Source: Cyanobacteria bacterium P01_D01_bin.156 (lineage in GTDB: Bacteria > Cyanobacteriota > Cyanobacteriia > Phormidesmidales > Phormidesmidaceae). From it: a stretch of 64,000 bases of DNA. The first letter of the stretch is position 1; the number at the start of each line of letters is the position of its first letter. This document shows positions 1-64,000 of the stretch, piece by piece. The position numbers and the translations under genes were made by a program. The DNA lies in assembly GCA_039024555.1 (NCBI GenBank), contig JBCCQQ010000029.1, forward strand, positions 8,132 through 72,131, given 5' to 3'. The notes under the pieces were generated by a model. It had not been told where the DNA came from. It did not search any database and saw only the letters and a program-made list of their open reading frames with translations.

Positions 1-3000
1 CGGATCTCCTCTCGCCTGGCGATTACTTGCTCGATAGCTTCCCTCGCAAGTCTTGCCCGCTCTTCGGCGATTGCCACTTGGCCCTCTGCATAATAAATAC
101 CTGCTAGGACTGCCGAATACTCTGCATCTAGCTCATCCAGCAGAACCCTTATTTCCTCATTCTTTTCTGCCTCTTCAAAGAATGTCTTGACGGCAGCTTC
201 CAGATTCGTTTGGGCCTGTTGTAAAAGCTGTCCCTCTTTCTGAGTTTCGGCATCAATTTCAGCGAGTTCTGCCTTATAGCGATTTATTTGTTCAACTATG
301 CCGTCAGCAGCGGCAATGATATTCGCTTGAATATTGGCGGCTTCTTCACCTTGTAAAGCTAAGTGGATATCTCCTTTCACCTCAATCAAGAGAGCTTTCA
401 GGTCATCAGGAAGATCCGGCTCTTCAGTTTCCAAAACATCTAGTTGCCCCAGCAAGCTTGCCATCTGAGACTGCATCTGGACAGGGGATTCGACGACATC
501 CAAGTCGGTCATCCCCAGGCTGCCTCGAATTTCGTTGAGCGCTTGTTGTAGGTCTGCCTCTGCCTGAACCTGTTCCAGTTGTTCTATTTGCGCCAGAACA
601 ACTTGGCGTTTACGCTCAATCGCCTGTCTTTCGCGGGCGAGCCAGTTTTCGAGGCTCTGGTCAATACCAGCCTCCCGCTGCTTGGCAATTTCGATCTCTA
701 ACTGGGCCTGAGCCAGATTGAGCTGCTCTAGATTAGCGACCTGGATAAAGGTTTGCTCAGCTTCTACTCGGACTTCTTCAATAACTTTGATGCGAATCTC
801 GATGAGTTCCAGGTCGCGGTTCTTGTGCTCAATCTCTTCCTGAGATTGAGCGATTCGGTTGTTAATCTTGTCGAGTTCTTGCTGGGCAATTTGGGTATCT
901 CGTTGCAGAATTTCAATATTTGCTTCTGCTTGTTCACGCTTATTTCTTAATTTGATAGCCTGAAAATTTTTCTGTATATCCAATACTTCCAGGCGTCTCC
1001 ATTCTTGATAATACTGATCCGCTAATTCTTGATACTCAGGCTTAGCGGTCTTGTTATCACTCGCCAGATCATTAAACTGTCTATAGGCAACTTCGGCAGC
1101 AGAGGCACTATCGATTGCTCTAATTCGATCCAGCCATATTTTCCGCTCGTTTTCAGCTAAATCTTTTGCCTGCTGTAGCAAGTTAGTAATTTCAAACTCT
1201 ATCGTATTAATTTCACGCTGTTTTTCAGTCGCTTGCAACGTCAGGTCTACTTGTTCTTCCGTGGCTTCTCGCAATTCGCGCAGTGTTTGTTGCTGCAGCC
1301 GTGCTTCCTGAATGTGGCGGTCATTTTTAGCCAGCAAGTCTTCTCTCAGGCTCTTCAGTGGTTGAGTCAGTGCCTGACTACTAGCTTCGGCTTGCTCGGC
1401 TAAGCGCTGAGCTTCTGCAAGCGCTTCACGGGTAGCCAGCAACTCGGCTTCAAGGATGCTGGTGTCTTGATCAGGATTAAGAATATAGGCTTGCAGCAGT
1501 TTGGTTTCAGCCGCAACCACGGCATCGCTCGCAGCAACGAGTTCTCGTCTTTGTGCCAGTGAGGCTTGCTGAGCTTCGGTAACATTTAGTTTGCTCACCG
1601 CTAGAGCCAGAGATTGCTGCAATTGTGAAACTTTGGTCTGAAGCTCAGTCAATTCACTAGGAGAGGTGGCCAGAGAAATCTCGTCTTGAGTCGCAGCCAA
1701 TGCTTCCTCAAGACGTTGTTTGATGGTGATTGCCTGCTGTAACTCAGTGTTTATCGAGATACTTTGTCCCTCGATCCAGCGCTCAATTTCAGCCAACATA
1801 CTGCGGTATTGCAGCGCTTGGCGATCAACCTGGCTCCGTTGCTCAACGACTTGTGTAGCAGCTTGGCCAAATGCTTGGGATTGTTCGAGATACGTCTCCC
1901 AGGCTTGCTCGACAGAAGCTTGAACCGATAATGCTTCCTGCTGCGCCTCAAGGGCTTGTTTCTCCAAAGTTTCCAGCAAACTTTGGATCTCTTCTTCAGA
2001 TGACAACTCTAACTCTGTCTTCCTCTTGTTTCGAATATTCTTTAAACGATCTGCAACATCATCAATCTTCTCACTAGCCCGCCGTGCTGCATCATGAGCC
2101 TCTGACCATTGGCCTACAATATCTACAAATTTTGCATAAGTACTTTCTGCAGATTTGAAGGCAAACCTTAAACTCTCAACTTGGTAAGAATGGCTCTTGA
2201 CTTCATTGGACCAATATTTCCAGGTGTCCCAATGAGGATCAGGGATAGGATGCACTTCTGTCGTCCAAGTTATCAATCCGAATGGGCCCTTGACTGGAAC
2301 CCTTTTATTCCAGAAACCATCAACAACATCTGGCGAACTATCATCTGGCCATCCATGTTGGACTCTATAATTTCGACTTGCATGCCAACTAATTCTTTCA
2401 TTTTCTCTTGCTTTATTGAGAGCAAAGATCTCCGCATCCAGATCTATTTTTATAGAGCCAAGTCGTTCTTCAGTATCCTTAAGTGTGTTTTCGAAGGATG
2501 GTAGAAGCTTCGCAATTGAATTTTTGACATTATCGATCCTTAAATTTAGGTCTTGTGTGTAATAGCTTAACTCACTCTCCCAATTTGCTAAGGAATCTTG
2601 ATAATGACTCTTTTTTAAGGAAAGTTGAATCAAGGCAGCCCGATTTCTTTTTATTTCTTGATTGTTTTTTATGTTTCGCGCCTTAATAATGGACTGAATT
2701 GAGAATAAATCCCTTAATCCGTCACGAGTGGTTTTATAGTCTCCAAAAGGACCCGACAAATCACTTTGAATAGTATTGACTAAACTATCTACAGAATCTG
2801 ACTGCTGAGATTGAGCCTCAATTAAATCTTGAGTGATTTGGTAACTCGCCTGTAAGTTTGTAGTCCACTTTGTTACTGCATCAACTAAATCATCAGCCAC
2901 AGAATCATGAAGCTGTGCATAGGACTGAATGGACTTCTCACCCAGAGCTGCATCGGCTTTATCCAATGTGACTAGCTCAGGCCGGGGAGTCAGGAGCTGC

Positions 3001-6000
3001 TTTTCTAAATCACGACGTTCTTGTAAAAATGCAAGAGTGCTCCAGGCATTATTTAGTAATCCCCTTAGGTCTTCTGCAACAGAAATAAACGAACTTTGCC
3101 AGATATCTACATTACTGATGTGTTCTATTAAGAAGTTAAGGTCATTAACACTTTCCTCCAGACCGTTCATTTGTAGAGTCTCAAGGATTTTTAGTAAGTT
3201 ATTCTTGTGAGATTCAATAGATTGATATTGTTGTTGAAGCTCAGCCAAGAAATCTAACACTATTGTTTCAACTTCAGCATAGAAATATTCTGGATTGGAT
3301 TCAGAAGCAGCTAGGCCAAACGCAATTAGTTTTTGAATTGATTCAGCACGAGACTGCATATCATCGTCAAAGTCTGCCCACTTAGCAGATGATTCAATAA
3401 TTCCAGCCTCTAGTTCAGCCAGTTGACTTTCAAGTTGGTCTGAGATTTCAGTCAGATTCTTGTCAAAATCGATTGAAGTATCACTATCTGGAATTTCCTG
3501 TCCCAGATCTTCAAGCTCTTGCCTAATTCGTGCAAGTTGGGACTCCACATCTTGTCTTTGGCTCTCTAAATCATCAATGTCTTCAGTTAATGACTGAATT
3601 TGAGCCCAAAGCTTATTTCTTTGATCGGCAATCAGAGAAGCTTGCTGATAGTTTTCACGCTCCGCAAGTGCCTCAGATTCAGAATAAAAGCCTTCACTCC
3701 AGGTATTGGCTTTATGCTCAAGGGAAAGGTTGTAATAGTAAGCCTGTTCCTCTTTCAGGAGTTCATCCTGTAGGAAAAGTTGATCCAGTAATGAGTTCTG
3801 CTCTGTCAGGTTGTTCTGGATATTAGTCAACTGAGTCTGAGCCGAGACGTAATCTCTTCTGAGAACAGTACTTTCTAGAACTTCCAGGGTTTCCAGAACT
3901 TCTCCTGTCAAGCCTTCCTGCTCTTGTTCTACATTTTCCCACTCTTGAGCCTGCTCCTGATACTGTTGAGCCTCACCCTCAAGCTGAACAAGGAATGCTT
4001 CCCTGTGGTTTAGCTTTTCAGTGAAACCTTCTATCTGTTTAAGATAGCGTTCGGTTAGTTCAATTGATTGATACTTTTCTTGTAAAGCCTTTTCAGTATT
4101 GATTATGGCTTCCTGCAGGCTTTGATGTTCGTCTGGATGCCAGTATTCAATCTCAGGATCAATATCTTTCAGGAGTGGAATAGCCTGATTAAGCTGCGTA
4201 TGCTCATCCCAGAGTTTTTCCAAAAACTGCTTGGCCTCGGTATAAGCCAAATCGGCCATTGTTTGATGCTCAGCAAGTATCTCTCGGTTACCCGAGTAAG
4301 CTTGTTGACCTTCAAGAACTTGGTTGAGATACTCGACATACTGCTGAGCAGGCAAATCATCCGAGCTATCAGGCCACTGATACCCCTCTAATTGGTAAAT
4401 AAATTTGTTAATGGCCTGTAGCTGTTCCTGACTCAGAAAAGCCTCGCTACTGCTGGATTGCTGATAGGTTTGAATGTCTTCAATTAGCGCCTCGATAGTA
4501 TCAGTGGATAGTCCCGAAGCGCTAATAGTGCTGAGATTCGCGTGACCAGAAATTAGTTCTTTTTGGAGTTTTTCCTGTCGGGTTACATTATCTGGATCAA
4601 CCTGTTCTAAACGTTGGTTGAGATATTCAATTTGTCCTTCAATCGCTTCAATTCGCTCTCGATAGGGAATCGCAAATCCCGCAATTTCTAGTAACTCCCG
4701 TAAGCGTGCTTGAGCATCATCTTGAGCGAGATGAATTGCTTTCAATTCATTAGGGATACCTCGAGCCTGAGCATTAATAAGTCCGATCTCTTCCTCAGCA
4801 GAATTTATCTTGCTATTGATCTCATCTATTTGATGCTGCTTTTGGCTGACTTTAAGATTTATTAATTCAAGATCCTGTGCCCTCTCAAGTTCACTTAGAT
4901 TCAACCAATCATCAATTGCTAAACGCTCTAATTCATGAGAATCTAGCTCTCTCTTTATTCCTAAACCTTTCGGTGAATCCCATCTATAATCACCCAGTCT
5001 TTGTTGTGTATTAATAATTAAAGTTTCTAATTCGGTAATTCTTTCTATATTCCTTTCTCTTTTTTTTGCATCAGCCTCAAAAGGATTGGGTGTTTGTCGA
5101 AATTCTTTATCTTCAATATATTTCTCTAAATCATCTATTAAGGTTTGCTTATGGGTCTCAAGTACAAACCTCTTGTTTAACTTAACTTGAGTTTCCTGCT
5201 CTAAAAGAGCCAGGTTATTCTCCAGCTGCTGCTCTTGAATAGCAAGGCCCTCAACCTCGGTCTTGAGCTCCTGGTATTCATTCAAGACTTCAAAAGCATA
5301 CTGCCCTACTGAAAAGTCTCTGGTTTCGTCAACCCCAAGAAGCTGCTGCCATAGATCATCATTCGCCTTATCAGAAACCTCCAGTAGGGGTGAGCTTACA
5401 TCCTGAGGATCTGAGGCGGGTCTCGCCAGAGTTGTAACTCTGCCTTCGCCACTAAAGGAATCTACTGGAGCAGCGTTAGGAACGGTGAGCTCAGTGCCTT
5501 CCGTCTGCTGAGCCAAGATAATAGCCTCAGCAACATCCAATAAACCGGCACCCGTCGCCGGATCCCAACCCGGTTCAGCCAAATCATCCGCCGCTTTTAG
5601 CAGGATCTCCTTCACCTGCTGGTAATTCAGTTCTGGATTCGCCTTCCATAAGAGTGAGACCGCCGCCGTCACATAGGCGGTTGCTTTTGAGGTGCCGACA
5701 AACGCATTCGGATCCGTTTCCCACTCTCCCCCAGGGGCGACTAGAGACAGTCCCTCACCTTGAGCTGAGTAATCGGCTTTCTCTTGCCAGCGGTCAACTG
5801 CACCCACCACCAAGATGTTGTCAAATTTCTGGGCTACAGCTCCTAAGGCTGACATTAAGTCGCCTGTATTGCCTGCTGCAGTCACTAACAAAACATTGTT
5901 TTCCTGAGCATATTGAATGGCCTGCTGCTCAGCAGGGGTCAACTCATACCGAGTCGTTGTATGCTCCAGGTTATCAAATTGAGCCAGGTCAAGGCCCAGG

Positions 6001-7664
6001 TTCACGACTGCGTTAGGGGTTTCAGACGAGATCGCCTGATCGACTAATTCTGTAAGTTTCTCCGCCCAGTCTGCTCCGTCGGTGTATTTGACCGTATAGG
6101 CATCATCATCTAGCTGGTGAATGGCATTAAAGGTCTGCAGTGTTTTGCGATCATGGCCCTGTTGCGCAAACTCAATGAAGCCAATCAGGGGCAACAAGCC
6201 TTGGTAGGGCGGTAGTTCTGCCAGGTCATGCGCCTCGACTAAAAGCTTCTCCCAAGCGGAAGACCCGGCTTTCTTTAGGGCTTCATACAAAGAATCAGGC
6301 AGTCCCAATTCCTGGCCTATCATCTCACTGTGAATAAGTTGATAGGCTGCGTCGACCTGGGGCTGATCAATACCTAAAGCCAGCAAGGTATCTGGTTGCA
6401 CTAAGAACTTGAAGGCTCGAGGCTGCTTTTCGATGAGGCTGTCGAGTGTATCAACCAGATTGGTTAAACCTTCAGACGATCCAGCATTAGTATCTTTTGC
6501 TAATGTTTCCAAGACTTCTTTAACCTCTATTAACAATTTATCAATTGCCTCAGTGGTTTCAGAGTCGGGCACATCCAAGATCAGGATAGGACGCTGAATG
6601 ATGCTTTCACCATTACCGTTGGTTGCTCGAATCGCAATTTGCTCAATGTCGATCTCAGCTGAGGTCGGTTCTACCAATAGAGTCTGTCCCTCAAGACTGA
6701 GATTTAGCTCCGGACTCCCAGCATCAACCACCTCATAAGTCCACTCTCCGCTCTTTGGAAGGGTTACAAAGAGTTGTTCGATCTCGATTTCTGTTGCTCC
6801 GCTTGGATCGAGCATCACGATTAGCTCATCTGGTTCTACGAAGGACTGAGCATATTCGATAATTTCCTGGCCAATGACTGTTTCTCGCCAGTCATCATCA
6901 GGGTTAATGTATTCGTCTAGGCTCTCCGTTTGACCTCTAGCACCTTCAATCCTGAAAACTAGATCGTTATAGTCTTCATCTGAGCCGGTATCGATTCTTA
7001 GATCTTCAAATGTAAAGGTATTGCCATCCCCTGTAACATCTAGGAGTTGCTTTACATGAAAGTGATCCTCGGGATTAGCTGTGGCCATTGAGAACAAAGG
7101 GCGTGCTGCTCCTTCAACCTCAGGATTATCCAAGACCTCTTGAAATCTACCGTTAGGTACCAACATGAGACCGAAGCGATCCCCTGGCTTCATCTTGACA
7201 GGCTTTGGACCAAGGTAATCTCCAGCATTGAAATCGCCTTCATGGTTAAAGCTGCTACTGAATTTAGCTCCTTCTGAGGGATCAGAGATAACAATATGCC
7301 CCAGATCTGTACCACTGCTTACTCGTTGGGCGGCCTCTTGAATAAAGTCAGTTGAGTTGGGATCAAAGGTATCCATGCCTTCAAGGCTAAAAATTCCTAG
7401 CTCGCCTTTGTATCCCCCCCCATCAAATAGAAAGTCAAACTTGACTTCACCATTGCCTGTAACTTGGAAGATCCCTGACTCAAAAGCTTCAAGACTTTCC
7501 GTGATGGGTGGGGCACTTGAGATCGCAGAAAGTAGCCCATCATCATTGAAAGCGACATCAGAATCTTGGTTTGTTTGTTCCAGGTCAACCAAGCTGCTTA
7601 ATGTCAGGATTTCTTCAAGGATGAAAGTCTGATGGTTTGGATTGAATGAAGATGAGTCAGTCAT
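1..7664 (-). CDS. Giant (>2550 aa, 3'-partial) protein: N-terminal DUF4114-like domain, S8 subtilase-like domain, very long coiled coil
   Basis: Not in the ORF track, consistent with no stop inside the window. ATG at 7664 follows AGGAAG. Segments translated by hand: MTDSSSFNPNHQTFILEEILT...FDFLFDGGGYKGELGIFSLEG...FEDLRIDTGSDEDYNDLVFRIEG (DUF4114-like); AAGNTG...VVGAVD...GTSKATAYVTAAVSLLWKANPEL...GAGLLD (S8 motifs, ~5500-6200). The same frame still reads ERARLAREAIEQVIARREEI at the left edge. Confidence 0.85.
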   Translation of the reverse strand, partial: MTDSSSFNPNHQTFILEEILTLSSLVDLEQTNQDSDVAFNDDGLLSAISSAPPITESLEAFESGIFQVTGNGEVKFDFLFDGGGYKGELGIFSLEGMDTFDPNSTDFIQEAAQRVSSGTDLGHIVISDPSEGAKFSSSFNHEGDFNAGDYLGPKPVKMKPGDRFGLMLVPNGRFQEVLDNPEVEGAARPLFSMATANPEDHFHVKQLLDVTGDGNTFTFEDLRIDTGSDEDYNDLVFRIEGARGQTESLDEYINPDDDWRETVIGQEIIEYAQSFVEPDELIVMLDPSGATEIEIEQLFVTLPKSGEWTYEVVDAGSPELNLSLEGQTLLVEPTSAEIDIEQIAIRATNGNGESIIQRPILILDVPDSETTEAIDKLLIEVKEVLETLAKDTNAGSSEGLTNLVDTLDSLIEKQPRAFKFLVQPDTLLALGIDQPQVDAAYQLIHSEMIGQELGLPDSLYEALKKAGSSAWEKLLVEAHDLAELPPYQGLLPLIGFIEFAQQGHDRKTLQTFNAIHQLDDDAYTVKYTDGADWAEKLTELVDQAISSETPNAVVNLGLDLAQFDNLEHTTTRYELTPAEQQAIQYAQENNVLLVTAAGNTGDLMSALGAVAQKFDNILVVGAVDRWQEKADYSAQGEGLSLVAPGGEWETDPNAFVGTSKATAYVTAAVSLLWKANPELNYQQVKEILLKAADDLAEPGWDPATGAGLLDVAEAIILAQQTEGTELTVPNAAPVDSFSGEGRVTTLARPASDPQDVSSPLLEVSDKANDDLWQQLLGVDETRDFSVGQYAFEVLNEYQELKTEVEGLAIQEQQLENNLALLEQETQVKLNKRFVLETHKQTLIDDLEKYIEDKEFRQTPNPFEADAKKRERNIERITELETLIINTQQRLGDYRWDSPKGLGIKRELDSHELERLAIDDWLNLSELERAQDLELINLKVSQKQHQIDEINSKINSAEEEIGLINAQARGIPNELKAIHLAQDDAQARLRELLEIAGFAIPYRERIEAIEGQIEYLNQRLEQVDPDNVTRQEKLQKELISGHANLSTISASGLSTDTIEALIEDIQTYQQSSSSEAFLSQEQLQAINKFIYQLEGYQWPDSSDDLPAQQYVEYLNQVLEGQQAYSGNREILAEHQTMADLAYTEAKQFLEKLWDEHTQLNQAIPLLKDIDPEIEYWHPDEHQSLQEAIINTEKALQEKYQSIELTERYLKQIEGFTEKLNHREAFLVQLEGEAQQYQEQAQEWENVEQEQEGLTGEVLETLEVLESTVLRRDYVSAQTQLTNIQNNLTEQNSLLDQLFLQDELLKEEQAYYYNLSLEHKANTWSEGFYSESEALAERENYQQASLIADQRNKLWAQIQSLTEDIDDLESQRQDVESQLARIRQELEDLGQEIPDSDTSIDFDKNLTEISDQLESQLAELEAGIIESSAKWADFDDDMQSRAESIQKLIAFGLAASESNPEYFYAEVETIVLDFLAELQQQYQSIESHKNNLLKILETLQMNGLEESVNDLNFLIEHISNVDIWQSSFISVAEDLRGLLNNAWSTLAFLQERRDLEKQLLTPRPELVTLDKADAALGEKSIQSYAQLHDSVADDLVDAVTKWTTNLQASYQITQDLIEAQSQQSDSVDSLVNTIQSDLSGPFGDYKTTRDGLRDLFSIQSIIKARNIKNNQEIKRNRAALIQLSLKKSHYQDSLANWESELSYYTQDLNLRIDNVKNSIAKLLPSFENTLKDTEERLGSIKIDLDAEIFALNKARENERISWHASRNYRVQHGWPDDSSPDVVDGFWNKRVPVKGPFGLITWTTEVHPIPDPHWDTWKYWSNEVKSHSYQVESLRFAFKSAESTYAKFVDIVGQWSEAHDAARRASEKIDDVADRLKNIRNKRKTELELSSEEEIQSLLETLEKQALEAQQEALSVQASVEQAWETYLEQSQAFGQAATQVVEQRSQVDRQALQYRSMLAEIERWIEGQSISINTELQQAITIKQRLEEALAATQDEISLATSPSELTELQTKVSQLQQSLALAVSKLNVTEAQQASLAQRRELVAASDAVVAAETKLLQAYILNPDQDTSILEAELLATREALAEAQRLAEQAEASSQALTQPLKSLREDLLAKNDRHIQEARLQQQTLRELREATEEQVDLTLQATEKQREINTIEFEITNLLQQAKDLAENERKIWLDRIRAIDSASAAEVAYRQFNDLASDNKTAKPEYQELADQYYQEWRRLEVLDIQKNFQAIKLRNKREQAEANIEILQRDTQIAQQELDKINNRIAQSQEEIEHKNRDLELIEIRIKVIEEVRVEAEQTFIQVANLEQLNLAQAQLEIEIAKQREAGIDQSLENWLARERQAIERKRQVVLAQIEQLEQVQAEADLQQALNEIRGSLGMTDLDVVESPVQMQSQMASLLGQLDVLETEEPDLPDDLKALLIEVKGDIHLALQGEEAANIQANIIAAADGIVEQINRYKAELAEIDAETQKEGQLLQQAQTNLEAAVKTFFEEAEKNEEIRVLLDELDAEYSAVLAGIYYAEGQVAIAEERARLAREAIEQVIARREEI

Positions 7665-8432
7665 CTGGGGGGCTTCCTACAATGGCTAAAGAGCAATACA
7701 AGTTGCTAGACAAAACCGACATCAACTATTTGGGCACTAACTCGGTAATCTATGTACCCATCTAAAACACAAGATTGTTAGTTGTTAGGACTAGAACCCT
7801 ATCTGAGTCGAAAACTGAAAATGCTTGAATAGAAACCCTACAGTTTCAAAGTTAGACGAGAATTGAATCGCTGCAGCAATGTTTGAATTCTTCATGCTCT
7901 TCAAGCTTCAACTAGAGAATTCCGAAAAATCAATTGAGACGAGGTTCTATAATCTTGTCGGATAAGTTTAAGTAGAAGATATTCGACTCACATTGAAATC
8001 AGACAGAGAGTGAGAAAAAGCTGATTTTGTGTGAGCGCTTTCAAAGTGTTCCAAGCACGTGTCAGCCATACCAAAAGTTTAGTCAAAGAATATCAGACAG
8101 TCTGGAAAAACTACGCGAGGATATTGCTAGACGAAACCATAAAAAAATCAGCATCAGACTTCAGGAATAATCTATCGATGATTTGAAGAACTTTGATGTG
8201 TAGTGCACCCAAAAGCAGATGAGCCTATGGCAAATTCCTAACCTTATTGGAAGATACAACCGCTAGAAACTTGAGAGCACGTAAAAACCCTCTAAAAATT
8301 AACTTGGGATGCTGCCCCAACACAAACTATCTTTTGGATGGCTACATTCCTTGCCATATGGAATTTCTAGAATGTTAAGGAGATATCCTAGGTTGGGGAA
8401 GTTACAAACTGTATTGTTAATTTGCGTAAACC

Positions 8433-11021
8433 ATGGGTAGAGCAAGCTATGGGCCAGTTGCCCAACGAAGGACGCTGGAAGTTCTAAAGTTGTTGTTAAA
8501 GATTGCGAACTTAGAGGTTGACTTACCCGACCATGTGGCGATCGACTATCGTTGGTCTGATAAAAGTAACCGCCTGAGTTCTCTAACTATCAAAACTACC
8601 TTATCTGATTTATTGAAGATTGATCAGACTCAGGCTAAGACAACTAAACAGACAACGGAAAGCTTGCGGACAGCATTGAAAGCCTTGAGAGACTATTTGG
8701 AGATTCTGACTGATCATCGAATCAACCCTCGAGGGACTACGACTTGGTATTTTACTCTGGATTTATGGTCTCGTTGTACAGAGCTCAATCTGAAACAAGC
8801 AGAAAGACTCTGGCAGCAAAAGCGTTCTTCAGAGTCTGTATCTCCTGTTCAAGATTCTTTGTCTATATCGCATCAAGATGTACCGGCATTGGATCTCTCC
8901 TGCTTTTCGAAGATTTTGGAGGATTATGCCCAGTGGTATAGACAGAGTTATGGAGTTATCAAAATTTTGCCAGGACTTATGCAGAGACCGATCTCCTTAG
9001 ATGCTGTCTATGTGGATGTCAAAGTTTTAGATCAGCAAAGTAAGCGGCTTCTTTCCCCTAACGCCCTTGAAACCTTTTATCAAAAGTTCCAGAGCCGCAG
9101 TTTATTTGGAAGTGAGTTACTTCGTCGAGACGGACTTGTCGTAGCTCGAGAATGTCCATACCTGATGGTGTTGGGTTCTCCAGGTATAGGAAAATCTATC
9201 TTTCTAAAAAAGCTTGGCTTACACGCTTTTGCAGATAATGACTCTGCCAAGGATAAACAGATTCCTATCTTGATTGAACTTAATCGATTGGAGCAGTCTC
9301 AATTTAATTTGAAAAACATAATTCATCAAGTTTTATTCAAACAGAAACATCCTAATAGTAGAGCTTACGTAGAACATTATTTGCGCCAGGGAAGTTTTCT
9401 TTTGCTTCTAGATGGCTTAGACGAAGTATCTGAAACTCAGCGAGGCATTCTGGTTCAACATGTTCAGGAATTTATTGAGAACTTTCCCAAAAATCAAGTT
9501 GTTATCTCTTGTCGAACAGCTGCTCACTATTTTAGTTTTACGCAATTTGTAGATGTGGTAGTAGCTGAGTTTAGTGATGCTCAGGTTCGTTCTTTTTTGG
9601 ATAATTGGTTTGAGGCACACACCAATTATGCTACTAAACAAGCTGTGTTTCTCTGGGACTTTATCAATCAGCGAAATAATGCTCCTCTTAAAGAGTTAGC
9701 CCGTACTCCCTTGCTGCTGACTTACCTCTGTTTAGTGTTTGAATCAGTTGCAGAGTGTCCAGCCACACGCAACTTGTTATACGCTCAAGTGTTAAATCTA
9801 TTTCTAAAAGACTGGGAACAGCAGAAAAATCTTTCTGTGGCCGAGCACCCTCAGTTACCGCTTTATCTCCAAAAACAGCTACTTTCAGAAATTGCTTATG
9901 AAACATTTAAGGCTGAACAATTATTTATTCCTCAAACGTATTTACGACAAAAAGTATTGACATTTCTCAAAGACCATATATCAGCCAATTCTGATATTGA
10001 TCCAGATAGTTTTTTGCAGCACCTTGCAACGAGACAAGGGTTACTAGCAGAGCGCTTTCAAGATCGCTGGTCTTTTTCGCATTTAACCTTGCAGGAATAC
10101 CTTGTCGCTCAATTTATCATTCATAATGCACAAACTGATTTTTTACTGAATGAGTTTCTGACAAGTCCACGTTGGCGAGAAGTGGTGATTTCAACTGCTG
10201 AGTCTCTTGACGGAGAGGCCTATAGTTACTTGGTGGCTATTCAAGCTCAGGCTAACAGATTTATCAGTGAAAATCTGAAATTGAAAAAGATTCTTAGTTG
10301 GTCTCAAAACAGTCTTAAAGCTTCATCAAGTTTTGCCTTGACGTTATCCGAACGGGCGAGTTTGATTGCGGCTTTTAGCGCAATTGCTGCTTCCAGAGCT
10401 AGTGACTTTGATATTGATAACTCAGTTGGTTACAAGATCGCCTTTGCTCTGGTGACAGGTTGTGAAAGTGCTGTCGCGATCGCACAAGAGGGCTCAGCGA
10501 TATATCAGGCTGCTGTCACTAGCTCTGTAACTATTGCTGCCGCTCGGGCGAGTGCTGCTGATGAAGCACGGGCAATCAATATCGACTATGTGATTCGAGG
10601 AGCTCAAGACTTAATTGATGATGTTAGTAACGAATCAGGCATTTTACGTGAATATGATCGAGCTCGGATTGTTCGCCGAGGCATCGGATTTTCTTCCCAA
10701 ATCGCGAATATTGCTAAACAAGCACCCTCTAGTTTTTCTGAAATATTGACTGAGTTAGACCGTCAACTAACTAACGCTTTGGAGACGGTGCCAGATGAAA
10801 CAGCCAATGTGCAAACTTGGCGAGAATGGTCAGAGCGCCTGGAGAAAAGTTGGATCCAAGCTTTTAGGTGCTCGAAGGATTTAATGACCCTGACATTGGC
10901 GGAAGCAGAAGCTTTTGAAAAGTATTTATATCTCATTGAGTTACTAATTCACTGTATAGATTCAGCTTGGCAAGTTCCGGAAAGCAAGCGTCAGACCTTA
11001 AAGCAGGGATTGCTAGTCTGA
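8433..11021 (+). CDS. NACHT-family (STAND) NTPase with N-terminal putative wHTH-like domain and C-terminal helical domain
   Basis: Walker A GSPGIGKS, Walker B LLLLDGLDEV, SCR, TPLLL and FSHLTLQEYL motifs typical of NACHT proteins. Confidence 0.85.
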   Translation: MGRASYGPVAQRRTLEVLKLLLKIANLEVDLPDHVAIDYRWSDKSNRLSSLTIKTTLSDLLKIDQTQAKTTKQTTESLRTALKALRDYLEILTDHRINPRGTTTWYFTLDLWSRCTELNLKQAERLWQQKRSSESVSPVQDSLSISHQDVPALDLSCFSKILEDYAQWYRQSYGVIKILPGLMQRPISLDAVYVDVKVLDQQSKRLLSPNALETFYQKFQSRSLFGSELLRRDGLVVARECPYLMVLGSPGIGKSIFLKKLGLHAFADNDSAKDKQIPILIELNRLEQSQFNLKNIIHQVLFKQKHPNSRAYVEHYLRQGSFLLLLDGLDEVSETQRGILVQHVQEFIENFPKNQVVISCRTAAHYFSFTQFVDVVVAEFSDAQVRSFLDNWFEAHTNYATKQAVFLWDFINQRNNAPLKELARTPLLLTYLCLVFESVAECPATRNLLYAQVLNLFLKDWEQQKNLSVAEHPQLPLYLQKQLLSEIAYETFKAEQLFIPQTYLRQKVLTFLKDHISANSDIDPDSFLQHLATRQGLLAERFQDRWSFSHLTLQEYLVAQFIIHNAQTDFLLNEFLTSPRWREVVISTAESLDGEAYSYLVAIQAQANRFISENLKLKKILSWSQNSLKASSSFALTLSERASLIAAFSAIAASRASDFDIDNSVGYKIAFALVTGCESAVAIAQEGSAIYQAAVTSSVTIAAARASAADEARAINIDYVIRGAQDLIDDVSNESGILREYDRARIVRRGIGFSSQIANIAKQAPSSFSEILTELDRQLTNALETVPDETANVQTWREWSERLEKSWIQAFRCSKDLMTLTLAEAEAFEKYLYLIELLIHCIDSAWQVPESKRQTLKQGLLV

Positions 11022-11597
11022 ATACAGGATTTTTCTATTGAGAGTCGACTTCTTCTCGATATATTGTCAAATCTGGTGTATTAGGATTGATTAGGCGACC
11101 TTCTGTCTGAGGCTAGTTTGGGTTTCTGGCTCAAGGCGGATACCATCCTTAAATGGAACTCTCTCAATGACATCACCCAGCCGTTTAAAGCCACGAATTT
11201 GGAGCCATCGTTTTTGAGCACTCTGGATTCATTTGAATACCAGGGAGAGAATAGAATCGGGCGAAACGGCTCCTCGGGTTTTGCCGGTTCTGAGTCGGAC
11301 GGTGGCAAAGGTCGATTGAATGGGATTGGTGGAAGAATATGTGCCCAATTCTTAGCTTTGACGTACCACTAGGTTTCGAACTTATAGGAAGCAATGCACA
11401 ATCGCATATTTCGTTCTAATCCCAACTTTAGTCTGATGATTCTAGACCGCTAGCTTATTTACACTGCGGACAACTATCGCAAGTTGCTGAATGGTTTGGC
11501 TGCTCTTTTTGTAACCAGTTATGGCGATTTTGCATTTTAGCGATGGCTAACACGATCTATATCAGGCTATGTGTTGCGAGGCCGTTAGATACTTATT

Positions 11598-11843
11598 ATG
11601 ATTCACTCAGACGCACACCCTGTGTGGGAACCGATTGCCCCAACTGCTATGCCTATCGGGAAGCTGGCTCCTGCCAGTTTGCAGAGCGATCGCAACAATC
11701 TACCCCAGCTATCTGATATAGCAGTTCAACTTCTCAACGATCCGCTGCAGGTGCGTCGCCTCACGGAACGGGTGCATCAGCTTATGCAGGCAGATCTCCA
11801 CCTTCAGCATGAGCGTCTGGGGGGGTATGGATGTCGCCAATAA
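11598..11843 (+). CDS. Small CIS-associated protein (81 aa)
   Basis: Overlaps the start of the tube gene. Its C-terminal LTERVHQLMQADLHLQHERLG resembles the C-terminus of the 1959-aa protein. Confidence 0.7.
   Translation: MIHSDAHPVWEPIAPTAMPIGKLAPASLQSDRNNLPQLSDIAVQLLNDPLQVRRLTERVHQLMQADLHLQHERLGGYGCRQ
11686..11693. repeat. HIP1 octamer GCGATCGC (one example; many copies across 10.4-62.2 kb)
   Basis: Repeated exact GCGATCGC, e.g. 10476 and 11686, with many more in the CIS genes; hallmark of cyanobacterial genomes. Confidence 0.9.
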
Positions 11844-12850
11844 TCTTAAAACAAGGTCAGCAAATCCGCTCTCTTTATTTGAAAGCGCATCTTATTCGTA
11901 CTAAGGCGCTTAAAGCGCTTAAAAAAGCAAAACATAACCCCATAGCACTGGCCCATGCCAAAGCAGAGCTAGACAGGGCTCAACATATTCTTCAGAAAGT
12001 TCAAAAAAAGCATGAGCATTTTCTGAATAAGATTCCTCTTGAAATACTTCCCTGGGTTCAACCATCTGAGCAAGAGCAGTTATTGATTGCTCGGTCTGAG
12101 CAGGCTTATAACAGCTATCAACAGGATATCCATACCGTAGCTGAGAAAACCAAAAAATCTAAAAGAGACAAAACACGTGTAAAAAAAGAACCGAAACGTT
12201 TCCAAAAGGCCAAAAAGAATCGAGAAGCCCTGAGTTCAGCATTGGCAAAAACTCGCCAAGAGCAGCGCGCCCGAGCTAAATCTGTAGCCCATCGCGAATA
12301 TCGGGCGAATTATGTTCTTAGTCACCGTTTTTATGTCGAAATGGATGGCGTCATCCGAGCAGCGTTTAATGAATGTTCTGGCTTTGGGTTAGATATTAAA
12401 AAAGAGCTTTACCTAGAAGGTGGAGTGAATGAACAACAGCGGGTCATGCTAGGCCATGCTGAGTTTCAAGATACGGTATTGAAGCGAGGAATGACCAACG
12501 ATCCATCATTTTGGGCCTGGATGCATGAAGTATTAGTGGGACGTACATTGACAGCAACAGGCAAACGGCATAGTTCCTCGACTGTGGTTCGCACCCGACG
12601 AAATATCAATATTTTGATGATGAACCAGGCTGGGGCCATTATGCAGGTCTGTACTTTAGTAGGGGCCATTCCCATTGGGTGGAAAGCCCCTGCATTTCAG
12701 TCGGACAGCGCTACTGTGGCGATCGAAGAGATGACCGTAGCCTACGAAGGAATTCATCTTCAGTTTCAGACGGAAGCCGAGACCCTTGCGGCAGGTGGAG
12801 CTTCCACACTGCTATTGCGAGATGAGTTGGGCTTTTTTCCAGAAAATTAA
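11831..12850 (+). CDS. Phage-tail tube (T4 gp19/Afp1-Afp5-like) protein with ~155-aa basic helical N-terminal extension
   Basis: RFYVEMDG..AAFNECSG....EGGVN...VLKRGMT...FWAW...GAIPIGWKAP.....VAIEEMTVAYEG in the C-terminal half. Confidence 0.85.
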   Translation: MSPIILKQGQQIRSLYLKAHLIRTKALKALKKAKHNPIALAHAKAELDRAQHILQKVQKKHEHFLNKIPLEILPWVQPSEQEQLLIARSEQAYNSYQQDIHTVAEKTKKSKRDKTRVKKEPKRFQKAKKNREALSSALAKTRQEQRARAKSVAHREYRANYVLSHRFYVEMDGVIRAAFNECSGFGLDIKKELYLEGGVNEQQRVMLGHAEFQDTVLKRGMTNDPSFWAWMHEVLVGRTLTATGKRHSSSTVVRTRRNINILMMNQAGAIMQVCTLVGAIPIGWKAPAFQSDSATVAIEEMTVAYEGIHLQFQTEAETLAAGGASTLLLRDELGFFPEN

Positions 12851-12868
12851 TGTTTCTGTTGTATCAGT

Positions 12869-15800
12869 ATGTCTCGTTCTGCTCCCTCTGATCAGCCTAC
12901 ATTGTCTCTTAAATCATCTAGGGAGCAGCCTCAGGAGACCTTGGGGCCAGAGTATACGCAGCGAATTACTCCCCTAGGACAAACCTATATAACCCTAAAA
13001 CCGCTCCAGTCCTTTACTCAGTCAACTATTGCTGTATTGCAGCGACAGCCGCTAGGGCGATTACAACCCTGGTCAACGGATGGTTTGGCTAGCTTCAGCC
13101 AGCATTGGACAACCTCCGACTCTTCCATGGGAGAGATGGATACAGTACCGTCCGATTATGGTTCTTCGGTTCTTCAACCGCAGTTGTTCCCAGCTTCTCC
13201 ACAATCTACTGTTGCTTCTGAGATATCTCGACAACCCTATCATTCTCAGATTTCTTCAGAGGTGGAGGCTGATGCAGTTACTACACAAGATGTTCAGCGT
13301 CAGCTAGAACAGCGCCAACCCTATCCACTACCACCGAGTGAGTTACAGCAGAATGAATCGCATTCAGTCAGTCTAGCCGACGATGAATTTGCTGAGCCAA
13401 CGGTGGATTCACCCCATAAAGGGTCAACGGTACAGCGCTCTCCCTCTGTTTACTTGCCCAAGCCAGTACAGAGATCGCCCCAACTACAGCGTCAGATCAA
13501 GAGTAGCAAGTCGAAAATTTTGAGATCGCTCCAGTCCCCGCCGTCATCAGGTTCAACTAATTCCCTGCCTATAGCTAATACGGGGCCTGGGGTGAACCGT
13601 TCAGCACCATTGCTTGATCAAGCTGTTGCCTCCCATGGTGCCAGTGTGCCAAGCATTCAGGCCGATGCTATGCCAGGAATGGCTGGGGGGGAAAATACAC
13701 CTACAGTGAGAGTTGAACCGCAGGCGGGTATGCCTTCAGCTATGGAGGATAAGGGTCCAGGGAATATCGCCTCTGGGTCAACGTCTATACCGGATACTAA
13801 TCCAGTGGTGCAGCGGTCAGATTCAGGGAGTAGTGAACCTGAGTCGCGTGCGATCGCTAATAAAAACTTGTCCCGTTCCTCGAATGCTGCGATGGCTGCT
13901 GAGGTTGCACCGCCAGTGGCTAACGAGCCGTCACCGAGCATTGATGCGACAACGCATGTACAAGCTGTGGCAAAGCTACAGCAGCGCTCGGCAACTGTAA
14001 AGCAACAGGTACAACAGAGTAAACTTCGTAGCCTACAGCGTTTGCCAAGGGCCAGTAACCATGAGCCTCCTACCGATGCTCCGTCAGACGCTGCTGTAAG
14101 TTCCAATCCTGTCACCGTTGGTGAGGATTCAACCTCCCATAGCAGCAGTTTGAAAACAGGTTTAGAATCGGCTGCCAACCTACAGCTAAAGTCTGCTCAT
14201 GATTCGCAGAGTATACACAATAAACTATCTCGCTCTTTAGAGCCACCTGATCGGGCCGAGCCCCAAGCGACAAGTATTGTAGAGGGGAAAAGCACTGCTA
14301 GCGGGGAGATTCAGAACATACCTAATTCTGAAACATTTGAAAATTCTACCCAACAGATTTTAACAACAGGTCCTGGCACTGGCAGGGAGGCAAATATTCA
14401 ACGGATAGAGGAGGAACCTGCTACTACAGGACTAGGGAGTCAACAAACACCGAACATTGTTTCAGCTAGTAGTCAAAAAGTTGAGACTGAAGCGGATAAT
14501 ACCGTCCTTGAGACTAATACAATAGATTCGACGATTCAGCGAGTATCTCAGCCATCTGCTGTCCCAGCCCAACCGTTCCCAGCCAAGACTGCGAATACTG
14601 AGAATATAATGACTCAGCCGGTGTCCCAATCGACTCCAGCGAATGATCTATGGGCGGCCACTGAAAGAAATCAGGCTGAGGCGAGCGGGAATGTGTCAGG
14701 CTCAAGCATTCATCGGGCACCTCAAGTTGCTAGCGTGTCAGACTCCATGCAACAGATTAATACTGAAAATAGAGCAGTTAGGTCTAAGTCTGAGCTGACA
14801 GAATCTAATACTCAGTATTCTTCTGTAGATACGCAATCAGTTGAAACCAACATTGAGAATGCTGAGGTTAAGACTGATCTTACGGAACCAAAAATTCAGC
14901 AGTTAACTCAATCTGAATCGATTGGAGTTTCTGAACAACTCACTGAACCAGAAGAGTTTAGCTTTAAACCTAATATTCAAGAGAATGGTTTTAAACAATC
15001 GTCCCAATTACCCGCACAGCAGATTCAACGTGCTGAAACTGGAATAAAAGATGCCGAGGTTGAACCTGGTACAGCAGACTCAGAAGTTCAGCTTTTGCCG
15101 GATTCTTCAACTTTTCTAGCAGATACACAACAGATTAAACTCAAATCTGGCGAGCCTATTCTTGGGACTAATTTAACGCAACAAAATATCCAACGAGCTT
15201 CCCAGTTTTCTACAGCGACTGCACAGCAGGCTGCGGCTGAAAATATAAGCGCTGCCACTCATACTGGTTTAGAGCAATTAGATAGTCAGATATTAACTGA
15301 CAATACTGTTGCATCAGATAATATCCAACGGACTAAGGATAAAAGCACTGTCGCCAACACCCAGCCTTCTATTCAAGCAGTGCCGGTCAAGGTTCAACGT
15401 GGAGAAACTGGGCCAGCCGATGCGGCGCTTGTCTCTCTGGATGCTCCGGACTCGAAAACTCAGCAGGTATCCCAGTCTCCTTTGCTTTCTTCTAATATCC
15501 AACGACGTGAGACTCACCATAGCGGACACCCTTCTCCTCAAGACTTATCTCCAGTCGATGGGCTTTCATCAACCTTGCAACGGTTAGATACAGAAAACTC
15601 AAACGTGGAGCCTGATTCTAAGGAGAGAATGACTCAACCGTTGCCTCAGGATTCTCCTGGTCAAATTCAGAGGTCTGAAACGGTAGATATGACCGATGAA
15701 TTTGAGATTACTGATGTAGGCGAGTCGGCAGTGCAGCGATCGCAACGAGCTTCTTCATCGGATTTATCGTTATCGCAACTAATTACGGCAGCGACACCTA

Positions 15801-18748
15801 CCCATGAGACCAGGCCATCTGTGCAGCAGAAAGCTGATGAAAATCCTGTCCCGGCAACCATCTCATCTGCAAAACTGCCCAGAAATTCTCCCTCTGTTGA
15901 GAGCTCTGGGCAATTATCGCCTTTATCAACATCGTCTACAGCAGACGCTATCTCTACTGCCCAGGAAATTCAGCGTATGGATGCTGCGGGTGCAAGTTTG
16001 ATATCTTCATCCGAAAGCTCAACCATACCCTCGCCAGAGACGGCGGAACCCACGAAATATTCCCAAAGCATTGTTCCTGACCCAGCGCCTCTAACTCAAT
16101 CAACACCGCTCGCACCTGTTGAGTCAACTTCATCTGAGACTCTGCAACGAGCTATCGCTGATACGATAACGTCTGAAAATGATCAGGGTATAGGGGCTAA
16201 TCAACTGGCAATGTCGCCGTTGACCAATGCCTCAGAGCAAGGTACAGATATACCTAATGATGCAGGAAGTGCTCTCGCATCACGTCCAATGACGTCTGAG
16301 TCTACTGTGCCATTGCCGACAGACATTCAGAGAGAAACAGATGAGCTCTTGAGAAAAACGTCTGCAGCTAAATCAGACCCACAAAATATCATCAATTCAG
16401 TTCTATCTGCCGACTCTTCATCTCATCCGCTCCAGAGAGAACCGATGGATGGACCTGTTGTCAAAACTCAATCGACTACGCAGCAGGGTGGCAGTGCATT
16501 ATCATCAGATTCATTTTCTTCTGAGGGTATTATTCAGAGAGAATCCAATCATAGGTTAGATGTCTCTACAGCCGCCCCTATAACGGCTTCAGAGAAAAAT
16601 GATTCAGTACAGCTGGCAGCTGCTGGGAGTACACCCAAGGCAAATATCGGTAGTCAGCCAGAGTCTATACATCAAACACCAATCCTTGATCTTCCTGCAG
16701 AATCTCATAAAGAGCCTATGCATCAGGCTCCAGCTAATACCATTGTTAAGCCAGATGCTCAGAATTCAAATACGTTAGAGCTATCTGCACAGACTAATCT
16801 ACAGAGGAGTTCGACTAATCCATTAGAAGAATCTGCTCCTAAACCAGTGGAAAAAAGGCAGCGAGAACATTCCTCGATTGTGCCTGCTAATAGTTTGCAG
16901 AGGTCGTCTATTGAGCAGTCTACTGCACTATCAGATAGTGTAGTGGAAGATTTTTCTGTTAACGATGATTTAGACAATCAAGCACATCCGATAGAATCTT
17001 CTAGCTATCAGGCTGCTAATACCATTCAAAGACAGAAAGCGCCTACCCAGAGTACAGAGTCTAGAGCAGTTGTTCAAAAGGGAAACGGCGATCGGTTAGG
17101 CAATGATGGGAAAGGATCTGCTGCTGTTCCCAATAGTATTCAACTGCAAAATCTCAATGATGATATTCAGTCGTCTTCAGAGACCATAAACCCTTCTCTC
17201 CATCGTTCGGTAGATATGAAGGCTAAGACGCCATCATTTAAACTGGATACCCCTGGAGATACCCAAGAGAAATCTACGAAAAAACAAGAATATGATAATT
17301 TCAACTCGTCTGTCGCGAGCGATATTGAGCCAACTACAGCAACCTCTCATCAAGAGGCTCTCCAAAGAGACTCTGTTGCAGAACCAAGTAGATCCCTAGG
17401 ATTGAGAGAATCTTCTCATAGCCAGTCGTCTGAAGTCGATTTACAGCGTTCCGTAGACAATGACGCAACACACTTTAAAGATTCACTAGACAACGGACCA
17501 ATAGACTCCCTAACTCCCGCTGGAGAAACTGGTAACCTATATCCACAACAGGTATCGCACCAAGCATCACAGGCTGCTGATACTAGCATTCAGACTAGTA
17601 TTGCAAAAACGACGGCTTCGCTTCCACCTGAGACTGCTAAGAGTCAGCCATCGCAACATTTTTTGAAAGCGTCTACGAGCTCGGAAATATCGGATCTGCA
17701 AACAAGTACGTTAAATTCAGCTGATAAGGATACTAATTCGTCTGTTTCAGATAGCCAACGATTATCAGTATCCTCTGTTTCCAATGAGGCTAGGGTTACG
17801 AGGACCCAAGAGCAACAACAGTTGGATGTGTCCCCATCTAATGTATCGAGTATCGCGCTTTCTGAAGTGCGATCGCAACCTCCAACCCATCCGACACCGA
17901 CCACTCAGACTCCACAAGAGATCCAGCTGCTGTCTGAAAGCTCAATGAATGCTGTTGCTCGATCTTCAGCTACACCTGGTCTTTTATCACGATCTATTGT
18001 TCAAGAATCAGAGGATAATGACATACTACATCGATCTTCTGAGAATGAAAGTTCTTCTAGCATTAATTCCTCAGAGCTGACGGTGGCACAGCTCTTACGA
18101 CAAGACGCTCTTCCCATTCATCCCACCAATGTGGCAGCTGATATGGCGGTGATTCCAACCCATGCTAACGTGGTTCAACCAGCGTTAGTCGACGATATTG
18201 CTCCAGATACTGATGAGCCCGATGATGATTCTGACGATTTAGCTCGTTTCTTTAGCGGAGCAGCTCAAAAGCAACGTTCCAACGCTAGCAAAACTCGCCA
18301 CACTCAGCAAAAAAAACGTAAGAAAGATAAAAAGCAGTTGAACTTGCATCAGGCTCAATACTTACCTCCTGGAATATCAGGTGGTGTGCATGGAATCAGA
18401 AGCAGTCGGTTTATGGGACAGTCTGCTCAGTCAGCAGACAGGCTGCAGGAGTCGTTGTTTTCACGGGCACAAATTAAAGCAGAGGCAAATGCATATCAGG
18501 GAAGACACATCAAGAAAATTGACAAAGCAGAACTGGGGGATATTGCACCTAAGCTAGTGCCTGCTGTGGAAATGAGAAAATTTGAGACTCAGGAGAAACA
18601 GGATGATGAAAAATCTAAAGCTACTGATACGGTGGATGATAAATCGTTTGAACTGTTAGCACGAGAGGTCTATCACCTATTGCAACAGCGCTTAGCTGTC
18701 GAGCGAGAACGGTTTGGTGGTTACTATCGCGATCGCACTCGCTTTTAA
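12869..18748 (+). CDS. Giant low-complexity S/T/Q/P-rich protein with >20 [ILV]QR motifs (CIS-associated; tape-measure or cargo candidate)
   Basis: 1959-aa ORF between the tube and tube-initiator genes; C-terminal LAREVYHLLQQRLAVERERFG motif. Confidence 0.75.
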   Translation: MSRSAPSDQPTLSLKSSREQPQETLGPEYTQRITPLGQTYITLKPLQSFTQSTIAVLQRQPLGRLQPWSTDGLASFSQHWTTSDSSMGEMDTVPSDYGSSVLQPQLFPASPQSTVASEISRQPYHSQISSEVEADAVTTQDVQRQLEQRQPYPLPPSELQQNESHSVSLADDEFAEPTVDSPHKGSTVQRSPSVYLPKPVQRSPQLQRQIKSSKSKILRSLQSPPSSGSTNSLPIANTGPGVNRSAPLLDQAVASHGASVPSIQADAMPGMAGGENTPTVRVEPQAGMPSAMEDKGPGNIASGSTSIPDTNPVVQRSDSGSSEPESRAIANKNLSRSSNAAMAAEVAPPVANEPSPSIDATTHVQAVAKLQQRSATVKQQVQQSKLRSLQRLPRASNHEPPTDAPSDAAVSSNPVTVGEDSTSHSSSLKTGLESAANLQLKSAHDSQSIHNKLSRSLEPPDRAEPQATSIVEGKSTASGEIQNIPNSETFENSTQQILTTGPGTGREANIQRIEEEPATTGLGSQQTPNIVSASSQKVETEADNTVLETNTIDSTIQRVSQPSAVPAQPFPAKTANTENIMTQPVSQSTPANDLWAATERNQAEASGNVSGSSIHRAPQVASVSDSMQQINTENRAVRSKSELTESNTQYSSVDTQSVETNIENAEVKTDLTEPKIQQLTQSESIGVSEQLTEPEEFSFKPNIQENGFKQSSQLPAQQIQRAETGIKDAEVEPGTADSEVQLLPDSSTFLADTQQIKLKSGEPILGTNLTQQNIQRASQFSTATAQQAAAENISAATHTGLEQLDSQILTDNTVASDNIQRTKDKSTVANTQPSIQAVPVKVQRGETGPADAALVSLDAPDSKTQQVSQSPLLSSNIQRRETHHSGHPSPQDLSPVDGLSSTLQRLDTENSNVEPDSKERMTQPLPQDSPGQIQRSETVDMTDEFEITDVGESAVQRSQRASSSDLSLSQLITAATPTHETRPSVQQKADENPVPATISSAKLPRNSPSVESSGQLSPLSTSSTADAISTAQEIQRMDAAGASLISSSESSTIPSPETAEPTKYSQSIVPDPAPLTQSTPLAPVESTSSETLQRAIADTITSENDQGIGANQLAMSPLTNASEQGTDIPNDAGSALASRPMTSESTVPLPTDIQRETDELLRKTSAAKSDPQNIINSVLSADSSSHPLQREPMDGPVVKTQSTTQQGGSALSSDSFSSEGIIQRESNHRLDVSTAAPITASEKNDSVQLAAAGSTPKANIGSQPESIHQTPILDLPAESHKEPMHQAPANTIVKPDAQNSNTLELSAQTNLQRSSTNPLEESAPKPVEKRQREHSSIVPANSLQRSSIEQSTALSDSVVEDFSVNDDLDNQAHPIESSSYQAANTIQRQKAPTQSTESRAVVQKGNGDRLGNDGKGSAAVPNSIQLQNLNDDIQSSSETINPSLHRSVDMKAKTPSFKLDTPGDTQEKSTKKQEYDNFNSSVASDIEPTTATSHQEALQRDSVAEPSRSLGLRESSHSQSSEVDLQRSVDNDATHFKDSLDNGPIDSLTPAGETGNLYPQQVSHQASQAADTSIQTSIAKTTASLPPETAKSQPSQHFLKASTSSEISDLQTSTLNSADKDTNSSVSDSQRLSVSSVSNEARVTRTQEQQQLDVSPSNVSSIALSEVRSQPPTHPTPTTQTPQEIQLLSESSMNAVARSSATPGLLSRSIVQESEDNDILHRSSENESSSSINSSELTVAQLLRQDALPIHPTNVAADMAVIPTHANVVQPALVDDIAPDTDEPDDDSDDLARFFSGAAQKQRSNASKTRHTQQKKRKKDKKQLNLHQAQYLPPGISGGVHGIRSSRFMGQSAQSADRLQESLFSRAQIKAEANAYQGRHIKKIDKAELGDIAPKLVPAVEMRKFETQEKQDDEKSKATDTVDDKSFELLAREVYHLLQQRLAVERERFGGYYRDRTRF

Positions 18749-18817
18749 TATCTCCTAAGGTACAGGCTATTTTTCAACTATTCTCTATCATCATTACTCG
18801 TCTATTGAGGTTTTATT

Positions 18818-19744
18818 ATGGCTTCTAACAGCGGTTCTGGCAGTAAAATTGGCAGTAAATTAGCTAGCAGCGGTCTTCTTGGCAAGGCGGTGGAAGTTGT
18901 TGCCGCCGGGGCAGATATTTTGGCTACACAGCTAGCTAATGATCTTGCAAAAGACAAAGACGATAACTATGCAGCCTTTGAAAGTGCAGCCCAAGATGCT
19001 GTTATGGCTCGTTACAATCAACAATTTGTTGAAGGTAAACGCTTAGTCAAAGCTGCATTAATTCCTCGTAGTGGAGAATCGGCTCCGATCATTCGGTTTA
19101 TGTTTAACCCCACCGATTTACAATTTAGCCGTGCGGTGTCTATTGAAACGGTTAAGGGGGCACGGACGTTTCGGGGGCTACCTAAAGTGAATTTTGGCTT
19201 TATTGAACCCTATGAATTAAAGTTGGCGGGTCTGGTATTTGACACATTTGAAACTGGAGAAGATGTCTACAAGCTAATCAAACCCCTGCGCGATGCTGTA
19301 GACTTTAGCAGCTTTCAAGACCCCTTTAAAGAGAAAACAATTACAGATGAAAACGGTAATACTGTGACTTACAGTGAGCGTAGTGTCAAAACTAACGTTA
19401 CCAACGTGCTTGGGCAAAAAGCCCTAAATGCGGTTGCTGACACAGTCGCTAGTTTGGGAAATATGTCTGCTAGCGTTAATGCTGCTGGCTTTTTTGAATA
19501 CGGCACTGATCTAGATAAACAAGCCCTCGAATTGCGCCGTCCACCGGTGTTTTATTTTATTTGGGGTGAGCACAACTATATTCGCTGCATGGTTAAAGAT
19601 CTCAGCTTTAAGCTGACCATGTTTTTACCCAATGGTCGGCCCGTGCGAGCCATGGTAGACATGACTTTACAAGAGGTCGATCTGGGTGTTGCCAGCCATG
19701 CCCTCAGTGAGCGTTCAACGATTCTTGAGGTTAAGGCAAAGTAG
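18818..19744 (+). CDS. CIS tube-initiator protein (Afp7/CIS_tube-like), no LysM seen
   Basis: FMFNPTDL...LVFDTFE...RPPVFYFIWG...LTMFLPNGRPVRAMVDMTLQE; lies directly upstream of VgrG. Confidence 0.85.
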   Translation: MASNSGSGSKIGSKLASSGLLGKAVEVVAAGADILATQLANDLAKDKDDNYAAFESAAQDAVMARYNQQFVEGKRLVKAALIPRSGESAPIIRFMFNPTDLQFSRAVSIETVKGARTFRGLPKVNFGFIEPYELKLAGLVFDTFETGEDVYKLIKPLRDAVDFSSFQDPFKEKTITDENGNTVTYSERSVKTNVTNVLGQKALNAVADTVASLGNMSASVNAAGFFEYGTDLDKQALELRRPPVFYFIWGEHNYIRCMVKDLSFKLTMFLPNGRPVRAMVDMTLQEVDLGVASHALSERSTILEVKAK

Positions 19745-19799
19745 TTGTTGTCACATGAATCGTTAAGTAGGTGTTCCTAATTAGCTCTCGGATATTGAG

Positions 19800-19862
19800 G
19801 CCCCCTTTTCCCAATCCTGGGGGCTTTGAGTATAGTCTCCCCCAGGATTGGGAAAAGAGGGC
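19800..19862. repeat. REP-like 24-bp-stem palindrome (cyanobacterial short dispersed repeat type)
   Basis: gCCCCCTTTTCCCAATCCTGGGGG-15 nt-CCCCCAGGATTGGGAAAAGAGGGc, one mismatch in the stem. Confidence 0.8.
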
Positions 19863-19929
19863 AAGTTCAACCGGTTAACAACTTATTTGCATCTTACAAA
19901 AGATTGAGTTCACCTACTTACGTCTAATC

Positions 19930-21897
19930 ATGAGCCAGAGTCTTTACGTTTCTACCCCGGTCATTGAAATCGAGGGGGCTGACCCTACATTAATGATGTC
20001 GTTTCGACGAGATGTGTTGCAGGTCTGTGTTGAAGAAAGTCTGGATTTGCCCAGTATGTTTACTCTGGTGATCAACAATCCCTACTTACCTCCTGACGAC
20101 GATACTAAAACCTGGCAGTATGAATCGCTGATCCAAATGGGGACAGTGGTAAAGTTAGGATTTATTGGAAGTACTACAGAAACAAAAGATAAGTCACCTT
20201 CCCAAGGAATTATCATGGTTGGGGAGATTACCGCTATCGAAACGCATTTTACTCGACAGACCCAGGCCCCGATCCTCATTCGAGGCTACGATATTTCCCA
20301 CCGATTACATCGTGGTCGCCACAATCGCTCTTTTCAGAATAAAACAGACAGCGACTTGGTAAAGCAACTAGCCGCTGAGGTGGGTATTGAAGCAACGGCC
20401 CAAACGGTAAAGCCTAGCGGTGACCCCCACGACTATTTGTTTCAAGAAAACCAAACGAATATGGAATTTTTGCGAGAACGAGCGGCTCGCATCGGGTTTG
20501 AGCTATTTGTTCAGGGGGAACAAATACACTTTCGTCCACCGACAGAAGGAGAGGTTCTGGCGCTGCAGTGGATGAAGGATTTAGAAACCTTTCGGGTACG
20601 CGTGGCCAGCGCAGAGCAGGTTAATGCTGTGGAAGTGCGGGGCTGGGATTACCGTCGTCAGGAAAATCAGGAGATTGTTGCTAGGGTGCCCCATGAGCAA
20701 ATACAGCAGACTCGATCTCAGTCCTCAAGCCTGGTTTCTCCTAATCGAGTATCAGGTGAGGTGATTACTGAAACCGTGTTTGGTGAAGGCGATCATACGG
20801 CCAAATTTGGTGATAATTCTCCTTCACCGGAGCTGTTAGTTGTCGATCGCCCAGTGTTTAGCAATACCGAAGCTGAACAGTTAGCGCAGGCACTCTGGCA
20901 AGAAGTGGGTGGAGAATTTATTCAGGCGGATGCCTATGCCGCAGGCAACCCCGCTATCCGGGTGGGCAAAGTGGTGGACTTGACCAATATGGGCCGCTAC
21001 AGCGGACGCTACTACATCACTGAAGTGCGACACATCTATCAAGATGGCAAGTATGCTACGGAATTTTGTGTGCGAGGGCTGCGGGGCGGTACCTTGCTAA
21101 ACCTATTGCAGGGTCAACAGTCTTTGCGCCCTAGTCAAACACTGATGGTGGGCATTGTGACCCACAACCACGATCCCGAAGGGCTAGGACGGGTACGGGT
21201 ACGATTTCCCACCCTGACTCCAGAGCGGGATGGTAGTGCCCATTCTAGTAATTGGGCCAGAATTGTTGCTGTTGGGGCCGGGGAAGACCGTGGGTTTGAT
21301 TGGGTTCCTGAAATTAACGATGAAGTGTTACTGGGATTTGAACATGGCGATATCCGCCGCCCTTATGTGTTGGGTGGTCTCTGGAATGGTAAGAATAAAC
21401 GCCCTGAAACGGTGGAAGATACCGTGCCTAAAGAGGGGGCCAATCGCGGTAAAGTTCGGTTGCGTACCCTGACAACCCGTACCGGGCATAGCCTTCAGTT
21501 TGTTGAGGAGGACGAAGGTCAAACTAAAGCAGGAGTTACCCTGACCACTAGTCAAGGGCATCAATTAGCCCTTAACGATAGCGATCGCACCGCTAGTTTG
21601 ACGACGGCCAATCAGCACACCATTACCCTGGATGACCAGCATCAAAACATTGTGTTAAAGACTGCCAGTGGTCAAGAAATTCAGCTGAATGATAGCTCGG
21701 GAACCATCACCATTAATGCCAATCGGAACATTACTCTCCAGGCGAAGGGTGGAATTACCTTGAGTCCGGGGATGGGTCAGGTGAGTGTACCCGGTATTGT
21801 GCGCTGTCAAGGTCTATTGACCGGCTCGGTGCTGATTCAAGGAGGGGGAGCGGCCCTAGATGTAGCGCAAGCGTTGGCACCTAAAAGAAGAGATTAA
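19930..21897 (+). CDS. vgrG: VgrG-like spike/hub protein (Afp8-like)
   Basis: gp27-like hub (QENQTNMEFLRERAARIG), gp5 OB fold (DPEGLGRVRVRFP...WAR....AG..RG..WVPEINDEVLLGFEHGD..RPYVLGGLWNG) and C-terminal beta-repeats. Confidence 0.92.
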   Translation: MSQSLYVSTPVIEIEGADPTLMMSFRRDVLQVCVEESLDLPSMFTLVINNPYLPPDDDTKTWQYESLIQMGTVVKLGFIGSTTETKDKSPSQGIIMVGEITAIETHFTRQTQAPILIRGYDISHRLHRGRHNRSFQNKTDSDLVKQLAAEVGIEATAQTVKPSGDPHDYLFQENQTNMEFLRERAARIGFELFVQGEQIHFRPPTEGEVLALQWMKDLETFRVRVASAEQVNAVEVRGWDYRRQENQEIVARVPHEQIQQTRSQSSSLVSPNRVSGEVITETVFGEGDHTAKFGDNSPSPELLVVDRPVFSNTEAEQLAQALWQEVGGEFIQADAYAAGNPAIRVGKVVDLTNMGRYSGRYYITEVRHIYQDGKYATEFCVRGLRGGTLLNLLQGQQSLRPSQTLMVGIVTHNHDPEGLGRVRVRFPTLTPERDGSAHSSNWARIVAVGAGEDRGFDWVPEINDEVLLGFEHGDIRRPYVLGGLWNGKNKRPETVEDTVPKEGANRGKVRLRTLTTRTGHSLQFVEEDEGQTKAGVTLTTSQGHQLALNDSDRTASLTTANQHTITLDDQHQNIVLKTASGQEIQLNDSSGTITINANRNITLQAKGGITLSPGMGQVSVPGIVRCQGLLTGSVLIQGGGAALDVAQALAPKRRD

Positions 21898-21906
21898 AAA
21901 CAATTT

Positions 21907-24429
21907 TTAAGGTGCAGGCTTAACCAGTGACGACTGTATTTGTAAAGGGCGCAACGGCACCAGTCCTGTTTTACTCAAAAGTTGTTGCCCTTCATCTGTG
22001 GTCATCATCTGAATAAAGCTGGGGGCAACAGGGGTACGACTGTTGTCAACCTGATGGTGCACGGCAATCGGGTAGGCCAGTGGGTACGTTTGGTTAGCAA
22101 ATAGGTCCTGTTGGGGTTTATAGTTACCCTTATCGCCACAGAGATCATCTGCAGGGGTAAGGGGGCTTTGATCTGGATAGGCTAATGGTTGAATTGCGGT
22201 GCTACTGTCGCTAGCAATGGCTAAAGGATACACCGAGCACTGACCGTACACCTGACTGAGGTTGGCAAATCCGATGCTACCAATCTGGGGCTGATTTTCA
22301 AAGTCTTGTAATACGCTTCGGAGAATGTCTAGGGTGGGTAATGTTTCGCCATTGATTAGGTCCGATGCTGTAAACCCTTGGGTTACAGTGCCGCTTACTG
22401 TAGTAGATTCTAATCCCCACTGTCGTCGAAATGTTGCGATCGCAGCCGGGGTTTGCAGCACCCGTTCTTCAAATAGTTGAATTAACGCAGGCTGCTCCGG
22501 CAAATATAGTTTGACCGGTAGATCCGGGCCTCCCAGTTCTTGCCAATTGAGAATTTCCCCTGTGTAGAGCTGACGGAGCTGAGTTAGGCTAATTTGTCCT
22601 TGCAAATGGTGGGGCAAGCCGCGAGCCCGTTCCACATAGCTAAAGGCCACAAATACAGCCAGACCATCATAGGCAATCGGCTCAGCCAGTAGTGACCGCT
22701 CAGCGGTGAGGGGAGTAACGGCAAAAGCTGCTTTTCCTTGTTCAACTTGTTCAATCGCTGTTTGGCTGGATGCGGTTAGATGTAGCTGCAAGTCCAGAGC
22801 CGGTTCAATAGTTTCTACTATCTGTTCTAGACTTTGATCGGCACTCACCAGATTCTGACTAGTCCACAGTGAATGCCAGCTGTTGGATGCCGTGTAGGTA
22901 AATTCACCCGGGGGAATAGCCGGGACCTCTGCCATGCAGCAGAGGGGGAGGACGGCTTTAGAAACAGGTCGACGGCGCAACCACCACCAGCTGAATAATG
23001 AGCCGGTTGCTAGCAGTCCGAGGCCCCCTAGCAGTAGCCAGATTAACCACCTAGGGAACCGATGACTCGGACTCTCTTCAGCTAAAGATGGGACGGGGAT
23101 GGCTGTGGAATCAACTGGGGGTGTGGGTAGACGCAGTAGGGATTGTCGGGCCGTTTCTGCACTGTCGAAGGGAACATCTTCGAGTCCTAACAGCTGTTTA
23201 AGATAGGCTTCTAGTGGTGGATCTTGCCCTGGCCACAGATGTGGATTTTGTGGTTTTAGGGCACGACCGTAGATATCTATCCATTTTCCCCGTAGTAAAT
23301 AAAAGCCCACAGTGCCTACGGCATTTAGATCATCCATCACCTGAGAGACTTTGGCAGGAGCAGGCGGGGGCACGAACAAACTTTCCCACAGCCCTAAATC
23401 TCGCAAAAATACTAATAGCTGAGGTGTTTCATAATAGGTCGCTGCCTCCGGCTGCATCACCAGGCTATCCAGGGTGATATTACCGTGAACCAGTCCGGTC
23501 TGAATTTGTCCTGTTTGTAGGGCGTACTTTTGTCCGTGGAGAGATTCGAGAGTTTGTAAGATTTGATTGAGAATTTGTCGCACCTGCTGAGACGTAAAGG
23601 CTCCCTGCTGGGTCAGTACCGTGCGTAAGGTGGGGTAAGTATCTATGCCATCGACCGTAATCAGATAGCATCGTTCTGACGCTTGGCGGTCGCCAATTAT
23701 ATCCCAGGGTTCAACCAGACGAAAGTCTTGCTCTCTGCCGTCTGCTAGCTTTAACCCTGCAATGGTAGCAAAGGTTTCATGAATGAGTCGCTGTTCTGTA
23801 GGATTAAAGTGTTTTTCTGGGAGCAAATATTCCCGGAGAATAACGGGTTGTCGCCGAGTCAGGTCCTGGGCCTTGTAAAGTCGTCCCCGACCCCGCTGTC
23901 CTAAAAATTCTCCTACACGATAGCGCCCCCGCTGTCCTCGAATCTCAGCGTCGATAGCAAGCAAGCTAGGAAAGTCGCACTGCTGACAACGGTTAGTGTC
24001 TATAGTCTCGGTGGTAGAGGGCTGCACCAGATGTGAACAGGCCAGTGGGTGCTCAGTACAGCGATATCGAGAATAGGGAGACTGTGGTGTTTCGGGACGT
24101 ATAATCTGGTCGTCGGTGGATGCTAGGGCTTTCGGAGGAGCATCGATGACGGGTTGCCGGGACTGCCATAAACGCTTAATGTCTTCCCGCACAAATGGCA
24201 GCACCATAAGCATGGGGGTGGGCAACAATCGCAACAGACGAAAAAGGATGCTGGTGCGAAGCATGCCTACTTGCTGTTCAGCACGACTTTTCCCCATTTG
24301 TTGTAAAGTCTCTAGGGTATTGGGTCTAGTGGCATCAGCTGATGGGTGCTCCTCTGGGGGCGCTGTCGTGGTTTTAGTGAGTTGATTACGGGAAATTGAC
24401 GCCAGTAGGCGCGAAGGCAGACGAGGCAT
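21907..24429 (-). CDS. Membrane Ser/Thr pseudokinase fused to a PstS-like (PBP) substrate-binding domain
   Basis: Cys cluster, kinase-fold motifs LGQRGRGRLY / VILRE / HGNITLDS / DLG, TM helix WLIWLLLGGLGLLATGSLFSWWW, then IAYDGLAVFV...LRQLYTGEILNWQELGGPDLPV...YPLAYPI (PBP). Start codon uncertain. Confidence 0.8.
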   Translation of the reverse strand: MPRLPSRLLASISRNQLTKTTTAPPEEHPSADATRPNTLETLQQMGKSRAEQQVGMLRTSILFRLLRLLPTPMLMVLPFVREDIKRLWQSRQPVIDAPPKALASTDDQIIRPETPQSPYSRYRCTEHPLACSHLVQPSTTETIDTNRCQQCDFPSLLAIDAEIRGQRGRYRVGEFLGQRGRGRLYKAQDLTRRQPVILREYLLPEKHFNPTEQRLIHETFATIAGLKLADGREQDFRLVEPWDIIGDRQASERCYLITVDGIDTYPTLRTVLTQQGAFTSQQVRQILNQILQTLESLHGQKYALQTGQIQTGLVHGNITLDSLVMQPEAATYYETPQLLVFLRDLGLWESLFVPPPAPAKVSQVMDDLNAVGTVGFYLLRGKWIDIYGRALKPQNPHLWPGQDPPLEAYLKQLLGLEDVPFDSAETARQSLLRLPTPPVDSTAIPVPSLAEESPSHRFPRWLIWLLLGGLGLLATGSLFSWWWLRRRPVSKAVLPLCCMAEVPAIPPGEFTYTASNSWHSLWTSQNLVSADQSLEQIVETIEPALDLQLHLTASSQTAIEQVEQGKAAFAVTPLTAERSLLAEPIAYDGLAVFVAFSYVERARGLPHHLQGQISLTQLRQLYTGEILNWQELGGPDLPVKLYLPEQPALIQLFEERVLQTPAAIATFRRQWGLESTTVSGTVTQGFTASDLINGETLPTLDILRSVLQDFENQPQIGSIGFANLSQVYGQCSVYPLAIASDSSTAIQPLAYPDQSPLTPADDLCGDKGNYKPQQDLFANQTYPLAYPIAVHHQVDNSRTPVAPSFIQMMTTDEGQQLLSKTGLVPLRPLQIQSSLVKPAP

Positions 24430-24490
24430 CAGCTCTCTCCTGGCAGGGATAAAACAAGTATCGAGATGTTAGAAAAACGAGCCGAGCGGC

Positions 24491-25780
24491 TTAGGGCCGT
24501 TCATGGTTGTTATCTTCCAGATCAGCAACGGCCGCTTCTGGACTTTTACCGTCTTCTAGAATGCTGATAATTCCTGGCAGATAAAGATCTAAGGTATGCA
24601 CATTGAGATAAACTAAATTCTTAACTAGAGCATGGGTGAGGCGGTCTCCTTCTGCATCCAAACTGGTTTTATAACGAATTTCTCCAGTTTTATAGTTAAG
24701 TTCAAAATTACCAATAATCAGACCACTGTTGGCCCGCATTAAAAATTCAGCAATTGGACCATAGTTTTCGGCTGGGATTATTAGGGGACAAATCGAGTAA
24801 AAGACGACCTGCTCAGCGTCATTGTCACACTGGGCTAAACAGGTCCAACGGCCAGCATCTCCTTGAAAGGCCAGTTGGAGAATCTGGGAGTCGGGTAGCT
24901 GCACATAGGCCCAGTCGTCCATATCAAAAAACTGTTTGACGACGTCGGAAATGATGGGTGCCTTTGAGGAGTTGGCCGCAACGTCTGCGATCGCAGTTTC
25001 CCAGTCCACTTGTTCTAAGGCTGCCACCAGCTGATCGGATAGGTGCGACAGGCTGCTTTGTAATTGAGGTAATTCAGCGTCGATTTCTGTTTGAACAGCG
25101 GTTTTGGCTTTGTTTAATAAGGTGCTCAACTGTTCTAGGGCGTCACTGCCAGAGTTGATCAGGGGTTCGGTAATCTGGGGCGTTGTATACGCCCATAGAG
25201 TAGTATAGCCAACAGTCTCTTCCCCCTGCTGCTGTCGTACCGAGCGACAGTACCAATTTTCCATGTAGCACCAGGGTGAAATGCTGTCTGTGGCATCAGG
25301 ATTGGCAGCTGTCGTTGCCGATACTAAAGCCTGCAGTAGCTGTTCGGTTGGTTCGGTAGTTGCCGGTGAGTCTAAAACTGCTAGGAGCTGGGTTAATACC
25401 GGCTTAACAGGGGCTTCTGAATTAGCGGATTCTAGGACCGCTGATGACAACAGTTGGCTATCTAATCCAAGTTCTAAACTAATGGCGGTATCCGCTTGCA
25501 ACGTTAGCGACTGCAGTGGCCCCCGAACTTCTGGTCGCAGGTGAAACAGTCCCTGTTCTAGAATTTGTTCGTACTGTTCTAGGGAAACTGTAACTGTCAG
25601 GTAACAGTCGGTAATTTTTTGCTGACTGTCTTTCACACTGGTCAGCTGCACTGCCGTGACCATGAATTTGCTGACTGGCTCTGCTGTTGTACTCCACAGA
25701 CGTAATGGACAGTTGAGAGGCAGCGTGTGAACGCTATCAGCAGTTAGGGGGGACTGGGTCACGGTGGCAGTTGGCATCAT
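24491..25780 (-). CDS. Protein with C-terminal YbjN (T3SS-chaperone-like) domain
   Basis: VVFYSICP......IAEFLMRANSGLIIGNFELNYKTGEIRYKTS is YbjN-like; lies directly downstream of the 2375-aa DUF4157 gene. Confidence 0.8.
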   Translation of the reverse strand: MMPTATVTQSPLTADSVHTLPLNCPLRLWSTTAEPVSKFMVTAVQLTSVKDSQQKITDCYLTVTVSLEQYEQILEQGLFHLRPEVRGPLQSLTLQADTAISLELGLDSQLLSSAVLESANSEAPVKPVLTQLLAVLDSPATTEPTEQLLQALVSATTAANPDATDSISPWCYMENWYCRSVRQQQGEETVGYTTLWAYTTPQITEPLINSGSDALEQLSTLLNKAKTAVQTEIDAELPQLQSSLSHLSDQLVAALEQVDWETAIADVAANSSKAPIISDVVKQFFDMDDWAYVQLPDSQILQLAFQGDAGRWTCLAQCDNDAEQVVFYSICPLIIPAENYGPIAEFLMRANSGLIIGNFELNYKTGEIRYKTSLDAEGDRLTHALVKNLVYLNVHTLDLYLPGIISILEDGKSPEAAVADLEDNNHERP

Positions 25781-25794
25781 ACATATCCCATAGA

Positions 25795-28700
25795 TTATTG
25801 CTTTTGGGCTTGAGGTGTGGCTCGAATAATGACATCAATGGTTTCTGGATTCAGACGACGCACTTTCGAACTAACTTTCATTTTGCGGTCTTGAGCTTGG
25901 TCTATTTTGTCAACAGACTTAGCCGTTTTGTCAGTAGACGAAGGTGTGACTTTATCCGGTGTAGGCGTATCCGCAACAGGTTCTTTGGTGGGAGTGGCCG
26001 TATCGGTTTTGTGATCAGTGGTTGGATCAGCTGCCTTGACTGAAGTCTTCGGTGGGGGAGCATCGGCTGCTGTTATTGGCTTCGCTGTGTCGGTCTGGGT
26101 AGATTTGCTAGCCGTGGGGTTGTTGACGTTATCGGTAACCTTGGCGGCTCCTTTACGGGCTGCACCCCCTAAACGCTTTAGAAAACTAGCGATTTTGCTG
26201 GCGCGTATAAACTTGGCCCGACCGTTAATCTTGACAATGTATTGAAATGAGTCTCCTACCTCTGCATAGGTTACGAGCTTTACAAGCTGCATTTCAAACA
26301 TGACCCGTACTTTGTCCAGCTTGCGAGCAACGGTATCCGGATCGGGATCTTGGTTGACGATATCTTGAATGACTTTAACAATATCGTTTACCAAGCTAGG
26401 GGGGAGAGCCTCTTCTGGAGTTTCTTCCTCCTCAGACATTTGGGTGTCTTCTTCTGGAGGGGCTTCCTCTTCTTCTTCTTGTTTTTCTTCGATTCTGACG
26501 TTCACGGTGAGCTTAGAATCTTTATCGGTAATCCGCGATCGCACCGTCACATCTTCTTCTTTTTTGCCACCTCCCGATAGCAGTCCACTGGCCGCTGCTC
26601 CAGCCGCTGCCCCAGCTGCTACTGCAGTCAAATTTCCTGCTTCAGGCGTGCTTTCTCCGGTGTTTTCTGCATCCCGCTGGATCCACAAACCCAGCCCCGA
26701 TCTATCAGCGACTCGCTGTACCGGTGGAGGTGTTGCCTCTGGACGGGAGACACGCTGCCCCACGGCTGGCTGGTCGCCCGATTGCTGAATCACATGGGTG
26801 AGTTCGTGGGCCAGCAAGTGTTGACCACTATCAGTCTCTGGAGCATAGGTGCCCCGTCGGAAAAAGATATCCCGCCCGGTGGTAAATGCCTTGGCCTGTA
26901 TGGCACGGCTAAGGCGATCTCCTTCGTTCCCAGTGTGTATACGTACAGGGCTGAAGTCCGTGGCAAACGCATCTTCTAACGGTGCCCTAACGGCTGAGGA
27001 AAGGGTCTGGCCCCGTCCCTCAGACCGCTGAATATCGGTTTCGAGGGTGGGTTGGATAATGTGTTGTGGCTGGGCAGGAGCGGCGGCAACTTTTTGGGCC
27101 GATTTATTGTTCTTTTTATCGACTTCTCCGCTAATTTTGTACCGACTGCCGTCGCGCTTAGTCTTGGTAACGGTGAGGGCCTTCAGCTTGTACTGTTTTT
27201 TCAGTTGTTTGGCATATTTTTTAATCTTTTTGAAGTCGGCATTGCGTTTGATTCTACCTTTGAGTTTATCGCGAACCTTTTTGAGAACCTTATCCTTTTC
27301 GACCAGTTTTGCTTCTACCGTAAAGTCACCTTTCTTTTTAGTGGCCTTAAGTTTTTTCTTTTTGACGGCAACGTCATTATTCTCATCTTTCCAATCACCC
27401 TGATTGGATTTACGCTGGGCCACACCCACCTGATGTCCTGAACGCTGTTGCTGTACATGGGTGAGCTCGTGGGCCAGTAAATGTTTTCCCTGGGGAGTAT
27501 CGGGCTGGTAATGCCCCTGCCGGAAAAAGATATCTTGATTGACGGTGAATGCCTGGGCATTCATGGCTCGGCTCAAGCGGTCACCTTCCGCATCGTGGTG
27601 GATGCGTACACCCGAGAAATCAGCCGTGCCGAAGGCATCTTCCATGGAGGACTGCACCGGGTCAGATAGCTGATTTCCCTGCCCTGATAAGCGTTGGACA
27701 TGCTCTTCTACGGAAGCTGAATCATGGGGGACTGCGGTTACCCCAGGCAAAGGTTTTCTGCGGGCCTTGGTTCCTTTACCCTTTTTATCCGGTTTGGCAG
27801 TGGCTTTGCCAATAACCTGGTATTTCTTGTTGCCTTTTTTCTTTAATGTTAAAGAATCCAGATCGCGTTTTTTCTTGATACTCGACAACTTGCCTTTGAC
27901 CTTATCTGGATCCCGTTTGTCATCTGCCAGGTTGCGGACATCTGTAACAGCAGCCTTTAACTGCTTCTTTAGATTACTTTTAGGGTTGTTTTTTTTATCC
28001 TTGTCTTTATCCTTTTTCTTCTTAGGATCCTTGTCATCATCGTCATCGTCTTTTTTCTTCTTTTTAGGATCCTGCTTATCATCGTCCTTTTTCTTTTTAG
28101 GATCCTTGTCATCATCGTCATCCTTCTTTTTCTTAGGATCTTGGCTATCATCATCGTCATCATCATTATTTTTCTTCTTATTGGAGTCTTGGTTGCTCTT
28201 GTTAGAATCTTTTTCTGCTGTGGACTTATCTTGGGAGTTAGTTTTACCTTTATTGGTATCGTTTGCCTGGCCAGTTGGTTTGGACGATTGCTGGTTAGTG
28301 GAATCCTTATTCGCAGGCTGACTTGAGTTCTTAGATGAAGCAGGAGTACTGCTATTTTTTTGCTCCGGTGGCTTGTCATTGGCCTTATTTTGCTCGGATG
28401 ACTTGTCATCATCATCGTCTTTATTCTTCTTCTTATTGCGTTTTTTCCCAGATTTACTAGCTGCCTTATCGGCTAATCCCGATACTCCACCTTCAATGGC
28501 CCCCACTGGATCAAGCAGCATACCCAGTTTCTCAAAGATTCCGCCTAATCCTTTATCAACAGGGGTGCGTAATTTCTCAACAACGTTACCAATTTTATTT
28601 GGAATGCCTCCCAGCCCCAGGAGGCTAGCAAAGAAACCAAGGGCGAGGGGGATGATTTTTGCCAGGGCTAATTCAACCGCCTGGGCTACCGGTTGCCAAG

Positions 28701-31700
28701 TTTTGGAAACAACAGCTGAGAAAACCGCCCCAATGGATTTTAGAACCTCGAAAATCATGTCTTTGTTGTTGATCAAAAAGATCACCACATCAACAATCAT
28801 TTTGACGATTTTGGCAATGCCGGACGCTGGGTTCATTAATCCAATAATGTATTGAATGCCTGCGATCGCAATCTCTGGAATAACAACCTGGGTCACAATC
28901 ATGGTGATAAACTCACCCTTGAGGCTAGAAAATACATCCTTGATGAAATCCCAGATAGCCATAAAGCCTTTTTTCGGAAAATCACCAATGGCCTGGAAAA
29001 AGCTCATCACATACTGGGGGACACCTAGGTCTTTCAAAGTCTCCGTTAAATTAGATAAAGCACTCAAACCCTGATCGAGCAGCATCCGTAGCAGCTCAAC
29101 CGCCCAATCTGGCATCAGACTGGCGGCTAATTCAAAAATGGCATCCTTGGTTAGCCCCAAAATTTGGAGCAAAATATCGATAACCCCCTGTAAATCGAAC
29201 TTATCTGGAAACTTAATTTGAATGCCGCTACCCAGTAACCATTCAAAAAAGCCATTAATAACGTGCTTGAGAATGTTGTTGCCAAATTTTTTGAAGCCTT
29301 CACCAATGCCCGTGAAGAGCGTGTTCATTACTCCACCAGGATCATCCACAAAGGCATCTAAAAACGCATTAACATGGGAACCAATGCCAGGAATCAGGGA
29401 AATGGGCGGCTTCAAAATGTTCAAAACCTGCCGCAAAATCCATTTGCCAATTTCCGCTAGGGCGCTAGCAATTTTGCTCACCAAACTGGCATTGGCGGCC
29501 TTCAGTTCTTCAATGCGTTCATTAACTTCTTTTAGGGACGCTTCATACTTCGCCTTAAGATCGTCAACCAGGGAGTTTTGTTTATCTCGAATGGTCTGTT
29601 CTAGGCCGTCAAACTGTGCTTGGACCGTTGCTGCAGCATCTAGGCCAATGGAGCGGAGATCATCGGGTAGTGCTGCCACATATTCTTGTACCCGCTGGCG
29701 GCCACGATCCACTTCGGCTTTAGCATTGGTTAGCTCTTCTTCAACAATATCGGCAATGCGATGGACACCTTGGCGTTGAACATTTAGGTAATCCTCTTTG
29801 GCAATCTCATAGATATTGTTAACCTCATCGGGGAGGCCGGTAAATACCTTATTCACTAACCAAAGGGGAGTATTAAAAATTGGCTTCATATAGAAGCGAA
29901 TTTTTATATATGCCCAGCCAGCTTTGATTTCTATCCAGGGGATATACATCGGGTTGCGCACCCGATAGTATTGGTGTTTCCAATTCTCAAACAGCTGCTT
30001 TTGTCGGCGTTCAAAGACAGCCTTGGCTCGTCTATCGGTCGCTGCAAATTCATCATTGACCCGCTGATCCATCCGGGTCAGAGTGCCGTTGACATTGCCT
30101 TTAGTCTCATCGTAGATGGCTTGAATTTCTTGGGAAACGCGGGTCCGTTCACTTTCGTCTGTGGTTTGACTTTCTTGCTGGCTCTCCTGTACCCCTAGCA
30201 TTTCTTCCATGCGGGTGGCAAACATATCGTCGTTGCCTGCCGCAATAGTATCGGTCTGGGATTTTTCAGTATCTGCTTGTACAGAGGCTTCTGTTTGGCG
30301 AAATTTTTGCTGAGCGCCACCACCAAAATGTTGTTTGCCCTCCTCCAGGGCTCCGGTGGCATCTACACCGGCATCCTTCTCGTAGGACTTCAGACGATTC
30401 TCGTCTAACGGGACTGGGTTATCTTTTTGCGTGGGAGTTTCCGCCTCCACTATGGCCTGGCGCTGCAAAAACAGCCCTGGCAGCAGTTGAATATCTGGCA
30501 GCTGAGTAACCTGGGGCTGACGCTGGACCTCTTGGCCGTTCTCGGTTTCAGTCTGTACTGCCGGGTCAGTTGCTGTTTCAGGTTGAGGGGTAGCAGGGAC
30601 TTGTTTATTGTGCTTGGCGGGTTCAGTTGCCAGTTTGGGAGTGTTCATCGCCATGACGGTATCCGCCATGTGATCGGCTTCCTGCTCAAATTTATCCCCC
30701 GGTGCGCCAACCATAAGTTTGGCCTGTATGGGGGGGAGGTCCTTCTTATTCTTGGGAACTAAATTTTCAAGCGCCTGCTGAGTTTCTTGCAGGGGTTTTT
30801 CCACCTCTTCTTCGGTGCGAGGTTTTGGCGTGGCTGCGGTTGCATTAATGGACTCATCCGGTGGTTTTTCACCAGCTTCTTCGACGGCTTCAGGAGCTTG
30901 CGTAACCGGTTTAGGGTCTTCACTAGCTGGGTCCGGGGCGCGGGTGGCTGACTCTTTTAATTCACCTTCCGACTTGGACTTGGCTTTATTGACTTCGGCG
31001 GTAACTTTCTCCGAAGAGCCATCCATGCCCTTGCCTTCTTCAATATCCTTTTGGGATTTTGGTTTATTCGATTCTAGGACTGAGAGAAGGGCAGATACGA
31101 AGGATTCTCGATCAAATAGCTGAGGCTTTTTCCCGGCAGCTTCCTCCGATTGGGTCGCTTGGGCACGACGGCTTTGCTGCGCCGGGTCGTTGACGGCATC
31201 TTGCGCTTCGCGGGCTTTATCAACCGCTGGTTTATGGGTGGATTGTTGGGCTGCAACGTGCTCACTTTGATCGACAACGGCGGCAAAGGCCGGGTCTTCA
31301 TCCGGTGAGCTGGGGGCCTTGGTACCGCTAAAATCAGGGGCTTCGACTAGCCCTGGATCGGGTAGGTGCTCTGGAGTGCCAATGGGTGTAAGTTCAGGGC
31401 TGACCTCCCCGGATTCAGCTGAGCCATCGGCACCTTCTGGCTGTTCTTCGGCAGCGGCTTCTTCACCGTTATTTTCTGCTTCGGCCTCTTCTGATTTTTT
31501 TTGCTGGGTTTCTTTTTCCTCTAGGGCCTTTTGCTCTGCCTGACCAACATCGCTTTGTTGTTTTTGAGTCTCCTTTTCACCAGTGTTTTCACCCTCATCC
31601 TGAGCTTTCTTAGCTTCATTCTCACTTTTGTTCTTTAAATCCTCGGCGGCCTCTTCAGCTTTGTCTTCATCGCTGGCATTGCCTAATTTGCTTTTGGCCT

Positions 31701-32922
31701 CATTGGCCATGTTTCGACCGGCATCACCCCCTTTATCCGCTGCTGAGGTATCGGCTTCACCACTTTGTTTACTATTGATCTCCTGATTAATCCCTTTGAT
31801 GCCCTCATCCACGTCTTTTTTGACGTCATCCTTTTTATCCCGTTGCAGTACCCCTTGAACCCCATGGGAAATGGAGGGAGCACGGTCGCTCGTTCGCTGC
31901 AGAGTATCTGTTTCAGGCCCCTCCTGGGTGTGTTTCACAACCTGGTCTGCCATGCGATCGGCTTCTTGTTCATAGCGATCGCCTACAGCCCCGACCATTA
32001 AATCAGGCTGGATTGTGACTGAAACTTCTTCTAGATTGCCCACCGGTCGGGTTGCTACCTGGGAAATCTTCTGGCGCTGAACCTTAGGGGCAACGCTGGC
32101 GGCAACTGGCTGAGCAGAGGTTGCTAAAGGGGATTTGTTTATCTTTTCGGTCTTTTGGGCTAACCGTTTAGGATTTACGGTGGATGGGCCAGTTTGTTGA
32201 ATGGTGTGGGTGAGTTCGTGGGCTAGTAACCGTTTGCCACCAGTGGATTCTGGATTATATTTTCCAGAATTGAAGTAAATATCATTTCCGTGGGTAAATG
32301 CCTGAGCTTTCAGATTTTGATTCATCTGTACCGCTTCGGCATTGGTGTGGACACGTACCCCACCAAAATCATTGCCAAAGCGCGATTCCATGAAGTCACG
32401 CGTATTATTTGAGAGGGGTTGTCCTCCGCCCTTACTGCTTTGTAAGCGGCTTTCAATAGTAGACCCCGCTTCAAAGGAACCGTCCTCTGATTTGGTTTGT
32501 AATGGTGGGGCTGTTAATGAATTAGGCTCTGCCTTGAGGGTAACGGCACCGTCTTCCCATTTCTCGTCGGCTTTGGAAACGTTATCTGCCAGGGGGCCAG
32601 TTTCTAGAGGTTTGAGACTGACGGCACCATCTTCCCAGCGTTCTTTGACACCGTCTACTGTCTGTCGCTGAATGCGTCGTTGAATCGGTTTAGCCGGTCT
32701 ATACTCGGCAATTGCCACCTGTTCAAAGTGGTGGCCCTGGGTATCCGCCTGTTGTATTGGGTTATTGGGTGGTTCACCCGCCATTTGAATCTGGCCACCT
32801 TCATAGTCCAGACTTTGCTCATCGGATTCTGGCTGAGTGTCCTGGCTGTCAAACAGAGATTGTCCGCCAGCGGGAGCCGGAGTCGGAGTCGCGGAAACCT
32901 GAGTTTTTGCCTTTGTTGTCAT
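25795..32922 (-). CDS. 2375-aa eCIS-associated protein with three DUF4157 domains and a hydrophobic helical core
   Basis: Three copies of F..DF..VR.H....A.AFT...I.F..G.Y.P.......LLAHELTH.[IVQ]QQ; two EQEAD.MAD motifs; hydrophobic helical middle region; K/D-rich linker. Confidence 0.88.
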   Translation of the reverse strand: MTTKAKTQVSATPTPAPAGGQSLFDSQDTQPESDEQSLDYEGGQIQMAGEPPNNPIQQADTQGHHFEQVAIAEYRPAKPIQRRIQRQTVDGVKERWEDGAVSLKPLETGPLADNVSKADEKWEDGAVTLKAEPNSLTAPPLQTKSEDGSFEAGSTIESRLQSSKGGGQPLSNNTRDFMESRFGNDFGGVRVHTNAEAVQMNQNLKAQAFTHGNDIYFNSGKYNPESTGGKRLLAHELTHTIQQTGPSTVNPKRLAQKTEKINKSPLATSAQPVAASVAPKVQRQKISQVATRPVGNLEEVSVTIQPDLMVGAVGDRYEQEADRMADQVVKHTQEGPETDTLQRTSDRAPSISHGVQGVLQRDKKDDVKKDVDEGIKGINQEINSKQSGEADTSAADKGGDAGRNMANEAKSKLGNASDEDKAEEAAEDLKNKSENEAKKAQDEGENTGEKETQKQQSDVGQAEQKALEEKETQQKKSEEAEAENNGEEAAAEEQPEGADGSAESGEVSPELTPIGTPEHLPDPGLVEAPDFSGTKAPSSPDEDPAFAAVVDQSEHVAAQQSTHKPAVDKAREAQDAVNDPAQQSRRAQATQSEEAAGKKPQLFDRESFVSALLSVLESNKPKSQKDIEEGKGMDGSSEKVTAEVNKAKSKSEGELKESATRAPDPASEDPKPVTQAPEAVEEAGEKPPDESINATAATPKPRTEEEVEKPLQETQQALENLVPKNKKDLPPIQAKLMVGAPGDKFEQEADHMADTVMAMNTPKLATEPAKHNKQVPATPQPETATDPAVQTETENGQEVQRQPQVTQLPDIQLLPGLFLQRQAIVEAETPTQKDNPVPLDENRLKSYEKDAGVDATGALEEGKQHFGGGAQQKFRQTEASVQADTEKSQTDTIAAGNDDMFATRMEEMLGVQESQQESQTTDESERTRVSQEIQAIYDETKGNVNGTLTRMDQRVNDEFAATDRRAKAVFERRQKQLFENWKHQYYRVRNPMYIPWIEIKAGWAYIKIRFYMKPIFNTPLWLVNKVFTGLPDEVNNIYEIAKEDYLNVQRQGVHRIADIVEEELTNAKAEVDRGRQRVQEYVAALPDDLRSIGLDAAATVQAQFDGLEQTIRDKQNSLVDDLKAKYEASLKEVNERIEELKAANASLVSKIASALAEIGKWILRQVLNILKPPISLIPGIGSHVNAFLDAFVDDPGGVMNTLFTGIGEGFKKFGNNILKHVINGFFEWLLGSGIQIKFPDKFDLQGVIDILLQILGLTKDAIFELAASLMPDWAVELLRMLLDQGLSALSNLTETLKDLGVPQYVMSFFQAIGDFPKKGFMAIWDFIKDVFSSLKGEFITMIVTQVVIPEIAIAGIQYIIGLMNPASGIAKIVKMIVDVVIFLINNKDMIFEVLKSIGAVFSAVVSKTWQPVAQAVELALAKIIPLALGFFASLLGLGGIPNKIGNVVEKLRTPVDKGLGGIFEKLGMLLDPVGAIEGGVSGLADKAASKSGKKRNKKKNKDDDDDKSSEQNKANDKPPEQKNSSTPASSKNSSQPANKDSTNQQSSKPTGQANDTNKGKTNSQDKSTAEKDSNKSNQDSNKKKNNDDDDDDSQDPKKKKDDDDDKDPKKKKDDDKQDPKKKKKDDDDDDKDPKKKKDKDKDKKNNPKSNLKKQLKAAVTDVRNLADDKRDPDKVKGKLSSIKKKRDLDSLTLKKKGNKKYQVIGKATAKPDKKGKGTKARRKPLPGVTAVPHDSASVEEHVQRLSGQGNQLSDPVQSSMEDAFGTADFSGVRIHHDAEGDRLSRAMNAQAFTVNQDIFFRQGHYQPDTPQGKHLLAHELTHVQQQRSGHQVGVAQRKSNQGDWKDENNDVAVKKKKLKATKKKGDFTVEAKLVEKDKVLKKVRDKLKGRIKRNADFKKIKKYAKQLKKQYKLKALTVTKTKRDGSRYKISGEVDKKNNKSAQKVAAAPAQPQHIIQPTLETDIQRSEGRGQTLSSAVRAPLEDAFATDFSPVRIHTGNEGDRLSRAIQAKAFTTGRDIFFRRGTYAPETDSGQHLLAHELTHVIQQSGDQPAVGQRVSRPEATPPPVQRVADRSGLGLWIQRDAENTGESTPEAGNLTAVAAGAAAGAAASGLLSGGGKKEEDVTVRSRITDKDSKLTVNVRIEEKQEEEEEAPPEEDTQMSEEEETPEEALPPSLVNDIVKVIQDIVNQDPDPDTVARKLDKVRVMFEMQLVKLVTYAEVGDSFQYIVKINGRAKFIRASKIASFLKRLGGAARKGAAKVTDNVNNPTASKSTQTDTAKPITAADAPPPKTSVKAADPTTDHKTDTATPTKEPVADTPTPDKVTPSSTDKTAKSVDKIDQAQDRKMKVSSKVRRLNPETIDVIIRATPQAQKQ
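28011..28170 (-). repeat. Coding tandem repeat, ~4 x DPKKKK(K)DDDD
   Basis: Repeated ttaggatc(c/t)..tcatcatcgtc units inside the 2375-aa gene. Confidence 0.8.
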
Positions 32923-32965
32923 GACGGTGAACCAATGGGGAAGATATCAGCCAAAAAACTAGGGA

Positions 32966-34276
32966 TTATCCCCCCACGGTCATGAGCGTTAGGGCTTTGT
33001 TAAGCCAGTGAGACTTTTGCGATCGCTGGTGTGGGAAAATAGTATCCACGTCAATTTCGCCATAGTCCAGCTGTTGAATCAGGGCCTTACAGAGCTGAAT
33101 GGTGTTATCTTCTGGCTGATGTAACAGTTCAGGATGAGAATTGTCGAATACAGGATCTAAATAGCGGCCATCGACCCAGGTGGGCGAAACCCCCAAATAG
33201 GCTTTGGCGTTGAGCGGTTGCCCCGGTTGGTAGGTAAACTTGAGATAGGCTAAACGCTTAACCAACAGACATTCGCGATAGGGGGCCAGCTGATCTGACC
33301 AGTGTTGCAACAGAGCTGGGAAGGGTGCCAGGTTATCCTGAGACCGTATATAGCCGGGATAGGCCAGTAGTGCAGCTGCGCGATCGCAGGAACAAATTCC
33401 CATCGTCACCAGGCGATTCAGAACCTGTTGCCAATCGTTTTTTTGGCCAAAGTAACATTCCACCGCAATGTGCGGTGATAGCTCGTGGTGAATTTCTAGC
33501 TGTAGGGATAGGGATTGGGCACCGTGACACACCCCACTTAGCAAAGGTGTCAGTAGATCCAGGTCCCCAGACCAGTTAAGCTGCTGGAGCATTGAACGTA
33601 TCCGTTGCAGCGTCATATCCTTGATGTAAAGCCTGAGACCGGGTACATCATCTGACTGGCTAACCCGACCTGACAGTGCACCCACTTGAAACAGCGGAGT
33701 GGTGGGTGAGAGTGTGGAAAGACACTGCTGTAGTGTGTGCTGAGTGTCTGTTGGCAAGGTACGGCCCAGCAATGCGGGTAAAGCCTGTTGGCCAATCCAG
33801 TCTAGACTGTTGCCACGGCTCTCCTTGAGTCCGAAAAAGCTACTAGGTACCGGCAGCTCTGCATTATTTTGATTGATGTCAAATTCTAACCAGATATCTT
33901 CAATCTCGGATTGGAGAGCCTGTTGGGGAGATTGCCAAAGACGGGCCAACTGCTGAATATGGTGCCAGGGCGTTTGAGTCCACAGGTCTGTAAACCCTGG
34001 AGGCATTAACTCCGGTTCTCGATGTAGTTGACTAAGGACCGGTAGCGTTAAGGGTTGTCCCGCTAAGAGGGACTGTCCCCAGGCTCCACTTACCCGTAAG
34101 AAAAAGTCCGCCTCCGTCGGCTGGGATAGGGGACATTCAAACCCTACCGTTGTTCCTAAGGTAAGCGGTAACTGTTCTGCGACTGTACCAATTGCGGCCA
34201 GGGCTGACGGTGTTATCAGCTGGTCAGAAATTGTTGGTGCGATCGCAATAATAATGTCATTTAGGGAAGATACCAT
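32966..34276 (-). CDS. Hypothetical protein, possibly ABBA/aromatic-prenyltransferase-like fold
   Basis: Likely start is ATG 34276 (MVSSLND), just after the DUF6760-frame stop. Motifs FECPL, IWLEFD, PSSFFG, FQVGALSGR, LKFTYQPGQPLNAKAYLG. The fold call is tentative. Confidence 0.55.
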   Translation of the reverse strand: MVSSLNDIIIAIAPTISDQLITPSALAAIGTVAEQLPLTLGTTVGFECPLSQPTEADFFLRVSGAWGQSLLAGQPLTLPVLSQLHREPELMPPGFTDLWTQTPWHHIQQLARLWQSPQQALQSEIEDIWLEFDINQNNAELPVPSSFFGLKESRGNSLDWIGQQALPALLGRTLPTDTQHTLQQCLSTLSPTTPLFQVGALSGRVSQSDDVPGLRLYIKDMTLQRIRSMLQQLNWSGDLDLLTPLLSGVCHGAQSLSLQLEIHHELSPHIAVECYFGQKNDWQQVLNRLVTMGICSCDRAAALLAYPGYIRSQDNLAPFPALLQHWSDQLAPYRECLLVKRLAYLKFTYQPGQPLNAKAYLGVSPTWVDGRYLDPVFDNSHPELLHQPEDNTIQLCKALIQQLDYGEIDVDTIFPHQRSQKSHWLNKALTLMTVGG

Positions 34277-34278
34277 CC

Positions 34279-34434
34279 TTAGGGCTCCTGGGCTATTAGC
34301 TGGTAAACCTCTTGCACCCAACGATGGCGCTCTTGATGTTCCAGCGACAAAATTTCTTGACGTGACCAGTGAAAATGAAACGCAATTAAGGCTATCTCTT
34401 GGTACAGCTGTTCCAAGGGATAGCCAGGAGCTCC
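34279..34434 (-). CDS. DUF6760-like tail-chaperone extension; no start codon, probably made by -1 frameshift from the upstream gene
   Basis: The -1 frame reads GAPGYPLEQLYQEIALIAFHFHWSRQEILSLEHQERHRWVQEVYQLIAQEP*. Upstream in that frame is TAA TGA with no ATG/GTG in between. Confidence 0.8.
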   Translation of the reverse strand, partial: GAPGYPLEQLYQEIALIAFHFHWSRQEILSLEHQERHRWVQEVYQLIAQEP

Positions 34435-34778
34435 CCCATTAGGGAAAGCCGGTAGTCGGAAGGATTGATATCATTATAAAGCTCGATCAAGTAGTGTACA
34501 TCGGCCATAAAGAGATGACCCACATCATCGGCACTCAGCTGTGGATGTCCCTGGAGCTGTGTAACCCGTGATAAGCGTAACAAGATTCCATAGGCATCAC
34601 TGTCCATCATTTGTGACCCATGGTGGGCAGCCAGTTCATCGGCTCCAGTGGCCAATCGCATGTGGCCCTGGCGATACGCCTCTGTCTCAGTGGTGAATCC
34701 TTGGGGAAGTTCCAACGGTACTTGGGTAGAACCAGGTGGTTTACTGGCTGGTTCTAAGGAAGGCAGGGGAGACATCAT
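34392..34778 (-). CDS. Tail assembly chaperone-like protein, divergent paralog
   Basis: LELPQGF.......QGHMRLATGADEL...LLRLSRV...LFMADVHYLIELYNDIN; ends ...ATG GGG GAG at the candidate slip site. Confidence 0.75.
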   Translation of the reverse strand: MMSPLPSLEPASKPPGSTQVPLELPQGFTTETEAYRQGHMRLATGADELAAHHGSQMMDSDAYGILLRLSRVTQLQGHPQLSADDVGHLFMADVHYLIELYNDINPSDYRLSLMGELLAIPWNSCTKR

Positions 34779-35164
34779 GACGTCGCAGCAACAAGTTCTT
34801 GGGTAAGCGCATTTTCGATATCTGTTATGGACTCAGCAGAAATATCTGCCTCGGTAAGTATTGCCGGACTGTTGATCTGTCGATAAAGGGTTTGCAGGTA
34901 GCCCAAGTCCGAGGCAAACATATTTTCCAACACCTGGGGAGTCACTTCGGGTAAATCCCCTAGGGAGACAATCACCCGAGTCAGGATGATAATGGAGGCA
35001 TAGGCTGGGTTAGCTTGTACCCGAGGGTCCTGCAGGGGTAAAATCTCATCCATGGCCCGCGATCGCCTCATGATGCCCACTTGGTGCACCTGACCAAAGT
35101 CATCAACATAGCCAGTGGGTAAGCAAAACTCAAATTCTGTTTGCATCATTGTTTTCTTTTGCAT
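34775..35164 (-). CDS. CIS tail assembly chaperone-like protein
   Basis: QTEFEFCLPTGYVDD.G.VH..GIMRRS.AMDEI.PLQDPRVQANPAY...ILTRVI..LG......VLENMFASDLGYLQTLYRQIN; a small protein typical of eCIS loci. Confidence 0.85.
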   Translation of the reverse strand: MQKKTMMQTEFEFCLPTGYVDDFGQVHQVGIMRRSRAMDEILPLQDPRVQANPAYASIIILTRVIVSLGDLPEVTPQVLENMFASDLGYLQTLYRQINSPAILTEADISAESITDIENALTQELVAATS

Positions 35165-35167
35165 ATG

Positions 35168-35698
35168 TTAACTAATGGGGCTGACCCGCTTAAAGCCTTC
35201 GCAGGCCAGCTCTAAATCTTCAAAGGCTAGGTCTGTGCCCGACACCATACTGTCTGACAGGGTGTAACTGACCGGCCAGGCACCCTCAAACTGAAACCGG
35301 GCTCCGGCGGTGCCATCCTGACGATAAAGTGTGATCGAACCATCTTTGCAAGCCGCTGGCCATCCCCCATCCTGGGCCAGGTCAATCCAATTCCACAGGG
35401 TTTCTGAGGCCCCCATACCCCGGCGCAGATTAATATTGTCAATGCGCTCGACGCCAGGAATTTTACTGCGATGGATAAGTCCCACCGAACTACCCTGACG
35501 GCCCCAACCTTCAGGGAACGATTCTGTGAACTCAATCACATCTTGGTAGTACTTGAGCCCCTTACATTCCATAAACAATCCGTCCACATCATCTACGCTG
35601 TCGTTTAAGTGGAGTTCCACATAAAAGCGAGATGCCGTGAGATATTCATAAAATGTTGTGGTGTCCTCAGGGGATGGTGTGGTTACCACATTCACCAT
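35168..35698 (-). CDS. Phage-tail tube protein (gp19-like)
   Basis: RFYVEL...FMECKGL...NINLRRGM....LWNW...DGSITLY.QDG...ARFQFEGAWPVSY.......LAFEDLELACEG. Confidence 0.88.
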   Translation of the reverse strand: MVNVVTTPSPEDTTTFYEYLTASRFYVELHLNDSVDDVDGLFMECKGLKYYQDVIEFTESFPEGWGRQGSSVGLIHRSKIPGVERIDNINLRRGMGASETLWNWIDLAQDGGWPAACKDGSITLYRQDGTAGARFQFEGAWPVSYTLSDSMVSGTDLAFEDLELACEGFKRVSPIS

Positions 35699-35830
35699 GC
35701 TGTAACTCTCCTTTTATAACGTTGAGTATTAGGGTGTTAGAGCCATAGTCATTACCCACATCGCAAGATGTAATTTAGGACGGTTCGAAGTTTTGTAGAC
35801 TCACCCAGAAGCCGCGTTTTTACCCTATCC

Positions 35831-36355
35831 CTAGGCGGATGTACCCGCTGTCGGTACTCGAATTAGGCCTGCATGGGCAATCTCAATGGTTTCCTTAAAT
35901 AGATCGGTACTCTCGGTTTGCACCTGGGTGGTGGTGTACTTTGCTGGAATCGCATCACGAATTGACCAGCGTGCACCTTCTGTACCATCTTGTTTGTAGA
36001 AGACTAAACCACCCGAAAAGCGATTTTTCATTTCTGGGCGGCCACCACCAATGGCAGACTTGGGATGACAATCCAGGTACCAGTTCAACAAAATATCATT
36101 TTCGCGGGCAGTCACAAACTCTAGCGTTAGGTTCTCGTAGGTGACGCCGCTGGGGGTAATTTGGGTTTGGGTGACAATTCCTTTACCAACACCGATAGGT
36201 TGTCCTTCGGCAGCGGGATCAATTGAAATGGATACACCGCTACATTTGGAAATTAAAAGGCGGGTGGTGGCATCATATTCAAAGTAAAATCGGCTGACGG
36301 TGAGATATTCCATTCGTGCCGTACTGTAGGCAAAGGCGCTGGCTGCAGCAACCAT
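35831..36355 (-). CDS. Phage-tail tube protein (gp19-like, divergent)
   Basis: RFYFEYD...YENLTL......LLNWY...SGGLVFYKQDG.EGARWSIRDAIPAKY......ETIEIAH.G. Confidence 0.82.
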   Translation of the reverse strand: MVAAASAFAYSTARMEYLTVSRFYFEYDATTRLLISKCSGVSISIDPAAEGQPIGVGKGIVTQTQITPSGVTYENLTLEFVTARENDILLNWYLDCHPKSAIGGGRPEMKNRFSGGLVFYKQDGTEGARWSIRDAIPAKYTTTQVQTESTDLFKETIEIAHAGLIRVPTAGTSA

Positions 36356-36435
36356 GGTGGGGTACTCCTATGTAATAACTAAAAAACTGAAGCGTAGTTC
36401 AAAAAAACTACGGATTAGACTCCTGAAAAGAGACT

Positions 36436-36987
36436 TTAAGAATAGCTCACCGCCAGGGAAGCGCGACGATCGGAAGCGCTGGTATTAGAACTCGATAGCG
36501 AAACAACCTTATCAATATGTTCGGCCACGAGTTCGTAAGTCTCCACCGCCAAGTCTTGTCCAGTCACATCAGGATCGGAAATAGAGTACTTTTTAACCCA
36601 GGCCCGGAATAAGTTCCAACGCAGTACCTCGTCACCTTGGGGATCGTAGACAACAATGGAGCCCGTGCGACGGTTTTTAGACCAGTTGCCACGACCGCCA
36701 TCACTGGGGGGTAAACACTCTTGGAACCAGTTATAAAGTTGGAAGCTGGCACTACGAGAGTCGTCGCACATATAGACTTCCACCGTCATTGACGGACTAG
36801 AATCGTAGCCGCCAGATGTGGTCTGTCGAGATGTTTTACCACCCTTGGTTGAGGCAATTGCTTTAGCATTACCCGTGACCTTAGCCTCATAGGAGAGCTG
36901 GGCCATGCTCTTAATTTCTGCTTCTGTGATGCCGTCGAATTCAATGTAGTAACTCGACGCCGTGGTGGTAAAAATTGGTTCAGCCAT
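36436..36987 (-). CDS. Phage-tail tube protein (gp19-like), first gene after the sheath
   Basis: YYIEFDG...LYNWF......RRTGSIVVYDPQGDEVLRWNLFRAWVKKY.........LAVETYELVAE. Confidence 0.85.
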   Translation of the reverse strand: MAEPIFTTTASSYYIEFDGITEAEIKSMAQLSYEAKVTGNAKAIASTKGGKTSRQTTSGGYDSSPSMTVEVYMCDDSRSASFQLYNWFQECLPPSDGGRGNWSKNRRTGSIVVYDPQGDEVLRWNLFRAWVKKYSISDPDVTGQDLAVETYELVAEHIDKVVSLSSSNTSASDRRASLAVSYS

Positions 36988-37088
36988 TTACTAAGCCTCC
37001 GCAGTAATTTTTTGGTTGCTTTCTGTTACTTACCAGAAAGCTTCTAATGGAAATTGGGTGTTATGGGAGATTGAGATTTTCCGCATAC

Positions 37089-37129
37089 AAAAAATGATCA
37101 AAGGATGGGATGGACATCCCTTGATCATT
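37089..37129 (-). terminator. Intrinsic terminator-like hairpin after the sheath gene
   Basis: Minus strand AATGATCAAGGGATG-7 nt-CATCCTTTGATCATT (15-bp stem, one G-U) running into a T tract, 8 nt after the sheath stop. Confidence 0.7.
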
Positions 37130-37137
37130 AGAGGAGA

Positions 37138-38868
37138 CTAACTCTCGTCCTGACCATTCCACTGGCTGATGCGGAAGATCACAAATTCCGCAGGACGTAC
37201 CGGGCATACTCCCACTTCGATATACAATCGACCTAACAGCATGGTGTCAGAGGTATTTAGCTCACCGTCGCACTTAACGTAAAAAGCCTGTTCAGGGCTG
37301 CTACCCATAAGTGCGCCTTGTCGCCATAATTCTGTCAAGAAATTACTAACAACTCGCTTGACGCGCTGCCACAGATCTTCGTCGTTGGGCTCAAAAACAA
37401 CCCACTGGGTACCTGTTTCGATGGACTTTTCAATGTAGCTCATTAGACGACGTACATTGATGTAGCGCCATTCAGTAATATCGGGTTCCACCAAAGTGCG
37501 AGCACCCCAAATACGAATGCCACGACTGGGGAACGGACGTAAACAATTAATACCAATGGGGTTAAGTTGTTCCTGTTCCCGGAAGTTGCAATTGTAGGCT
37601 AGACCAGTGACACCGCGTGGTACCTCGTTGGCTGGCGCCTTGTGTACACCACGGGTTTCATCGGTGCGCGCCCACACACCCATAATATGACCACAGGGAG
37701 GAACCGTAATCGGGCGGCCACCATTGCGAGGGTTGGGGACTTCAATCCACGGATAGTAGAGGGCTGCAAACTGCGAACGACGATTAAACTCTTCTGATAA
37801 CCAGTGACTGACATCTTCAGGTTTTATGCGATCTGGGGGAGGATCAAACACCACCATACGATTAGGCGGATTTGGAATGTCTCCTGCCGCGGCGGCTTCG
37901 CACATGCTAATCATCAAATCCATTACTGAGTGGACCTGATCAATATCCATTAACCCGGCTTCGTATACCCGCATAACATCGGGACAGGCAATAATGGTGA
38001 CTTCGTCAATTTCAAATAGCCCCCGTAGGCCCGTACGATCATTGCCTGCCCCTTCTAAATGGCTAGGTAGTTCATCTTGGGATGATACGGGTAATGGTGG
38101 ACTAATTTCGTAAAGTCCATTAGCTGGGCGGCGAGCCAAAATGCTACCGGTACTGTTGAGGGAGGTGGCAACAACATAGTTAGAGGTGCGTAGAGCATCC
38201 TCCACGTAGTCGGCAACGGCAGTATTTACCTGGGGATTCATGGTCAAGTGTTCAAACCGCTCTAGGGTTTCGTCACCTTGACGTACTGCAACAGTAAAGA
38301 ACTCACCTGTATTGATATTGACTGTGGTGGCAGTAGCGGTGTTACCGTTACTGCTTTCTCCATCGCCATTGTTGTCGACAGCGCTGGGTGGTTTGGGAGT
38401 ACCGTTTAGGATTTGAATTTTCAGCGCACGGCTACCACCATTTTGAGATCCATTACTGAGTTGAGGCATGCCGCTAGACTGCAGAGAGAATCTCAGAGTA
38501 GGGCGATCTCGACGGCTGAGTAAATCAGTGCCACTTTCAGTGACTTCGGGGGCAGGTGTTCCTGGGAGACGTGTACCTATGCTGGTTACCCAACAACGAC
38601 CACCGCCATTGAGAAACCAACCATAGACCGAAAATGGTAAATAGGCATCAAAATCAGTAAATCCATCGGAGTTAGGTTTGCCAAAATACTCCAAATACTG
38701 ATTCCAGGTTGTTACCATCATGGGTCGAAAGAGTTCAGCCCCACCCCTAACATCCTCTGTAAATCCTACAAAGCCAGCGATCGCAGTGGGTAATCCTTCG
38801 ATTGGACGACTGCCGCGATCAACTTCCTCGACGTAAACCCCTGGCGCAAAATAGTCCAATCTTGCCAT
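37138..38868 (-). CDS. Contractile tail sheath protein (Afp2-4-like)
   Basis: APGVYVEEVD.GSRPIEG..TAIAGFVG; AALYYPW; PPCGHIMGVWARTD.TRGVHKAPANE; LNP.GINCLR; IWGARTL; WRYINVRR; WVVFEPND; PVRPAEFVIFRI. ATG 38868 follows GAGG. Confidence 0.95.
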   Translation of the reverse strand: MARLDYFAPGVYVEEVDRGSRPIEGLPTAIAGFVGFTEDVRGGAELFRPMMVTTWNQYLEYFGKPNSDGFTDFDAYLPFSVYGWFLNGGGRCWVTSIGTRLPGTPAPEVTESGTDLLSRRDRPTLRFSLQSSGMPQLSNGSQNGGSRALKIQILNGTPKPPSAVDNNGDGESSNGNTATATTVNINTGEFFTVAVRQGDETLERFEHLTMNPQVNTAVADYVEDALRTSNYVVATSLNSTGSILARRPANGLYEISPPLPVSSQDELPSHLEGAGNDRTGLRGLFEIDEVTIIACPDVMRVYEAGLMDIDQVHSVMDLMISMCEAAAAGDIPNPPNRMVVFDPPPDRIKPEDVSHWLSEEFNRRSQFAALYYPWIEVPNPRNGGRPITVPPCGHIMGVWARTDETRGVHKAPANEVPRGVTGLAYNCNFREQEQLNPIGINCLRPFPSRGIRIWGARTLVEPDITEWRYINVRRLMSYIEKSIETGTQWVVFEPNDEDLWQRVKRVVSNFLTELWRQGALMGSSPEQAFYVKCDGELNTSDTMLLGRLYIEVGVCPVRPAEFVIFRISQWNGQDES

Positions 38869-38992
38869 AGGTCTGACCTCTAACCTCCACAATTAGTGCG
38901 AATCGAGTATTCATTTCAGTAAAAAAGGTTTCTGTTCTAAAAGAACAATCTTTTGTTGCACATTAGCGGAGACCTCTTCATCTCGGTTAGTA

Positions 38993-39004
38993 GACTTTTG
39001 TCGG
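38993..39004. promoter_or_regulatory. Candidate operator GACTTTTGTCGG (copy 1, sheath/regulator divergent region)
   Basis: Identical 12-mer at 52819-52830; contains a GAC-N4-GTC dyad. Confidence 0.45.
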
Positions 39005-39507
39005 GTTTCCTAATCTTTGCTCCATCTTGTGATGGTGACAGTCAGTTCTCTGGCGGATTAAACCGTTTCCTATTAGGTGTTATTGAGTCTCTGTTCGCAA
39101 ACACATCTGTGAGATGTCAGTTATATGTCGTCAGAGTTAATCAAGAAAGAATCAAAACTTTTTGATAATTTGTTACAGAGCCCAAAAACGCGATAGTGAG
39201 CCAGATAAATCTGTTTAATAATAATTTTAGAATGCCATAGAAAACCTTTTGAGCCAGCTGTTTAGATGCACAGACATTGTCTGTCAAAACCATCCTACTT
39301 TCAGGCGATTGCTAATTAAACAACTGTTTGTATCATTCATGAAATCTGTCTACGTGGTAACTCGGTGGGATGATTGCAAATATGAGGGTTAATGGTTGAA
39401 GAGAGCTTGGTGGTTAGCCCCCTATTAACCAAGACAAACTATTTCAGTCAAAAACTCCCTTTTAAAGCAGTGATACTTCTCAAGACATCAAGCATTTATC
39501 AGAATAT

Positions 39508-40236
39508 ATGACTGTTTCTACCGATTTGCTTCAACGCTTCTCAACTGCTGAGGATCCTCTCTCGTTGCAACAATATTCTATATTGTTGGCAGATGGTGAC
39601 TGTAAGTTTCGTCAAGGATTACGATTGCTGTTGGAATTTTATAATGCTAACGGTAATCGTAAATGTGTGGTGGTGGGTGAGGCTGCCTCGGGGGCACAGG
39701 CTCTGCACCTGAGTCAAAGCCAACATCCTAGCCTGATTATTCTAGATGTCGGTTTAGAAAATAGCTGGGAAGCTACGGTTGACATTTTGGCTCAATTACA
39801 GCAACAGGACTCTGCTCCCCATGTATTACTGGTTAACAATAGTCAGGAACCTGACCATTTGTTTGAAGGAATGCAGGCAGGAGCATCAGGCTACCTGACT
39901 AAAGACCGGATTGCAACAGAATTATTACAAGCCATTAGTACCATTGCTGCTGGCCAAGTTTATCTCAGTACGGCGATGGTGAATATGTTTTTCTACTTGT
40001 TTCAATCCCATGCGAAACAATCTCTAGAGAAATGTAAATTGCTTCACCTGAGTAAGCGTGAGCAGGAGGTGCTTAAGCTGTTGGCTCGGGGAGAGTCAAA
40101 TGAAGAGATCGCTGGAGAACTCTTCATTTCAGTGGCTACCGTTAAATCGCATTTTACTTCTATTTTTGAAAAACTAGGGGTGAAAAGCCGGACTCAAGCG
40201 ATTATTCGGGCCCTGCGACTGGGGCTGGTGTCATGA
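39508..40236 (+). CDS. NarL/LuxR-family response regulator with atypical receiver
   Basis: Receiver motifs ILLADGD / LIILDV / GASGYLTK; LuxR HTH LSKREQEVLKLLARGESNEEIA.EL.IS..TVKSHFTSIFEKLGVKSRTQA. Confidence 0.92.
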   Translation: MTVSTDLLQRFSTAEDPLSLQQYSILLADGDCKFRQGLRLLLEFYNANGNRKCVVVGEAASGAQALHLSQSQHPSLIILDVGLENSWEATVDILAQLQQQDSAPHVLLVNNSQEPDHLFEGMQAGASGYLTKDRIATELLQAISTIAAGQVYLSTAMVNMFFYLFQSHAKQSLEKCKLLHLSKREQEVLKLLARGESNEEIAGELFISVATVKSHFTSIFEKLGVKSRTQAIIRALRLGLVS

Positions 40237-41531
40237 GTAATCATTTAGCGATCGCAACTGTAACGGCCACTGTGCAGCGGCTGTTGCAGCACTCGGTACA
40301 AACCAGCGTGGAGGGGGCTCGGGTCACCTGGGCTCGACCTGAAAACCAGGGGGGCAATGTCCCGGAAACGGGCATTACCCTCTACCTATATCACCTGAAA
40401 CGAAATACCGCCTTTGGCAATGCCGACAGTCCGGGACGACAACGGCGCAGTGACATTGCCCGGCGCAATCAGTTGGCCATTGATCTATATTATCTTCTCT
40501 CTTTTTATGGCGATGGGGGAGAATTAGAACCCCATCGTTTATTAGGGAGTACGCTACAGCTGTTTGAAGATCAGGCATTACTCACCAGCCGCATGGTTCG
40601 CGAGACCCTGGCGGACCCTACCTATGGCTATCTGGCTGATTCTGATCTAGCAGAGCAGTTAGAAATGATGCGATTTGAGCTGTTGCCATTGTCAACGGAC
40701 GAGCTGTCAAAAATCTGGTCGGTGTTTTTTCAAACCCCCCATGCCCTGTCAGTTTGTTATAAGGTCACCGTCGTCATGATTGAAGGGCGAGAGCCGGGGC
40801 AGCGAGCCTTGCCCGTACGCGATCGCCGACTGGGGATTGCCCCCTTTACGCAACAGCCTGTAGTGGAACAGGTGCTGGCGGCAACGGGGCGCTATGATCC
40901 CATTTTGGCCAATAGTGTGTTGCGTATCCATGGCAGGCTGTTAGCCGCTACTACGGTGCAGGTACGCATTTGCGGGGTGGAGGTTACCCCCACCCAGGTC
41001 AGCGAAACAGATATTGTCGTGCCCCTACAGGCTGTGCCCCGAGAGGCCATGCAGGTTGGGGTGCAAAGTCTTCAGATCGTGCATCAGCGATCGCGGACTC
41101 CCGAGCGCCGACAGCCAGCGGCCACGGTGATGACCTTAGCGCCTACCGCTGTTGCGGTGGAGTCTAATGTGGCTCCATTTGTATTGCGGCCCACCATTGA
41201 ACGGCTGCAGGTCCATCAGGAGTCTAGTTTAGATGATGAACCCCGGCGGGTGACATTTACGGTGACAGTGGATGTGCCGTTGCGGCCTGGGCAGCGGGCA
41301 TTGCTTTGCCTAAATGAGCGCAGTGCCGATGCGCCAAAGGCCTATGTCTTTGAGACGGAACGAATTCTTGAGACCACTACAACGCTGACTTTTTCGACCT
41401 ATCAACTATTGCCAGGGGATTATCTTGTGCGGTTGCAGGTGGATGGGGCGGAAAGTGTGTTGCAGGTGGATCAAAATCCCCAAAGTCCCACATTTGAACA
41501 ATATATTGCCCCCCTCTGCAGCATTTCATGA
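40233..41531 (+). CDS. DUF4255/Pvc16-like cap (terminator) protein with C-terminal Ig/IPT-like domains
   Basis: MSNHLAIATVTAT....L...ITLYLY......N.....IDLYYLLSFYG......HRLLG...LSTDELSKIWS; ATGA-coupled to the regulator gene. Confidence 0.88.
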   Translation: MSNHLAIATVTATVQRLLQHSVQTSVEGARVTWARPENQGGNVPETGITLYLYHLKRNTAFGNADSPGRQRRSDIARRNQLAIDLYYLLSFYGDGGELEPHRLLGSTLQLFEDQALLTSRMVRETLADPTYGYLADSDLAEQLEMMRFELLPLSTDELSKIWSVFFQTPHALSVCYKVTVVMIEGREPGQRALPVRDRRLGIAPFTQQPVVEQVLAATGRYDPILANSVLRIHGRLLAATTVQVRICGVEVTPTQVSETDIVVPLQAVPREAMQVGVQSLQIVHQRSRTPERRQPAATVMTLAPTAVAVESNVAPFVLRPTIERLQVHQESSLDDEPRRVTFTVTVDVPLRPGQRALLCLNERSADAPKAYVFETERILETTTTLTFSTYQLLPGDYLVRLQVDGAESVLQVDQNPQSPTFEQYIAPLCSIS

Positions 41532-43504
41532 CTCTCACGGCTTCTCCCCTTACCTGGCAACAGGCCAATCAGCAGTACTTACAGGCCCAGTTAACTAAAA
41601 TAAAATTACAGCTGAGTCAAAAGGCTGAACAGCCCTGTGATCTGCCAGACGATCCGATTAGGGATATCGAACAGGCCGCCCAACAGCTAGAGTCTCCCTC
41701 CTCACTAGAACAGCTTTGCGACACCTTTGAGCTGTCCACCTTTGAGCGAGATATTTTAGTCCTGTGTGCGGGCATGGAGCTGGATGCCAGCATTGCCCCG
41801 CTCTGTGCCCTGGCCCAGGGAGACCCGCAAAAGCCTTTTCCCACATTGAGTTTAGCGCTGAGTTTATTTACAGATGCCCATTGGAGTGCGCTAACGCCCC
41901 GTGCGCCGCTGCGGCGCTGGCGTTTGATTGAGCTGGGTAAAGGTCTGGGGTTGATGCAGCGATCGCTACAGGTGAATGAGCGAATTTTGCATTACCTGGC
42001 GGGGATTCATCATTTGGATGAGAGACTGACTGGCCTGATAGAGCCGCTTGGCACCCTAAGTAATCTGGTGGCTTCTCACCAAGCCTTGGCCAATCAGCTA
42101 GCCGATACCTGGGCGCAGGCAGCGGAGCAGCCGACATTGCCTATTTTGCAGCTGGCGGGGGATAGTCCTACCAGCCAGCAAGCGATCGCAGGTCGGGTGT
42201 GTCGAGATCTCAATCTGCAGCTGCATAGTTTGGCAGGGCAAGATGTCCCGGCTAATGCAAAGGATTTGGTGCAGTTTCTTCAGCTATGGGAGCGTGAGGC
42301 GATCCTGAGCAGCAGTGCGTTGTTGCTGGACTGTACAGAAACCAGTCTAGAAAAACATCAGGAACCGATCACTCGGCTGCTAGAACAGATTCGCAGTCCG
42401 CTGATGGTGACCACTCGCGATCGCGTTCACTGTCAGAAACGCACCATCCTCAATATCGATGTCAATAAGCCCAGCCATGGCGAACAGCAAAACCTCTGGG
42501 AGCAGCATCTGCAGGCATTTGATCCTAAGTTCCTTCAAGTTGTTCCGGCGTTAGTCACCCAGTTTAACCTTAGCCATCCTGAAATTGCGGCGGTATGTAC
42601 CCGTGTGTTTAGTCAGGTGGATCGGGCGACGCTTACCCCTGCGATTCTGCAGGCTGAACTGTGGGATGGCTGTCGGTTGCAGGCACGACCGCAAATGGAC
42701 GATTTGGCCCAGCGCATTACGGTAAAAGCCACCTGGGACGATCTGGTGCTGCCGGAGACTCAGCTAGAAACCTTGCGTACGGTGACAGCCCAGGTGCGAC
42801 AGCGGGTAAAGGTATATGAAGACTGGGGATTTTCGAGTAAAAATATGCGCGGTCTGGGCATTAGTGCATTGTTTGCTGGACCTAGCGGTACAGGTAAAAC
42901 TACAGCTGCAGAGATTTTGGCCAATGAGCTAAACCTAGATCTTTATCGCATTGACTTGAGTGCTGTCGTCAGTAAATACATTGGAGAGACGGAGAAAAAT
43001 TTACGCCGAGTATTTGATGCGGCGGAAGGTGGCGGTGCGGTGTTGTTGTTTGATGAAGCCGATGCGCTATTTGGTAAGCGCAGTGATGTCAAAGACAGTC
43101 ACGATCGCCATGCAAATATTGAGGTGAGTTATTTGCTGCAGCGGATGGAAGCCTATCAGGGGTTAGCGATTCTCACCACTAACTTGAAAGGGGCCTTAGA
43201 CAGTGCCTTTATGCGGCGGATTCGGTTTGTGTTGCAGTTTACATTTCCGGATGTGAGTCAGCGGATGGAAATCTGGCGGAGGATTTTTCCAAGGGAGACT
43301 CCGACTAAAGACTTAAGTGTGGAACGTCTCGCTCGTTTACAGGTGGCAGGGGGAAATATTAGAAATATTGCTCTTAATGCGGCGTTTTTGGCTGCAGATG
43401 CGGGGGAACCGGTGATGATGAAGCATTTGCTGGTTTCTGCACGAGGGGAATATAGCAAGTTGGAAAAAACACTGACGGATCGAGAGATTAAGGGGTGGGT
43501 TTAA
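41528..43504 (+). CDS. CIS AAA+ ATPase (Afp15/Pvc15-like)
   Basis: GPSGTGKT, DLSAVVSKYIGETEKNL, LLFDEADALFGKRS.VKDSHDRHAN, LLQRME; degenerate first AAA module. Confidence 0.93.
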   Translation: MTLTASPLTWQQANQQYLQAQLTKIKLQLSQKAEQPCDLPDDPIRDIEQAAQQLESPSSLEQLCDTFELSTFERDILVLCAGMELDASIAPLCALAQGDPQKPFPTLSLALSLFTDAHWSALTPRAPLRRWRLIELGKGLGLMQRSLQVNERILHYLAGIHHLDERLTGLIEPLGTLSNLVASHQALANQLADTWAQAAEQPTLPILQLAGDSPTSQQAIAGRVCRDLNLQLHSLAGQDVPANAKDLVQFLQLWEREAILSSSALLLDCTETSLEKHQEPITRLLEQIRSPLMVTTRDRVHCQKRTILNIDVNKPSHGEQQNLWEQHLQAFDPKFLQVVPALVTQFNLSHPEIAAVCTRVFSQVDRATLTPAILQAELWDGCRLQARPQMDDLAQRITVKATWDDLVLPETQLETLRTVTAQVRQRVKVYEDWGFSSKNMRGLGISALFAGPSGTGKTTAAEILANELNLDLYRIDLSAVVSKYIGETEKNLRRVFDAAEGGGAVLLFDEADALFGKRSDVKDSHDRHANIEVSYLLQRMEAYQGLAILTTNLKGALDSAFMRRIRFVLQFTFPDVSQRMEIWRRIFPRETPTKDLSVERLARLQVAGGNIRNIALNAAFLAADAGEPVMMKHLLVSARGEYSKLEKTLTDREIKGWV

Positions 43505-43506
43505 CG

Positions 43507-46500
43507 ATGGTCAGACGACGACAGCGACAAACTCAACAAGACTTACCTCCAGTGGCTCAACTGGATCGGCCATCTTCAAGTAATTCCTTGTTTGCATCAG
43601 ATATTGATACTTCAGAATGGAACTCTGAAGAAAATAGTGAAACAATCTCTCCCCAAAATCTTTTAACCCATTCTCAACAACAAGGATTTCAATTTTCCCA
43701 TACGCCTATTCTGTCTACCGCAGAAAAACAGGCACCCTCATCACCAATCCAAGCAAAACTAGCCGTAGGCTCAGCCAACGATGCCTATGAACAAGAAGCG
43801 GACGATATTTCAGAGCAGGTTATTGGCCAAATATATGAATCAGGAGATGGCCACCTTCCCCAAAATACGATAAATCTTCATAAAAAATCTCCATCACCCT
43901 TCAAAGCACTGCAGTGCTATAGATCAACACCTCAGCCAGCAAAAGGACAACAGCCCGTTTCCCCGGAGGTTGAAACACAGGTTGATCACATGCGGGGCAA
44001 AGGCCAATCTCTGCCCCGTGAGACTCAACAAACAATGGAGCAGGCCTTTGGCACTGACTTTAGCACTGTCAAAATACACACAGATAATCAGGCCCATCGA
44101 TTAAATGAGTCTGTACAGGCTAAGGCATTTACCACTGGGCCAGACATTTTCTTCCGTAGAGGCACCTATCAGCCCAGTCATCAAGAAGGGCAAAAACTAA
44201 TTGCCCATGAGCTGACCCATGTTGTGCAGCAGCAAAGGTCTCCAACTGGTCAGACAACGATTCTCCAACGCGATCCCACAAATAACTCTTCAGATAAGAC
44301 TTCTGCAGAAACTGATGATAAGGATGATATTAAAGCTACATCGGAAGGTGAAGCATCTGCATCCTCTACAGCAGATACTGGAGGAGAGATGAACGATTTT
44401 GACTTAGGACAGTCTCCATCAGTTGGGATCTCAGGTTTGTTAGCTAGAGGTCGTAGCAGCTCTCGAAGGCCGATAGGTAAAAAAGCAGATTCTTTGAAGC
44501 CTACTAATACAGGCTCTTCAAATAAACAGCTAATACATTCATCTACATCTCCTACGACAAACACTGGGAAAAATAGTTCATTCCTTGGTAAAAGAAATCC
44601 ACATATAAAGTTCGGTGTTTTGGACCCTGATCTGGAGGCAGAATTTAATCATTCCCCAACCTTTGACCATGTGGATGATACTTCCCAATATCATAGAACC
44701 AGTCAACCGCTCAAGAGAGTGGGAAATCATTCTACAGAAAGATCATTAGAACAATATTTATCAGAGGCTAGTCTGGAAATTGCCAACATCGAAAATGAGG
44801 TCTTAAATATTGCAGATAAAAGTTCTGAGGAAGGTAAGAATAGTCAAGAAAATTTATCTGAATTAAAGATAAAAGAAGAAAAAATCAAAGAAATATTTGA
44901 AACATTAGATAAATGTCGTATAGGTCTTCGAACTAAAAATGTTGATGCTTCACATGATGATTTCTTAGGTGAGACCCAAGAGAATAATTCTGAAAGTTTT
45001 GAAAAGCTTAGACTTAAGTATGCAGAAGCAAAAATTATAAAAGGTAAAATAGAAGACCTGATCACAGAAAACAAGTATGAAAGCATTCGTCAAAACATAG
45101 ATGGAGAAACTCTTTTGACGGATGTTGAGGTTGGTGGTGCAGCCTCAACGGTTACCAATGCTGCGCTAGGGACGTTAGATACTGCAAAAGCTTCAACTTA
45201 TCAGTATTCAAAACAGGTCTATGAGGACTCTAAATATGTTCAGAATAAGGCTAATCAAATTGGTGGCTATGCCGAATACGTTGAAGATGCCCAAACAGCT
45301 TATTCAAAGGCAGATGAACTTGATAAAATTCCTCCAAATAAGGTGCTTTCTTCAGATGAGCAGGTAAAGATTCAAGACCTCAGATTAAAGAAAGAAAATA
45401 TTGTTAAGCGCATTACTCTTAAGCGCACGAAAAAAGAATCTATAGAGGCTAAACTCAAGGATAAGAGTCTTCTTGTAGAAGCTGATGACTACGCCGATAA
45501 GCTGAAAAAAGCTCAAAGTATCGTAGAGTTTAAGCAAGAGTTTGTTTACTATTTTTATGATCAGACAAAAATAATACAAGAAGAATTCAAGGATAAAGAA
45601 GAAAATCCTGAAAAAAATAAAGCAACAGCAAAAGCTAATGTAATGGCAGCTCATGCCAAGTCTGCAGCTGATGAAATCAGAGGCCATAGACTTGAAGCTA
45701 AGAAAATTCGCAATGATTTGAGAAAACAAGGGGTATATCCTGATATACCTCATGCTATTGCTGGAGCTGCAAAAACAGAAGTTAGGGACTTTTTAGTTGG
45801 AGTTGCGACTTTAGGCTTAGGAACTGCAAAGGCACAGAAAGATAAGCGAGGCTATACCGAAGGTACTGAATACACGTCAATATTTTCTCAAGTCAAGGAA
45901 GCCTATCAAAAGGTTAAAGCACTTACCAATATTAATCCTGACGAAGATGGATATTTAGATAAGTTTGCTGCTGGTTTAGAGGTAATTAATAGCTGCCTAA
46001 TTGAACCCGTTAAGCGTGTTGCTAAAAACATAGGCTTGCTTGCAACTGGCCTATCTTTTGTTCCAGTGCCAGGTATACAGATAGTCACTGTCACCATTGC
46101 AACAATTGCTAGTACTGTGAAGCTGATTCTCTCAACGATTAAAGCTGCAATTAGTGCAGTTATTGGTGTTATCAGAGGATTGCAAACCGTTATCTCTGCA
46201 TGGTGGGCTCAAGATCCAAGGACAGCTATGTATCGGCAGGCACAACTACAAGATAGTGGGTTTACCACGTTGAAAGATGCAGCAGGAGTCGGTGGCTCGG
46301 AACTAACAGGCTTCATGGCGAGTATTTCTGAGCTAAATAAAATTGAACCGGTTACAACTCAAGATATCTTTTCTGGCAATTTAGAAGGTGAGGTAACTGA
46401 AAACATTAACAGTAAAATAGAAGCTAAACTTCCAGAGGAGAATGGAGCATCCACGTCTGAAGCAGAGTCTGCTACCTTGCAAGAGCAATTCAAAGCCAAG

Positions 46501-47064
46501 GCCGCAAAAGTGCCTGAGCAGGCATTGTCAATAGCTCAAACAGTTGCTGTCCAAGGACCTAGTGCTGCTGTGGATAGCACGACTGCTATAGCTAGTGCTG
46601 CGTATCTTAGCGGAGTAAATGACAACACTGATACCCGTAAACAACAAGAAGCAGGGAAACTGTCACCCACTGCTGGTCATCAAACTGGAGCTGTATCCAA
46701 CAATGCATTGTCTGCCGCTTCGACGATGGAACGAAAGGTTTCTAAAGGCTTAATTATGCAGCGACGTGACAAGGCAACTGAAAAGTTGGGGTACATCACT
46801 CAAAACTTTGGAGATGCAGACAGGAAAGTTGGAGACGTTGAAAAGAAATCAAACGAATTAAATACCGGACTGCAGCCACAAGCTTCACAGTCAAATGATA
46901 CAGCTGAGGTTACTGAAGAAGACCGTAGTTCTGCCTCTGGTACAGTTCAAAAAATTAAGGATACGCTTCAAGATGCTAAAGACGGATTTGCTGCTGGCAA
47001 ATCGTTTTTACAACAGGGACAAAAAGGTGTTGAGAAAGCTGTTACATCTAAATTAGAAGAATAA
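43507..47064 (+). CDS. DUF4157 cargo-like protein with AT-rich coiled-coil and hydrophobic-hairpin C-terminal region
   Basis: Likely start ATG 43507. DUF4157 (FGTDFSTVKIH...AKAFTTG..IFF...LIAHELTHVVQQ); later hydrophobic stretch IGLLATGLSFVPVPGIQIVTVTIATIASTVKLILSTIKAAISAVIGVI. Confidence 0.85.
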   Translation: MVRRRQRQTQQDLPPVAQLDRPSSSNSLFASDIDTSEWNSEENSETISPQNLLTHSQQQGFQFSHTPILSTAEKQAPSSPIQAKLAVGSANDAYEQEADDISEQVIGQIYESGDGHLPQNTINLHKKSPSPFKALQCYRSTPQPAKGQQPVSPEVETQVDHMRGKGQSLPRETQQTMEQAFGTDFSTVKIHTDNQAHRLNESVQAKAFTTGPDIFFRRGTYQPSHQEGQKLIAHELTHVVQQQRSPTGQTTILQRDPTNNSSDKTSAETDDKDDIKATSEGEASASSTADTGGEMNDFDLGQSPSVGISGLLARGRSSSRRPIGKKADSLKPTNTGSSNKQLIHSSTSPTTNTGKNSSFLGKRNPHIKFGVLDPDLEAEFNHSPTFDHVDDTSQYHRTSQPLKRVGNHSTERSLEQYLSEASLEIANIENEVLNIADKSSEEGKNSQENLSELKIKEEKIKEIFETLDKCRIGLRTKNVDASHDDFLGETQENNSESFEKLRLKYAEAKIIKGKIEDLITENKYESIRQNIDGETLLTDVEVGGAASTVTNAALGTLDTAKASTYQYSKQVYEDSKYVQNKANQIGGYAEYVEDAQTAYSKADELDKIPPNKVLSSDEQVKIQDLRLKKENIVKRITLKRTKKESIEAKLKDKSLLVEADDYADKLKKAQSIVEFKQEFVYYFYDQTKIIQEEFKDKEENPEKNKATAKANVMAAHAKSAADEIRGHRLEAKKIRNDLRKQGVYPDIPHAIAGAAKTEVRDFLVGVATLGLGTAKAQKDKRGYTEGTEYTSIFSQVKEAYQKVKALTNINPDEDGYLDKFAAGLEVINSCLIEPVKRVAKNIGLLATGLSFVPVPGIQIVTVTIATIASTVKLILSTIKAAISAVIGVIRGLQTVISAWWAQDPRTAMYRQAQLQDSGFTTLKDAAGVGGSELTGFMASISELNKIEPVTTQDIFSGNLEGEVTENINSKIEAKLPEENGASTSEAESATLQEQFKAKAAKVPEQALSIAQTVAVQGPSAAVDSTTAIASAAYLSGVNDNTDTRKQQEAGKLSPTAGHQTGAVSNNALSAASTMERKVSKGLIMQRRDKATEKLGYITQNFGDADRKVGDVEKKSNELNTGLQPQASQSNDTAEVTEEDRSSASGTVQKIKDTLQDAKDGFAAGKSFLQQGQKGVEKAVTSKLEE

Positions 47065-47188
47065 AAATGTGAGAAACAACATTGCTGAGCAAGGTGATTG
47101 CACCATTTTGAGGGTGTTAAGCGTTTTCTCAAAAAAACTGTACCGGTTTAATGCTCCCCTCACTTCTACATCCTAGAAGGAAAAGACT

Positions 47189-47220
47189 CAAAGTTCCCTA
47201 GAATTCAGGACTTAGGGGGC
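47189..47220. repeat. Degenerate cyanobacterial REP/SDR-like element
   Basis: CAAAGTTCCCTAGAATTCAGGACTTAGGGGGC, related to the arms of the 19800 palindrome; intergenic. Confidence 0.5.
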
Positions 47221-47398
47221 CTAGATGTCTATGAGCTTTTTTACAAGACCTGTTTAAGGGATAGTGTATGACGTGCCGTGAGCGAAGCTTCAAAAGCGGG
47301 CAACCTCCAGGGTGAGGTAAGCATTAAATATGCAGCAAGAAAAAGACATTCAGTTCTTAAAACCTCATTGCCCAGTAGGTAGCAGTAGGGACAGTTCA

Positions 47399-49807
47399 AT
47401 GGCAGTGAAGCAGCGAAAACGGCGATCGCAAGAAAATCACCCAGTTGCGATCGCAGCTCCAAACAGCATTTTTGCTGCTTCAGAACTGGATGCCATCGAG
47501 CCTACTCAAGACCTCTCAGCTGAAACACCCTTTACAACTACCACCACGCTAGACCAACGCCGTGAGCAAGCCGCCACCGGTAGTTTCCAATTTGGACAAA
47601 CTGATTTATTCAGCACATCTACTGAAGCAGCGCCCATTCAACGCCAGACTGAAGACGAAGAAGAAACCGCCCAGCTAAAAGCCGTTTCCAATCAGCGCCA
47701 CCCATTCTTTAGTAGCGATCGCGAAGAAGACCCGCAAACCCTAGCCCCCCGCGACAGTGGTTCTCCACTGCCAGAAACATTACGGGCCAAAATGGAGCAA
47801 TCCTTCGATACTGACTTCTCTGCTGTACGCATTCACGAAAGCAACGCCGCCCAACACATTAATGCCCTAGCCTACACCCAGGGTCAGCACATTCACTTTC
47901 AACCCGGTAAGTACAACCCCGACAGTTCCAAAGGTCAGGAACTCATTGGCCATGAACTTACCCACGTCGTCCAGCAACGGGCGGGTCAAGTAGCCAAACC
48001 CCAGTGCAAGGGTGGTGCCCCCATCAATACGGACCGGGGCCTAGAAACCGAAGCCGATACCGTAGGTGCTAAGGCAGCCCAGGGCGAAAAGGTCGCTGTA
48101 AAAGGTGTTGGCAATGGCATCCAGCGTAAAGCAATCCATGAAACAGAAGAATATTACCTAAAACTACGGCAGCAGTTAGTAGACAAAAAGTCCGAGCATC
48201 TTGCCAGCTTTGACAAACTGATGATCAGTCGGGGTATGGTTCCTCCCGTAGCCACTGAAGAACCTGCCCCTAGCAAACTGGAGCAAGCGCTAGAAAGCGA
48301 TACGGCAACAGTGACAGGTGGTGTGGCCGAAACCATAGAAGGGCTCACCGGCATTACGGGGGAAGTTGGCACCCAAGGGGGCGGCAACTCCGGTGATACC
48401 GATACAGGGGTGTTTGAAAAATACTTCAAAGCCGCTGGCGACAAGATGTCTGGAGAAGAACGCAATGTTCTCAGCGGTCAAAGCGACATGGTGGGAGCCG
48501 CAGCTGGTGGAGTTGGCAATATCATGGGGGTTGCCGAATCCATCCAAGACTGGCGCAAGGCAAAAGGGGGCTTTGGTAAAAGCAAAGCTGTTGCAGACGG
48601 TCTTGCTAATGTAACTGGGTTTGGTTCAAATGTGGCTAAAGGCGTAGGCGGCTATCTCACCCAAAAGGGTGGAGGCGACTCTACAGCGGCAGGCTTAGGC
48701 GGGAGCTTTATCGATCCAGCCCTCAATTCCAGTGATAGTGCCAAGTTTATTGGTGATGCAGGGGCCGCTGGTTCCTTAGGATTGAGCACCATCGGCCAAG
48801 CCATCGGCGGAGCTAAGGACTTTAAATCGTGGTGGCGCGATAAAAAGAAAGGTATTTTTGGCAGCAAGAAATCAGGTGGTAAAGGTGGTTCAGCCTTTGG
48901 CCGCTCCATCGGACGAGGCATCAAGAGCCTGGGTAAAATCGGCAAAGGCGGAGTGGATACCGCCCTGGGCATTAGTAAACTGGTCGCTCAGAATGCAGCG
49001 GATGGCGGCAAAATCGCTGGTGATGCGCTTAAGCTAGGCTCAAAAGGGGCGATTACTCCATTAGCCAATTTAGCAGCCGCTTCAGGAGGTTTGAGCATTG
49101 CCACGGGGGCCATGGACATTGGCAGCGGTGGATTCAAAGCATTTAAGGCGACCAAGCGTAAGGGCTTTATTAAAGGCTTGCAAGCTGGGGATAAGCAATT
49201 TGGAAAAGTCAGTTCCTCCGATCGAGATGCGGCTTTAGCGCACCTCAAGGAAATTCAAACGAAGAAACAAAAACGAGGTGCGATCGCAGCGGCAGAGGGA
49301 GCCATTGGCGTGACCGCTGGAGCCTTAGCCTTAACTGGAGCGGGGGCCGTAGTGGGCGCTGGTTTAGCAGGGGCTGCAGGGGCATCTAAGTTAGGACGGT
49401 TTGCCTTTAACAAGATTAAACAAAGCCGTCGAGATAAAGCCGCCCGTAAAGATAAACAACTGGAAGCAGATTTACACTCAGCCGGTCTGAGTGAAGAGCA
49501 AATTAATAATGTTTTCCTAGCTCGGGAATCACGGGAACAGCAACAATATGACGACGATGTGAAAAAAGGTGGTTTCTCCAAGTTTAAGGCCAAGTTTAAG
49601 AAGAAAATGAAGGCCGATAAGACCAAGAGTACAGACGCAAAAGATCAGCGCTATGAAAAGACTGCAAAAACCTTACTGAGTATGCATGAATCGGAGCCGG
49701 AGTCCGGTATCCTGCTGAAGCTGGTCAATATCCCCAGCAAACAAATCGAGGGTCTCACCCCAGACGAGAAACATACAGCCATTGTCGATGCCCTCAAGAA
49801 ACGCTAG
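47399..49807 (+). CDS. DUF4157 cargo-like protein with Gly/Ala-rich (glycine-zipper-like) C-terminal region
   Basis: DUF4157 (FDTDFSAVRIH...ALAYTQG..IHF.PG.Y.P......LIGHELTHVVQQ, LETEAD); AIGVTAGALALTGAGAVVGAGLAGAAG. Start is ATG 47399 or 47330. Confidence 0.85.
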   Translation: MAVKQRKRRSQENHPVAIAAPNSIFAASELDAIEPTQDLSAETPFTTTTTLDQRREQAATGSFQFGQTDLFSTSTEAAPIQRQTEDEEETAQLKAVSNQRHPFFSSDREEDPQTLAPRDSGSPLPETLRAKMEQSFDTDFSAVRIHESNAAQHINALAYTQGQHIHFQPGKYNPDSSKGQELIGHELTHVVQQRAGQVAKPQCKGGAPINTDRGLETEADTVGAKAAQGEKVAVKGVGNGIQRKAIHETEEYYLKLRQQLVDKKSEHLASFDKLMISRGMVPPVATEEPAPSKLEQALESDTATVTGGVAETIEGLTGITGEVGTQGGGNSGDTDTGVFEKYFKAAGDKMSGEERNVLSGQSDMVGAAAGGVGNIMGVAESIQDWRKAKGGFGKSKAVADGLANVTGFGSNVAKGVGGYLTQKGGGDSTAAGLGGSFIDPALNSSDSAKFIGDAGAAGSLGLSTIGQAIGGAKDFKSWWRDKKKGIFGSKKSGGKGGSAFGRSIGRGIKSLGKIGKGGVDTALGISKLVAQNAADGGKIAGDALKLGSKGAITPLANLAAASGGLSIATGAMDIGSGGFKAFKATKRKGFIKGLQAGDKQFGKVSSSDRDAALAHLKEIQTKKQKRGAIAAAEGAIGVTAGALALTGAGAVVGAGLAGAAGASKLGRFAFNKIKQSRRDKAARKDKQLEADLHSAGLSEEQINNVFLARESREQQQYDDDVKKGGFSKFKAKFKKKMKADKTKSTDAKDQRYEKTAKTLLSMHESEPESGILLKLVNIPSKQIEGLTPDEKHTAIVDALKKR

Positions 49808-49825
49808 TCGCACCTAAACACTCCC

Positions 49826-50266
49826 ATGGATTTACAGGCCATTCAAACTCTGATCGAGGCCGATGACTTTACCACATCTTTCGAGCCCGCCACCCCAGAC
49901 ATTCCCCTAGATCGGCTATTCGTTCTCCTCAACGAAGAAAAACAATTACTGACTGAGCTGCTATTTATTCCCCTAGAAGCAGAGGTAGAAAACGTTCATC
50001 TGCTGCAGTTTTATGTAAATGTGCCCATTGAGCTGGGGTCTTCAATCCCAACCGATTTACAACAATTAATTCTCAACCTCAATGCCAAAATGCCCATTGG
50101 CAGCTTTGGCATCAATGGAGAGGATAACCTCGTCTACTTTCGGTATGTTTTGGTGATGCCCCAAAATCAAACACCTGAGGATAATAATACAATTGTGCAA
50201 TCCCTCTGGTTGGTATTTTATTTGGTGGAATCCTTTCTACAACAGATTCAAGCGGTCGCCGCCTAA
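49826..50266 (+). CDS. Small acidic YbjN/CesT-like (T3SS class I chaperone-like) protein; chaperone or immunity candidate
   Basis: 146 aa, acidic; LILNLNAKMPIGSFGINGEDNLVYFRYVL followed by a C-terminal amphipathic helix; 18 nt after the cargo gene. Confidence 0.7.
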   Translation: MDLQAIQTLIEADDFTTSFEPATPDIPLDRLFVLLNEEKQLLTELLFIPLEAEVENVHLLQFYVNVPIELGSSIPTDLQQLILNLNAKMPIGSFGINGEDNLVYFRYVLVMPQNQTPEDNNTIVQSLWLVFYLVESFLQQIQAVAA

Positions 50267-52710
50267 AATCTCTCAGGTCTGAGATCTGCTGACTTAGGCC
50301 TAATATTAGGTTTGTCGCTAGATGGTTTGAGGCTGCTGTTATCTTCTGGATGTATAGGTGGCTCGGAGGGTGGCTCTGTTGCTTCTGGCAAAGGACTTGG
50401 CTCTGGTGGTGCTGGAATGGTTAGGGACTCTAGAACCTCTGGAGAGGCTGTGGTTTCCAGGGTGAGCGATCGCACTATCTCTTCGCCATTTACCGAGGTC
50501 ACTTTTAGGGTGAGCGTTTCTTGGGTGTTGGCCGTGAGGGGATAGTCTAAACTCCCGGCCAATGGCACCGTTCCCGGCGATGGCAACAGCTCCACTTGGG
50601 TATAGGGACCACCCAGCACTTTCCAGGCCAGGTTCACGGTGCTGTTATCCTCCCCGGACAACACTGTCTGATACTTGGTTGGTGCCTCCTCACCATTTAG
50701 GGTAAATGTCTCAATCTGTATAGGAATTGGCACAATGGGAATTGGCGGTGTCTCTGCCGTAGCCACTGGCTCACCTTGTAGGTCTGTAAACGCCTGCAAC
50801 CCATAGCGATAGGTGCCCACGGTTTTAGCCGTTGTTGGCAGTTCTCGACAGGTAAATGCCGTTTCTGTCAGGGTGCAATACTCTTCTAAATTGGCCGGAA
50901 GCCCGTTGGTAAGATCGTAGTTTGTTGGGGCACTGAGGGGCGACCCATCGGCCAATTGGCCAGTTAGGGTAATATGCGACAACGGCTCCGTTAGGGCAAT
51001 TTGCCAGTTTAGGGCCATGGCCTTGGGGGGCGATGGCTCGTCATCAGCCGTAGGTTGTTGTAATTCTGGGGCCAGGGCTTCCCAATAGCGTGTTTGGGTC
51101 GCCCCAAATGTAACCATCTCCGGTGGCGGTGTGGGGAGAATTGTGGCTCTTCCTGTCTCGGCTGTAATGGGTTGTCCCCCATCGCCTTTAGTGACCACCG
51201 TAAGCGTAAAGTCATAATTGCCCGGCTGTCGTGCCCCGGTTAGCACATTGCTACAGCTCAGTGCCTGTTCCAGCACGCAGTAGGGGGTTAAATCTGGCGG
51301 TAAACCATTGCTGAGGTCGTACACCATGGGGGGTAGGGCGGCCCCTTCGGTATCCGTCTGGCTATCAATTTCAATGCTCTGAACCTGTTGTCCATGGTCA
51401 ATATGCCAGGTGAGCCGGATAAAATCCTGTTGCTGCTGATAGTAGGTAGGGGCAGTGGTGCTAAAGGCCGTTACCCTGGGGGGGGCCGGGGGCCGCAAAA
51501 AGAACCACCAAATTAGACCTGCGATCGCACTCACCCCACCAGCTGCCAACAACAGGATTAATGCCATATGCCACCAGGGACGACGCTCCCATAGCAGCTC
51601 AGCCGTCGTTGTTTCAGGTAATGGTAGATCATGCTGATCGTTAACCACCAATCGAAACGAGATGTCTCGTCCTGGACCAATCCAGGCCCGCTTTTGCAAA
51701 CTGTCCGGTGTGGCCGTCAGCGTGGCATGGGCCGTGGTCATGGAGGGAATCCGTATCCGCCCCGGTTCTAGCCGGTAAGTAAACAGCGGATCTTCTCGGT
51801 CCTCTTTGGCCTGGATGGTAATCTCACGGGCCGTATTACCTGCATTGGTAATGTGTAGATGAAACAGGGCCGCCTGGCGTTTTACCCGGCGAATGATGGC
51901 TTCTGGCTGCACCGTCAACTCGTAGCGGGCAGAGACTTCAAAGTACATTACATCCAACAGCACCAGGTCGGGGTCGTTGACCGACCGCAGGCGTAACGTA
52001 GCTAAATATCGTCCCGCCAAGGTATTGACCGGACAGTTAACCACCAGACGGATCAGTCCCCTACTGCCTGGATTAAGAGCTAGATAATCGGTATCGATAA
52101 CCAGCCCTAATTCCCCTAGACCTTCTGGGTAATATACCTGGTACCAGTCGTCGGGAAAATCGGTAATCTCTAAGCGAAACTGATCGACCCGATTGGAGCG
52201 ATTGTGAACAATCACCTGCACCTCTGTTGGTGTCTCAGGAGCTAGGGTGGCCGGATGATCAGAGCGAGTTTCTGGCCGTGTCGCAAAGGTGGCATCGTTG
52301 AGGTTAATGGCCGACTCCACCGGGGGCAGCACATTAATCGTGGCAGGATACCGCAGGGGCGTATCCTCCGGGTAATGGTTAGGGGCATCGACAACAATTA
52401 AATAGTCGTAACTGCCCGGTAGCGTTTGTATGGGGATTTTGACCTGAAACCGGACCTCACTGCTGTGGCCCATTTCTAGAGCTAGGCGCTCATAGGGATT
52501 GCTACACCAATGACACAATTCCTGGGAACTTTCATCCAGGTAGACATCGATGACGGCCCCCTGTTCCCCCTGGTTATCAATGGTGAGAGAAATTTCGATA
52601 GTCTCTCCAGCCGAGACCGCATAGTGACCGGATGGGCTGATCAATACCCGCAAAGGGCCTATGGTGGGGGCAGAATGTGCGATCGCGCTAGCTACCAAAT
52701 GGGTGGTCAT
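50263..52710 (-). CDS. Bitopic membrane protein: N-terminal Ig-like (COG1470-like) domains, TM helix, two Cys-pair repeats, Pro-rich tail
   Basis: TM WWHMALILLLAAGGVSAIAGLIWWFF; repeats YDLSNGLPPDLTPYC...LSC and YDLTNGLPANLEEYC...FTC. Confidence 0.75.
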   Translation of the reverse strand: MTTHLVASAIAHSAPTIGPLRVLISPSGHYAVSAGETIEISLTIDNQGEQGAVIDVYLDESSQELCHWCSNPYERLALEMGHSSEVRFQVKIPIQTLPGSYDYLIVVDAPNHYPEDTPLRYPATINVLPPVESAINLNDATFATRPETRSDHPATLAPETPTEVQVIVHNRSNRVDQFRLEITDFPDDWYQVYYPEGLGELGLVIDTDYLALNPGSRGLIRLVVNCPVNTLAGRYLATLRLRSVNDPDLVLLDVMYFEVSARYELTVQPEAIIRRVKRQAALFHLHITNAGNTAREITIQAKEDREDPLFTYRLEPGRIRIPSMTTAHATLTATPDSLQKRAWIGPGRDISFRLVVNDQHDLPLPETTTAELLWERRPWWHMALILLLAAGGVSAIAGLIWWFFLRPPAPPRVTAFSTTAPTYYQQQQDFIRLTWHIDHGQQVQSIEIDSQTDTEGAALPPMVYDLSNGLPPDLTPYCVLEQALSCSNVLTGARQPGNYDFTLTVVTKGDGGQPITAETGRATILPTPPPEMVTFGATQTRYWEALAPELQQPTADDEPSPPKAMALNWQIALTEPLSHITLTGQLADGSPLSAPTNYDLTNGLPANLEEYCTLTETAFTCRELPTTAKTVGTYRYGLQAFTDLQGEPVATAETPPIPIVPIPIQIETFTLNGEEAPTKYQTVLSGEDNSTVNLAWKVLGGPYTQVELLPSPGTVPLAGSLDYPLTANTQETLTLKVTSVNGEEIVRSLTLETTASPEVLESLTIPAPPEPSPLPEATEPPSEPPIHPEDNSSLKPSSDKPNIRPKSADLRPERF

Positions 52711-52818
52711 GGAGCAAGTTCAGGGGATAGTTATTGCCGTTTTAGGGGGATGGCCAACGAAAAACTAGTAGACCAATGGCTATTTCTATCTCCTCGGCGA
52801 TGATGAAACTTGCGATGC

Positions 52819-52830
52819 GACTTTTGTCGG
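52819..52830. promoter_or_regulatory. Candidate operator GACTTTTGTCGG (copy 2, baseplate/anchor divergent region)
   Basis: Identical to 38993-39004; here the dyad extends to CGAC-TTTT-GTCG. Confidence 0.45.
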
Positions 52831-52886
52831 ATAGTGATGGTTTATTTCCTCGCCTATAAGAGAAAGGCAGCATTATTGGCGTGCCC

Positions 52887-53321
52887 ATGGTCAACACAAC
52901 ACAGCGGGTAACTACCTCCCATTTAGGACAGGGATTTGCTTTTCCCCTTGGCATTGGTCAGCAAGGATGTTTGACCCTCAGTGCCGAAGAGCAAAGTGTA
53001 CGGGAATCGGTTTGGCTAATTTTGTTGACGGAGCCAGGAGAACGACTCTACCGCCCAGAATTTGGGTGTCGCCTATCGGAACTAGCCTTTGCCCCCATCA
53101 ATTCGGAAACCCTAATGCTAATGCGCATTTGGGTACAAGAAGCCTTAGAACGCTGGGAGCCCCGGATCATTTTGGAAGAGGTCCAAGCCCGTCCCCAGGT
53201 AGAGCAGGGCATTGTGTACCTGATTATTAACTACCGTCTCAAGACCACCTACGAGCAACAGAGTCTGGTGTATCCGTTTTACCTGCAAGGAACGCCCCTC
53301 GAACCATCTGTAAACGGGTAG
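52887..53321 (+). CDS. GPW/gp25 baseplate wedge protein (Afp9-like)
   Basis: LGQGFAFP...VRESVWLILLTEPGERLYRPEFGCRL..L.FAP.......VQEALERWEPRI...LVYPFY. Confidence 0.93.
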   Translation: MVNTTQRVTTSHLGQGFAFPLGIGQQGCLTLSAEEQSVRESVWLILLTEPGERLYRPEFGCRLSELAFAPINSETLMLMRIWVQEALERWEPRIILEEVQARPQVEQGIVYLIINYRLKTTYEQQSLVYPFYLQGTPLEPSVNG

Positions 53322-53336
53322 CCCCAAGGAGCATCG

Positions 53337-55598
53337 ATGGCTTTAGATTTTTTGCCCAACTTACCCAAAGCAGATTTGGACGATCGCCGCTACAGCGACT
53401 TGCTCCAGGAATGTTTGTTGCGCATCCCCCGCTACTGTCCTGAATGGACTAACTATAACCCCAGTGAACCCGGGGTGACGCTGCTGGAATCCTTTGCCTG
53501 GCTTACGGATCAAATGTTGATGCGGTTTAACCAGGTACCCCGCCGTCACTATGTTGCCTTTTTGGAGTTGTTGGGGGTGCGTCTGCAGCCGCCCCAGCCC
53601 GCTACCACTGAGCTCACATTTTATTTGGTATCCGAGCTACCGGAAACGTACCACATTCCCATGGGTACCCAGGTGGCCACCCAACGCACCGCCAATGAAG
53701 AGGCGATTGTCTTTAGTACGCGCCAGCCCTTAGAAATTGGCCAGCCCCGTATCCGCCATCTGTTAACTGCACCCGCATTGGAAGAGGTGCCAACTGTGCT
53801 ACGAGATTGTCTTAGCAATGTGTGGAATCGCGCTCAAGATGGTCGGTGGGATGGTCCTGAACTTTCTCTCTTTAGTGAGCAGCCCCTGTCTGGTAATTGT
53901 GCCTACGTGGTACTAGAAGACATGGGTAATACTCTCCATGGCAATGTTGTTGCCATCACCGTTAAAGGGCAGGCGGCCACACCCACCGGCATTAACCCAC
54001 AGCATCCCCCTCGGTCCTGGCAAGCCTGGGATGGTCACCAGTGGCGTTCAGTATTGTTGCAAGAAACGGATGATCAGACCCAGGGCTTTAGTTTCGCCTC
54101 CCTGGTGGAACAGGGAGGCAACCCGCTACAGGGGGTGGATTTAGTTCTGCATTTACCCCTAACCCTACCGGTCACCCAGTTTGGGAACTATCGAGGACAC
54201 TGGCTACGGTGTGTTTGTGATGCGCCCACAGCGGGCCAAGCGGCCTACAGTCATGCACCACGGATTACCGGGTTGTCAGTGCGGGCCATTGGTGGCACCG
54301 TACCCGCTAGCCAGTGCGAAGTGATTATCGAAGAAGTGCTAGGGGAGAGTGATGGTACCGCAGGGCAAGCGTTTCAGGTGCAGGGAGTGCCCATACTCAC
54401 CCGTCAGGAAGATGAATATTTAACGGTGATGGCCCCTAATCAGGATCCAGAGATATGGACCGAGGTAACAGATTTTTCCCAGTCGGGGCCTGCGGATCGT
54501 CACTATGTCATTGACTCAATTACGGGGCTAGTGCAGTTTGGCCCTCGGGTGCGAGAACCATCCCAACTACGTCAGCGGAGTGAACTACAAACTCGATTTT
54601 TGACCCACGCCACAGAGTCTGTGATGGCCCAAATGGTGACATCGCCGGAAGCGGGCCGAGCTGGCTTAAGTGCCAATGAATGGCATACGGAACTGCGGGC
54701 GTTAAATCAACTGGAGCGGCAGTATGGGGCAATTCCACCCAAGGGAGCAGTTATTCGGTTATCTAAATATCGGACTGGCGGTGGGCAGCGGGGTAATGTT
54801 CAGCCCCAGGTGCTAACGGTACTCAAGTCCGCCGTTCCCTATGTGGCCTCCGTCACCAACCATGGACCAGGGTGCCATGGGGCCGATGCAGAATCCTTGG
54901 AGCAGGCAGCGATTCGGGTTCCCCAACTGCTGCGCACGCAAAATCGGGCTGTGACGTTAGAGGATTTTGAGCATCTGGCGTTGCAAGCCGGTCAGGGGGC
55001 AGTGGCCCGGGCCCGCTGTTTACCCCCTGATGAACCCGGGGTGATTAAGCTAATGTTGATTCCCCGTGTGGATCTGGATCGGTTACACCAGGGCATGTCT
55101 CCTGAGAGATTTAAACTGACACCGGCACTACAACGGCAGGTGTTGTCGTTTTTAGATCGACGGCGACTTCTGGGCACTCAGATCCGATGTGAGGAGCCTG
55201 ACTATGTCGGGGTTACGGTACAGACGGAGATTGCGTTGGCTCCAGATTGGCGCTCTCCTGAAGCCCAGGCTCAACTTCTACATCGTTTGCAGACTGAGCT
55301 GTATCAATTTCTCAACCCGATTACCGGAGGCCGTGAGCGCCAAGGCTGGCCCATCGGTCAACCCCTCTACCAGTCGGATATTGTTTCGCTGCTACAGGCA
55401 ATGCCGGGGATTCGCTATTTGGGAGCTGTGCAATTGTTCAAGCTGCAAAATCAGGGCAACGGCTGGCTGCGGCTACCGCCCACCCCCAGTATTCATCCTG
55501 GCCCCAACGGTATGATTTGTTCCTGGCATGATCCCAACATTAACTCGGGCCACACCATCAATATTGTGACGGACAACAGTCTAGCGGAGGTGTCCTGA
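53337..55598 (+). CDS. Baseplate J-like protein (Afp11-like)
   Basis: LDDRRY.DL.......IP.YCPEWT.YNPSEPGVTLLE.FAW; YRTGGG.RGNV; GADAES; RAVTLEDFE; GWPIG..LY. Confidence 0.93.
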   Translation: MALDFLPNLPKADLDDRRYSDLLQECLLRIPRYCPEWTNYNPSEPGVTLLESFAWLTDQMLMRFNQVPRRHYVAFLELLGVRLQPPQPATTELTFYLVSELPETYHIPMGTQVATQRTANEEAIVFSTRQPLEIGQPRIRHLLTAPALEEVPTVLRDCLSNVWNRAQDGRWDGPELSLFSEQPLSGNCAYVVLEDMGNTLHGNVVAITVKGQAATPTGINPQHPPRSWQAWDGHQWRSVLLQETDDQTQGFSFASLVEQGGNPLQGVDLVLHLPLTLPVTQFGNYRGHWLRCVCDAPTAGQAAYSHAPRITGLSVRAIGGTVPASQCEVIIEEVLGESDGTAGQAFQVQGVPILTRQEDEYLTVMAPNQDPEIWTEVTDFSQSGPADRHYVIDSITGLVQFGPRVREPSQLRQRSELQTRFLTHATESVMAQMVTSPEAGRAGLSANEWHTELRALNQLERQYGAIPPKGAVIRLSKYRTGGGQRGNVQPQVLTVLKSAVPYVASVTNHGPGCHGADAESLEQAAIRVPQLLRTQNRAVTLEDFEHLALQAGQGAVARARCLPPDEPGVIKLMLIPRVDLDRLHQGMSPERFKLTPALQRQVLSFLDRRRLLGTQIRCEEPDYVGVTVQTEIALAPDWRSPEAQAQLLHRLQTELYQFLNPITGGRERQGWPIGQPLYQSDIVSLLQAMPGIRYLGAVQLFKLQNQGNGWLRLPPTPSIHPGPNGMICSWHDPNINSGHTINIVTDNSLAEVS

Positions 55599-56629
55599 TG
55601 GTGCAGTCCTATCGGTCTCCGGTGGCGTTAGATGTGGTTCCTATGCAGCTGCCAGATATGAATCTGGCCTATGGGACGGAGCTGTCAGCCGCGACAGATG
55701 ATTTAGCGGCAACCCAACCTGAGGATGCCAGTCTTGTACTGTATCCGGGAGAGCCCACTGAACTCATGTTGCGGCTGCGCAATGAGAGTGAGCGCCCCCT
55801 GAGGTTTGTTGTCCATTTCAACAGTATCTTTCCCGACGATTGGCAATTAACCCCTTTAGAGGACTACGAGCTGTTACCTGCCGCCCGCCAGCAGGTCACT
55901 CTGGTGTTTCAGGCCCCGACTGATTTTTTTGAAACGCTAACGGATGTGACTCCAGGTGAGCGTCGACCGCTGAACTACTCGGGGCGCTTAGATATTTATA
56001 GCTATACCCTGGCGGGGGATTTAGAGGACGTGATTTCAGAGCCGATCACCCTGATGGTTCGTCCCCACAGCTCCTACGCTAAACTGCTGCCCCAGGTGTA
56101 TCAAGAGATTGATTTGGTTAGCCGTTTAATGGCGGTGGTTGAGCGCACCTTTCGCCCCGATGTAGATACCTGGAATGCTCTCTGGGCCTATCTCAATCCT
56201 TTGATTGCCCCCCAAGCCATGTTGGGCTTTTTAGCCCATTGGGTGGGGTGGAAACGTCTGCCTCAACTGACCTGGGAACAACAGCGACGGCTGATCCATC
56301 GAGCCCTGGAACTGTACAGCTGGCGCGGAACAGCCCATGGCCTGCGATTGTTTTTGCATTTGGCAACGGGCTTACCGTTGGATGCTGATAATACGCCAGA
56401 AAGTCAAAAGCACATCAGCATTCTAGAACCGTCGTTGCAGGGAGCCGTATTTGGTGAATCCAGCTTACTGGAGACCACCGTATTTGGTGGAGCCCAACGG
56501 TTTCATTTCATTGTGGTGTTGCGTCCCCCCGCCGATATTACCCTCGATCAAAATCTGGTGCGGGCCATTATTGACCAGGAACGCCCCGCCTTTTGCACCT
56601 ATGAGTTGTATATCCATCCCCTGCCATGA
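55598..56629 (+). CDS. Baseplate / phage tail-I-like protein with N-terminal Ig-like domain
   Basis: LLPQVYQE.D...RLM......YLNP..AP...L.FLA.WVGW...QRRLI.RA..LY.WRGT..GL. Confidence 0.85.
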   Translation: MVQSYRSPVALDVVPMQLPDMNLAYGTELSAATDDLAATQPEDASLVLYPGEPTELMLRLRNESERPLRFVVHFNSIFPDDWQLTPLEDYELLPAARQQVTLVFQAPTDFFETLTDVTPGERRPLNYSGRLDIYSYTLAGDLEDVISEPITLMVRPHSSYAKLLPQVYQEIDLVSRLMAVVERTFRPDVDTWNALWAYLNPLIAPQAMLGFLAHWVGWKRLPQLTWEQQRRLIHRALELYSWRGTAHGLRLFLHLATGLPLDADNTPESQKHISILEPSLQGAVFGESSLLETTVFGGAQRFHFIVVLRPPADITLDQNLVRAIIDQERPAFCTYELYIHPLP

Positions 56630-57990
56630 CGACTGCCTCTTTGATTCCCCCAATGCCGACATTGGAACCGTTGCAGATGCTCTACGTGACCAATGGTTCA
56701 CCCCTGACGGCTGAACGTTGGTGGCTGGCCCATGACTATTATCAGCATCGACAGAATCTACACTATCAGTCGTTGCATCGGCCAGGAATTGTTAGGGGGC
56801 TGGGAGTACAAGTGATTTCTCCCCCAGACACGGTCTCCTCTGAGTTACGTGATCACCGCTGGGTCGAAGTTCAGCCAGGTATTGCCATTGATCTGATGGG
56901 CAACCCTATTGTTGTAGAAGAGCCCATTTCTTTTCGCATTACGACAGAGGTGATTGAGCATCCCATCACGGTGTATGTGGTGTTGGCCTATGTTAATCCT
57001 CGCCACAAGCAGTGGTCCAGCATTCCAGCCGATGTGGTGAAAGAAGAATTCCGCATTAATGAGCGTACCACCCCCCCGGCTCCGCAGGAAGTTGAGCTGT
57101 GTCGGTTAGTGCTTCAGGATAACCAAACGGCGCTAGGCAATGCTGTTCATGTGCTCACACCCACATCCCATGAATTAAATCTATGCCATCGTCAGTGGGC
57201 CCAGGCCAGGGCGGTGTATCCGGTCCAGGTGGGTTTTTTGGGGCAGGCCCAAGAGTCTCCCCATTGCGATCGCATCCGTGCCCTGCTGTCGGCCACCACG
57301 GGACTGTATCCGGCCCTGGCCAGTCCTCCGGTTGTTCAGGAGATTACCCTGAGTTCAGATGTACAACTGCAGCATTTAACGGTTCTGTTTATCCCTTACC
57401 AGCAAGTGGACGCCCTAAGCGAAAAAGAGCTCAGGCCGCTGCAGCAATATGTGGCTGAGGGCGGTACGGTGCTGGTTGAGTATATCGATGAACCTGGATC
57501 AGGCCCCAGCCTAAGCGAGCTACAACGGGTACAAACCGAGCTGCTGACAGCTTTGAATGATTTAGACAACGTTGAAGCCGGTTCCGATCTCGATCGGATG
57601 CGCCAAGACTTAGTCACCGAACTAGGCGATTGTCGTGCCGTGACCCAGGCTCAGCTCCAGGCTATTACCCAAACTCTCCATGGGTTAATGTCACCGCTGG
57701 GTGATGCAGCACCATCTGTCGTACCGCTACCTGTAGATCAGCCCTTTTGCTTCGATGAACTGCCAGTGTTACCGACGGGGCCGTTGCAATTACAGGCATG
57801 GGATGGTGTGGTGTTGGTTATTGGTGATCTATCGGCGGCTTGGACCAGCCAACAATTTGATCAGCCCCTTGCTCGTGACACACTGCGCAGCGCCCAGGAA
57901 CTGGGCATCAATATTTTGTACCAGGCTAGCCAGCGCCAACAGCTTAAACAGGCACAGATGGGCTCAGACTTGGAGGTGATTCCAGCATGA
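56626..57990 (+). CDS. DUF4159-containing baseplate-associated protein
   Basis: N-terminal NG..LTAERW..AH.Y...RQN.HYQSLH.PGIV.GL.V...V.PG.AID..G; C-terminal GDLSAAW.......R..LRSAQELGINIL. Confidence 0.72.
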   Translation: MTTASLIPPMPTLEPLQMLYVTNGSPLTAERWWLAHDYYQHRQNLHYQSLHRPGIVRGLGVQVISPPDTVSSELRDHRWVEVQPGIAIDLMGNPIVVEEPISFRITTEVIEHPITVYVVLAYVNPRHKQWSSIPADVVKEEFRINERTTPPAPQEVELCRLVLQDNQTALGNAVHVLTPTSHELNLCHRQWAQARAVYPVQVGFLGQAQESPHCDRIRALLSATTGLYPALASPPVVQEITLSSDVQLQHLTVLFIPYQQVDALSEKELRPLQQYVAEGGTVLVEYIDEPGSGPSLSELQRVQTELLTALNDLDNVEAGSDLDRMRQDLVTELGDCRAVTQAQLQAITQTLHGLMSPLGDAAPSVVPLPVDQPFCFDELPVLPTGPLQLQAWDGVVLVIGDLSAAWTSQQFDQPLARDTLRSAQELGINILYQASQRQQLKQAQMGSDLEVIPA

Positions 57991-59402
57991 ATCTTTTGCG
58001 ATCGCGCTTCTCTATCACCCTAGTGATCAACTTTTTGTTTGTTACAGCCATCTCGTTAGGCACGGCCAGTCTGTTGAACTATCACGTGACCCGCCGTGAC
58101 TTGATTCGCCAAACCCAGGTTAACCTACGCAACGAAAGCCGAGAGCTTTCTCTTTTGGTGGGGGAACTAGTCCTAGAACATATTGAACTTCTTGAAACCC
58201 TCTCCATTGATGGCATTATTCGTAACGAGCTGCGTGCCATTAATCAAACCTATGGTCAGAACCTGGGTGAAATTGTGTCCCAATTGGAGCAACGCAATGA
58301 TCAATGGATAAATGCGCCTGATGAAGATCCTTTTGTGCAAAGTATCCTAAAAAGCCCTATTAGTTACGAGTTAGAAGAGTTTGTCAAACTGTTTCCCGAC
58401 TATAGCGACGTACTGATTACCGATCGCTACGGAGCATTAATGGGGGCAACCCAGCATATGGATGACTATTACCAAGGAGATGAAACCTGGTGGCAAACCG
58501 TTTGGAATGAGGGTAAAGGAGCGATCTATGTCAGTCAGCCATTTCTAGAAGAGACACTACAAGTATATGTGACTGAGATTGCAGTGCCGGTCTATAAAGA
58601 TGGGACTGTGGTAGGAGTGTTACACGGTTATTATCGTTTAGATCGAGCATTGACCAAGGTGCTAGAGACCATAGAGTTTGAGACTGGGGGCAGTCGCCTC
58701 TATATTTCAGACAGTGAGTATCTAGGAGCGGAGGGTATTCAGACAGATGCCCCACTGTCACCGGCCATATTGGCCAATACCCTAGGGGGCACCCTTCCCT
58801 ACGAAGGGCAGTCAACATTTCTAAGTGCAGAACCTGTTCATGCCATTACGGAAACCAATGGGGCTAAAGGCAAATTAGTTGATCAGGCGATTGAGACGCT
58901 GCATTGGTATGTTGTGGTTTATCAAAGTAGTGCAGAAGCCCTGCAGCCCCTTACCAATGCAGCCCGTGTGGCTTTAATTACTGCCGGTGGGGCGCTGATC
59001 CTAGCCGTTGTTTTAGGCATTGTGCTAGCGCAAATTGTCAGTAATCCTATCCGGCTGCTGATCCGTACTGCACAAAAGGTTCAGTCCGATACAGTAACGA
59101 GTAATGACCTAAAACAGCTCGACAAGATTGCTAGTAAAAATGACGATATGGGAGAACTTGCCTCTGTTTTTCGAGATATGTCTCTAGTGATTATGGAGCG
59201 GGAAGAGAGCCTAGCCAATGAGATTGCCTCCCTGCAGGCCCAGGTCGAGTCGGGTAGTCAACAAGCAAATGATCTAGAGTTGGCCTATTACGAGGCCTTG
59301 CGAAAAAAAGCTGGCTGGCTGAGGCAACAGTTTTTAAGTGACGATTTACTTCATCAGAGGATGGAGGCAATAGATCTTAAAAAAACGGTTCACCGTTCTT
59401 AA
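57987..59402 (+). CDS. Membrane sensor TM-dCache-TM-HAMP with no output domain
   Basis: Two TM helices; ITDRYG...DYYQGDETWWQ.....G.IYVS; HAMP NPIRLL...DDMGELASVF; short tail. ATGA-coupled to the DUF4159 gene. Confidence 0.82.
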   Translation: MNLLRSRFSITLVINFLFVTAISLGTASLLNYHVTRRDLIRQTQVNLRNESRELSLLVGELVLEHIELLETLSIDGIIRNELRAINQTYGQNLGEIVSQLEQRNDQWINAPDEDPFVQSILKSPISYELEEFVKLFPDYSDVLITDRYGALMGATQHMDDYYQGDETWWQTVWNEGKGAIYVSQPFLEETLQVYVTEIAVPVYKDGTVVGVLHGYYRLDRALTKVLETIEFETGGSRLYISDSEYLGAEGIQTDAPLSPAILANTLGGTLPYEGQSTFLSAEPVHAITETNGAKGKLVDQAIETLHWYVVVYQSSAEALQPLTNAARVALITAGGALILAVVLGIVLAQIVSNPIRLLIRTAQKVQSDTVTSNDLKQLDKIASKNDDMGELASVFRDMSLVIMEREESLANEIASLQAQVESGSQQANDLELAYYEALRKKAGWLRQQFLSDDLLHQRMEAIDLKKTVHRS

Positions 59403-59602
59403 ACACCCACTCAGGGACTTGCGGGCAAATAAAATACCCATCGATGCCTCCTTTTCCTTTTCTCCTTACCCGTTCTAATCCGAGGGACTTATTTTTAAGC
59501 AGATCCCTTATCTGTCATATTCAGACCAACAGCGAGTTTTATTGATTGTTTCATCCCCTAAATCAGCGACAGCTATTTTATTAGATCTATCAATTAGCGG
59601 CT

Positions 59603-61009
59603 ATGGTATCTCTTTCTATTCGTAAGACAATTCCCCTAATGATTGTTACCCCCTTGGTGGTGGCAATTGCTGTATTTGGAAGTCTTTCGCTTTACTATGG
59701 ACGGCGATCCATCAATCAGCTCTCAGAAGATCTGATGCAGAGCACAACAAACCACATTCAAGACCAGCTCAGTGGTCTGATGCATGAACCGGTATTGATT
59801 AATAGTATCAATGCAAATGCGATCGCTAACGGTGAATTAAAGCTAACCGACTGGTCCCAGTGGGGAAGCTATTTTGCCAGTCAACTGCAGGCAGCCACCC
59901 ACAGTAACTATATTTATGCAGGCAGTGAACAGGGCTATTTTGTTGGCAGTGAGCGTACCCCAGAGGATCTATTAGTTGCCCTGTCCGATGAGAAAAGTCA
60001 GGGACGCATCTATCAATATCACATCAAAGATTCTGGGGATATGGCCGCCAAGCCGTTTGACCACTACGACTATGACCCCCGTGTGCGTCCCTGGTATCAG
60101 GCGGCAGTGGCTGCAAAACAGCCCATCTGGAGCAATGTTTATCTCGGGTTTACGGCTAAAGAACTGTTGATTACAGCGGCCCATCCCATCTATAGCGATC
60201 GCAATCAATTGATCGGTGTCTTGGGTACCGATATGTTTATCAGCCAGATGAATCACTTTCTTAACGAATTGGAAGTGGGAAAAACGGGAGAAGTGTTTAT
60301 TGTGGAACCCGATGGACTGCTGGTGGCTAGCTCCATTGGAGAAACAGTAAATGTTGCAGCATCCACGGCTGTTCCTAGCGAAACTGTTGAAGCCACCCGC
60401 ATTTCTGCGCTAAAGAGCCCTGAGCCCATACTCCGTGACGCCACTCAACAGTTGTTACAGGAGTATGGCGATCTCTCCAGTATTCGCACCAATATCCGCA
60501 TTACTCGACAAGTCGCCGGTCAACGAATGTTTATTGCCGGTCGTCCTCTCTACGATCAGCTGGGTTTGGAATGGTTGATTGTCGTTGCCGTACCGACCAG
60601 CAACTTTACGGGGCCACTGCGTATCCAAACCCTGAGCATGCTGATTTTTGCAGCCTTTTCCCTCACCATTGTTTGTGGCTTAGGCTGGCTGGCGGCCCGC
60701 TGGATTGTTACCCCTGTGCTACAGCTCCATACCATTGCTGTGGATGTAAAAGCTCAACAGTATATTCCCCATAGTATGGATCATTTAGTCCAGCGAAAAG
60801 ATGAAATTGGGCAATTTGCAGGGGTCTTTTCCGAAATGGCTGAAATTATTAGCCAACGAGAAGAAAGCTTAGAAGAACAACTCAAGTATCTACGGTTACG
60901 GGCACCCATGCCAGATAGTTATCATGCTCCCGATTTATCTGAGCTGCGCACCCTGCAACAGAAAGCTAAAGTTATTCGCGAGATGCATAGAACCCCCTCA
61001 GCAGAATGA
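59603..61009 (+). CDS. Membrane sensor TM-dCache-TM-HAMP with no output domain
   Basis: YDPRVRPWYQAA.....IWS.VY (dCache_1); HAMP TPVLQL...DEIGQFAGVF; short tail. Confidence 0.85.
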   Translation: MVSLSIRKTIPLMIVTPLVVAIAVFGSLSLYYGRRSINQLSEDLMQSTTNHIQDQLSGLMHEPVLINSINANAIANGELKLTDWSQWGSYFASQLQAATHSNYIYAGSEQGYFVGSERTPEDLLVALSDEKSQGRIYQYHIKDSGDMAAKPFDHYDYDPRVRPWYQAAVAAKQPIWSNVYLGFTAKELLITAAHPIYSDRNQLIGVLGTDMFISQMNHFLNELEVGKTGEVFIVEPDGLLVASSIGETVNVAASTAVPSETVEATRISALKSPEPILRDATQQLLQEYGDLSSIRTNIRITRQVAGQRMFIAGRPLYDQLGLEWLIVVAVPTSNFTGPLRIQTLSMLIFAAFSLTIVCGLGWLAARWIVTPVLQLHTIAVDVKAQQYIPHSMDHLVQRKDEIGQFAGVFSEMAEIISQREESLEEQLKYLRLRAPMPDSYHAPDLSELRTLQQKAKVIREMHRTPSAE

Positions 61010-61070
61010 GCGCATTAGCCCCTAAGTTAGTAACGGCATTAATGTCGCGTATTCCACCCAGGAGATTCCC

Positions 61071-63257
61071 ATGGTAGTCAGTGTTATCCAAAGTCGCATA
61101 TCAACAACGGAGCTAACCATTAAGCCCGGTCAGGCTATCGCTACATTTGATGTAGAGGTGATAAACAATAGCAACCGCCATGCCAGCTTTTATATTGTGC
61201 TCACCGCGACTGGTGCCACTGACCAGCCCCCCCGCTGCTGGTATCGTTTATCCCCCATGTCGTCCTCTATGGTGCCACCGGGAACCCGTAGCACTTACCA
61301 GGCCAGCATTATTGACACACCACTTCAGGGCTTTGTGGGATTAGCCAACATTACAGTGCGAATTATTTCGCCCGAGCTACACTCAGAAGAACGGCATGTG
61401 CTACGGTTACGTGTCGCTCCAGGTTTAGGAACCGCTGCTCTCACAGTTGAGCTACCCACATCCACATTCCAAGACTATCCTGGACAGTTGGTGGAGATTC
61501 CAGCCCGGATTTACAATGGTAGCCGCAACCCCATTACAGGAACACTGTCCTGCCCAGGGCTGGATGACTGGCTTACGGACCAATGTTCCCGCCAGGTAAT
61601 GCTGTTGCCTAACCGTTGGCAAGATCTGTTGGTGCCCTGTCAAATTCCTGAAGAAATGTCCCTGGCCCATAGTCAGGATTATCCGTTTCAGATTGTCGTT
61701 GTGGATGAGGATGGCACATCCGCCATGGCTTCCGGTGTTCTATCCGTCTTGCCCCTAGGGCATTGTGCATTGACTGCTGTGGATACGGTTTTGCGTCTAC
61801 CCCCCAGCCGATGGTGGTGGCCCAATCGCCAGTGCGATACCACCCACACTCAGCTACAGGTAACCAACCACAGTAATTTGACCAATGTGGTGCATTTGGG
61901 AAGTACGCCAGACGACAAACCTGGGTTATCTTATACTGTTGCGTTTGAGGATCAGGCGGTTTCCCTGCCCCCTGGGCAAGCCAAAACCGTTGATACCATC
62001 ATTGAGGTAAAGCGTCCCTGGTTTGGCTGGGTGCGTACCCTTTGGATAGATCTGCAAAATCAATTAGAGGATTCCCGCTTAGATCTTCAGGATGAAACGG
62101 CGATTCTGAAGGTGAAAGTGGCTCCCATTTTGCCCCGTTGGCTGCAGCTGGGTATGCTGCTGTGGTTGGTCGGTGCGATCGCTGGCGTGTGGTTTTGGAC
62201 TGTTCATCGTCAGCACCATCATCAGCTCGTGAGTTCAGTTCAATTTAATGGTGTGGGGGATCGTGTGGTCAGTAGCTCCGCCGATCAAACCATCCGTCAG
62301 TGGCAGGTAAAACAATGGAGTCTTCGTCCATTTAATTCTATTATCCAACTCAATAAAGCGGTACGTGTTTCCCAGTATCGTCCGGTAGATAACAATCAGC
62401 TCGTAGTGGGATTAGAAAATGGTGAAATCCAAATTTGGGATTTGTTGCAGTTTTCTCGAGAACCTCGCCAAACGTTGGTCAGTGGTCAGCAGGTGGATGA
62501 TCGGGTAATGGCCCTTACCTTCAGTGCTGATTCTCGCTCTGTATTTAGTGGGCACGGGAGCGGGCGCGTGAATCGCTGGTATGTCGGGCCAGACTCTGAT
62601 GGACAAAATTCTGTTACCCAGGAACCTGTTCAACAGTTGACACTGCCCGACTTTTCTGTTTCCGATCTGATATTGATGGGGAAAGATCAGACAATCTTAG
62701 CCATCGCTGGACGCTATAACAAACTAATACTTTGGCCTTGGTCAGATAAACACTCTGCTCTGGATGCTCAGACAGAGGATTTTCAGACAGATAATACAGT
62801 TACCGTTACTAACTACCCAACGGGGGGAAAAGATGATTACATCACCAGTGTAGCTACAGCTGAACAAAATCCCTTGCGCTTAATTACAGCTGATAATCAA
62901 GGTCGCATCATGGTGTGGAATCTTGCGGGATGTGTGGATCAGCCTAATGAATGCGCCATTGTTGACCAGTGGATAGTACCTACCCAGGCTCCTATTAGAG
63001 ATATCGCATTGAGTGCCAATGGCTGCTATCTAGTTAGCGCTAGCGATGATGGACAGCTTATTCTCTGGCCGCTTACCAATCAAGGCCGACGATTCAATAA
63101 ATATTTGCAAGGCCAAACAATTAAACGGATCAATACTGGATTTAACAGCGTGGATATCAAAGTAATGCAGAAGTATAATCTAATTACCAGTGGAGCAGAT
63201 GATTCCCAAGTTCGCATGCACCGCTTTAAGGCACCTACTCAGACCTGTCTGCTCTAA
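61071..63257 (+). CDS. Bitopic membrane protein: N-terminal Ig-like domains, TM helix, C-terminal WD40 propeller
   Basis: TM WLQLGMLLWLVGAIAGVWFW; SSSADQTIRQW, GLENGEIQIWD, TADNQGRIMVWN, SASDDGQLILW, SGADDSQVR. Confidence 0.85.
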   Translation: MVVSVIQSRISTTELTIKPGQAIATFDVEVINNSNRHASFYIVLTATGATDQPPRCWYRLSPMSSSMVPPGTRSTYQASIIDTPLQGFVGLANITVRIISPELHSEERHVLRLRVAPGLGTAALTVELPTSTFQDYPGQLVEIPARIYNGSRNPITGTLSCPGLDDWLTDQCSRQVMLLPNRWQDLLVPCQIPEEMSLAHSQDYPFQIVVVDEDGTSAMASGVLSVLPLGHCALTAVDTVLRLPPSRWWWPNRQCDTTHTQLQVTNHSNLTNVVHLGSTPDDKPGLSYTVAFEDQAVSLPPGQAKTVDTIIEVKRPWFGWVRTLWIDLQNQLEDSRLDLQDETAILKVKVAPILPRWLQLGMLLWLVGAIAGVWFWTVHRQHHHQLVSSVQFNGVGDRVVSSSADQTIRQWQVKQWSLRPFNSIIQLNKAVRVSQYRPVDNNQLVVGLENGEIQIWDLLQFSREPRQTLVSGQQVDDRVMALTFSADSRSVFSGHGSGRVNRWYVGPDSDGQNSVTQEPVQQLTLPDFSVSDLILMGKDQTILAIAGRYNKLILWPWSDKHSALDAQTEDFQTDNTVTVTNYPTGGKDDYITSVATAEQNPLRLITADNQGRIMVWNLAGCVDQPNECAIVDQWIVPTQAPIRDIALSANGCYLVSASDDGQLILWPLTNQGRRFNKYLQGQTIKRINTGFNSVDIKVMQKYNLITSGADDSQVRMHRFKAPTQTCLL

Positions 63258-63425
63258 GCTCGACTTTATCCAAACATTTGGATTAAGAGGAAAGCAGCAA
63301 GCACAATAGGTTTATCAGAACCAACTTGCTGCAAATAGAAACACTCAGTGTGCTGAGCTTGTTCGCCCCGTTATTCTCTCATCGCGTCTGGGACTCAGCG
63401 ATGCTGCTATTCATTAGATCTGTAT

Positions 63426-63862
63426 TATACTAAATTCGATTTGATGGGGACCGAAATATGAGACTCTAGGATATGCCTAGAAAACTTCGTATCGTCCCCC
63501 ATCTTTCATCCGCTGAACTGAAAGAGCGCTATCAGACAAGCTGTGATCCGGTTGAGTCACGCCGTTGGCATCTACTTTGGTTGTTGTCCGAGCACAAAAC
63601 CTTGACGACTGCGGCAACAGCGATTGGTCTGGGTTACGATTATGCTCGTCGCATTGTGCGTACTTACAATTCGGACGGGGTTAGCAGTGTGCGTAATCGA
63701 CGTCGGGATAAACGCCCAGATCAATCCCGGTTGTTGTTGAACGAGCATCAACTTGAAGACCTTAAAACACGTCTCAAATCGCCGCCAGCGGATGGTGGTG
63801 TGTGGTGTGGCCCCAAAGTCGCTCGGGTGATGGCCTAAATGCTGGGCCGAGAGCATGTTGGG
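63426..63862 (+). pseudogene. IS630-family transposase remnant (HTH part; premature stop, truncated)
   Basis: ORF 63473-63838 HLSSAELKERY...ESRRWHLLWL...PPADGGVWCGPKVAR ends in TAA, with read-through MLGREHV. TA-TACTAAATTC end-like sequence near 63426; no DDE domain. Confidence 0.75.
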
Positions 63863-63869
63863 TACCAAC

Positions 63870-64000
63870 TTAAGCCGCAAAACCATTTGCGTATGAGGGA
63901 TTCATCTTTTGTGCTTTAGATGACTTCCGGGGCATCGGTAAATCACCAATATGCTCGAGCATCCATTCGAATACATCTGGAAAAGGGTGGTCAAAAAGCC
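63870..64000 (-). mobile_element. 3' end of a probable transposase-like ORF (DUF6399-like) entering from the right edge
   Basis: Minus frame LFDHPFPDVFEWMLEHIGDLPMPRKSSKAQKMNPSYANGFAA*; stop at 63870-63872, next to the point where IS630 similarity ends. Confidence 0.5.

What the first reader, a model, noticed from the sequence alone, without database searches (positions are those of the whole stretch)
11598..63257. Large, rearranged cyanobacterial contractile injection system with membrane anchors, sensors and chaperoned cargo
Seen: near-complete CIS core (sheath, tubes, initiator, VgrG, gp25, J, tail-I, DUF4255, AAA+) in five alternating-strand blocks. No recognisable receptor-binding tail fibre or T6SS membrane complex. 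It carries several TM proteins, three sensor-like proteins, a regulator and three DUF4157 proteins. Known: Anabaena has a thylakoid-anchored CIS. Inference: this is a membrane-anchored CIS with an unusually large sensing and cargo module.
Basis: partly seen in the sequence, partly recalled or inferred. Interest (0 to 1): 0.8.

Follow-up and report, generated by a model that had tools for sequence, protein, structure and literature searches.

The report
Streptomyces-type injection system in cyanobacteria
This cyanobacterial gene cluster encodes a phage-tail-like syringe of the Streptomyces lineage (subtype IId), not the known thylakoid-anchored type, plus a widely conserved set of membrane proteins and receptors that likely dock and trigger it inside the cell.

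Summary
The CIS core is real, its frames are open, and it lies in five alternating-strand blocks. It is not an Anabaena-type tCIS: sheath and baseplate trees place it in a cyanobacterial clade beside Streptomyces subtype IId loci, and the tCIS crown, cage, Cis12 extension and membrane helix are missing.

There is a fibre-position gene: a baseplate-anchor-like N-terminus plus DUF4159, next to Cis12 in 73 of 76 loci. The two Ig/TM 'anchors' are homologues of Streptomyces CIS-locus membrane proteins of the Sco4256-58 effector type.

The accessory genes do track the core. Among 49 good genomes the same 22 carry baseplate, adaptor and Ig/TM/WD40 genes. A membrane pseudokinase is in 20 of the 22. 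Cache-type receptors without enzymatic output sit inside the baseplate operon in 21 of 45 loci.

Cyanobacterial IId loci and Sco4256 homologues are already catalogued; my searches found no paper on this adaptor-receptor module. Best reading: an intracellular CIS that docks on a membrane and fires on a periplasmic signal. Docking, trigger and target are inferred.

The parts
11598..11843 (+). 81-aa conserved small protein; C-terminal helix resembles the end of the 1959-aa protein
   Evidence: homologues precede the initiator tube gene in many loci
11831..12850 (+). gp19 tube protein with N-terminal extension (Cis1b/5-like initiator tube)
   Evidence: PF06841 E 2.8e-31
12869..18748 (+). 1959-aa low-complexity Ser/Gln/Thr/Pro protein with conserved C-terminal helix; candidate length ruler or lumen filler (inferred)
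   Evidence: 27 [IVL]QR motifs; the same slot holds proteins of about 750-2600 aa in relatives
18818..19744 (+). Cis7 tube initiator
   Evidence: PF19266 E 7e-15; no LysM hit
19930..21897 (+). VgrG-related spike (single ORF)
   Evidence: NF033848 over cut-off; best PDB hit 9gtr
21907..24429 (-). zinc-ribbon-like / pseudokinase / single TM (462-480) / PBP-fold protein
   Evidence: PF12849; TM; no catalytic Asp in 10 of 10 homologues; in 20 of 22 good genomes with the IId baseplate
24491..25780 (-). YbjN-domain protein directly after the DUF4157 cargo gene; candidate chaperone
   Evidence: PF10722 26.4 bits, cut-off 22; follows DUF4157 genes in G032, G027 and own contigs C24, C36
25795..32922 (-). 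2375-aa cargo candidate, three DUF4157 domains and a hydrophobic helical region (Tme-like build)
   Evidence: orthologue in G032, 56% over 1696 columns
32966..34321 (-). 451-aa protein, lead to an ABBA aromatic prenyltransferase-like fold
   Evidence: Atlas lead only; found beside the CIS only in G032 among fetched loci
34392..35164 (-). two tail-assembly-chaperone-like genes
   Evidence: homologues annotated 'phage tail assembly protein' in Brasilonema and Pseudanabaena loci
35168..36987 (-). three gp19 tube genes
   Evidence: PF06841
37138..38892 (-). contractile sheath
   Evidence: PF04984/PF17482; PDB 8bky 384 bits vs All3325 195 bits
39508..40236 (+). LuxR/GerE response regulator, divergent from the sheath operon
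   Evidence: homologues beside CIS in several loci
40233..41531 (+). Cis16/Pvc16 cap (DUF4255)
   Evidence: PF14065 E 1.9e-42
41528..43504 (+). Cis15 AAA+ ATPase
   Evidence: PF00004
43495..47064 (+). 1189-aa DUF4157 cargo candidate with hydrophobic hairpin
47330..49807 (+). 825-aa DUF4157 cargo candidate with Gly/Ala-rich helices
49826..50266 (+). small YbjN-like protein after the cargo gene
   Evidence: PF10722 20.7 bits, below the 22 cut-off
50263..52710 (-). 3 Ig / TM (379-402) / 3 Ig single-pass protein, Sco4256-58-type homologue
   Evidence: AF2 pLDDT 81; family HMM hits Streptomyces CIS-locus TM proteins at E 6e-14 and 1.5e-10
52881..53321 (+). gp25/Cis9
   Evidence: PF04965
53337..55598 (+). 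baseplate J/Cis11, 753 aa, no cage extension
   Evidence: TIGR02243; 9gtp 354 bits, no 7b5h hit
55598..56629 (+). Tail_P2_I-type Cis12 with an extra N-terminal region
   Evidence: TIGR02242; only PDB hit 9gtp_E
56626..57990 (+). fibre-position adaptor: baseplate-anchor-like N-terminal domain plus DUF4159 domain, no TM
   Evidence: weak Foldseek hits to TssK
57987..59402 (+). dCache-HAMP receptor with coiled-coil tail, no enzymatic output
59603..61009 (+). second dCache-HAMP receptor with the same tail
61071..63257 (+). Ig-type N-terminus / TM (357-375) / WD40 propeller single-pass protein, paralogue of 50263-52710
   Evidence: WD40; hhalign probability 99.1, E 5.5e-19 to the Ig/TM/Ig family

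Best explanation
The locus encodes a subtype IId contractile injection system that likely assembles in the cytoplasm, docks on the producer's own membrane and fires on a signal from outside that membrane. Shown by sequence: a full sheath-tube-spike-baseplate-cap set of the Streptomyces lineage; a fibre-position adaptor; two paralogous single-pass Ig proteins; a membrane pseudokinase; two Cache-HAMP receptors with no enzymatic output; three DUF4157 proteins. Inferred steps: (1) the LuxR regulator switches on the divergent operons; (2) DUF4157 cargo, helped by YbjN-type proteins, loads via the spike and initiator; (3) the adaptor binds Cis12 by its N-terminal domain and reaches the cytoplasmic Ig domains of the single-pass proteins; (4) receptors and pseudokinase pass the signal by protein contact, not phosphotransfer; (5) contraction puts hydrophobic cargo into the cell's own membrane, giving regulated cell death as in Streptomyces. 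The spike tip is likely borrowed from a paralogous locus or dispensable.
For: Lineage: sheath tree, window in a 24-row cyanobacterial clade (SH-aLRT 100) sister to two Streptomyces sheaths (87), with tCIS orthologues and Afp in a separate clade (100). J tree: cyanobacteria (100) plus Streptomyces and Deinococcus (98), including Calothrix NIES-4101, named as an IId carrier in PMC6899500. Co-occurrence: of 49 genomes at least 90% complete and at most 5% contaminated, the same 22 have J, adaptor and Ig/TM/WD40, and 0 of the other 27 have the last two. Gene order: adaptor follows Cis12 in 73 of 76 named loci; Ig/TM/WD40 within four genes in 38 of 61. The adaptor-IgWD-IgTM trio also stands apart from a baseplate on own contig C15 and in G019 and G027. 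Receptor gene between adaptor and IgWD in 21 of 45 loci; of 8 scanned, 6 end in a cNMP-binding domain and 2 in none, with no kinase, cyclase or MCP signalling domain. Streptomyces IId particles are cytoplasmic and kill the producer (PMC10066040, PMC10020575) and need a membrane protein to fire (PMC12237407). No lectin or fibre-shaft domain was found on the adaptor.
Against: No experiment on any cyanobacterial IId system was found. In S. coelicolor, deleting sco4256-58 leaves most tubes empty (PMC10066040), which argues that this family is lumen cargo or a loading factor rather than a dock. In 23 of 61 loci IgWD is not within four genes of the adaptor. No homologue of the CisA-like proteins of two Streptomyces loci was found among window and paralogue proteins. 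The TssK likeness is weak (Foldseek E 0.007-0.03, mixed with unrelated hits). The Cache family as a whole is in 53 of 61 genomes, and short forms also occur away from CIS genes. Membrane topology is assumed; charge bias around the TM helices is not consistent. 36 of the 60 comparison genomes are one family, so the counts are not independent.
Confidence: 0.5

Rival explanations
1. A stably membrane-anchored, T6SS-like machine: the adaptor acts as TssK does, the two Ig/TM proteins form a dedicated membrane complex, and the tube is fired outward or across septa at neighbours.
For: Four TssK chains among the 50 Foldseek ranks for the adaptor (ranks 8, 19, 35, 47). PMC12923769 reports that Tail_P2_I resembles TssG and eBAP3 resembles TssK. 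Fixed adaptor-IgWD-IgTM order. A haloarchaeal CIS acts as a T6SS and has a candidate membrane anchor gene (PMC11566945). FHA genes lie beside some relatives.
Against: The TssK hits are weak. No outer-membrane or lipoprotein partner was recognised in the locus. No IcmF/TssM match in the genome. Streptomyces and Roseiflexus IId particles are reported as cytoplasmic (PMC10066040, PMC12998442).
Confidence: 0.2
2. A released eCIS: particles leave by lysis, the DUF4159 adaptor is a short receptor-binding fibre, and the Ig/TM and DUF4157 proteins are all toxic cargo.
For: The gene lies in the fibre position, and its N-terminal domain matches post-Cis12 genes of other lineage II loci (E 2e-10 to 4e-6). 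DUF4157 marks eCIS toxins (PMC8213781). Sco4256-58 are toxic in E. coli (PMC10066040).
Against: The adaptor's C-terminus is an alpha/beta domain (best hit 4i66, E 1e-4) and is conserved across cyanobacteria, unlike variable receptor-binding tips. It does not explain membrane receptors inserted in the baseplate operon.
Confidence: 0.2
3. An Anabaena-type tCIS held in thylakoid pores.
For: Cyanobacterial host, many membrane proteins; which membrane they use is untested.
Against: Different clade. No crown, cage or Cis12-extension homologue. No conserved TM on the Cis13-position protein.
Confidence: 0.05
4. A decaying, shuffled remnant with passenger genes.
For: No spike-tip gene; detached and inverted spike block; transposase-like remnant at the contig end; two paralogous IId loci elsewhere could cover the function.
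Against: All core frames are open and full length. The same order and 52-87% identity for most genes in G032. Split layouts occur even in a one-contig genome (G050).
Confidence: 0.05

Closest known systems
Streptomyces coelicolor CISSc and related subtype IId cytoplasmic CIS (PMC10066040, PMC10020575, PMC12237407)
   Same: Sister clade in sheath and J trees; single VgrG ORF, single J, Tail_P2_I-type Cis12, Cis16 + AAA + LuxR block, large low-complexity gene before the initiator, Sco4256-type single-pass proteins, no classical fibre.
   Different: Three tube genes in the sheath operon; no LysM hit on Cis7; the gene after Cis12 is a soluble DUF4159 adaptor instead of CisA; the Ig/TM proteins have an extra N-terminal Ig and end in WD40 or Ig arrays instead of ricin lectin; added pseudokinase and Cache receptors; Gram-negative envelope.
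Catalogued cyanobacterial IId loci (Calothrix NIES-4101 in PMC6899500; Cylindrospermum and Microcoleus Sco4256 homologues in PMC10020575 Supplementary Data 4)
   Same: Same clade; a Calothrix NIES-4101 locus has the same gp25-J-Cis12-adaptor-two receptors-IgWD order.
   Different: Here all three modules and three DUF4157 genes lie in one 52-kb stretch; the accessory module is not described in the text I read.
Anabaena PCC 7120 tCIS (PMC8894136)
   Same: Cyanobacterial CIS, DUF4157 cargo candidates, proposed link to cell death.
   Different: Groups with Afp in my trees; anchored by a Cis13 TM helix and Cis12 extension, with Cis11 cage and Cis19 crown, none of which is found here.
Roseiflexus/Deinococcus IId CIS (PMC12998442)
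   Same: Subtype IId, cytoplasmic, no close CisA homologue. A Deinococcus aquaticus locus has a kinase-Ig-TM-Ig fusion that matches both Ig/TM families (E 2e-16, 5e-15).
   Different: Separate subclade; the adaptor HMM gave no significant hit in that Deinococcus locus.
T6SS baseplate-membrane link (TssG-TssK-TssL/M) and the haloarchaeal T6SS-like CIS (PMC11566945)
   Same: Possible functional analogy; weak fold likeness of the adaptor to TssK.
   Different: No IcmF/TssM match; gp19-type tubes, J baseplate and Cis16 cap mark it as eCIS-lineage.

Membership tests
eCIS superfamily (PMC6899500) | Afp11/J plus Afp1/5-type tubes plus sheath | tested here: met
eCIS subtype IId | Afp11 phylogeny with Streptomyces IId loci | tested here: met
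   J tree support 98, includes Calothrix NIES-4101; quick tree, 25 rows, references chosen by me
eCIS subtype IId | single afp11 copy and single contiguous afp8 ORF | tested here: met
   criteria from section 10 of PMC6899500
eCIS subtype IId | afp10 (PAAR-like tip) listed as present in IId | tested here: not met
   none seen in the window; one DUF4280 gene at a paralogous locus; one named Streptomyces IId locus also shows no annotated PAAR gene, so this is not treated as decisive
eCIS subtype IId | Sco4256-type single-pass protein in the locus | tested here: met
   HMM hits to Streptomyces CIS-locus proteins of that build, E 6e-14 and 1.5e-10 among 1045 frames; Sco4256 itself was not available for direct comparison
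Streptomyces cytoplasmic CIS | CisA membrane adaptor after Cis12 | tested here: not met
   no phmmer hit of two CisA-like proteins among 226 window and paralogue proteins
Streptomyces cytoplasmic CIS | free cytoplasmic particles, producer cell death | not testable with these tools
   needs cryo-ET and mutants
Anabaena tCIS | sheath and Cis11 in the All3325/All3317 clade | tested here: not met
Anabaena tCIS | Cis13 with C-terminal transmembrane helix | tested here: not met
   max 19-residue hydropathy 1.24; 1.07-1.74 across 22 homologues
Anabaena tCIS | Cis19 crown, Cis11 cage, Cis12 extension | tested here: not met
   tCIS orthologues from G015 (All3314-like, 1047 bits; All3317-like; 1296-aa Cis12-position gene) give no phmmer hit in the window at E 0.01; J is 753 aa vs 1231, Cis12 343 aa
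Anabaena tCIS | location in thylakoid pores | not testable with these tools
   needs cryo-ET
T6SS i-iii | TssJLM membrane complex | tested here: not met
   PF06761 IcmF not found in the genome; TssJ and TssL not searched genome-wide; no such NCBIfam hit in the window
eBAP3 fibre class (PMC12923769) | about 200-aa shoulder domain downstream of Tail_P2_I, TssK-like | tested here: inconclusive
   position and size fit; TssK hits weak; eBAP profiles not available; DUF4159 not found in that paper's text or in 5 searchable supplements
prophage tail | head, terminase and tape-measure genes; sheath among phage sheaths | tested here: not met
   no such Pfam hits; P2-like sheath is distant

The most novel reading that the evidence does not exclude
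Cyanobacterial IId systems are a membrane-docked CIS class with their own envelope machinery: a TssK-like DUF4159 adaptor ties the baseplate to a complex of two Sco4256-family single-pass proteins, and swappable periplasmic receptors without enzymatic output plus a membrane pseudokinase trigger firing by direct contact. This would be a T6SS-like design built independently, and would recast Sco4256-type 'effectors' as docking or trigger parts.
Probability: 0.25. Interest if true: 0.8.

Novelty: new variant of a known kind. Interest (0 to 1): 0.55.

Why it matters
How fibre-less IId particles reach a membrane and are triggered is open even in Streptomyces, where binding of CisA to the particle is unconfirmed (PMC12237407). 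The role of most cyanobacterial CIS clusters is unknown (PMC8894136). This variant is widespread: 273 adaptor matches in the species-level genome collection, with named hits in Nostoc, Calothrix, Acaryochloris, Spirulina and Planktothrix. It names specific candidate dock, receptor and cargo genes, so the trigger question and CIS-driven cell death in cyanobacteria become testable by simple deletions.

Full report
OBSERVATION. The window is the last 64 kb of a 72-kb contig of a 6.6-Mb genome, 99% complete. The closest named relatives of its CIS proteins are cyanobacterial. From 11598 to 63257 the genes form five alternating-strand blocks. Pfam and NCBIfam confirm sheath, four gp19 tubes, Cis7, VgrG, gp25, J, tail-I, Pvc16/DUF4255, AAA+, LuxR, three DUF4157 proteins, two dCache-HAMP proteins, a PBP-domain protein, a WD40 protein and two YbjN-like proteins, one of them below the cut-off. 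All core frames are open. No spike-tip gene was seen; one DUF4280 gene sits at another CIS locus of the genome.

LINEAGE. The sheath scores 384 and 375 bits on PDB 8bky and 8bl4 against 195 on Anabaena All3325. J scores 354 bits on 9gtp and does not hit the tCIS entry 7b5h. That 8bky, 8bl4 and 9gtp are Streptomyces structures is recalled; the tool gave no organism. To avoid leaning on that, I built trees with named Streptomyces, Deinococcus, Serratia Afp and Aureibacter loci and a tCIS orthologue from relative G015, checked at 659 bits to All3325, 1190 to All3317 and 1047 to All3314. Sheath tree (60 rows, quick search): the window lies in a 24-row cyanobacterial clade (SH-aLRT 100), sister to Streptomyces (87); tCIS-type rows join Afp (100). 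J tree (25 rows, quick): cyanobacteria (100) with Streptomyces and Deinococcus (98). It includes Calothrix NIES-4101, which PMC6899500 names as carrying IId loci. The single VgrG ORF and single J also fit IId. The tCIS anchoring parts described in PMC8894136 are a Cis13 TM helix, a Cis12 extension, a Cis11 cage and a Cis19 crown; none is found. The genome has two more IId loci (C16, C24) and a fourth CIS of another type (C26).

REARRANGEMENT. Relatives show three modules: sheath-tubes, initiator-spike, and baseplate-membrane. They are colinear in C16, G034 and G005, and lie at 0.45, 1.51 and 4.30 Mb in the one-contig genome G050. G032 has the window's order from the pseudokinase to the WD40 gene, with its spike block on another contig. 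The shuffling is a family trait.

THE FIBRE-POSITION GENE. 56626-57990 matches a CIS13-family model at its N-terminus (E 1.1e-9, well below cut-off) and carries DUF4159 in many relatives. The genome collection gave 273 matches; the best 80 were fetched. Cis12 is the upstream neighbour in 73 of 76 loci with enough flank (4 dropped). AF2 (pLDDT 78) gives a helix-plus-beta N-terminal domain and an alpha/beta C-terminal domain with a coiled-coil insert. Foldseek's best hit is 4i66 (E 1e-4); four TssK chains and one tCIS baseplate chain appear only weakly (E 0.007-0.03) among unrelated hits. The N-terminal profile hits post-Cis12 genes of other lineage II loci at E 2e-10 to 4e-6 and the tCIS crown only at E 0.48 (318 targets). 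This fits the eBAP3/Tail_P2_I baseplate type of PMC12923769, but I could not run their profiles.

THE 'ANCHORS'. 50263-52710 folds as three Ig domains, one TM helix and three more Ig domains. 61071-63257 is its paralogue up to the TM helix (probability 99.1) and ends in a WD40 propeller. A family HMM hits the Ig-Ig-TM proteins of two Streptomyces CIS loci, one with a ricin lectin end (E 6e-14, 1.5e-10), and a Deinococcus kinase-Ig-TM fusion, among 1045 frames. That build is the Sco4256-58 type, whose loss leaves about 85% of tubes empty and abolishes CIS-dependent death in S. coelicolor (PMC10066040). PMC10020575 already lists two cyanobacterial homologues. So 'anchor' is a hypothesis that competes with 'effector'. 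For a docking role: fixed position after the adaptor (38 and 34 of 61 loci; 19 dropped for short flank), survival of the trio away from a baseplate, and a folded propeller that is probably too wide for a tube lumen (my inference). Against: 23 of 61 loci lack the adjacency.

SENSORS. The two Cache-HAMP proteins stop after a short coiled-coil tail. A related receptor gene lies between adaptor and WD40 gene in 21 of 45 named loci that show both. Of 8 scanned, 6 have dCache and 2 a Tll0287-like sensor; 6 end in a cNMP-binding domain and 2 in nothing; none has a kinase, cyclase or MCP output. A tail profile hits the two window genes best and two other frames weakly among 12,941 frames of the genome; the window genes were in the profile. 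The wider Cache family is general (53 of 61 genomes). The 840-aa protein is 37% identical to a Brasilonema CIS-locus protein annotated as a Ser/Thr kinase, lacks the catalytic Asp in 10 of 10 homologues, and sits inside the core operon in C24, G019, G027 and G045. LuxR regulators and DUF4157 are known eCIS companions (PMC8213781).

CO-OCCURRENCE. In 61 genomes: J 30, adaptor 29, IgWD N-terminus 30, pseudokinase 32. Among the 49 good genomes the first three mark the same 22. The pseudokinase is in 20 of those and in 3 others, two of which show other IId parts. I tallied these overlaps by hand from the tables. Kinship inflates them.

MECHANISM. Shown: gene content, lineage, domain build, co-occurrence. 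From published relatives: cytoplasmic particles, membrane-dependent firing, and DUF4157 proteins binding the spike (PMC12237407, PMC11126660, PMC13277306). Inferred: adaptor-membrane docking, contact-based triggering, self-directed killing (0.5). Rivals: T6SS-like anchoring (0.2), released eCIS (0.2), tCIS-like (0.05), remnant (0.05).

LITERATURE SEEN. PMC8894136: parts 1-3 of 8. PMC12237407: passages and sections 6, 7. PMC10020575: passages, section 11, a supplement search and one supplement part. PMC6899500: passages and section 10. PMC12923769: passages and a supplement search, one scanned PDF unreadable. Passages only: PMC10066040, PMC12998442, PMC11566945, PMC13277306, PMC11126660, PMC8213781. 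Searches for DUF4159 + contractile, contractile injection + Nostoc + baseplate + IId, and contractile injection + cyanobacterial + Cache domain returned 0 papers; searches listed no study of a cyanobacterial IId system. The library misses most subscription papers. Figures and unseen supplements of PMC6899500 (subtype-specific genes) and PMC12923769 may already show the adaptor.

VERDICT. A real and widespread cyanobacterial variant of the subtype IId CIS. The lineage is known; the adaptor-receptor-membrane module appears undescribed and untested. Interest 0.55.

Noticed in passing
window 3-7664 (-): Protein of at least 2554 aa with DUF4114, an S8 subtilase-like domain and a very long coiled-coil region; runs off the window.
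   Followed up: no
window 8433-11021 (+): EAD4-NACHT-NCH2 protein next to the spike block. NACHT genes also lie near the C16 baseplate operon and the G034 locus, but the genome has many NACHT homologues.
   Followed up: partly
window 63473-63838 (+): HTH-type, IS630-like transposase fragment near the contig end (the IS630 label is my recall); the locus may continue beyond the break.
   Followed up: no
window 32966-34321 (-): Possible ABBA prenyltransferase-like gene between the chaperone genes and the largest DUF4157 cargo gene; same place in G032.
   Followed up: partly
G000 C16, C24, C26, C15, C5, C36: Four CIS loci in one genome (three IId, one with split VgrG and two sheaths), plus orphan adaptor-IgWD-IgTM, AAA-DUF4157-pseudokinase and DUF4157-YbjN cassettes.
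   Followed up: partly
L156:16350-18695, L159:16525-18954: A TPR-CHAT protease gene directly follows the Ig/TM/Ig gene in these two Nostocales loci; similar-sized genes stand there in several others. A possible link to programmed cell death.
   Followed up: partly
L086:10097-15870; L001:9707-12542; L146:11406-13942: FHA-domain genes beside IId loci: next to a kinase-Ig-TM-Ig fusion in Deinococcus aquaticus, next to the pseudokinase homologue in Brasilonema, and after the adaptor in a Chroococcidiopsis locus. Reminiscent of PpkA/Fha1 control of T6SS (recalled).
   Followed up: partly
L065-L069 (G034, G005, G015): Several relatives carry both a IId system and a tCIS-clade system; in G005 the two lie on one contig about 30 kb apart.
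   Followed up: partly
L002:1-17248: A Pseudanabaena plasmid carries a IId CIS beside nif, psbA and bchE genes.
   Followed up: no
window 28000-28431: Lys/Asp-rich tandem repeats inside the 2375-aa cargo gene.
   Followed up: no

Follow-up and report, generated by a model that had tools for sequence, protein, structure and literature searches.

Does a contractile injection system (CIS) in a cyanobacterial genome make its tail assembly chaperone in two forms from one gene, by a programmed change of reading frame? G/GT frameshifting and its heptamer are already known from phages—the part of a 2016 review available to us (PMC5009743) describes a conserved G-T frameshift in long-tailed phages, with gpG and gpGT of lambda. 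In the window (the whole stretch of 64,000 nucleotides analysed here), a reading made from the letters alone, below called the sequence-only reading, had proposed that a chaperone-like ORF is recoded by -1 into a DUF6760-like frame. We consider it very probable, on comparative sequence evidence, that the G gene (34778-34392) undergoes programmed -1 ribosomal frameshifting at G_GGG_GAG, with a predicted hairpin 5 nt 3' of the site, and yields G and GT. We favour frameshifting because the two frames overlap in the -1 relation, the G run keeps a fixed phase, the second frame lacks a conserved start, the hairpin covaries, in-frame fusions exist, and G has a chaperone-like fold.

The locus and its two reading frames

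The features on which the argument depends all lie on the minus strand:

34392..34778, minus: chaperone-like ORF G, 128 aa, second of two tandem chaperone paralogs (ORF call)
34775..35164, minus: first chaperone paralog, 129 aa, with neither T frame nor slippery site (aligns with the G family)
34431..34437, minus: predicted slippery heptamer G_GGG_GAG, at Gly115-Glu116 of G, its G5 run being 34437-34433
34426..34430, minus: 5-nt spacer CTCCT (sequence)
34390..34425, minus: predicted 3' stimulatory RNA hairpin (folding energy and covariation)
34279..34431, minus: -1 frame, putative T moiety, DUF6760, 50 aa after the shift (Pfam PF20546)
35168-35698, 35831-36355 and 36436-36987, minus: three tail-tube genes, upstream in the same operon (Pfam Phage_T4_gp19)
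37138..38892, minus: tail sheath gene (Pfam Phage_sheath_1 and 1C)
32966..34276, minus: 436-aa ORF, starting 2 nt past the T stop (ORF positions)
25795..32922, minus: 2375-aa protein with three eCIS_core (DUF4157) domains (Pfam PF13699, three stretches)

The window operon is that of a CIS. Its genes run in the order sheath, three tubes, 129-aa paralog, G, DUF6760 frame, 436-aa ORF and 2375-aa eCIS_core protein, and the window also carries VgrG-like, Pvc16_N, AAA ATPase and baseplate genes; an eCIS gene set of sheath, tubes, spike, baseplate, terminator, AAA ATPase and eCIS_core stands in one cluster (a Pfam scan covered 18 window ORFs, and a later Pfam/NCBIfam scan 11 window references). The closest database relatives of the locus are cyanobacterial, and sheath, tubes, VgrG-like spike, AAA ATPase, Pvc16_N and eCIS_core are held in common with lineage II eCIS as these are described in the available portions of PMC6899500, PMC10066040, PMC10020575 and PMC8894136. 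A 451-aa ORF that contains the 436-aa ORF drew no Pfam or NCBIfam match; an ORF resembling the latter also comes after T in another locus (L027). The 2375-aa triple eCIS_core protein is a candidate lumen cargo or chaperone client. Further large eCIS_core (DUF4157) proteins, also candidate cargo, lie at 43495-47064 and 47330-49807 (both plus strand), and YbjN-like proteins are found directly 3' of eCIS_core genes at 24491-25780 (minus) and 49826-50266 (plus); a chaperone role for them is only a guess. Within 63473-63886, the ORF at 63473-63838 resembles a transposase N-terminus by eye.

The upstream ORF has a tail-assembly-chaperone fold, in keeping with its earlier description as chaperone-like. 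The family phrog_508, 'tail assembly chaperone', is matched by 16 of 19 aligned G-family members (best E 6e-10) and not by the window's own divergent G copy; Phage_TAC_7 is matched by 3 of the 19, below the cut-off, and NCBIfam returned no match for G, T or the paralog. When the G structure model (pLDDT 79.6) was searched against 48,161 PDB chains, the HK97 tail assembly chaperone came first (Z 6.8, rmsd 4.0, 86 aligned), followed by YqbN (Z 6.7, rmsd 5.0, 93 aligned) and rbstp2171 (Z 5.3), with rank 5 down to Z 3.3—all Z values under 8, modest if taken alone. YqbN and rbstp2171 we take to be chaperones too. Among viral models, the G model matches T4-like 'baseplate hub assembly' proteins and gp90 of Bacillus phage BCD7, and, weakly, Mu FS-gp41 (Foldseek E 0.044). 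The source genome holds five chaperone-family copies, with a T frame on just two.

On the minus strand the 3' end of G reads ATG GGG GAG, then 12 codons, then TAG, as the sequence-only reading had it. Past TAA TGA the -1 frame is open; it reads through the G run as ...GGAPGYPLEQLYQEIALIAFHFHW..., and stops at 34279. ORF inspection also bears out that, between TAA TGA and the conserved core, this frame offers no start-type codon other than a TTG inside YPLE. The frame, called DUF6760-like in the sequence-only reading, matches Pfam DUF6760 (PF20546) with E 2e-13 and 50.6 bits, the cut-off being 27. Its model is a predicted three-helix domain (pLDDT 90.9), for which a fold search against viral models gave nothing at E <= 0.001. 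DUF6760 is best read as the T domain of a lambda-like G/GT pair.

A conserved, predicted slippery site and hairpin

Loci were collected by a Pfam search (own genome and samples of five phyla), a GTDB pattern and an IMG/VR pattern; the GTDB set is the best 80 of 581 confirmed loci, ranked by similarity to the window's T, and the IMG/VR set numbers 17. This gave 195 rows, or 190 after five repeats were dropped, and 148 once 90% identical junctions were removed. Related loci are not independent, and the locus counts are therefore descriptive and not p-values.

The sequence-only reading had pointed to a conserved G run and -1 overlap in aligned orthologs as a check, and both are found. In 187 of 190 loci, spread over bacteria, archaea and phages, the T frame is offset by -1 from the chaperone; the exceptions are L087 (another frame, with a disrupted chaperone) and L123 and L136 (chaperone undetected by profile). 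An in-phase G5 or a perfect X_XXY_YYZ heptamer falls in the overlap of 143 of the 148 de-duplicated loci, against 5.5 by chance, and GGGGG[A/G] begins exactly 15 nt 5' of a conserved Tyr in 125 of them and 18 nt 5' in 4. Together these counts support the proposed -1 recoding into a G/GT pair with DUF6760 as the probable T. The Pfam-drawn sets are the fairer measure, because similarity to the window's T decided which GTDB loci were taken; GGGGG[A/G] is present there in 25/26 loci of the window's own phylum, 13/13 of Chloroflexota, 28/30 of Myxococcota (a sample of 30 of 70 matches; phylum names are from titles of centre records), 10/13 of Actinomycetota and 6/11 of the Methanosarcina phylum.

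The constraint extends to silent positions: the codon preceding Gly carries G at its silent third position in 119/119 loci, where local codon use predicts 40.7, and Gly at the site is written GGG in 128/129 (24.4 expected). Where an in-phase G5 is missing (18 loci), another perfect heptamer is present in 13, with 0.55 expected: six viral loci have T_TTT_TTY, three archaeal ones G_GGA_AAY, three deltaproteobacterial or myxobacterial ones C_CCG_GGG, and one viral homolog (L121) G_GGA_AAG, a heptamer rated shift-prone in the consulted part of PMC5009743. L002 (G_GAA_AAG) and L152 (G_GGG_AAA) are one G.U short of a perfect heptamer. Across the homologs 51/148 have a perfect heptamer; the window's G_GGG_GAG fails the strict X_XXY_YYZ rule and needs one G.U in the A site. 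As a control, only 3 of 34 stand-alone chaperone paralogs have a G5 or heptamer, and the window's first paralog (34775-35164, minus) has neither in its last 12 codon pairs. The second CIS of the source genome (L002, C24:43875-47039, junction about 1470-1520, plus strand) has the same T frame and hairpin, with G_GAA_AAG in place of the G run.

Two further patterns narrow the point of shifting. In L016 and L021 a T-frame stop stands directly 5' of GGG GGA, and in 40 of 125 loci the G stop comes directly after the second site codon; the shift is therefore bracketed to seven bases. A Shine-Dalgarno-like GGAG or GAGG ends 6-14 nt 5' of the G run in 60/125 loci, against 2 in a control stretch. We set this possible 5' stimulator aside, since the window does not have it and a Val-Glu motif confounds it.

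Beyond what the sequence-only reading had described, the site is followed by a conserved 3' hairpin. In the window the predicted structure (34425-34390, minus) starts 5 nt behind the heptamer—the usual heptamer-to-structure spacer being 5-9 nt in the accessible text of PMC5009743—and consists of 7 bp, a C.A mismatch, 5 bp and an inner 2 bp. It folds at -19.8 kcal/mol (z -4.93), with 0 of 200 shuffles as good. In an ungapped alignment of 125 rows its 12 pairs are 86.1% paired, against 33-57% in slid registers; the six core pairs reach 91-98%, the outer pairs 62-71% at worst, and double changes in hairpin pairs number 91 over the 125 loci, against 41.3 in shuffles. A Val codon in the hairpin is GTA in 107/110 loci (17.9 expected), myxobacterial and Chloroflexota loci included. 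When Tyr is written TAT its partner becomes ATA (Ile), so that this pair is C-G in 106, U-A in 8, U-G in 1 and broken in none of 115 loci. On a G-protein tree (quick method, 113 proteins, six long-branch rows of unsure placement) the C-G to U-A swap has at least four separate origins among 7 U-A rows.

Measured against synonymous resampling, 113 of 124 loci have a fold z below -2 in this stretch, and only 11 of 124 in the next 48 nt. Single folds give the hairpin register in 114/125 loci, and a shifted stem in the same place in 9 actinomycete-type loci, where the stem keeps the same distance from the G run. In the actinomycete-type loci (L091, L130-L132, L138, L140, L161-L163 and similar) T begins YA and not YP, and the stem is shifted by five bases. 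With default settings on the full set of 125 rows, RNAalifold did not find the hairpin and returned weak base-pairing between the G run and CCCC; RIBOSUM scoring recovers all 12 pairs, and the default recovers the core once 11 actinomycete-type variant rows are removed. We discounted a structure in which the G run pairs with the CCCC of Tyr-Pro, because 102/125 single folds that include the run still adopt the hairpin register.

Start codons, fusions and other readings of the overlap

The T frame has no conserved start codon, which bears on the alternative that survives best: that T is a small protein in its own right, translated through termination-reinitiation or from a weak start of its own, with the G run serving as a Shine-Dalgarno-like element. 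We judge this improbable. RefSeq does annotate DUF6760 as a separate CDS, in the four examined records that name it; the annotated starts, however, are ATA, ATG, GTG, ATG and GTG in five records, and no more than 0-3 nt separate them from the purine run. In 25 of 125 G5 loci the G stop overlaps a start codon (NTGA), but there is none at that place in the other 100, and 95/125 have no ATG, GTG or TTG in the three codons before the conserved Tyr. Orthologs with their own ATG and ribosome-binding site and no G run, which the sequence-only reading had set against its own proposal, are not the pattern: 92/125 G5 loci lack an ATG anywhere in the stretch examined. Initiation at the window's TTG fares no better, since TTG occurs at that codon in 21/125 only and would cut off the conserved Tyr-Pro; the G stop in the window, moreover, lies 28 nt past the Tyr. 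Heptamers with no Shine-Dalgarno character (T_TTT_TTC, C_CCG_GGG) take the place of the run, a strong hairpin so close behind the site would hinder initiation, and in-frame fusions exist.

Three Actinomycetota loci (L133, L136 and L139) start T with ATG at or beside the chaperone stop; in L133 and L139 this is an ATGA overlap with no slippery site, and coupling therefore probably serves a minority. Two metagenome loci, L204:1506-1958 and L205:2501-2956 (plus strand), encode G and T in a single frame; a stand-alone chaperone gene lies alongside, the G run is missing and folding is weak (-5.4 and -7.0 kcal/mol). These genes make the G-T fusion a natural protein. Their relative L206:2501-2950 (plus) has the -1 arrangement with a T8 run, which may be a shift site or a read error. 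Among 17 long DUF6760 proteins, 12 match G as well and mostly look like read-error joins, the P0009 type alone having been traced to DNA. A minority of homologs thus probably uses an overlapping start (L133, L139) or an in-frame fusion (L204, L205), and a separate T probably holds for a minority of homologs and not for the window locus.

A still less probable alternative places the slip at transcription: RNA polymerase would add an extra G at the run, and some mRNAs would then encode GT in frame. The homopolymer is conserved, and runs reach 8-9 G in a few loci (L050, L055) and T8 in L206; yet the run holds one codon phase, the substitutes follow the tRNA re-pairing pattern X_XXY_YYZ, and the base preceding the run is G in only 1/125, so that longer runs are not favoured. 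The hairpin, 5 nt downstream, would also be untranscribed while the polymerase sits on the run. That a sequencing indel or gene decay broke a once in-frame G-T gene in this genome has next to no probability, although in-frame genes exist and homopolymers are error-prone: 187 of 190 loci, from different phyla and from bacteria and archaea alike, share the -1 arrangement and its offset, silent sites and hairpin are under constraint, and one public DNA contig across 33900-35300, which may be the window's own source, has no indel.

Proposed mechanism, known relatives and meaning

Under programmed -1 frameshifting, most ribosomes would finish the 128-aa G. A minority would stall at the hairpin while GGG occupies the P site; tRNA-Gly could then re-pair from GGG to GGG and tRNA-Glu from GAG to GGA with one G.U, or the P-site tRNA might slip alone. 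Shifted ribosomes would yield a 166-aa GT (116 + 50 residues), the last 50 being DUF6760. The junction may read M-G-G-A-P-G-Y-P, as in the sequence-only reading, if a single tRNA slips, and M-G-E-A-P-G-Y-P if both do. By analogy with lambda, where G binds the tape measure and T the tube protein while the mature particle contains neither (PMC5009743, in the portion seen), many G would coat a tape-measure-like client and a few GT would recruit tube protein through T, with the frameshift setting the G:GT ratio.

The locus resembles lambda in its chaperone-fold ORF after a tube gene, its start-less overlapping -1 ORF and its slippery site at the 3' end of G. Unlike lambda, it belongs to a CIS operon in cellular genomes, with a G_GGG_GRR site, a retained covarying 3' hairpin and, in the CIS loci examined, no typical tape-measure gene after it. 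The sequence-only reading had named both lambda and Mu as precedents: the former comparison (-1) stands, and the latter does not; the closest precedent is the GGGGGAA of actinobacteriophage chaperone genes. In the part of the PRFect paper available (PMC10274946), GGGGGAA is a known shift site of actinobacteriophage (SEA-PHAGES) tail assembly chaperone genes, and re-pairing of tRNA-Glu on GGA through G.U is proposed—the same heptamer and the same proposed re-pairing as at the CIS site, reported there for phages; the word 'contractile' does not occur in that text. Mu, which shifts by -2 (PMC5009743, same portion), has in gp41/FS-gp41, as P2 has in its gpE-type protein (Phage_TAC_7), only a weak resemblance to G, and a Mu-type -2 shift is ruled out by the -1 relation of the frames.

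Among 50,697 records, Bacillus phage BCD7 was the only phage match (two records). An unannotated T frame (L196:3480-3653, plus) lies there between gp90 and the tape measure gp89, in the order sheath, tube, tube, gp90, T frame, tape measure; as in the window, G_GGG_GAG is found, directly before the gp90 stop, and the two T sequences are 38% identical over 42 aa. BCD7 gp90 is T4 gp26/gp51-like, matching PF12322 and resembling the G model. BCD7 differs in being a phage, in the length of gp90 (257 aa) and in having no predicted hairpin (-2.4 kcal/mol). A tape measure stands behind the pair in BCD7 and in 4 of 6 viral loci scanned, with PhageMin_Tail immediately after the G/T pair in L113, L116, L117 and L119 and no Pfam match for the long ORFs of L121 and L123; in contrast, none was recognised behind T in the window or among 10 CIS downstream ORFs, three of which are eCIS_core. 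The typical tape measure (Afp14) is likewise missing from lineage II and Streptomyces systems, as stated in the available portions of Chen 2019 (PMC6899500) and Casu 2023 (PMC10066040). Tape-measure-related cargo linked to DUF4157 has already been described in the literature, which suggests a client for G/GT.

We found no literature report of a frameshift in a CIS chaperone gene, although Vladimirov, Gautam and Davidson 2022 (Virology 566:9) and the GeneTack tables (PMC3711429 supplements) may list such loci. It does not appear in the accessible parts of PMC3711429, PMC5009743, PMC10020575 (with its 6 supplements, by word search), PMC8894136, PMC10274946, PMC13222765, PMC4122934, PMC10066040, PMC8213781, PMC6899500, PMC8718954, PMC13277306 or bioRxiv 2026.05.27.728243; the word 'frameshift' is absent from the main texts on lineage II eCIS (PMC6899500, PMC10066040, PMC10020575, PMC8894136), and a literature search by the name 'DUF6760' returned no paper. 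These CIS have no recognised tape measure, and we therefore put forward a wider proposal, as a tentative one that may well not hold in full: that a hairpin-stimulated -1 G/GT cassette with DUF6760 as T, so far unreported, is kept in CIS operons from eight or more bacterial phyla as well as from methanogenic and halophilic archaea, where G/GT would thread a hidden tape-measure-like or DUF4157-linked cargo into the tube and set tube length.

For the family, the analysis proposes a function for DUF6760, that of a T domain, and annotations that treat DUF6760 as a gene of its own, with odd starts, are probably mistaken for many genomes. It would also add a conserved -1 frameshift cassette common to bacteria and archaea; few archaeal recoding cases are listed in the consulted part of the 2016 review (PMC5009743). 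When such operons are recoded or rebuilt, both site and hairpin would have to be preserved for GT to be made. Finally, a chaperone pair in lineage II operons would offer a handle, through what G binds, on length setting and cargo loading in systems without a typical tape measure.
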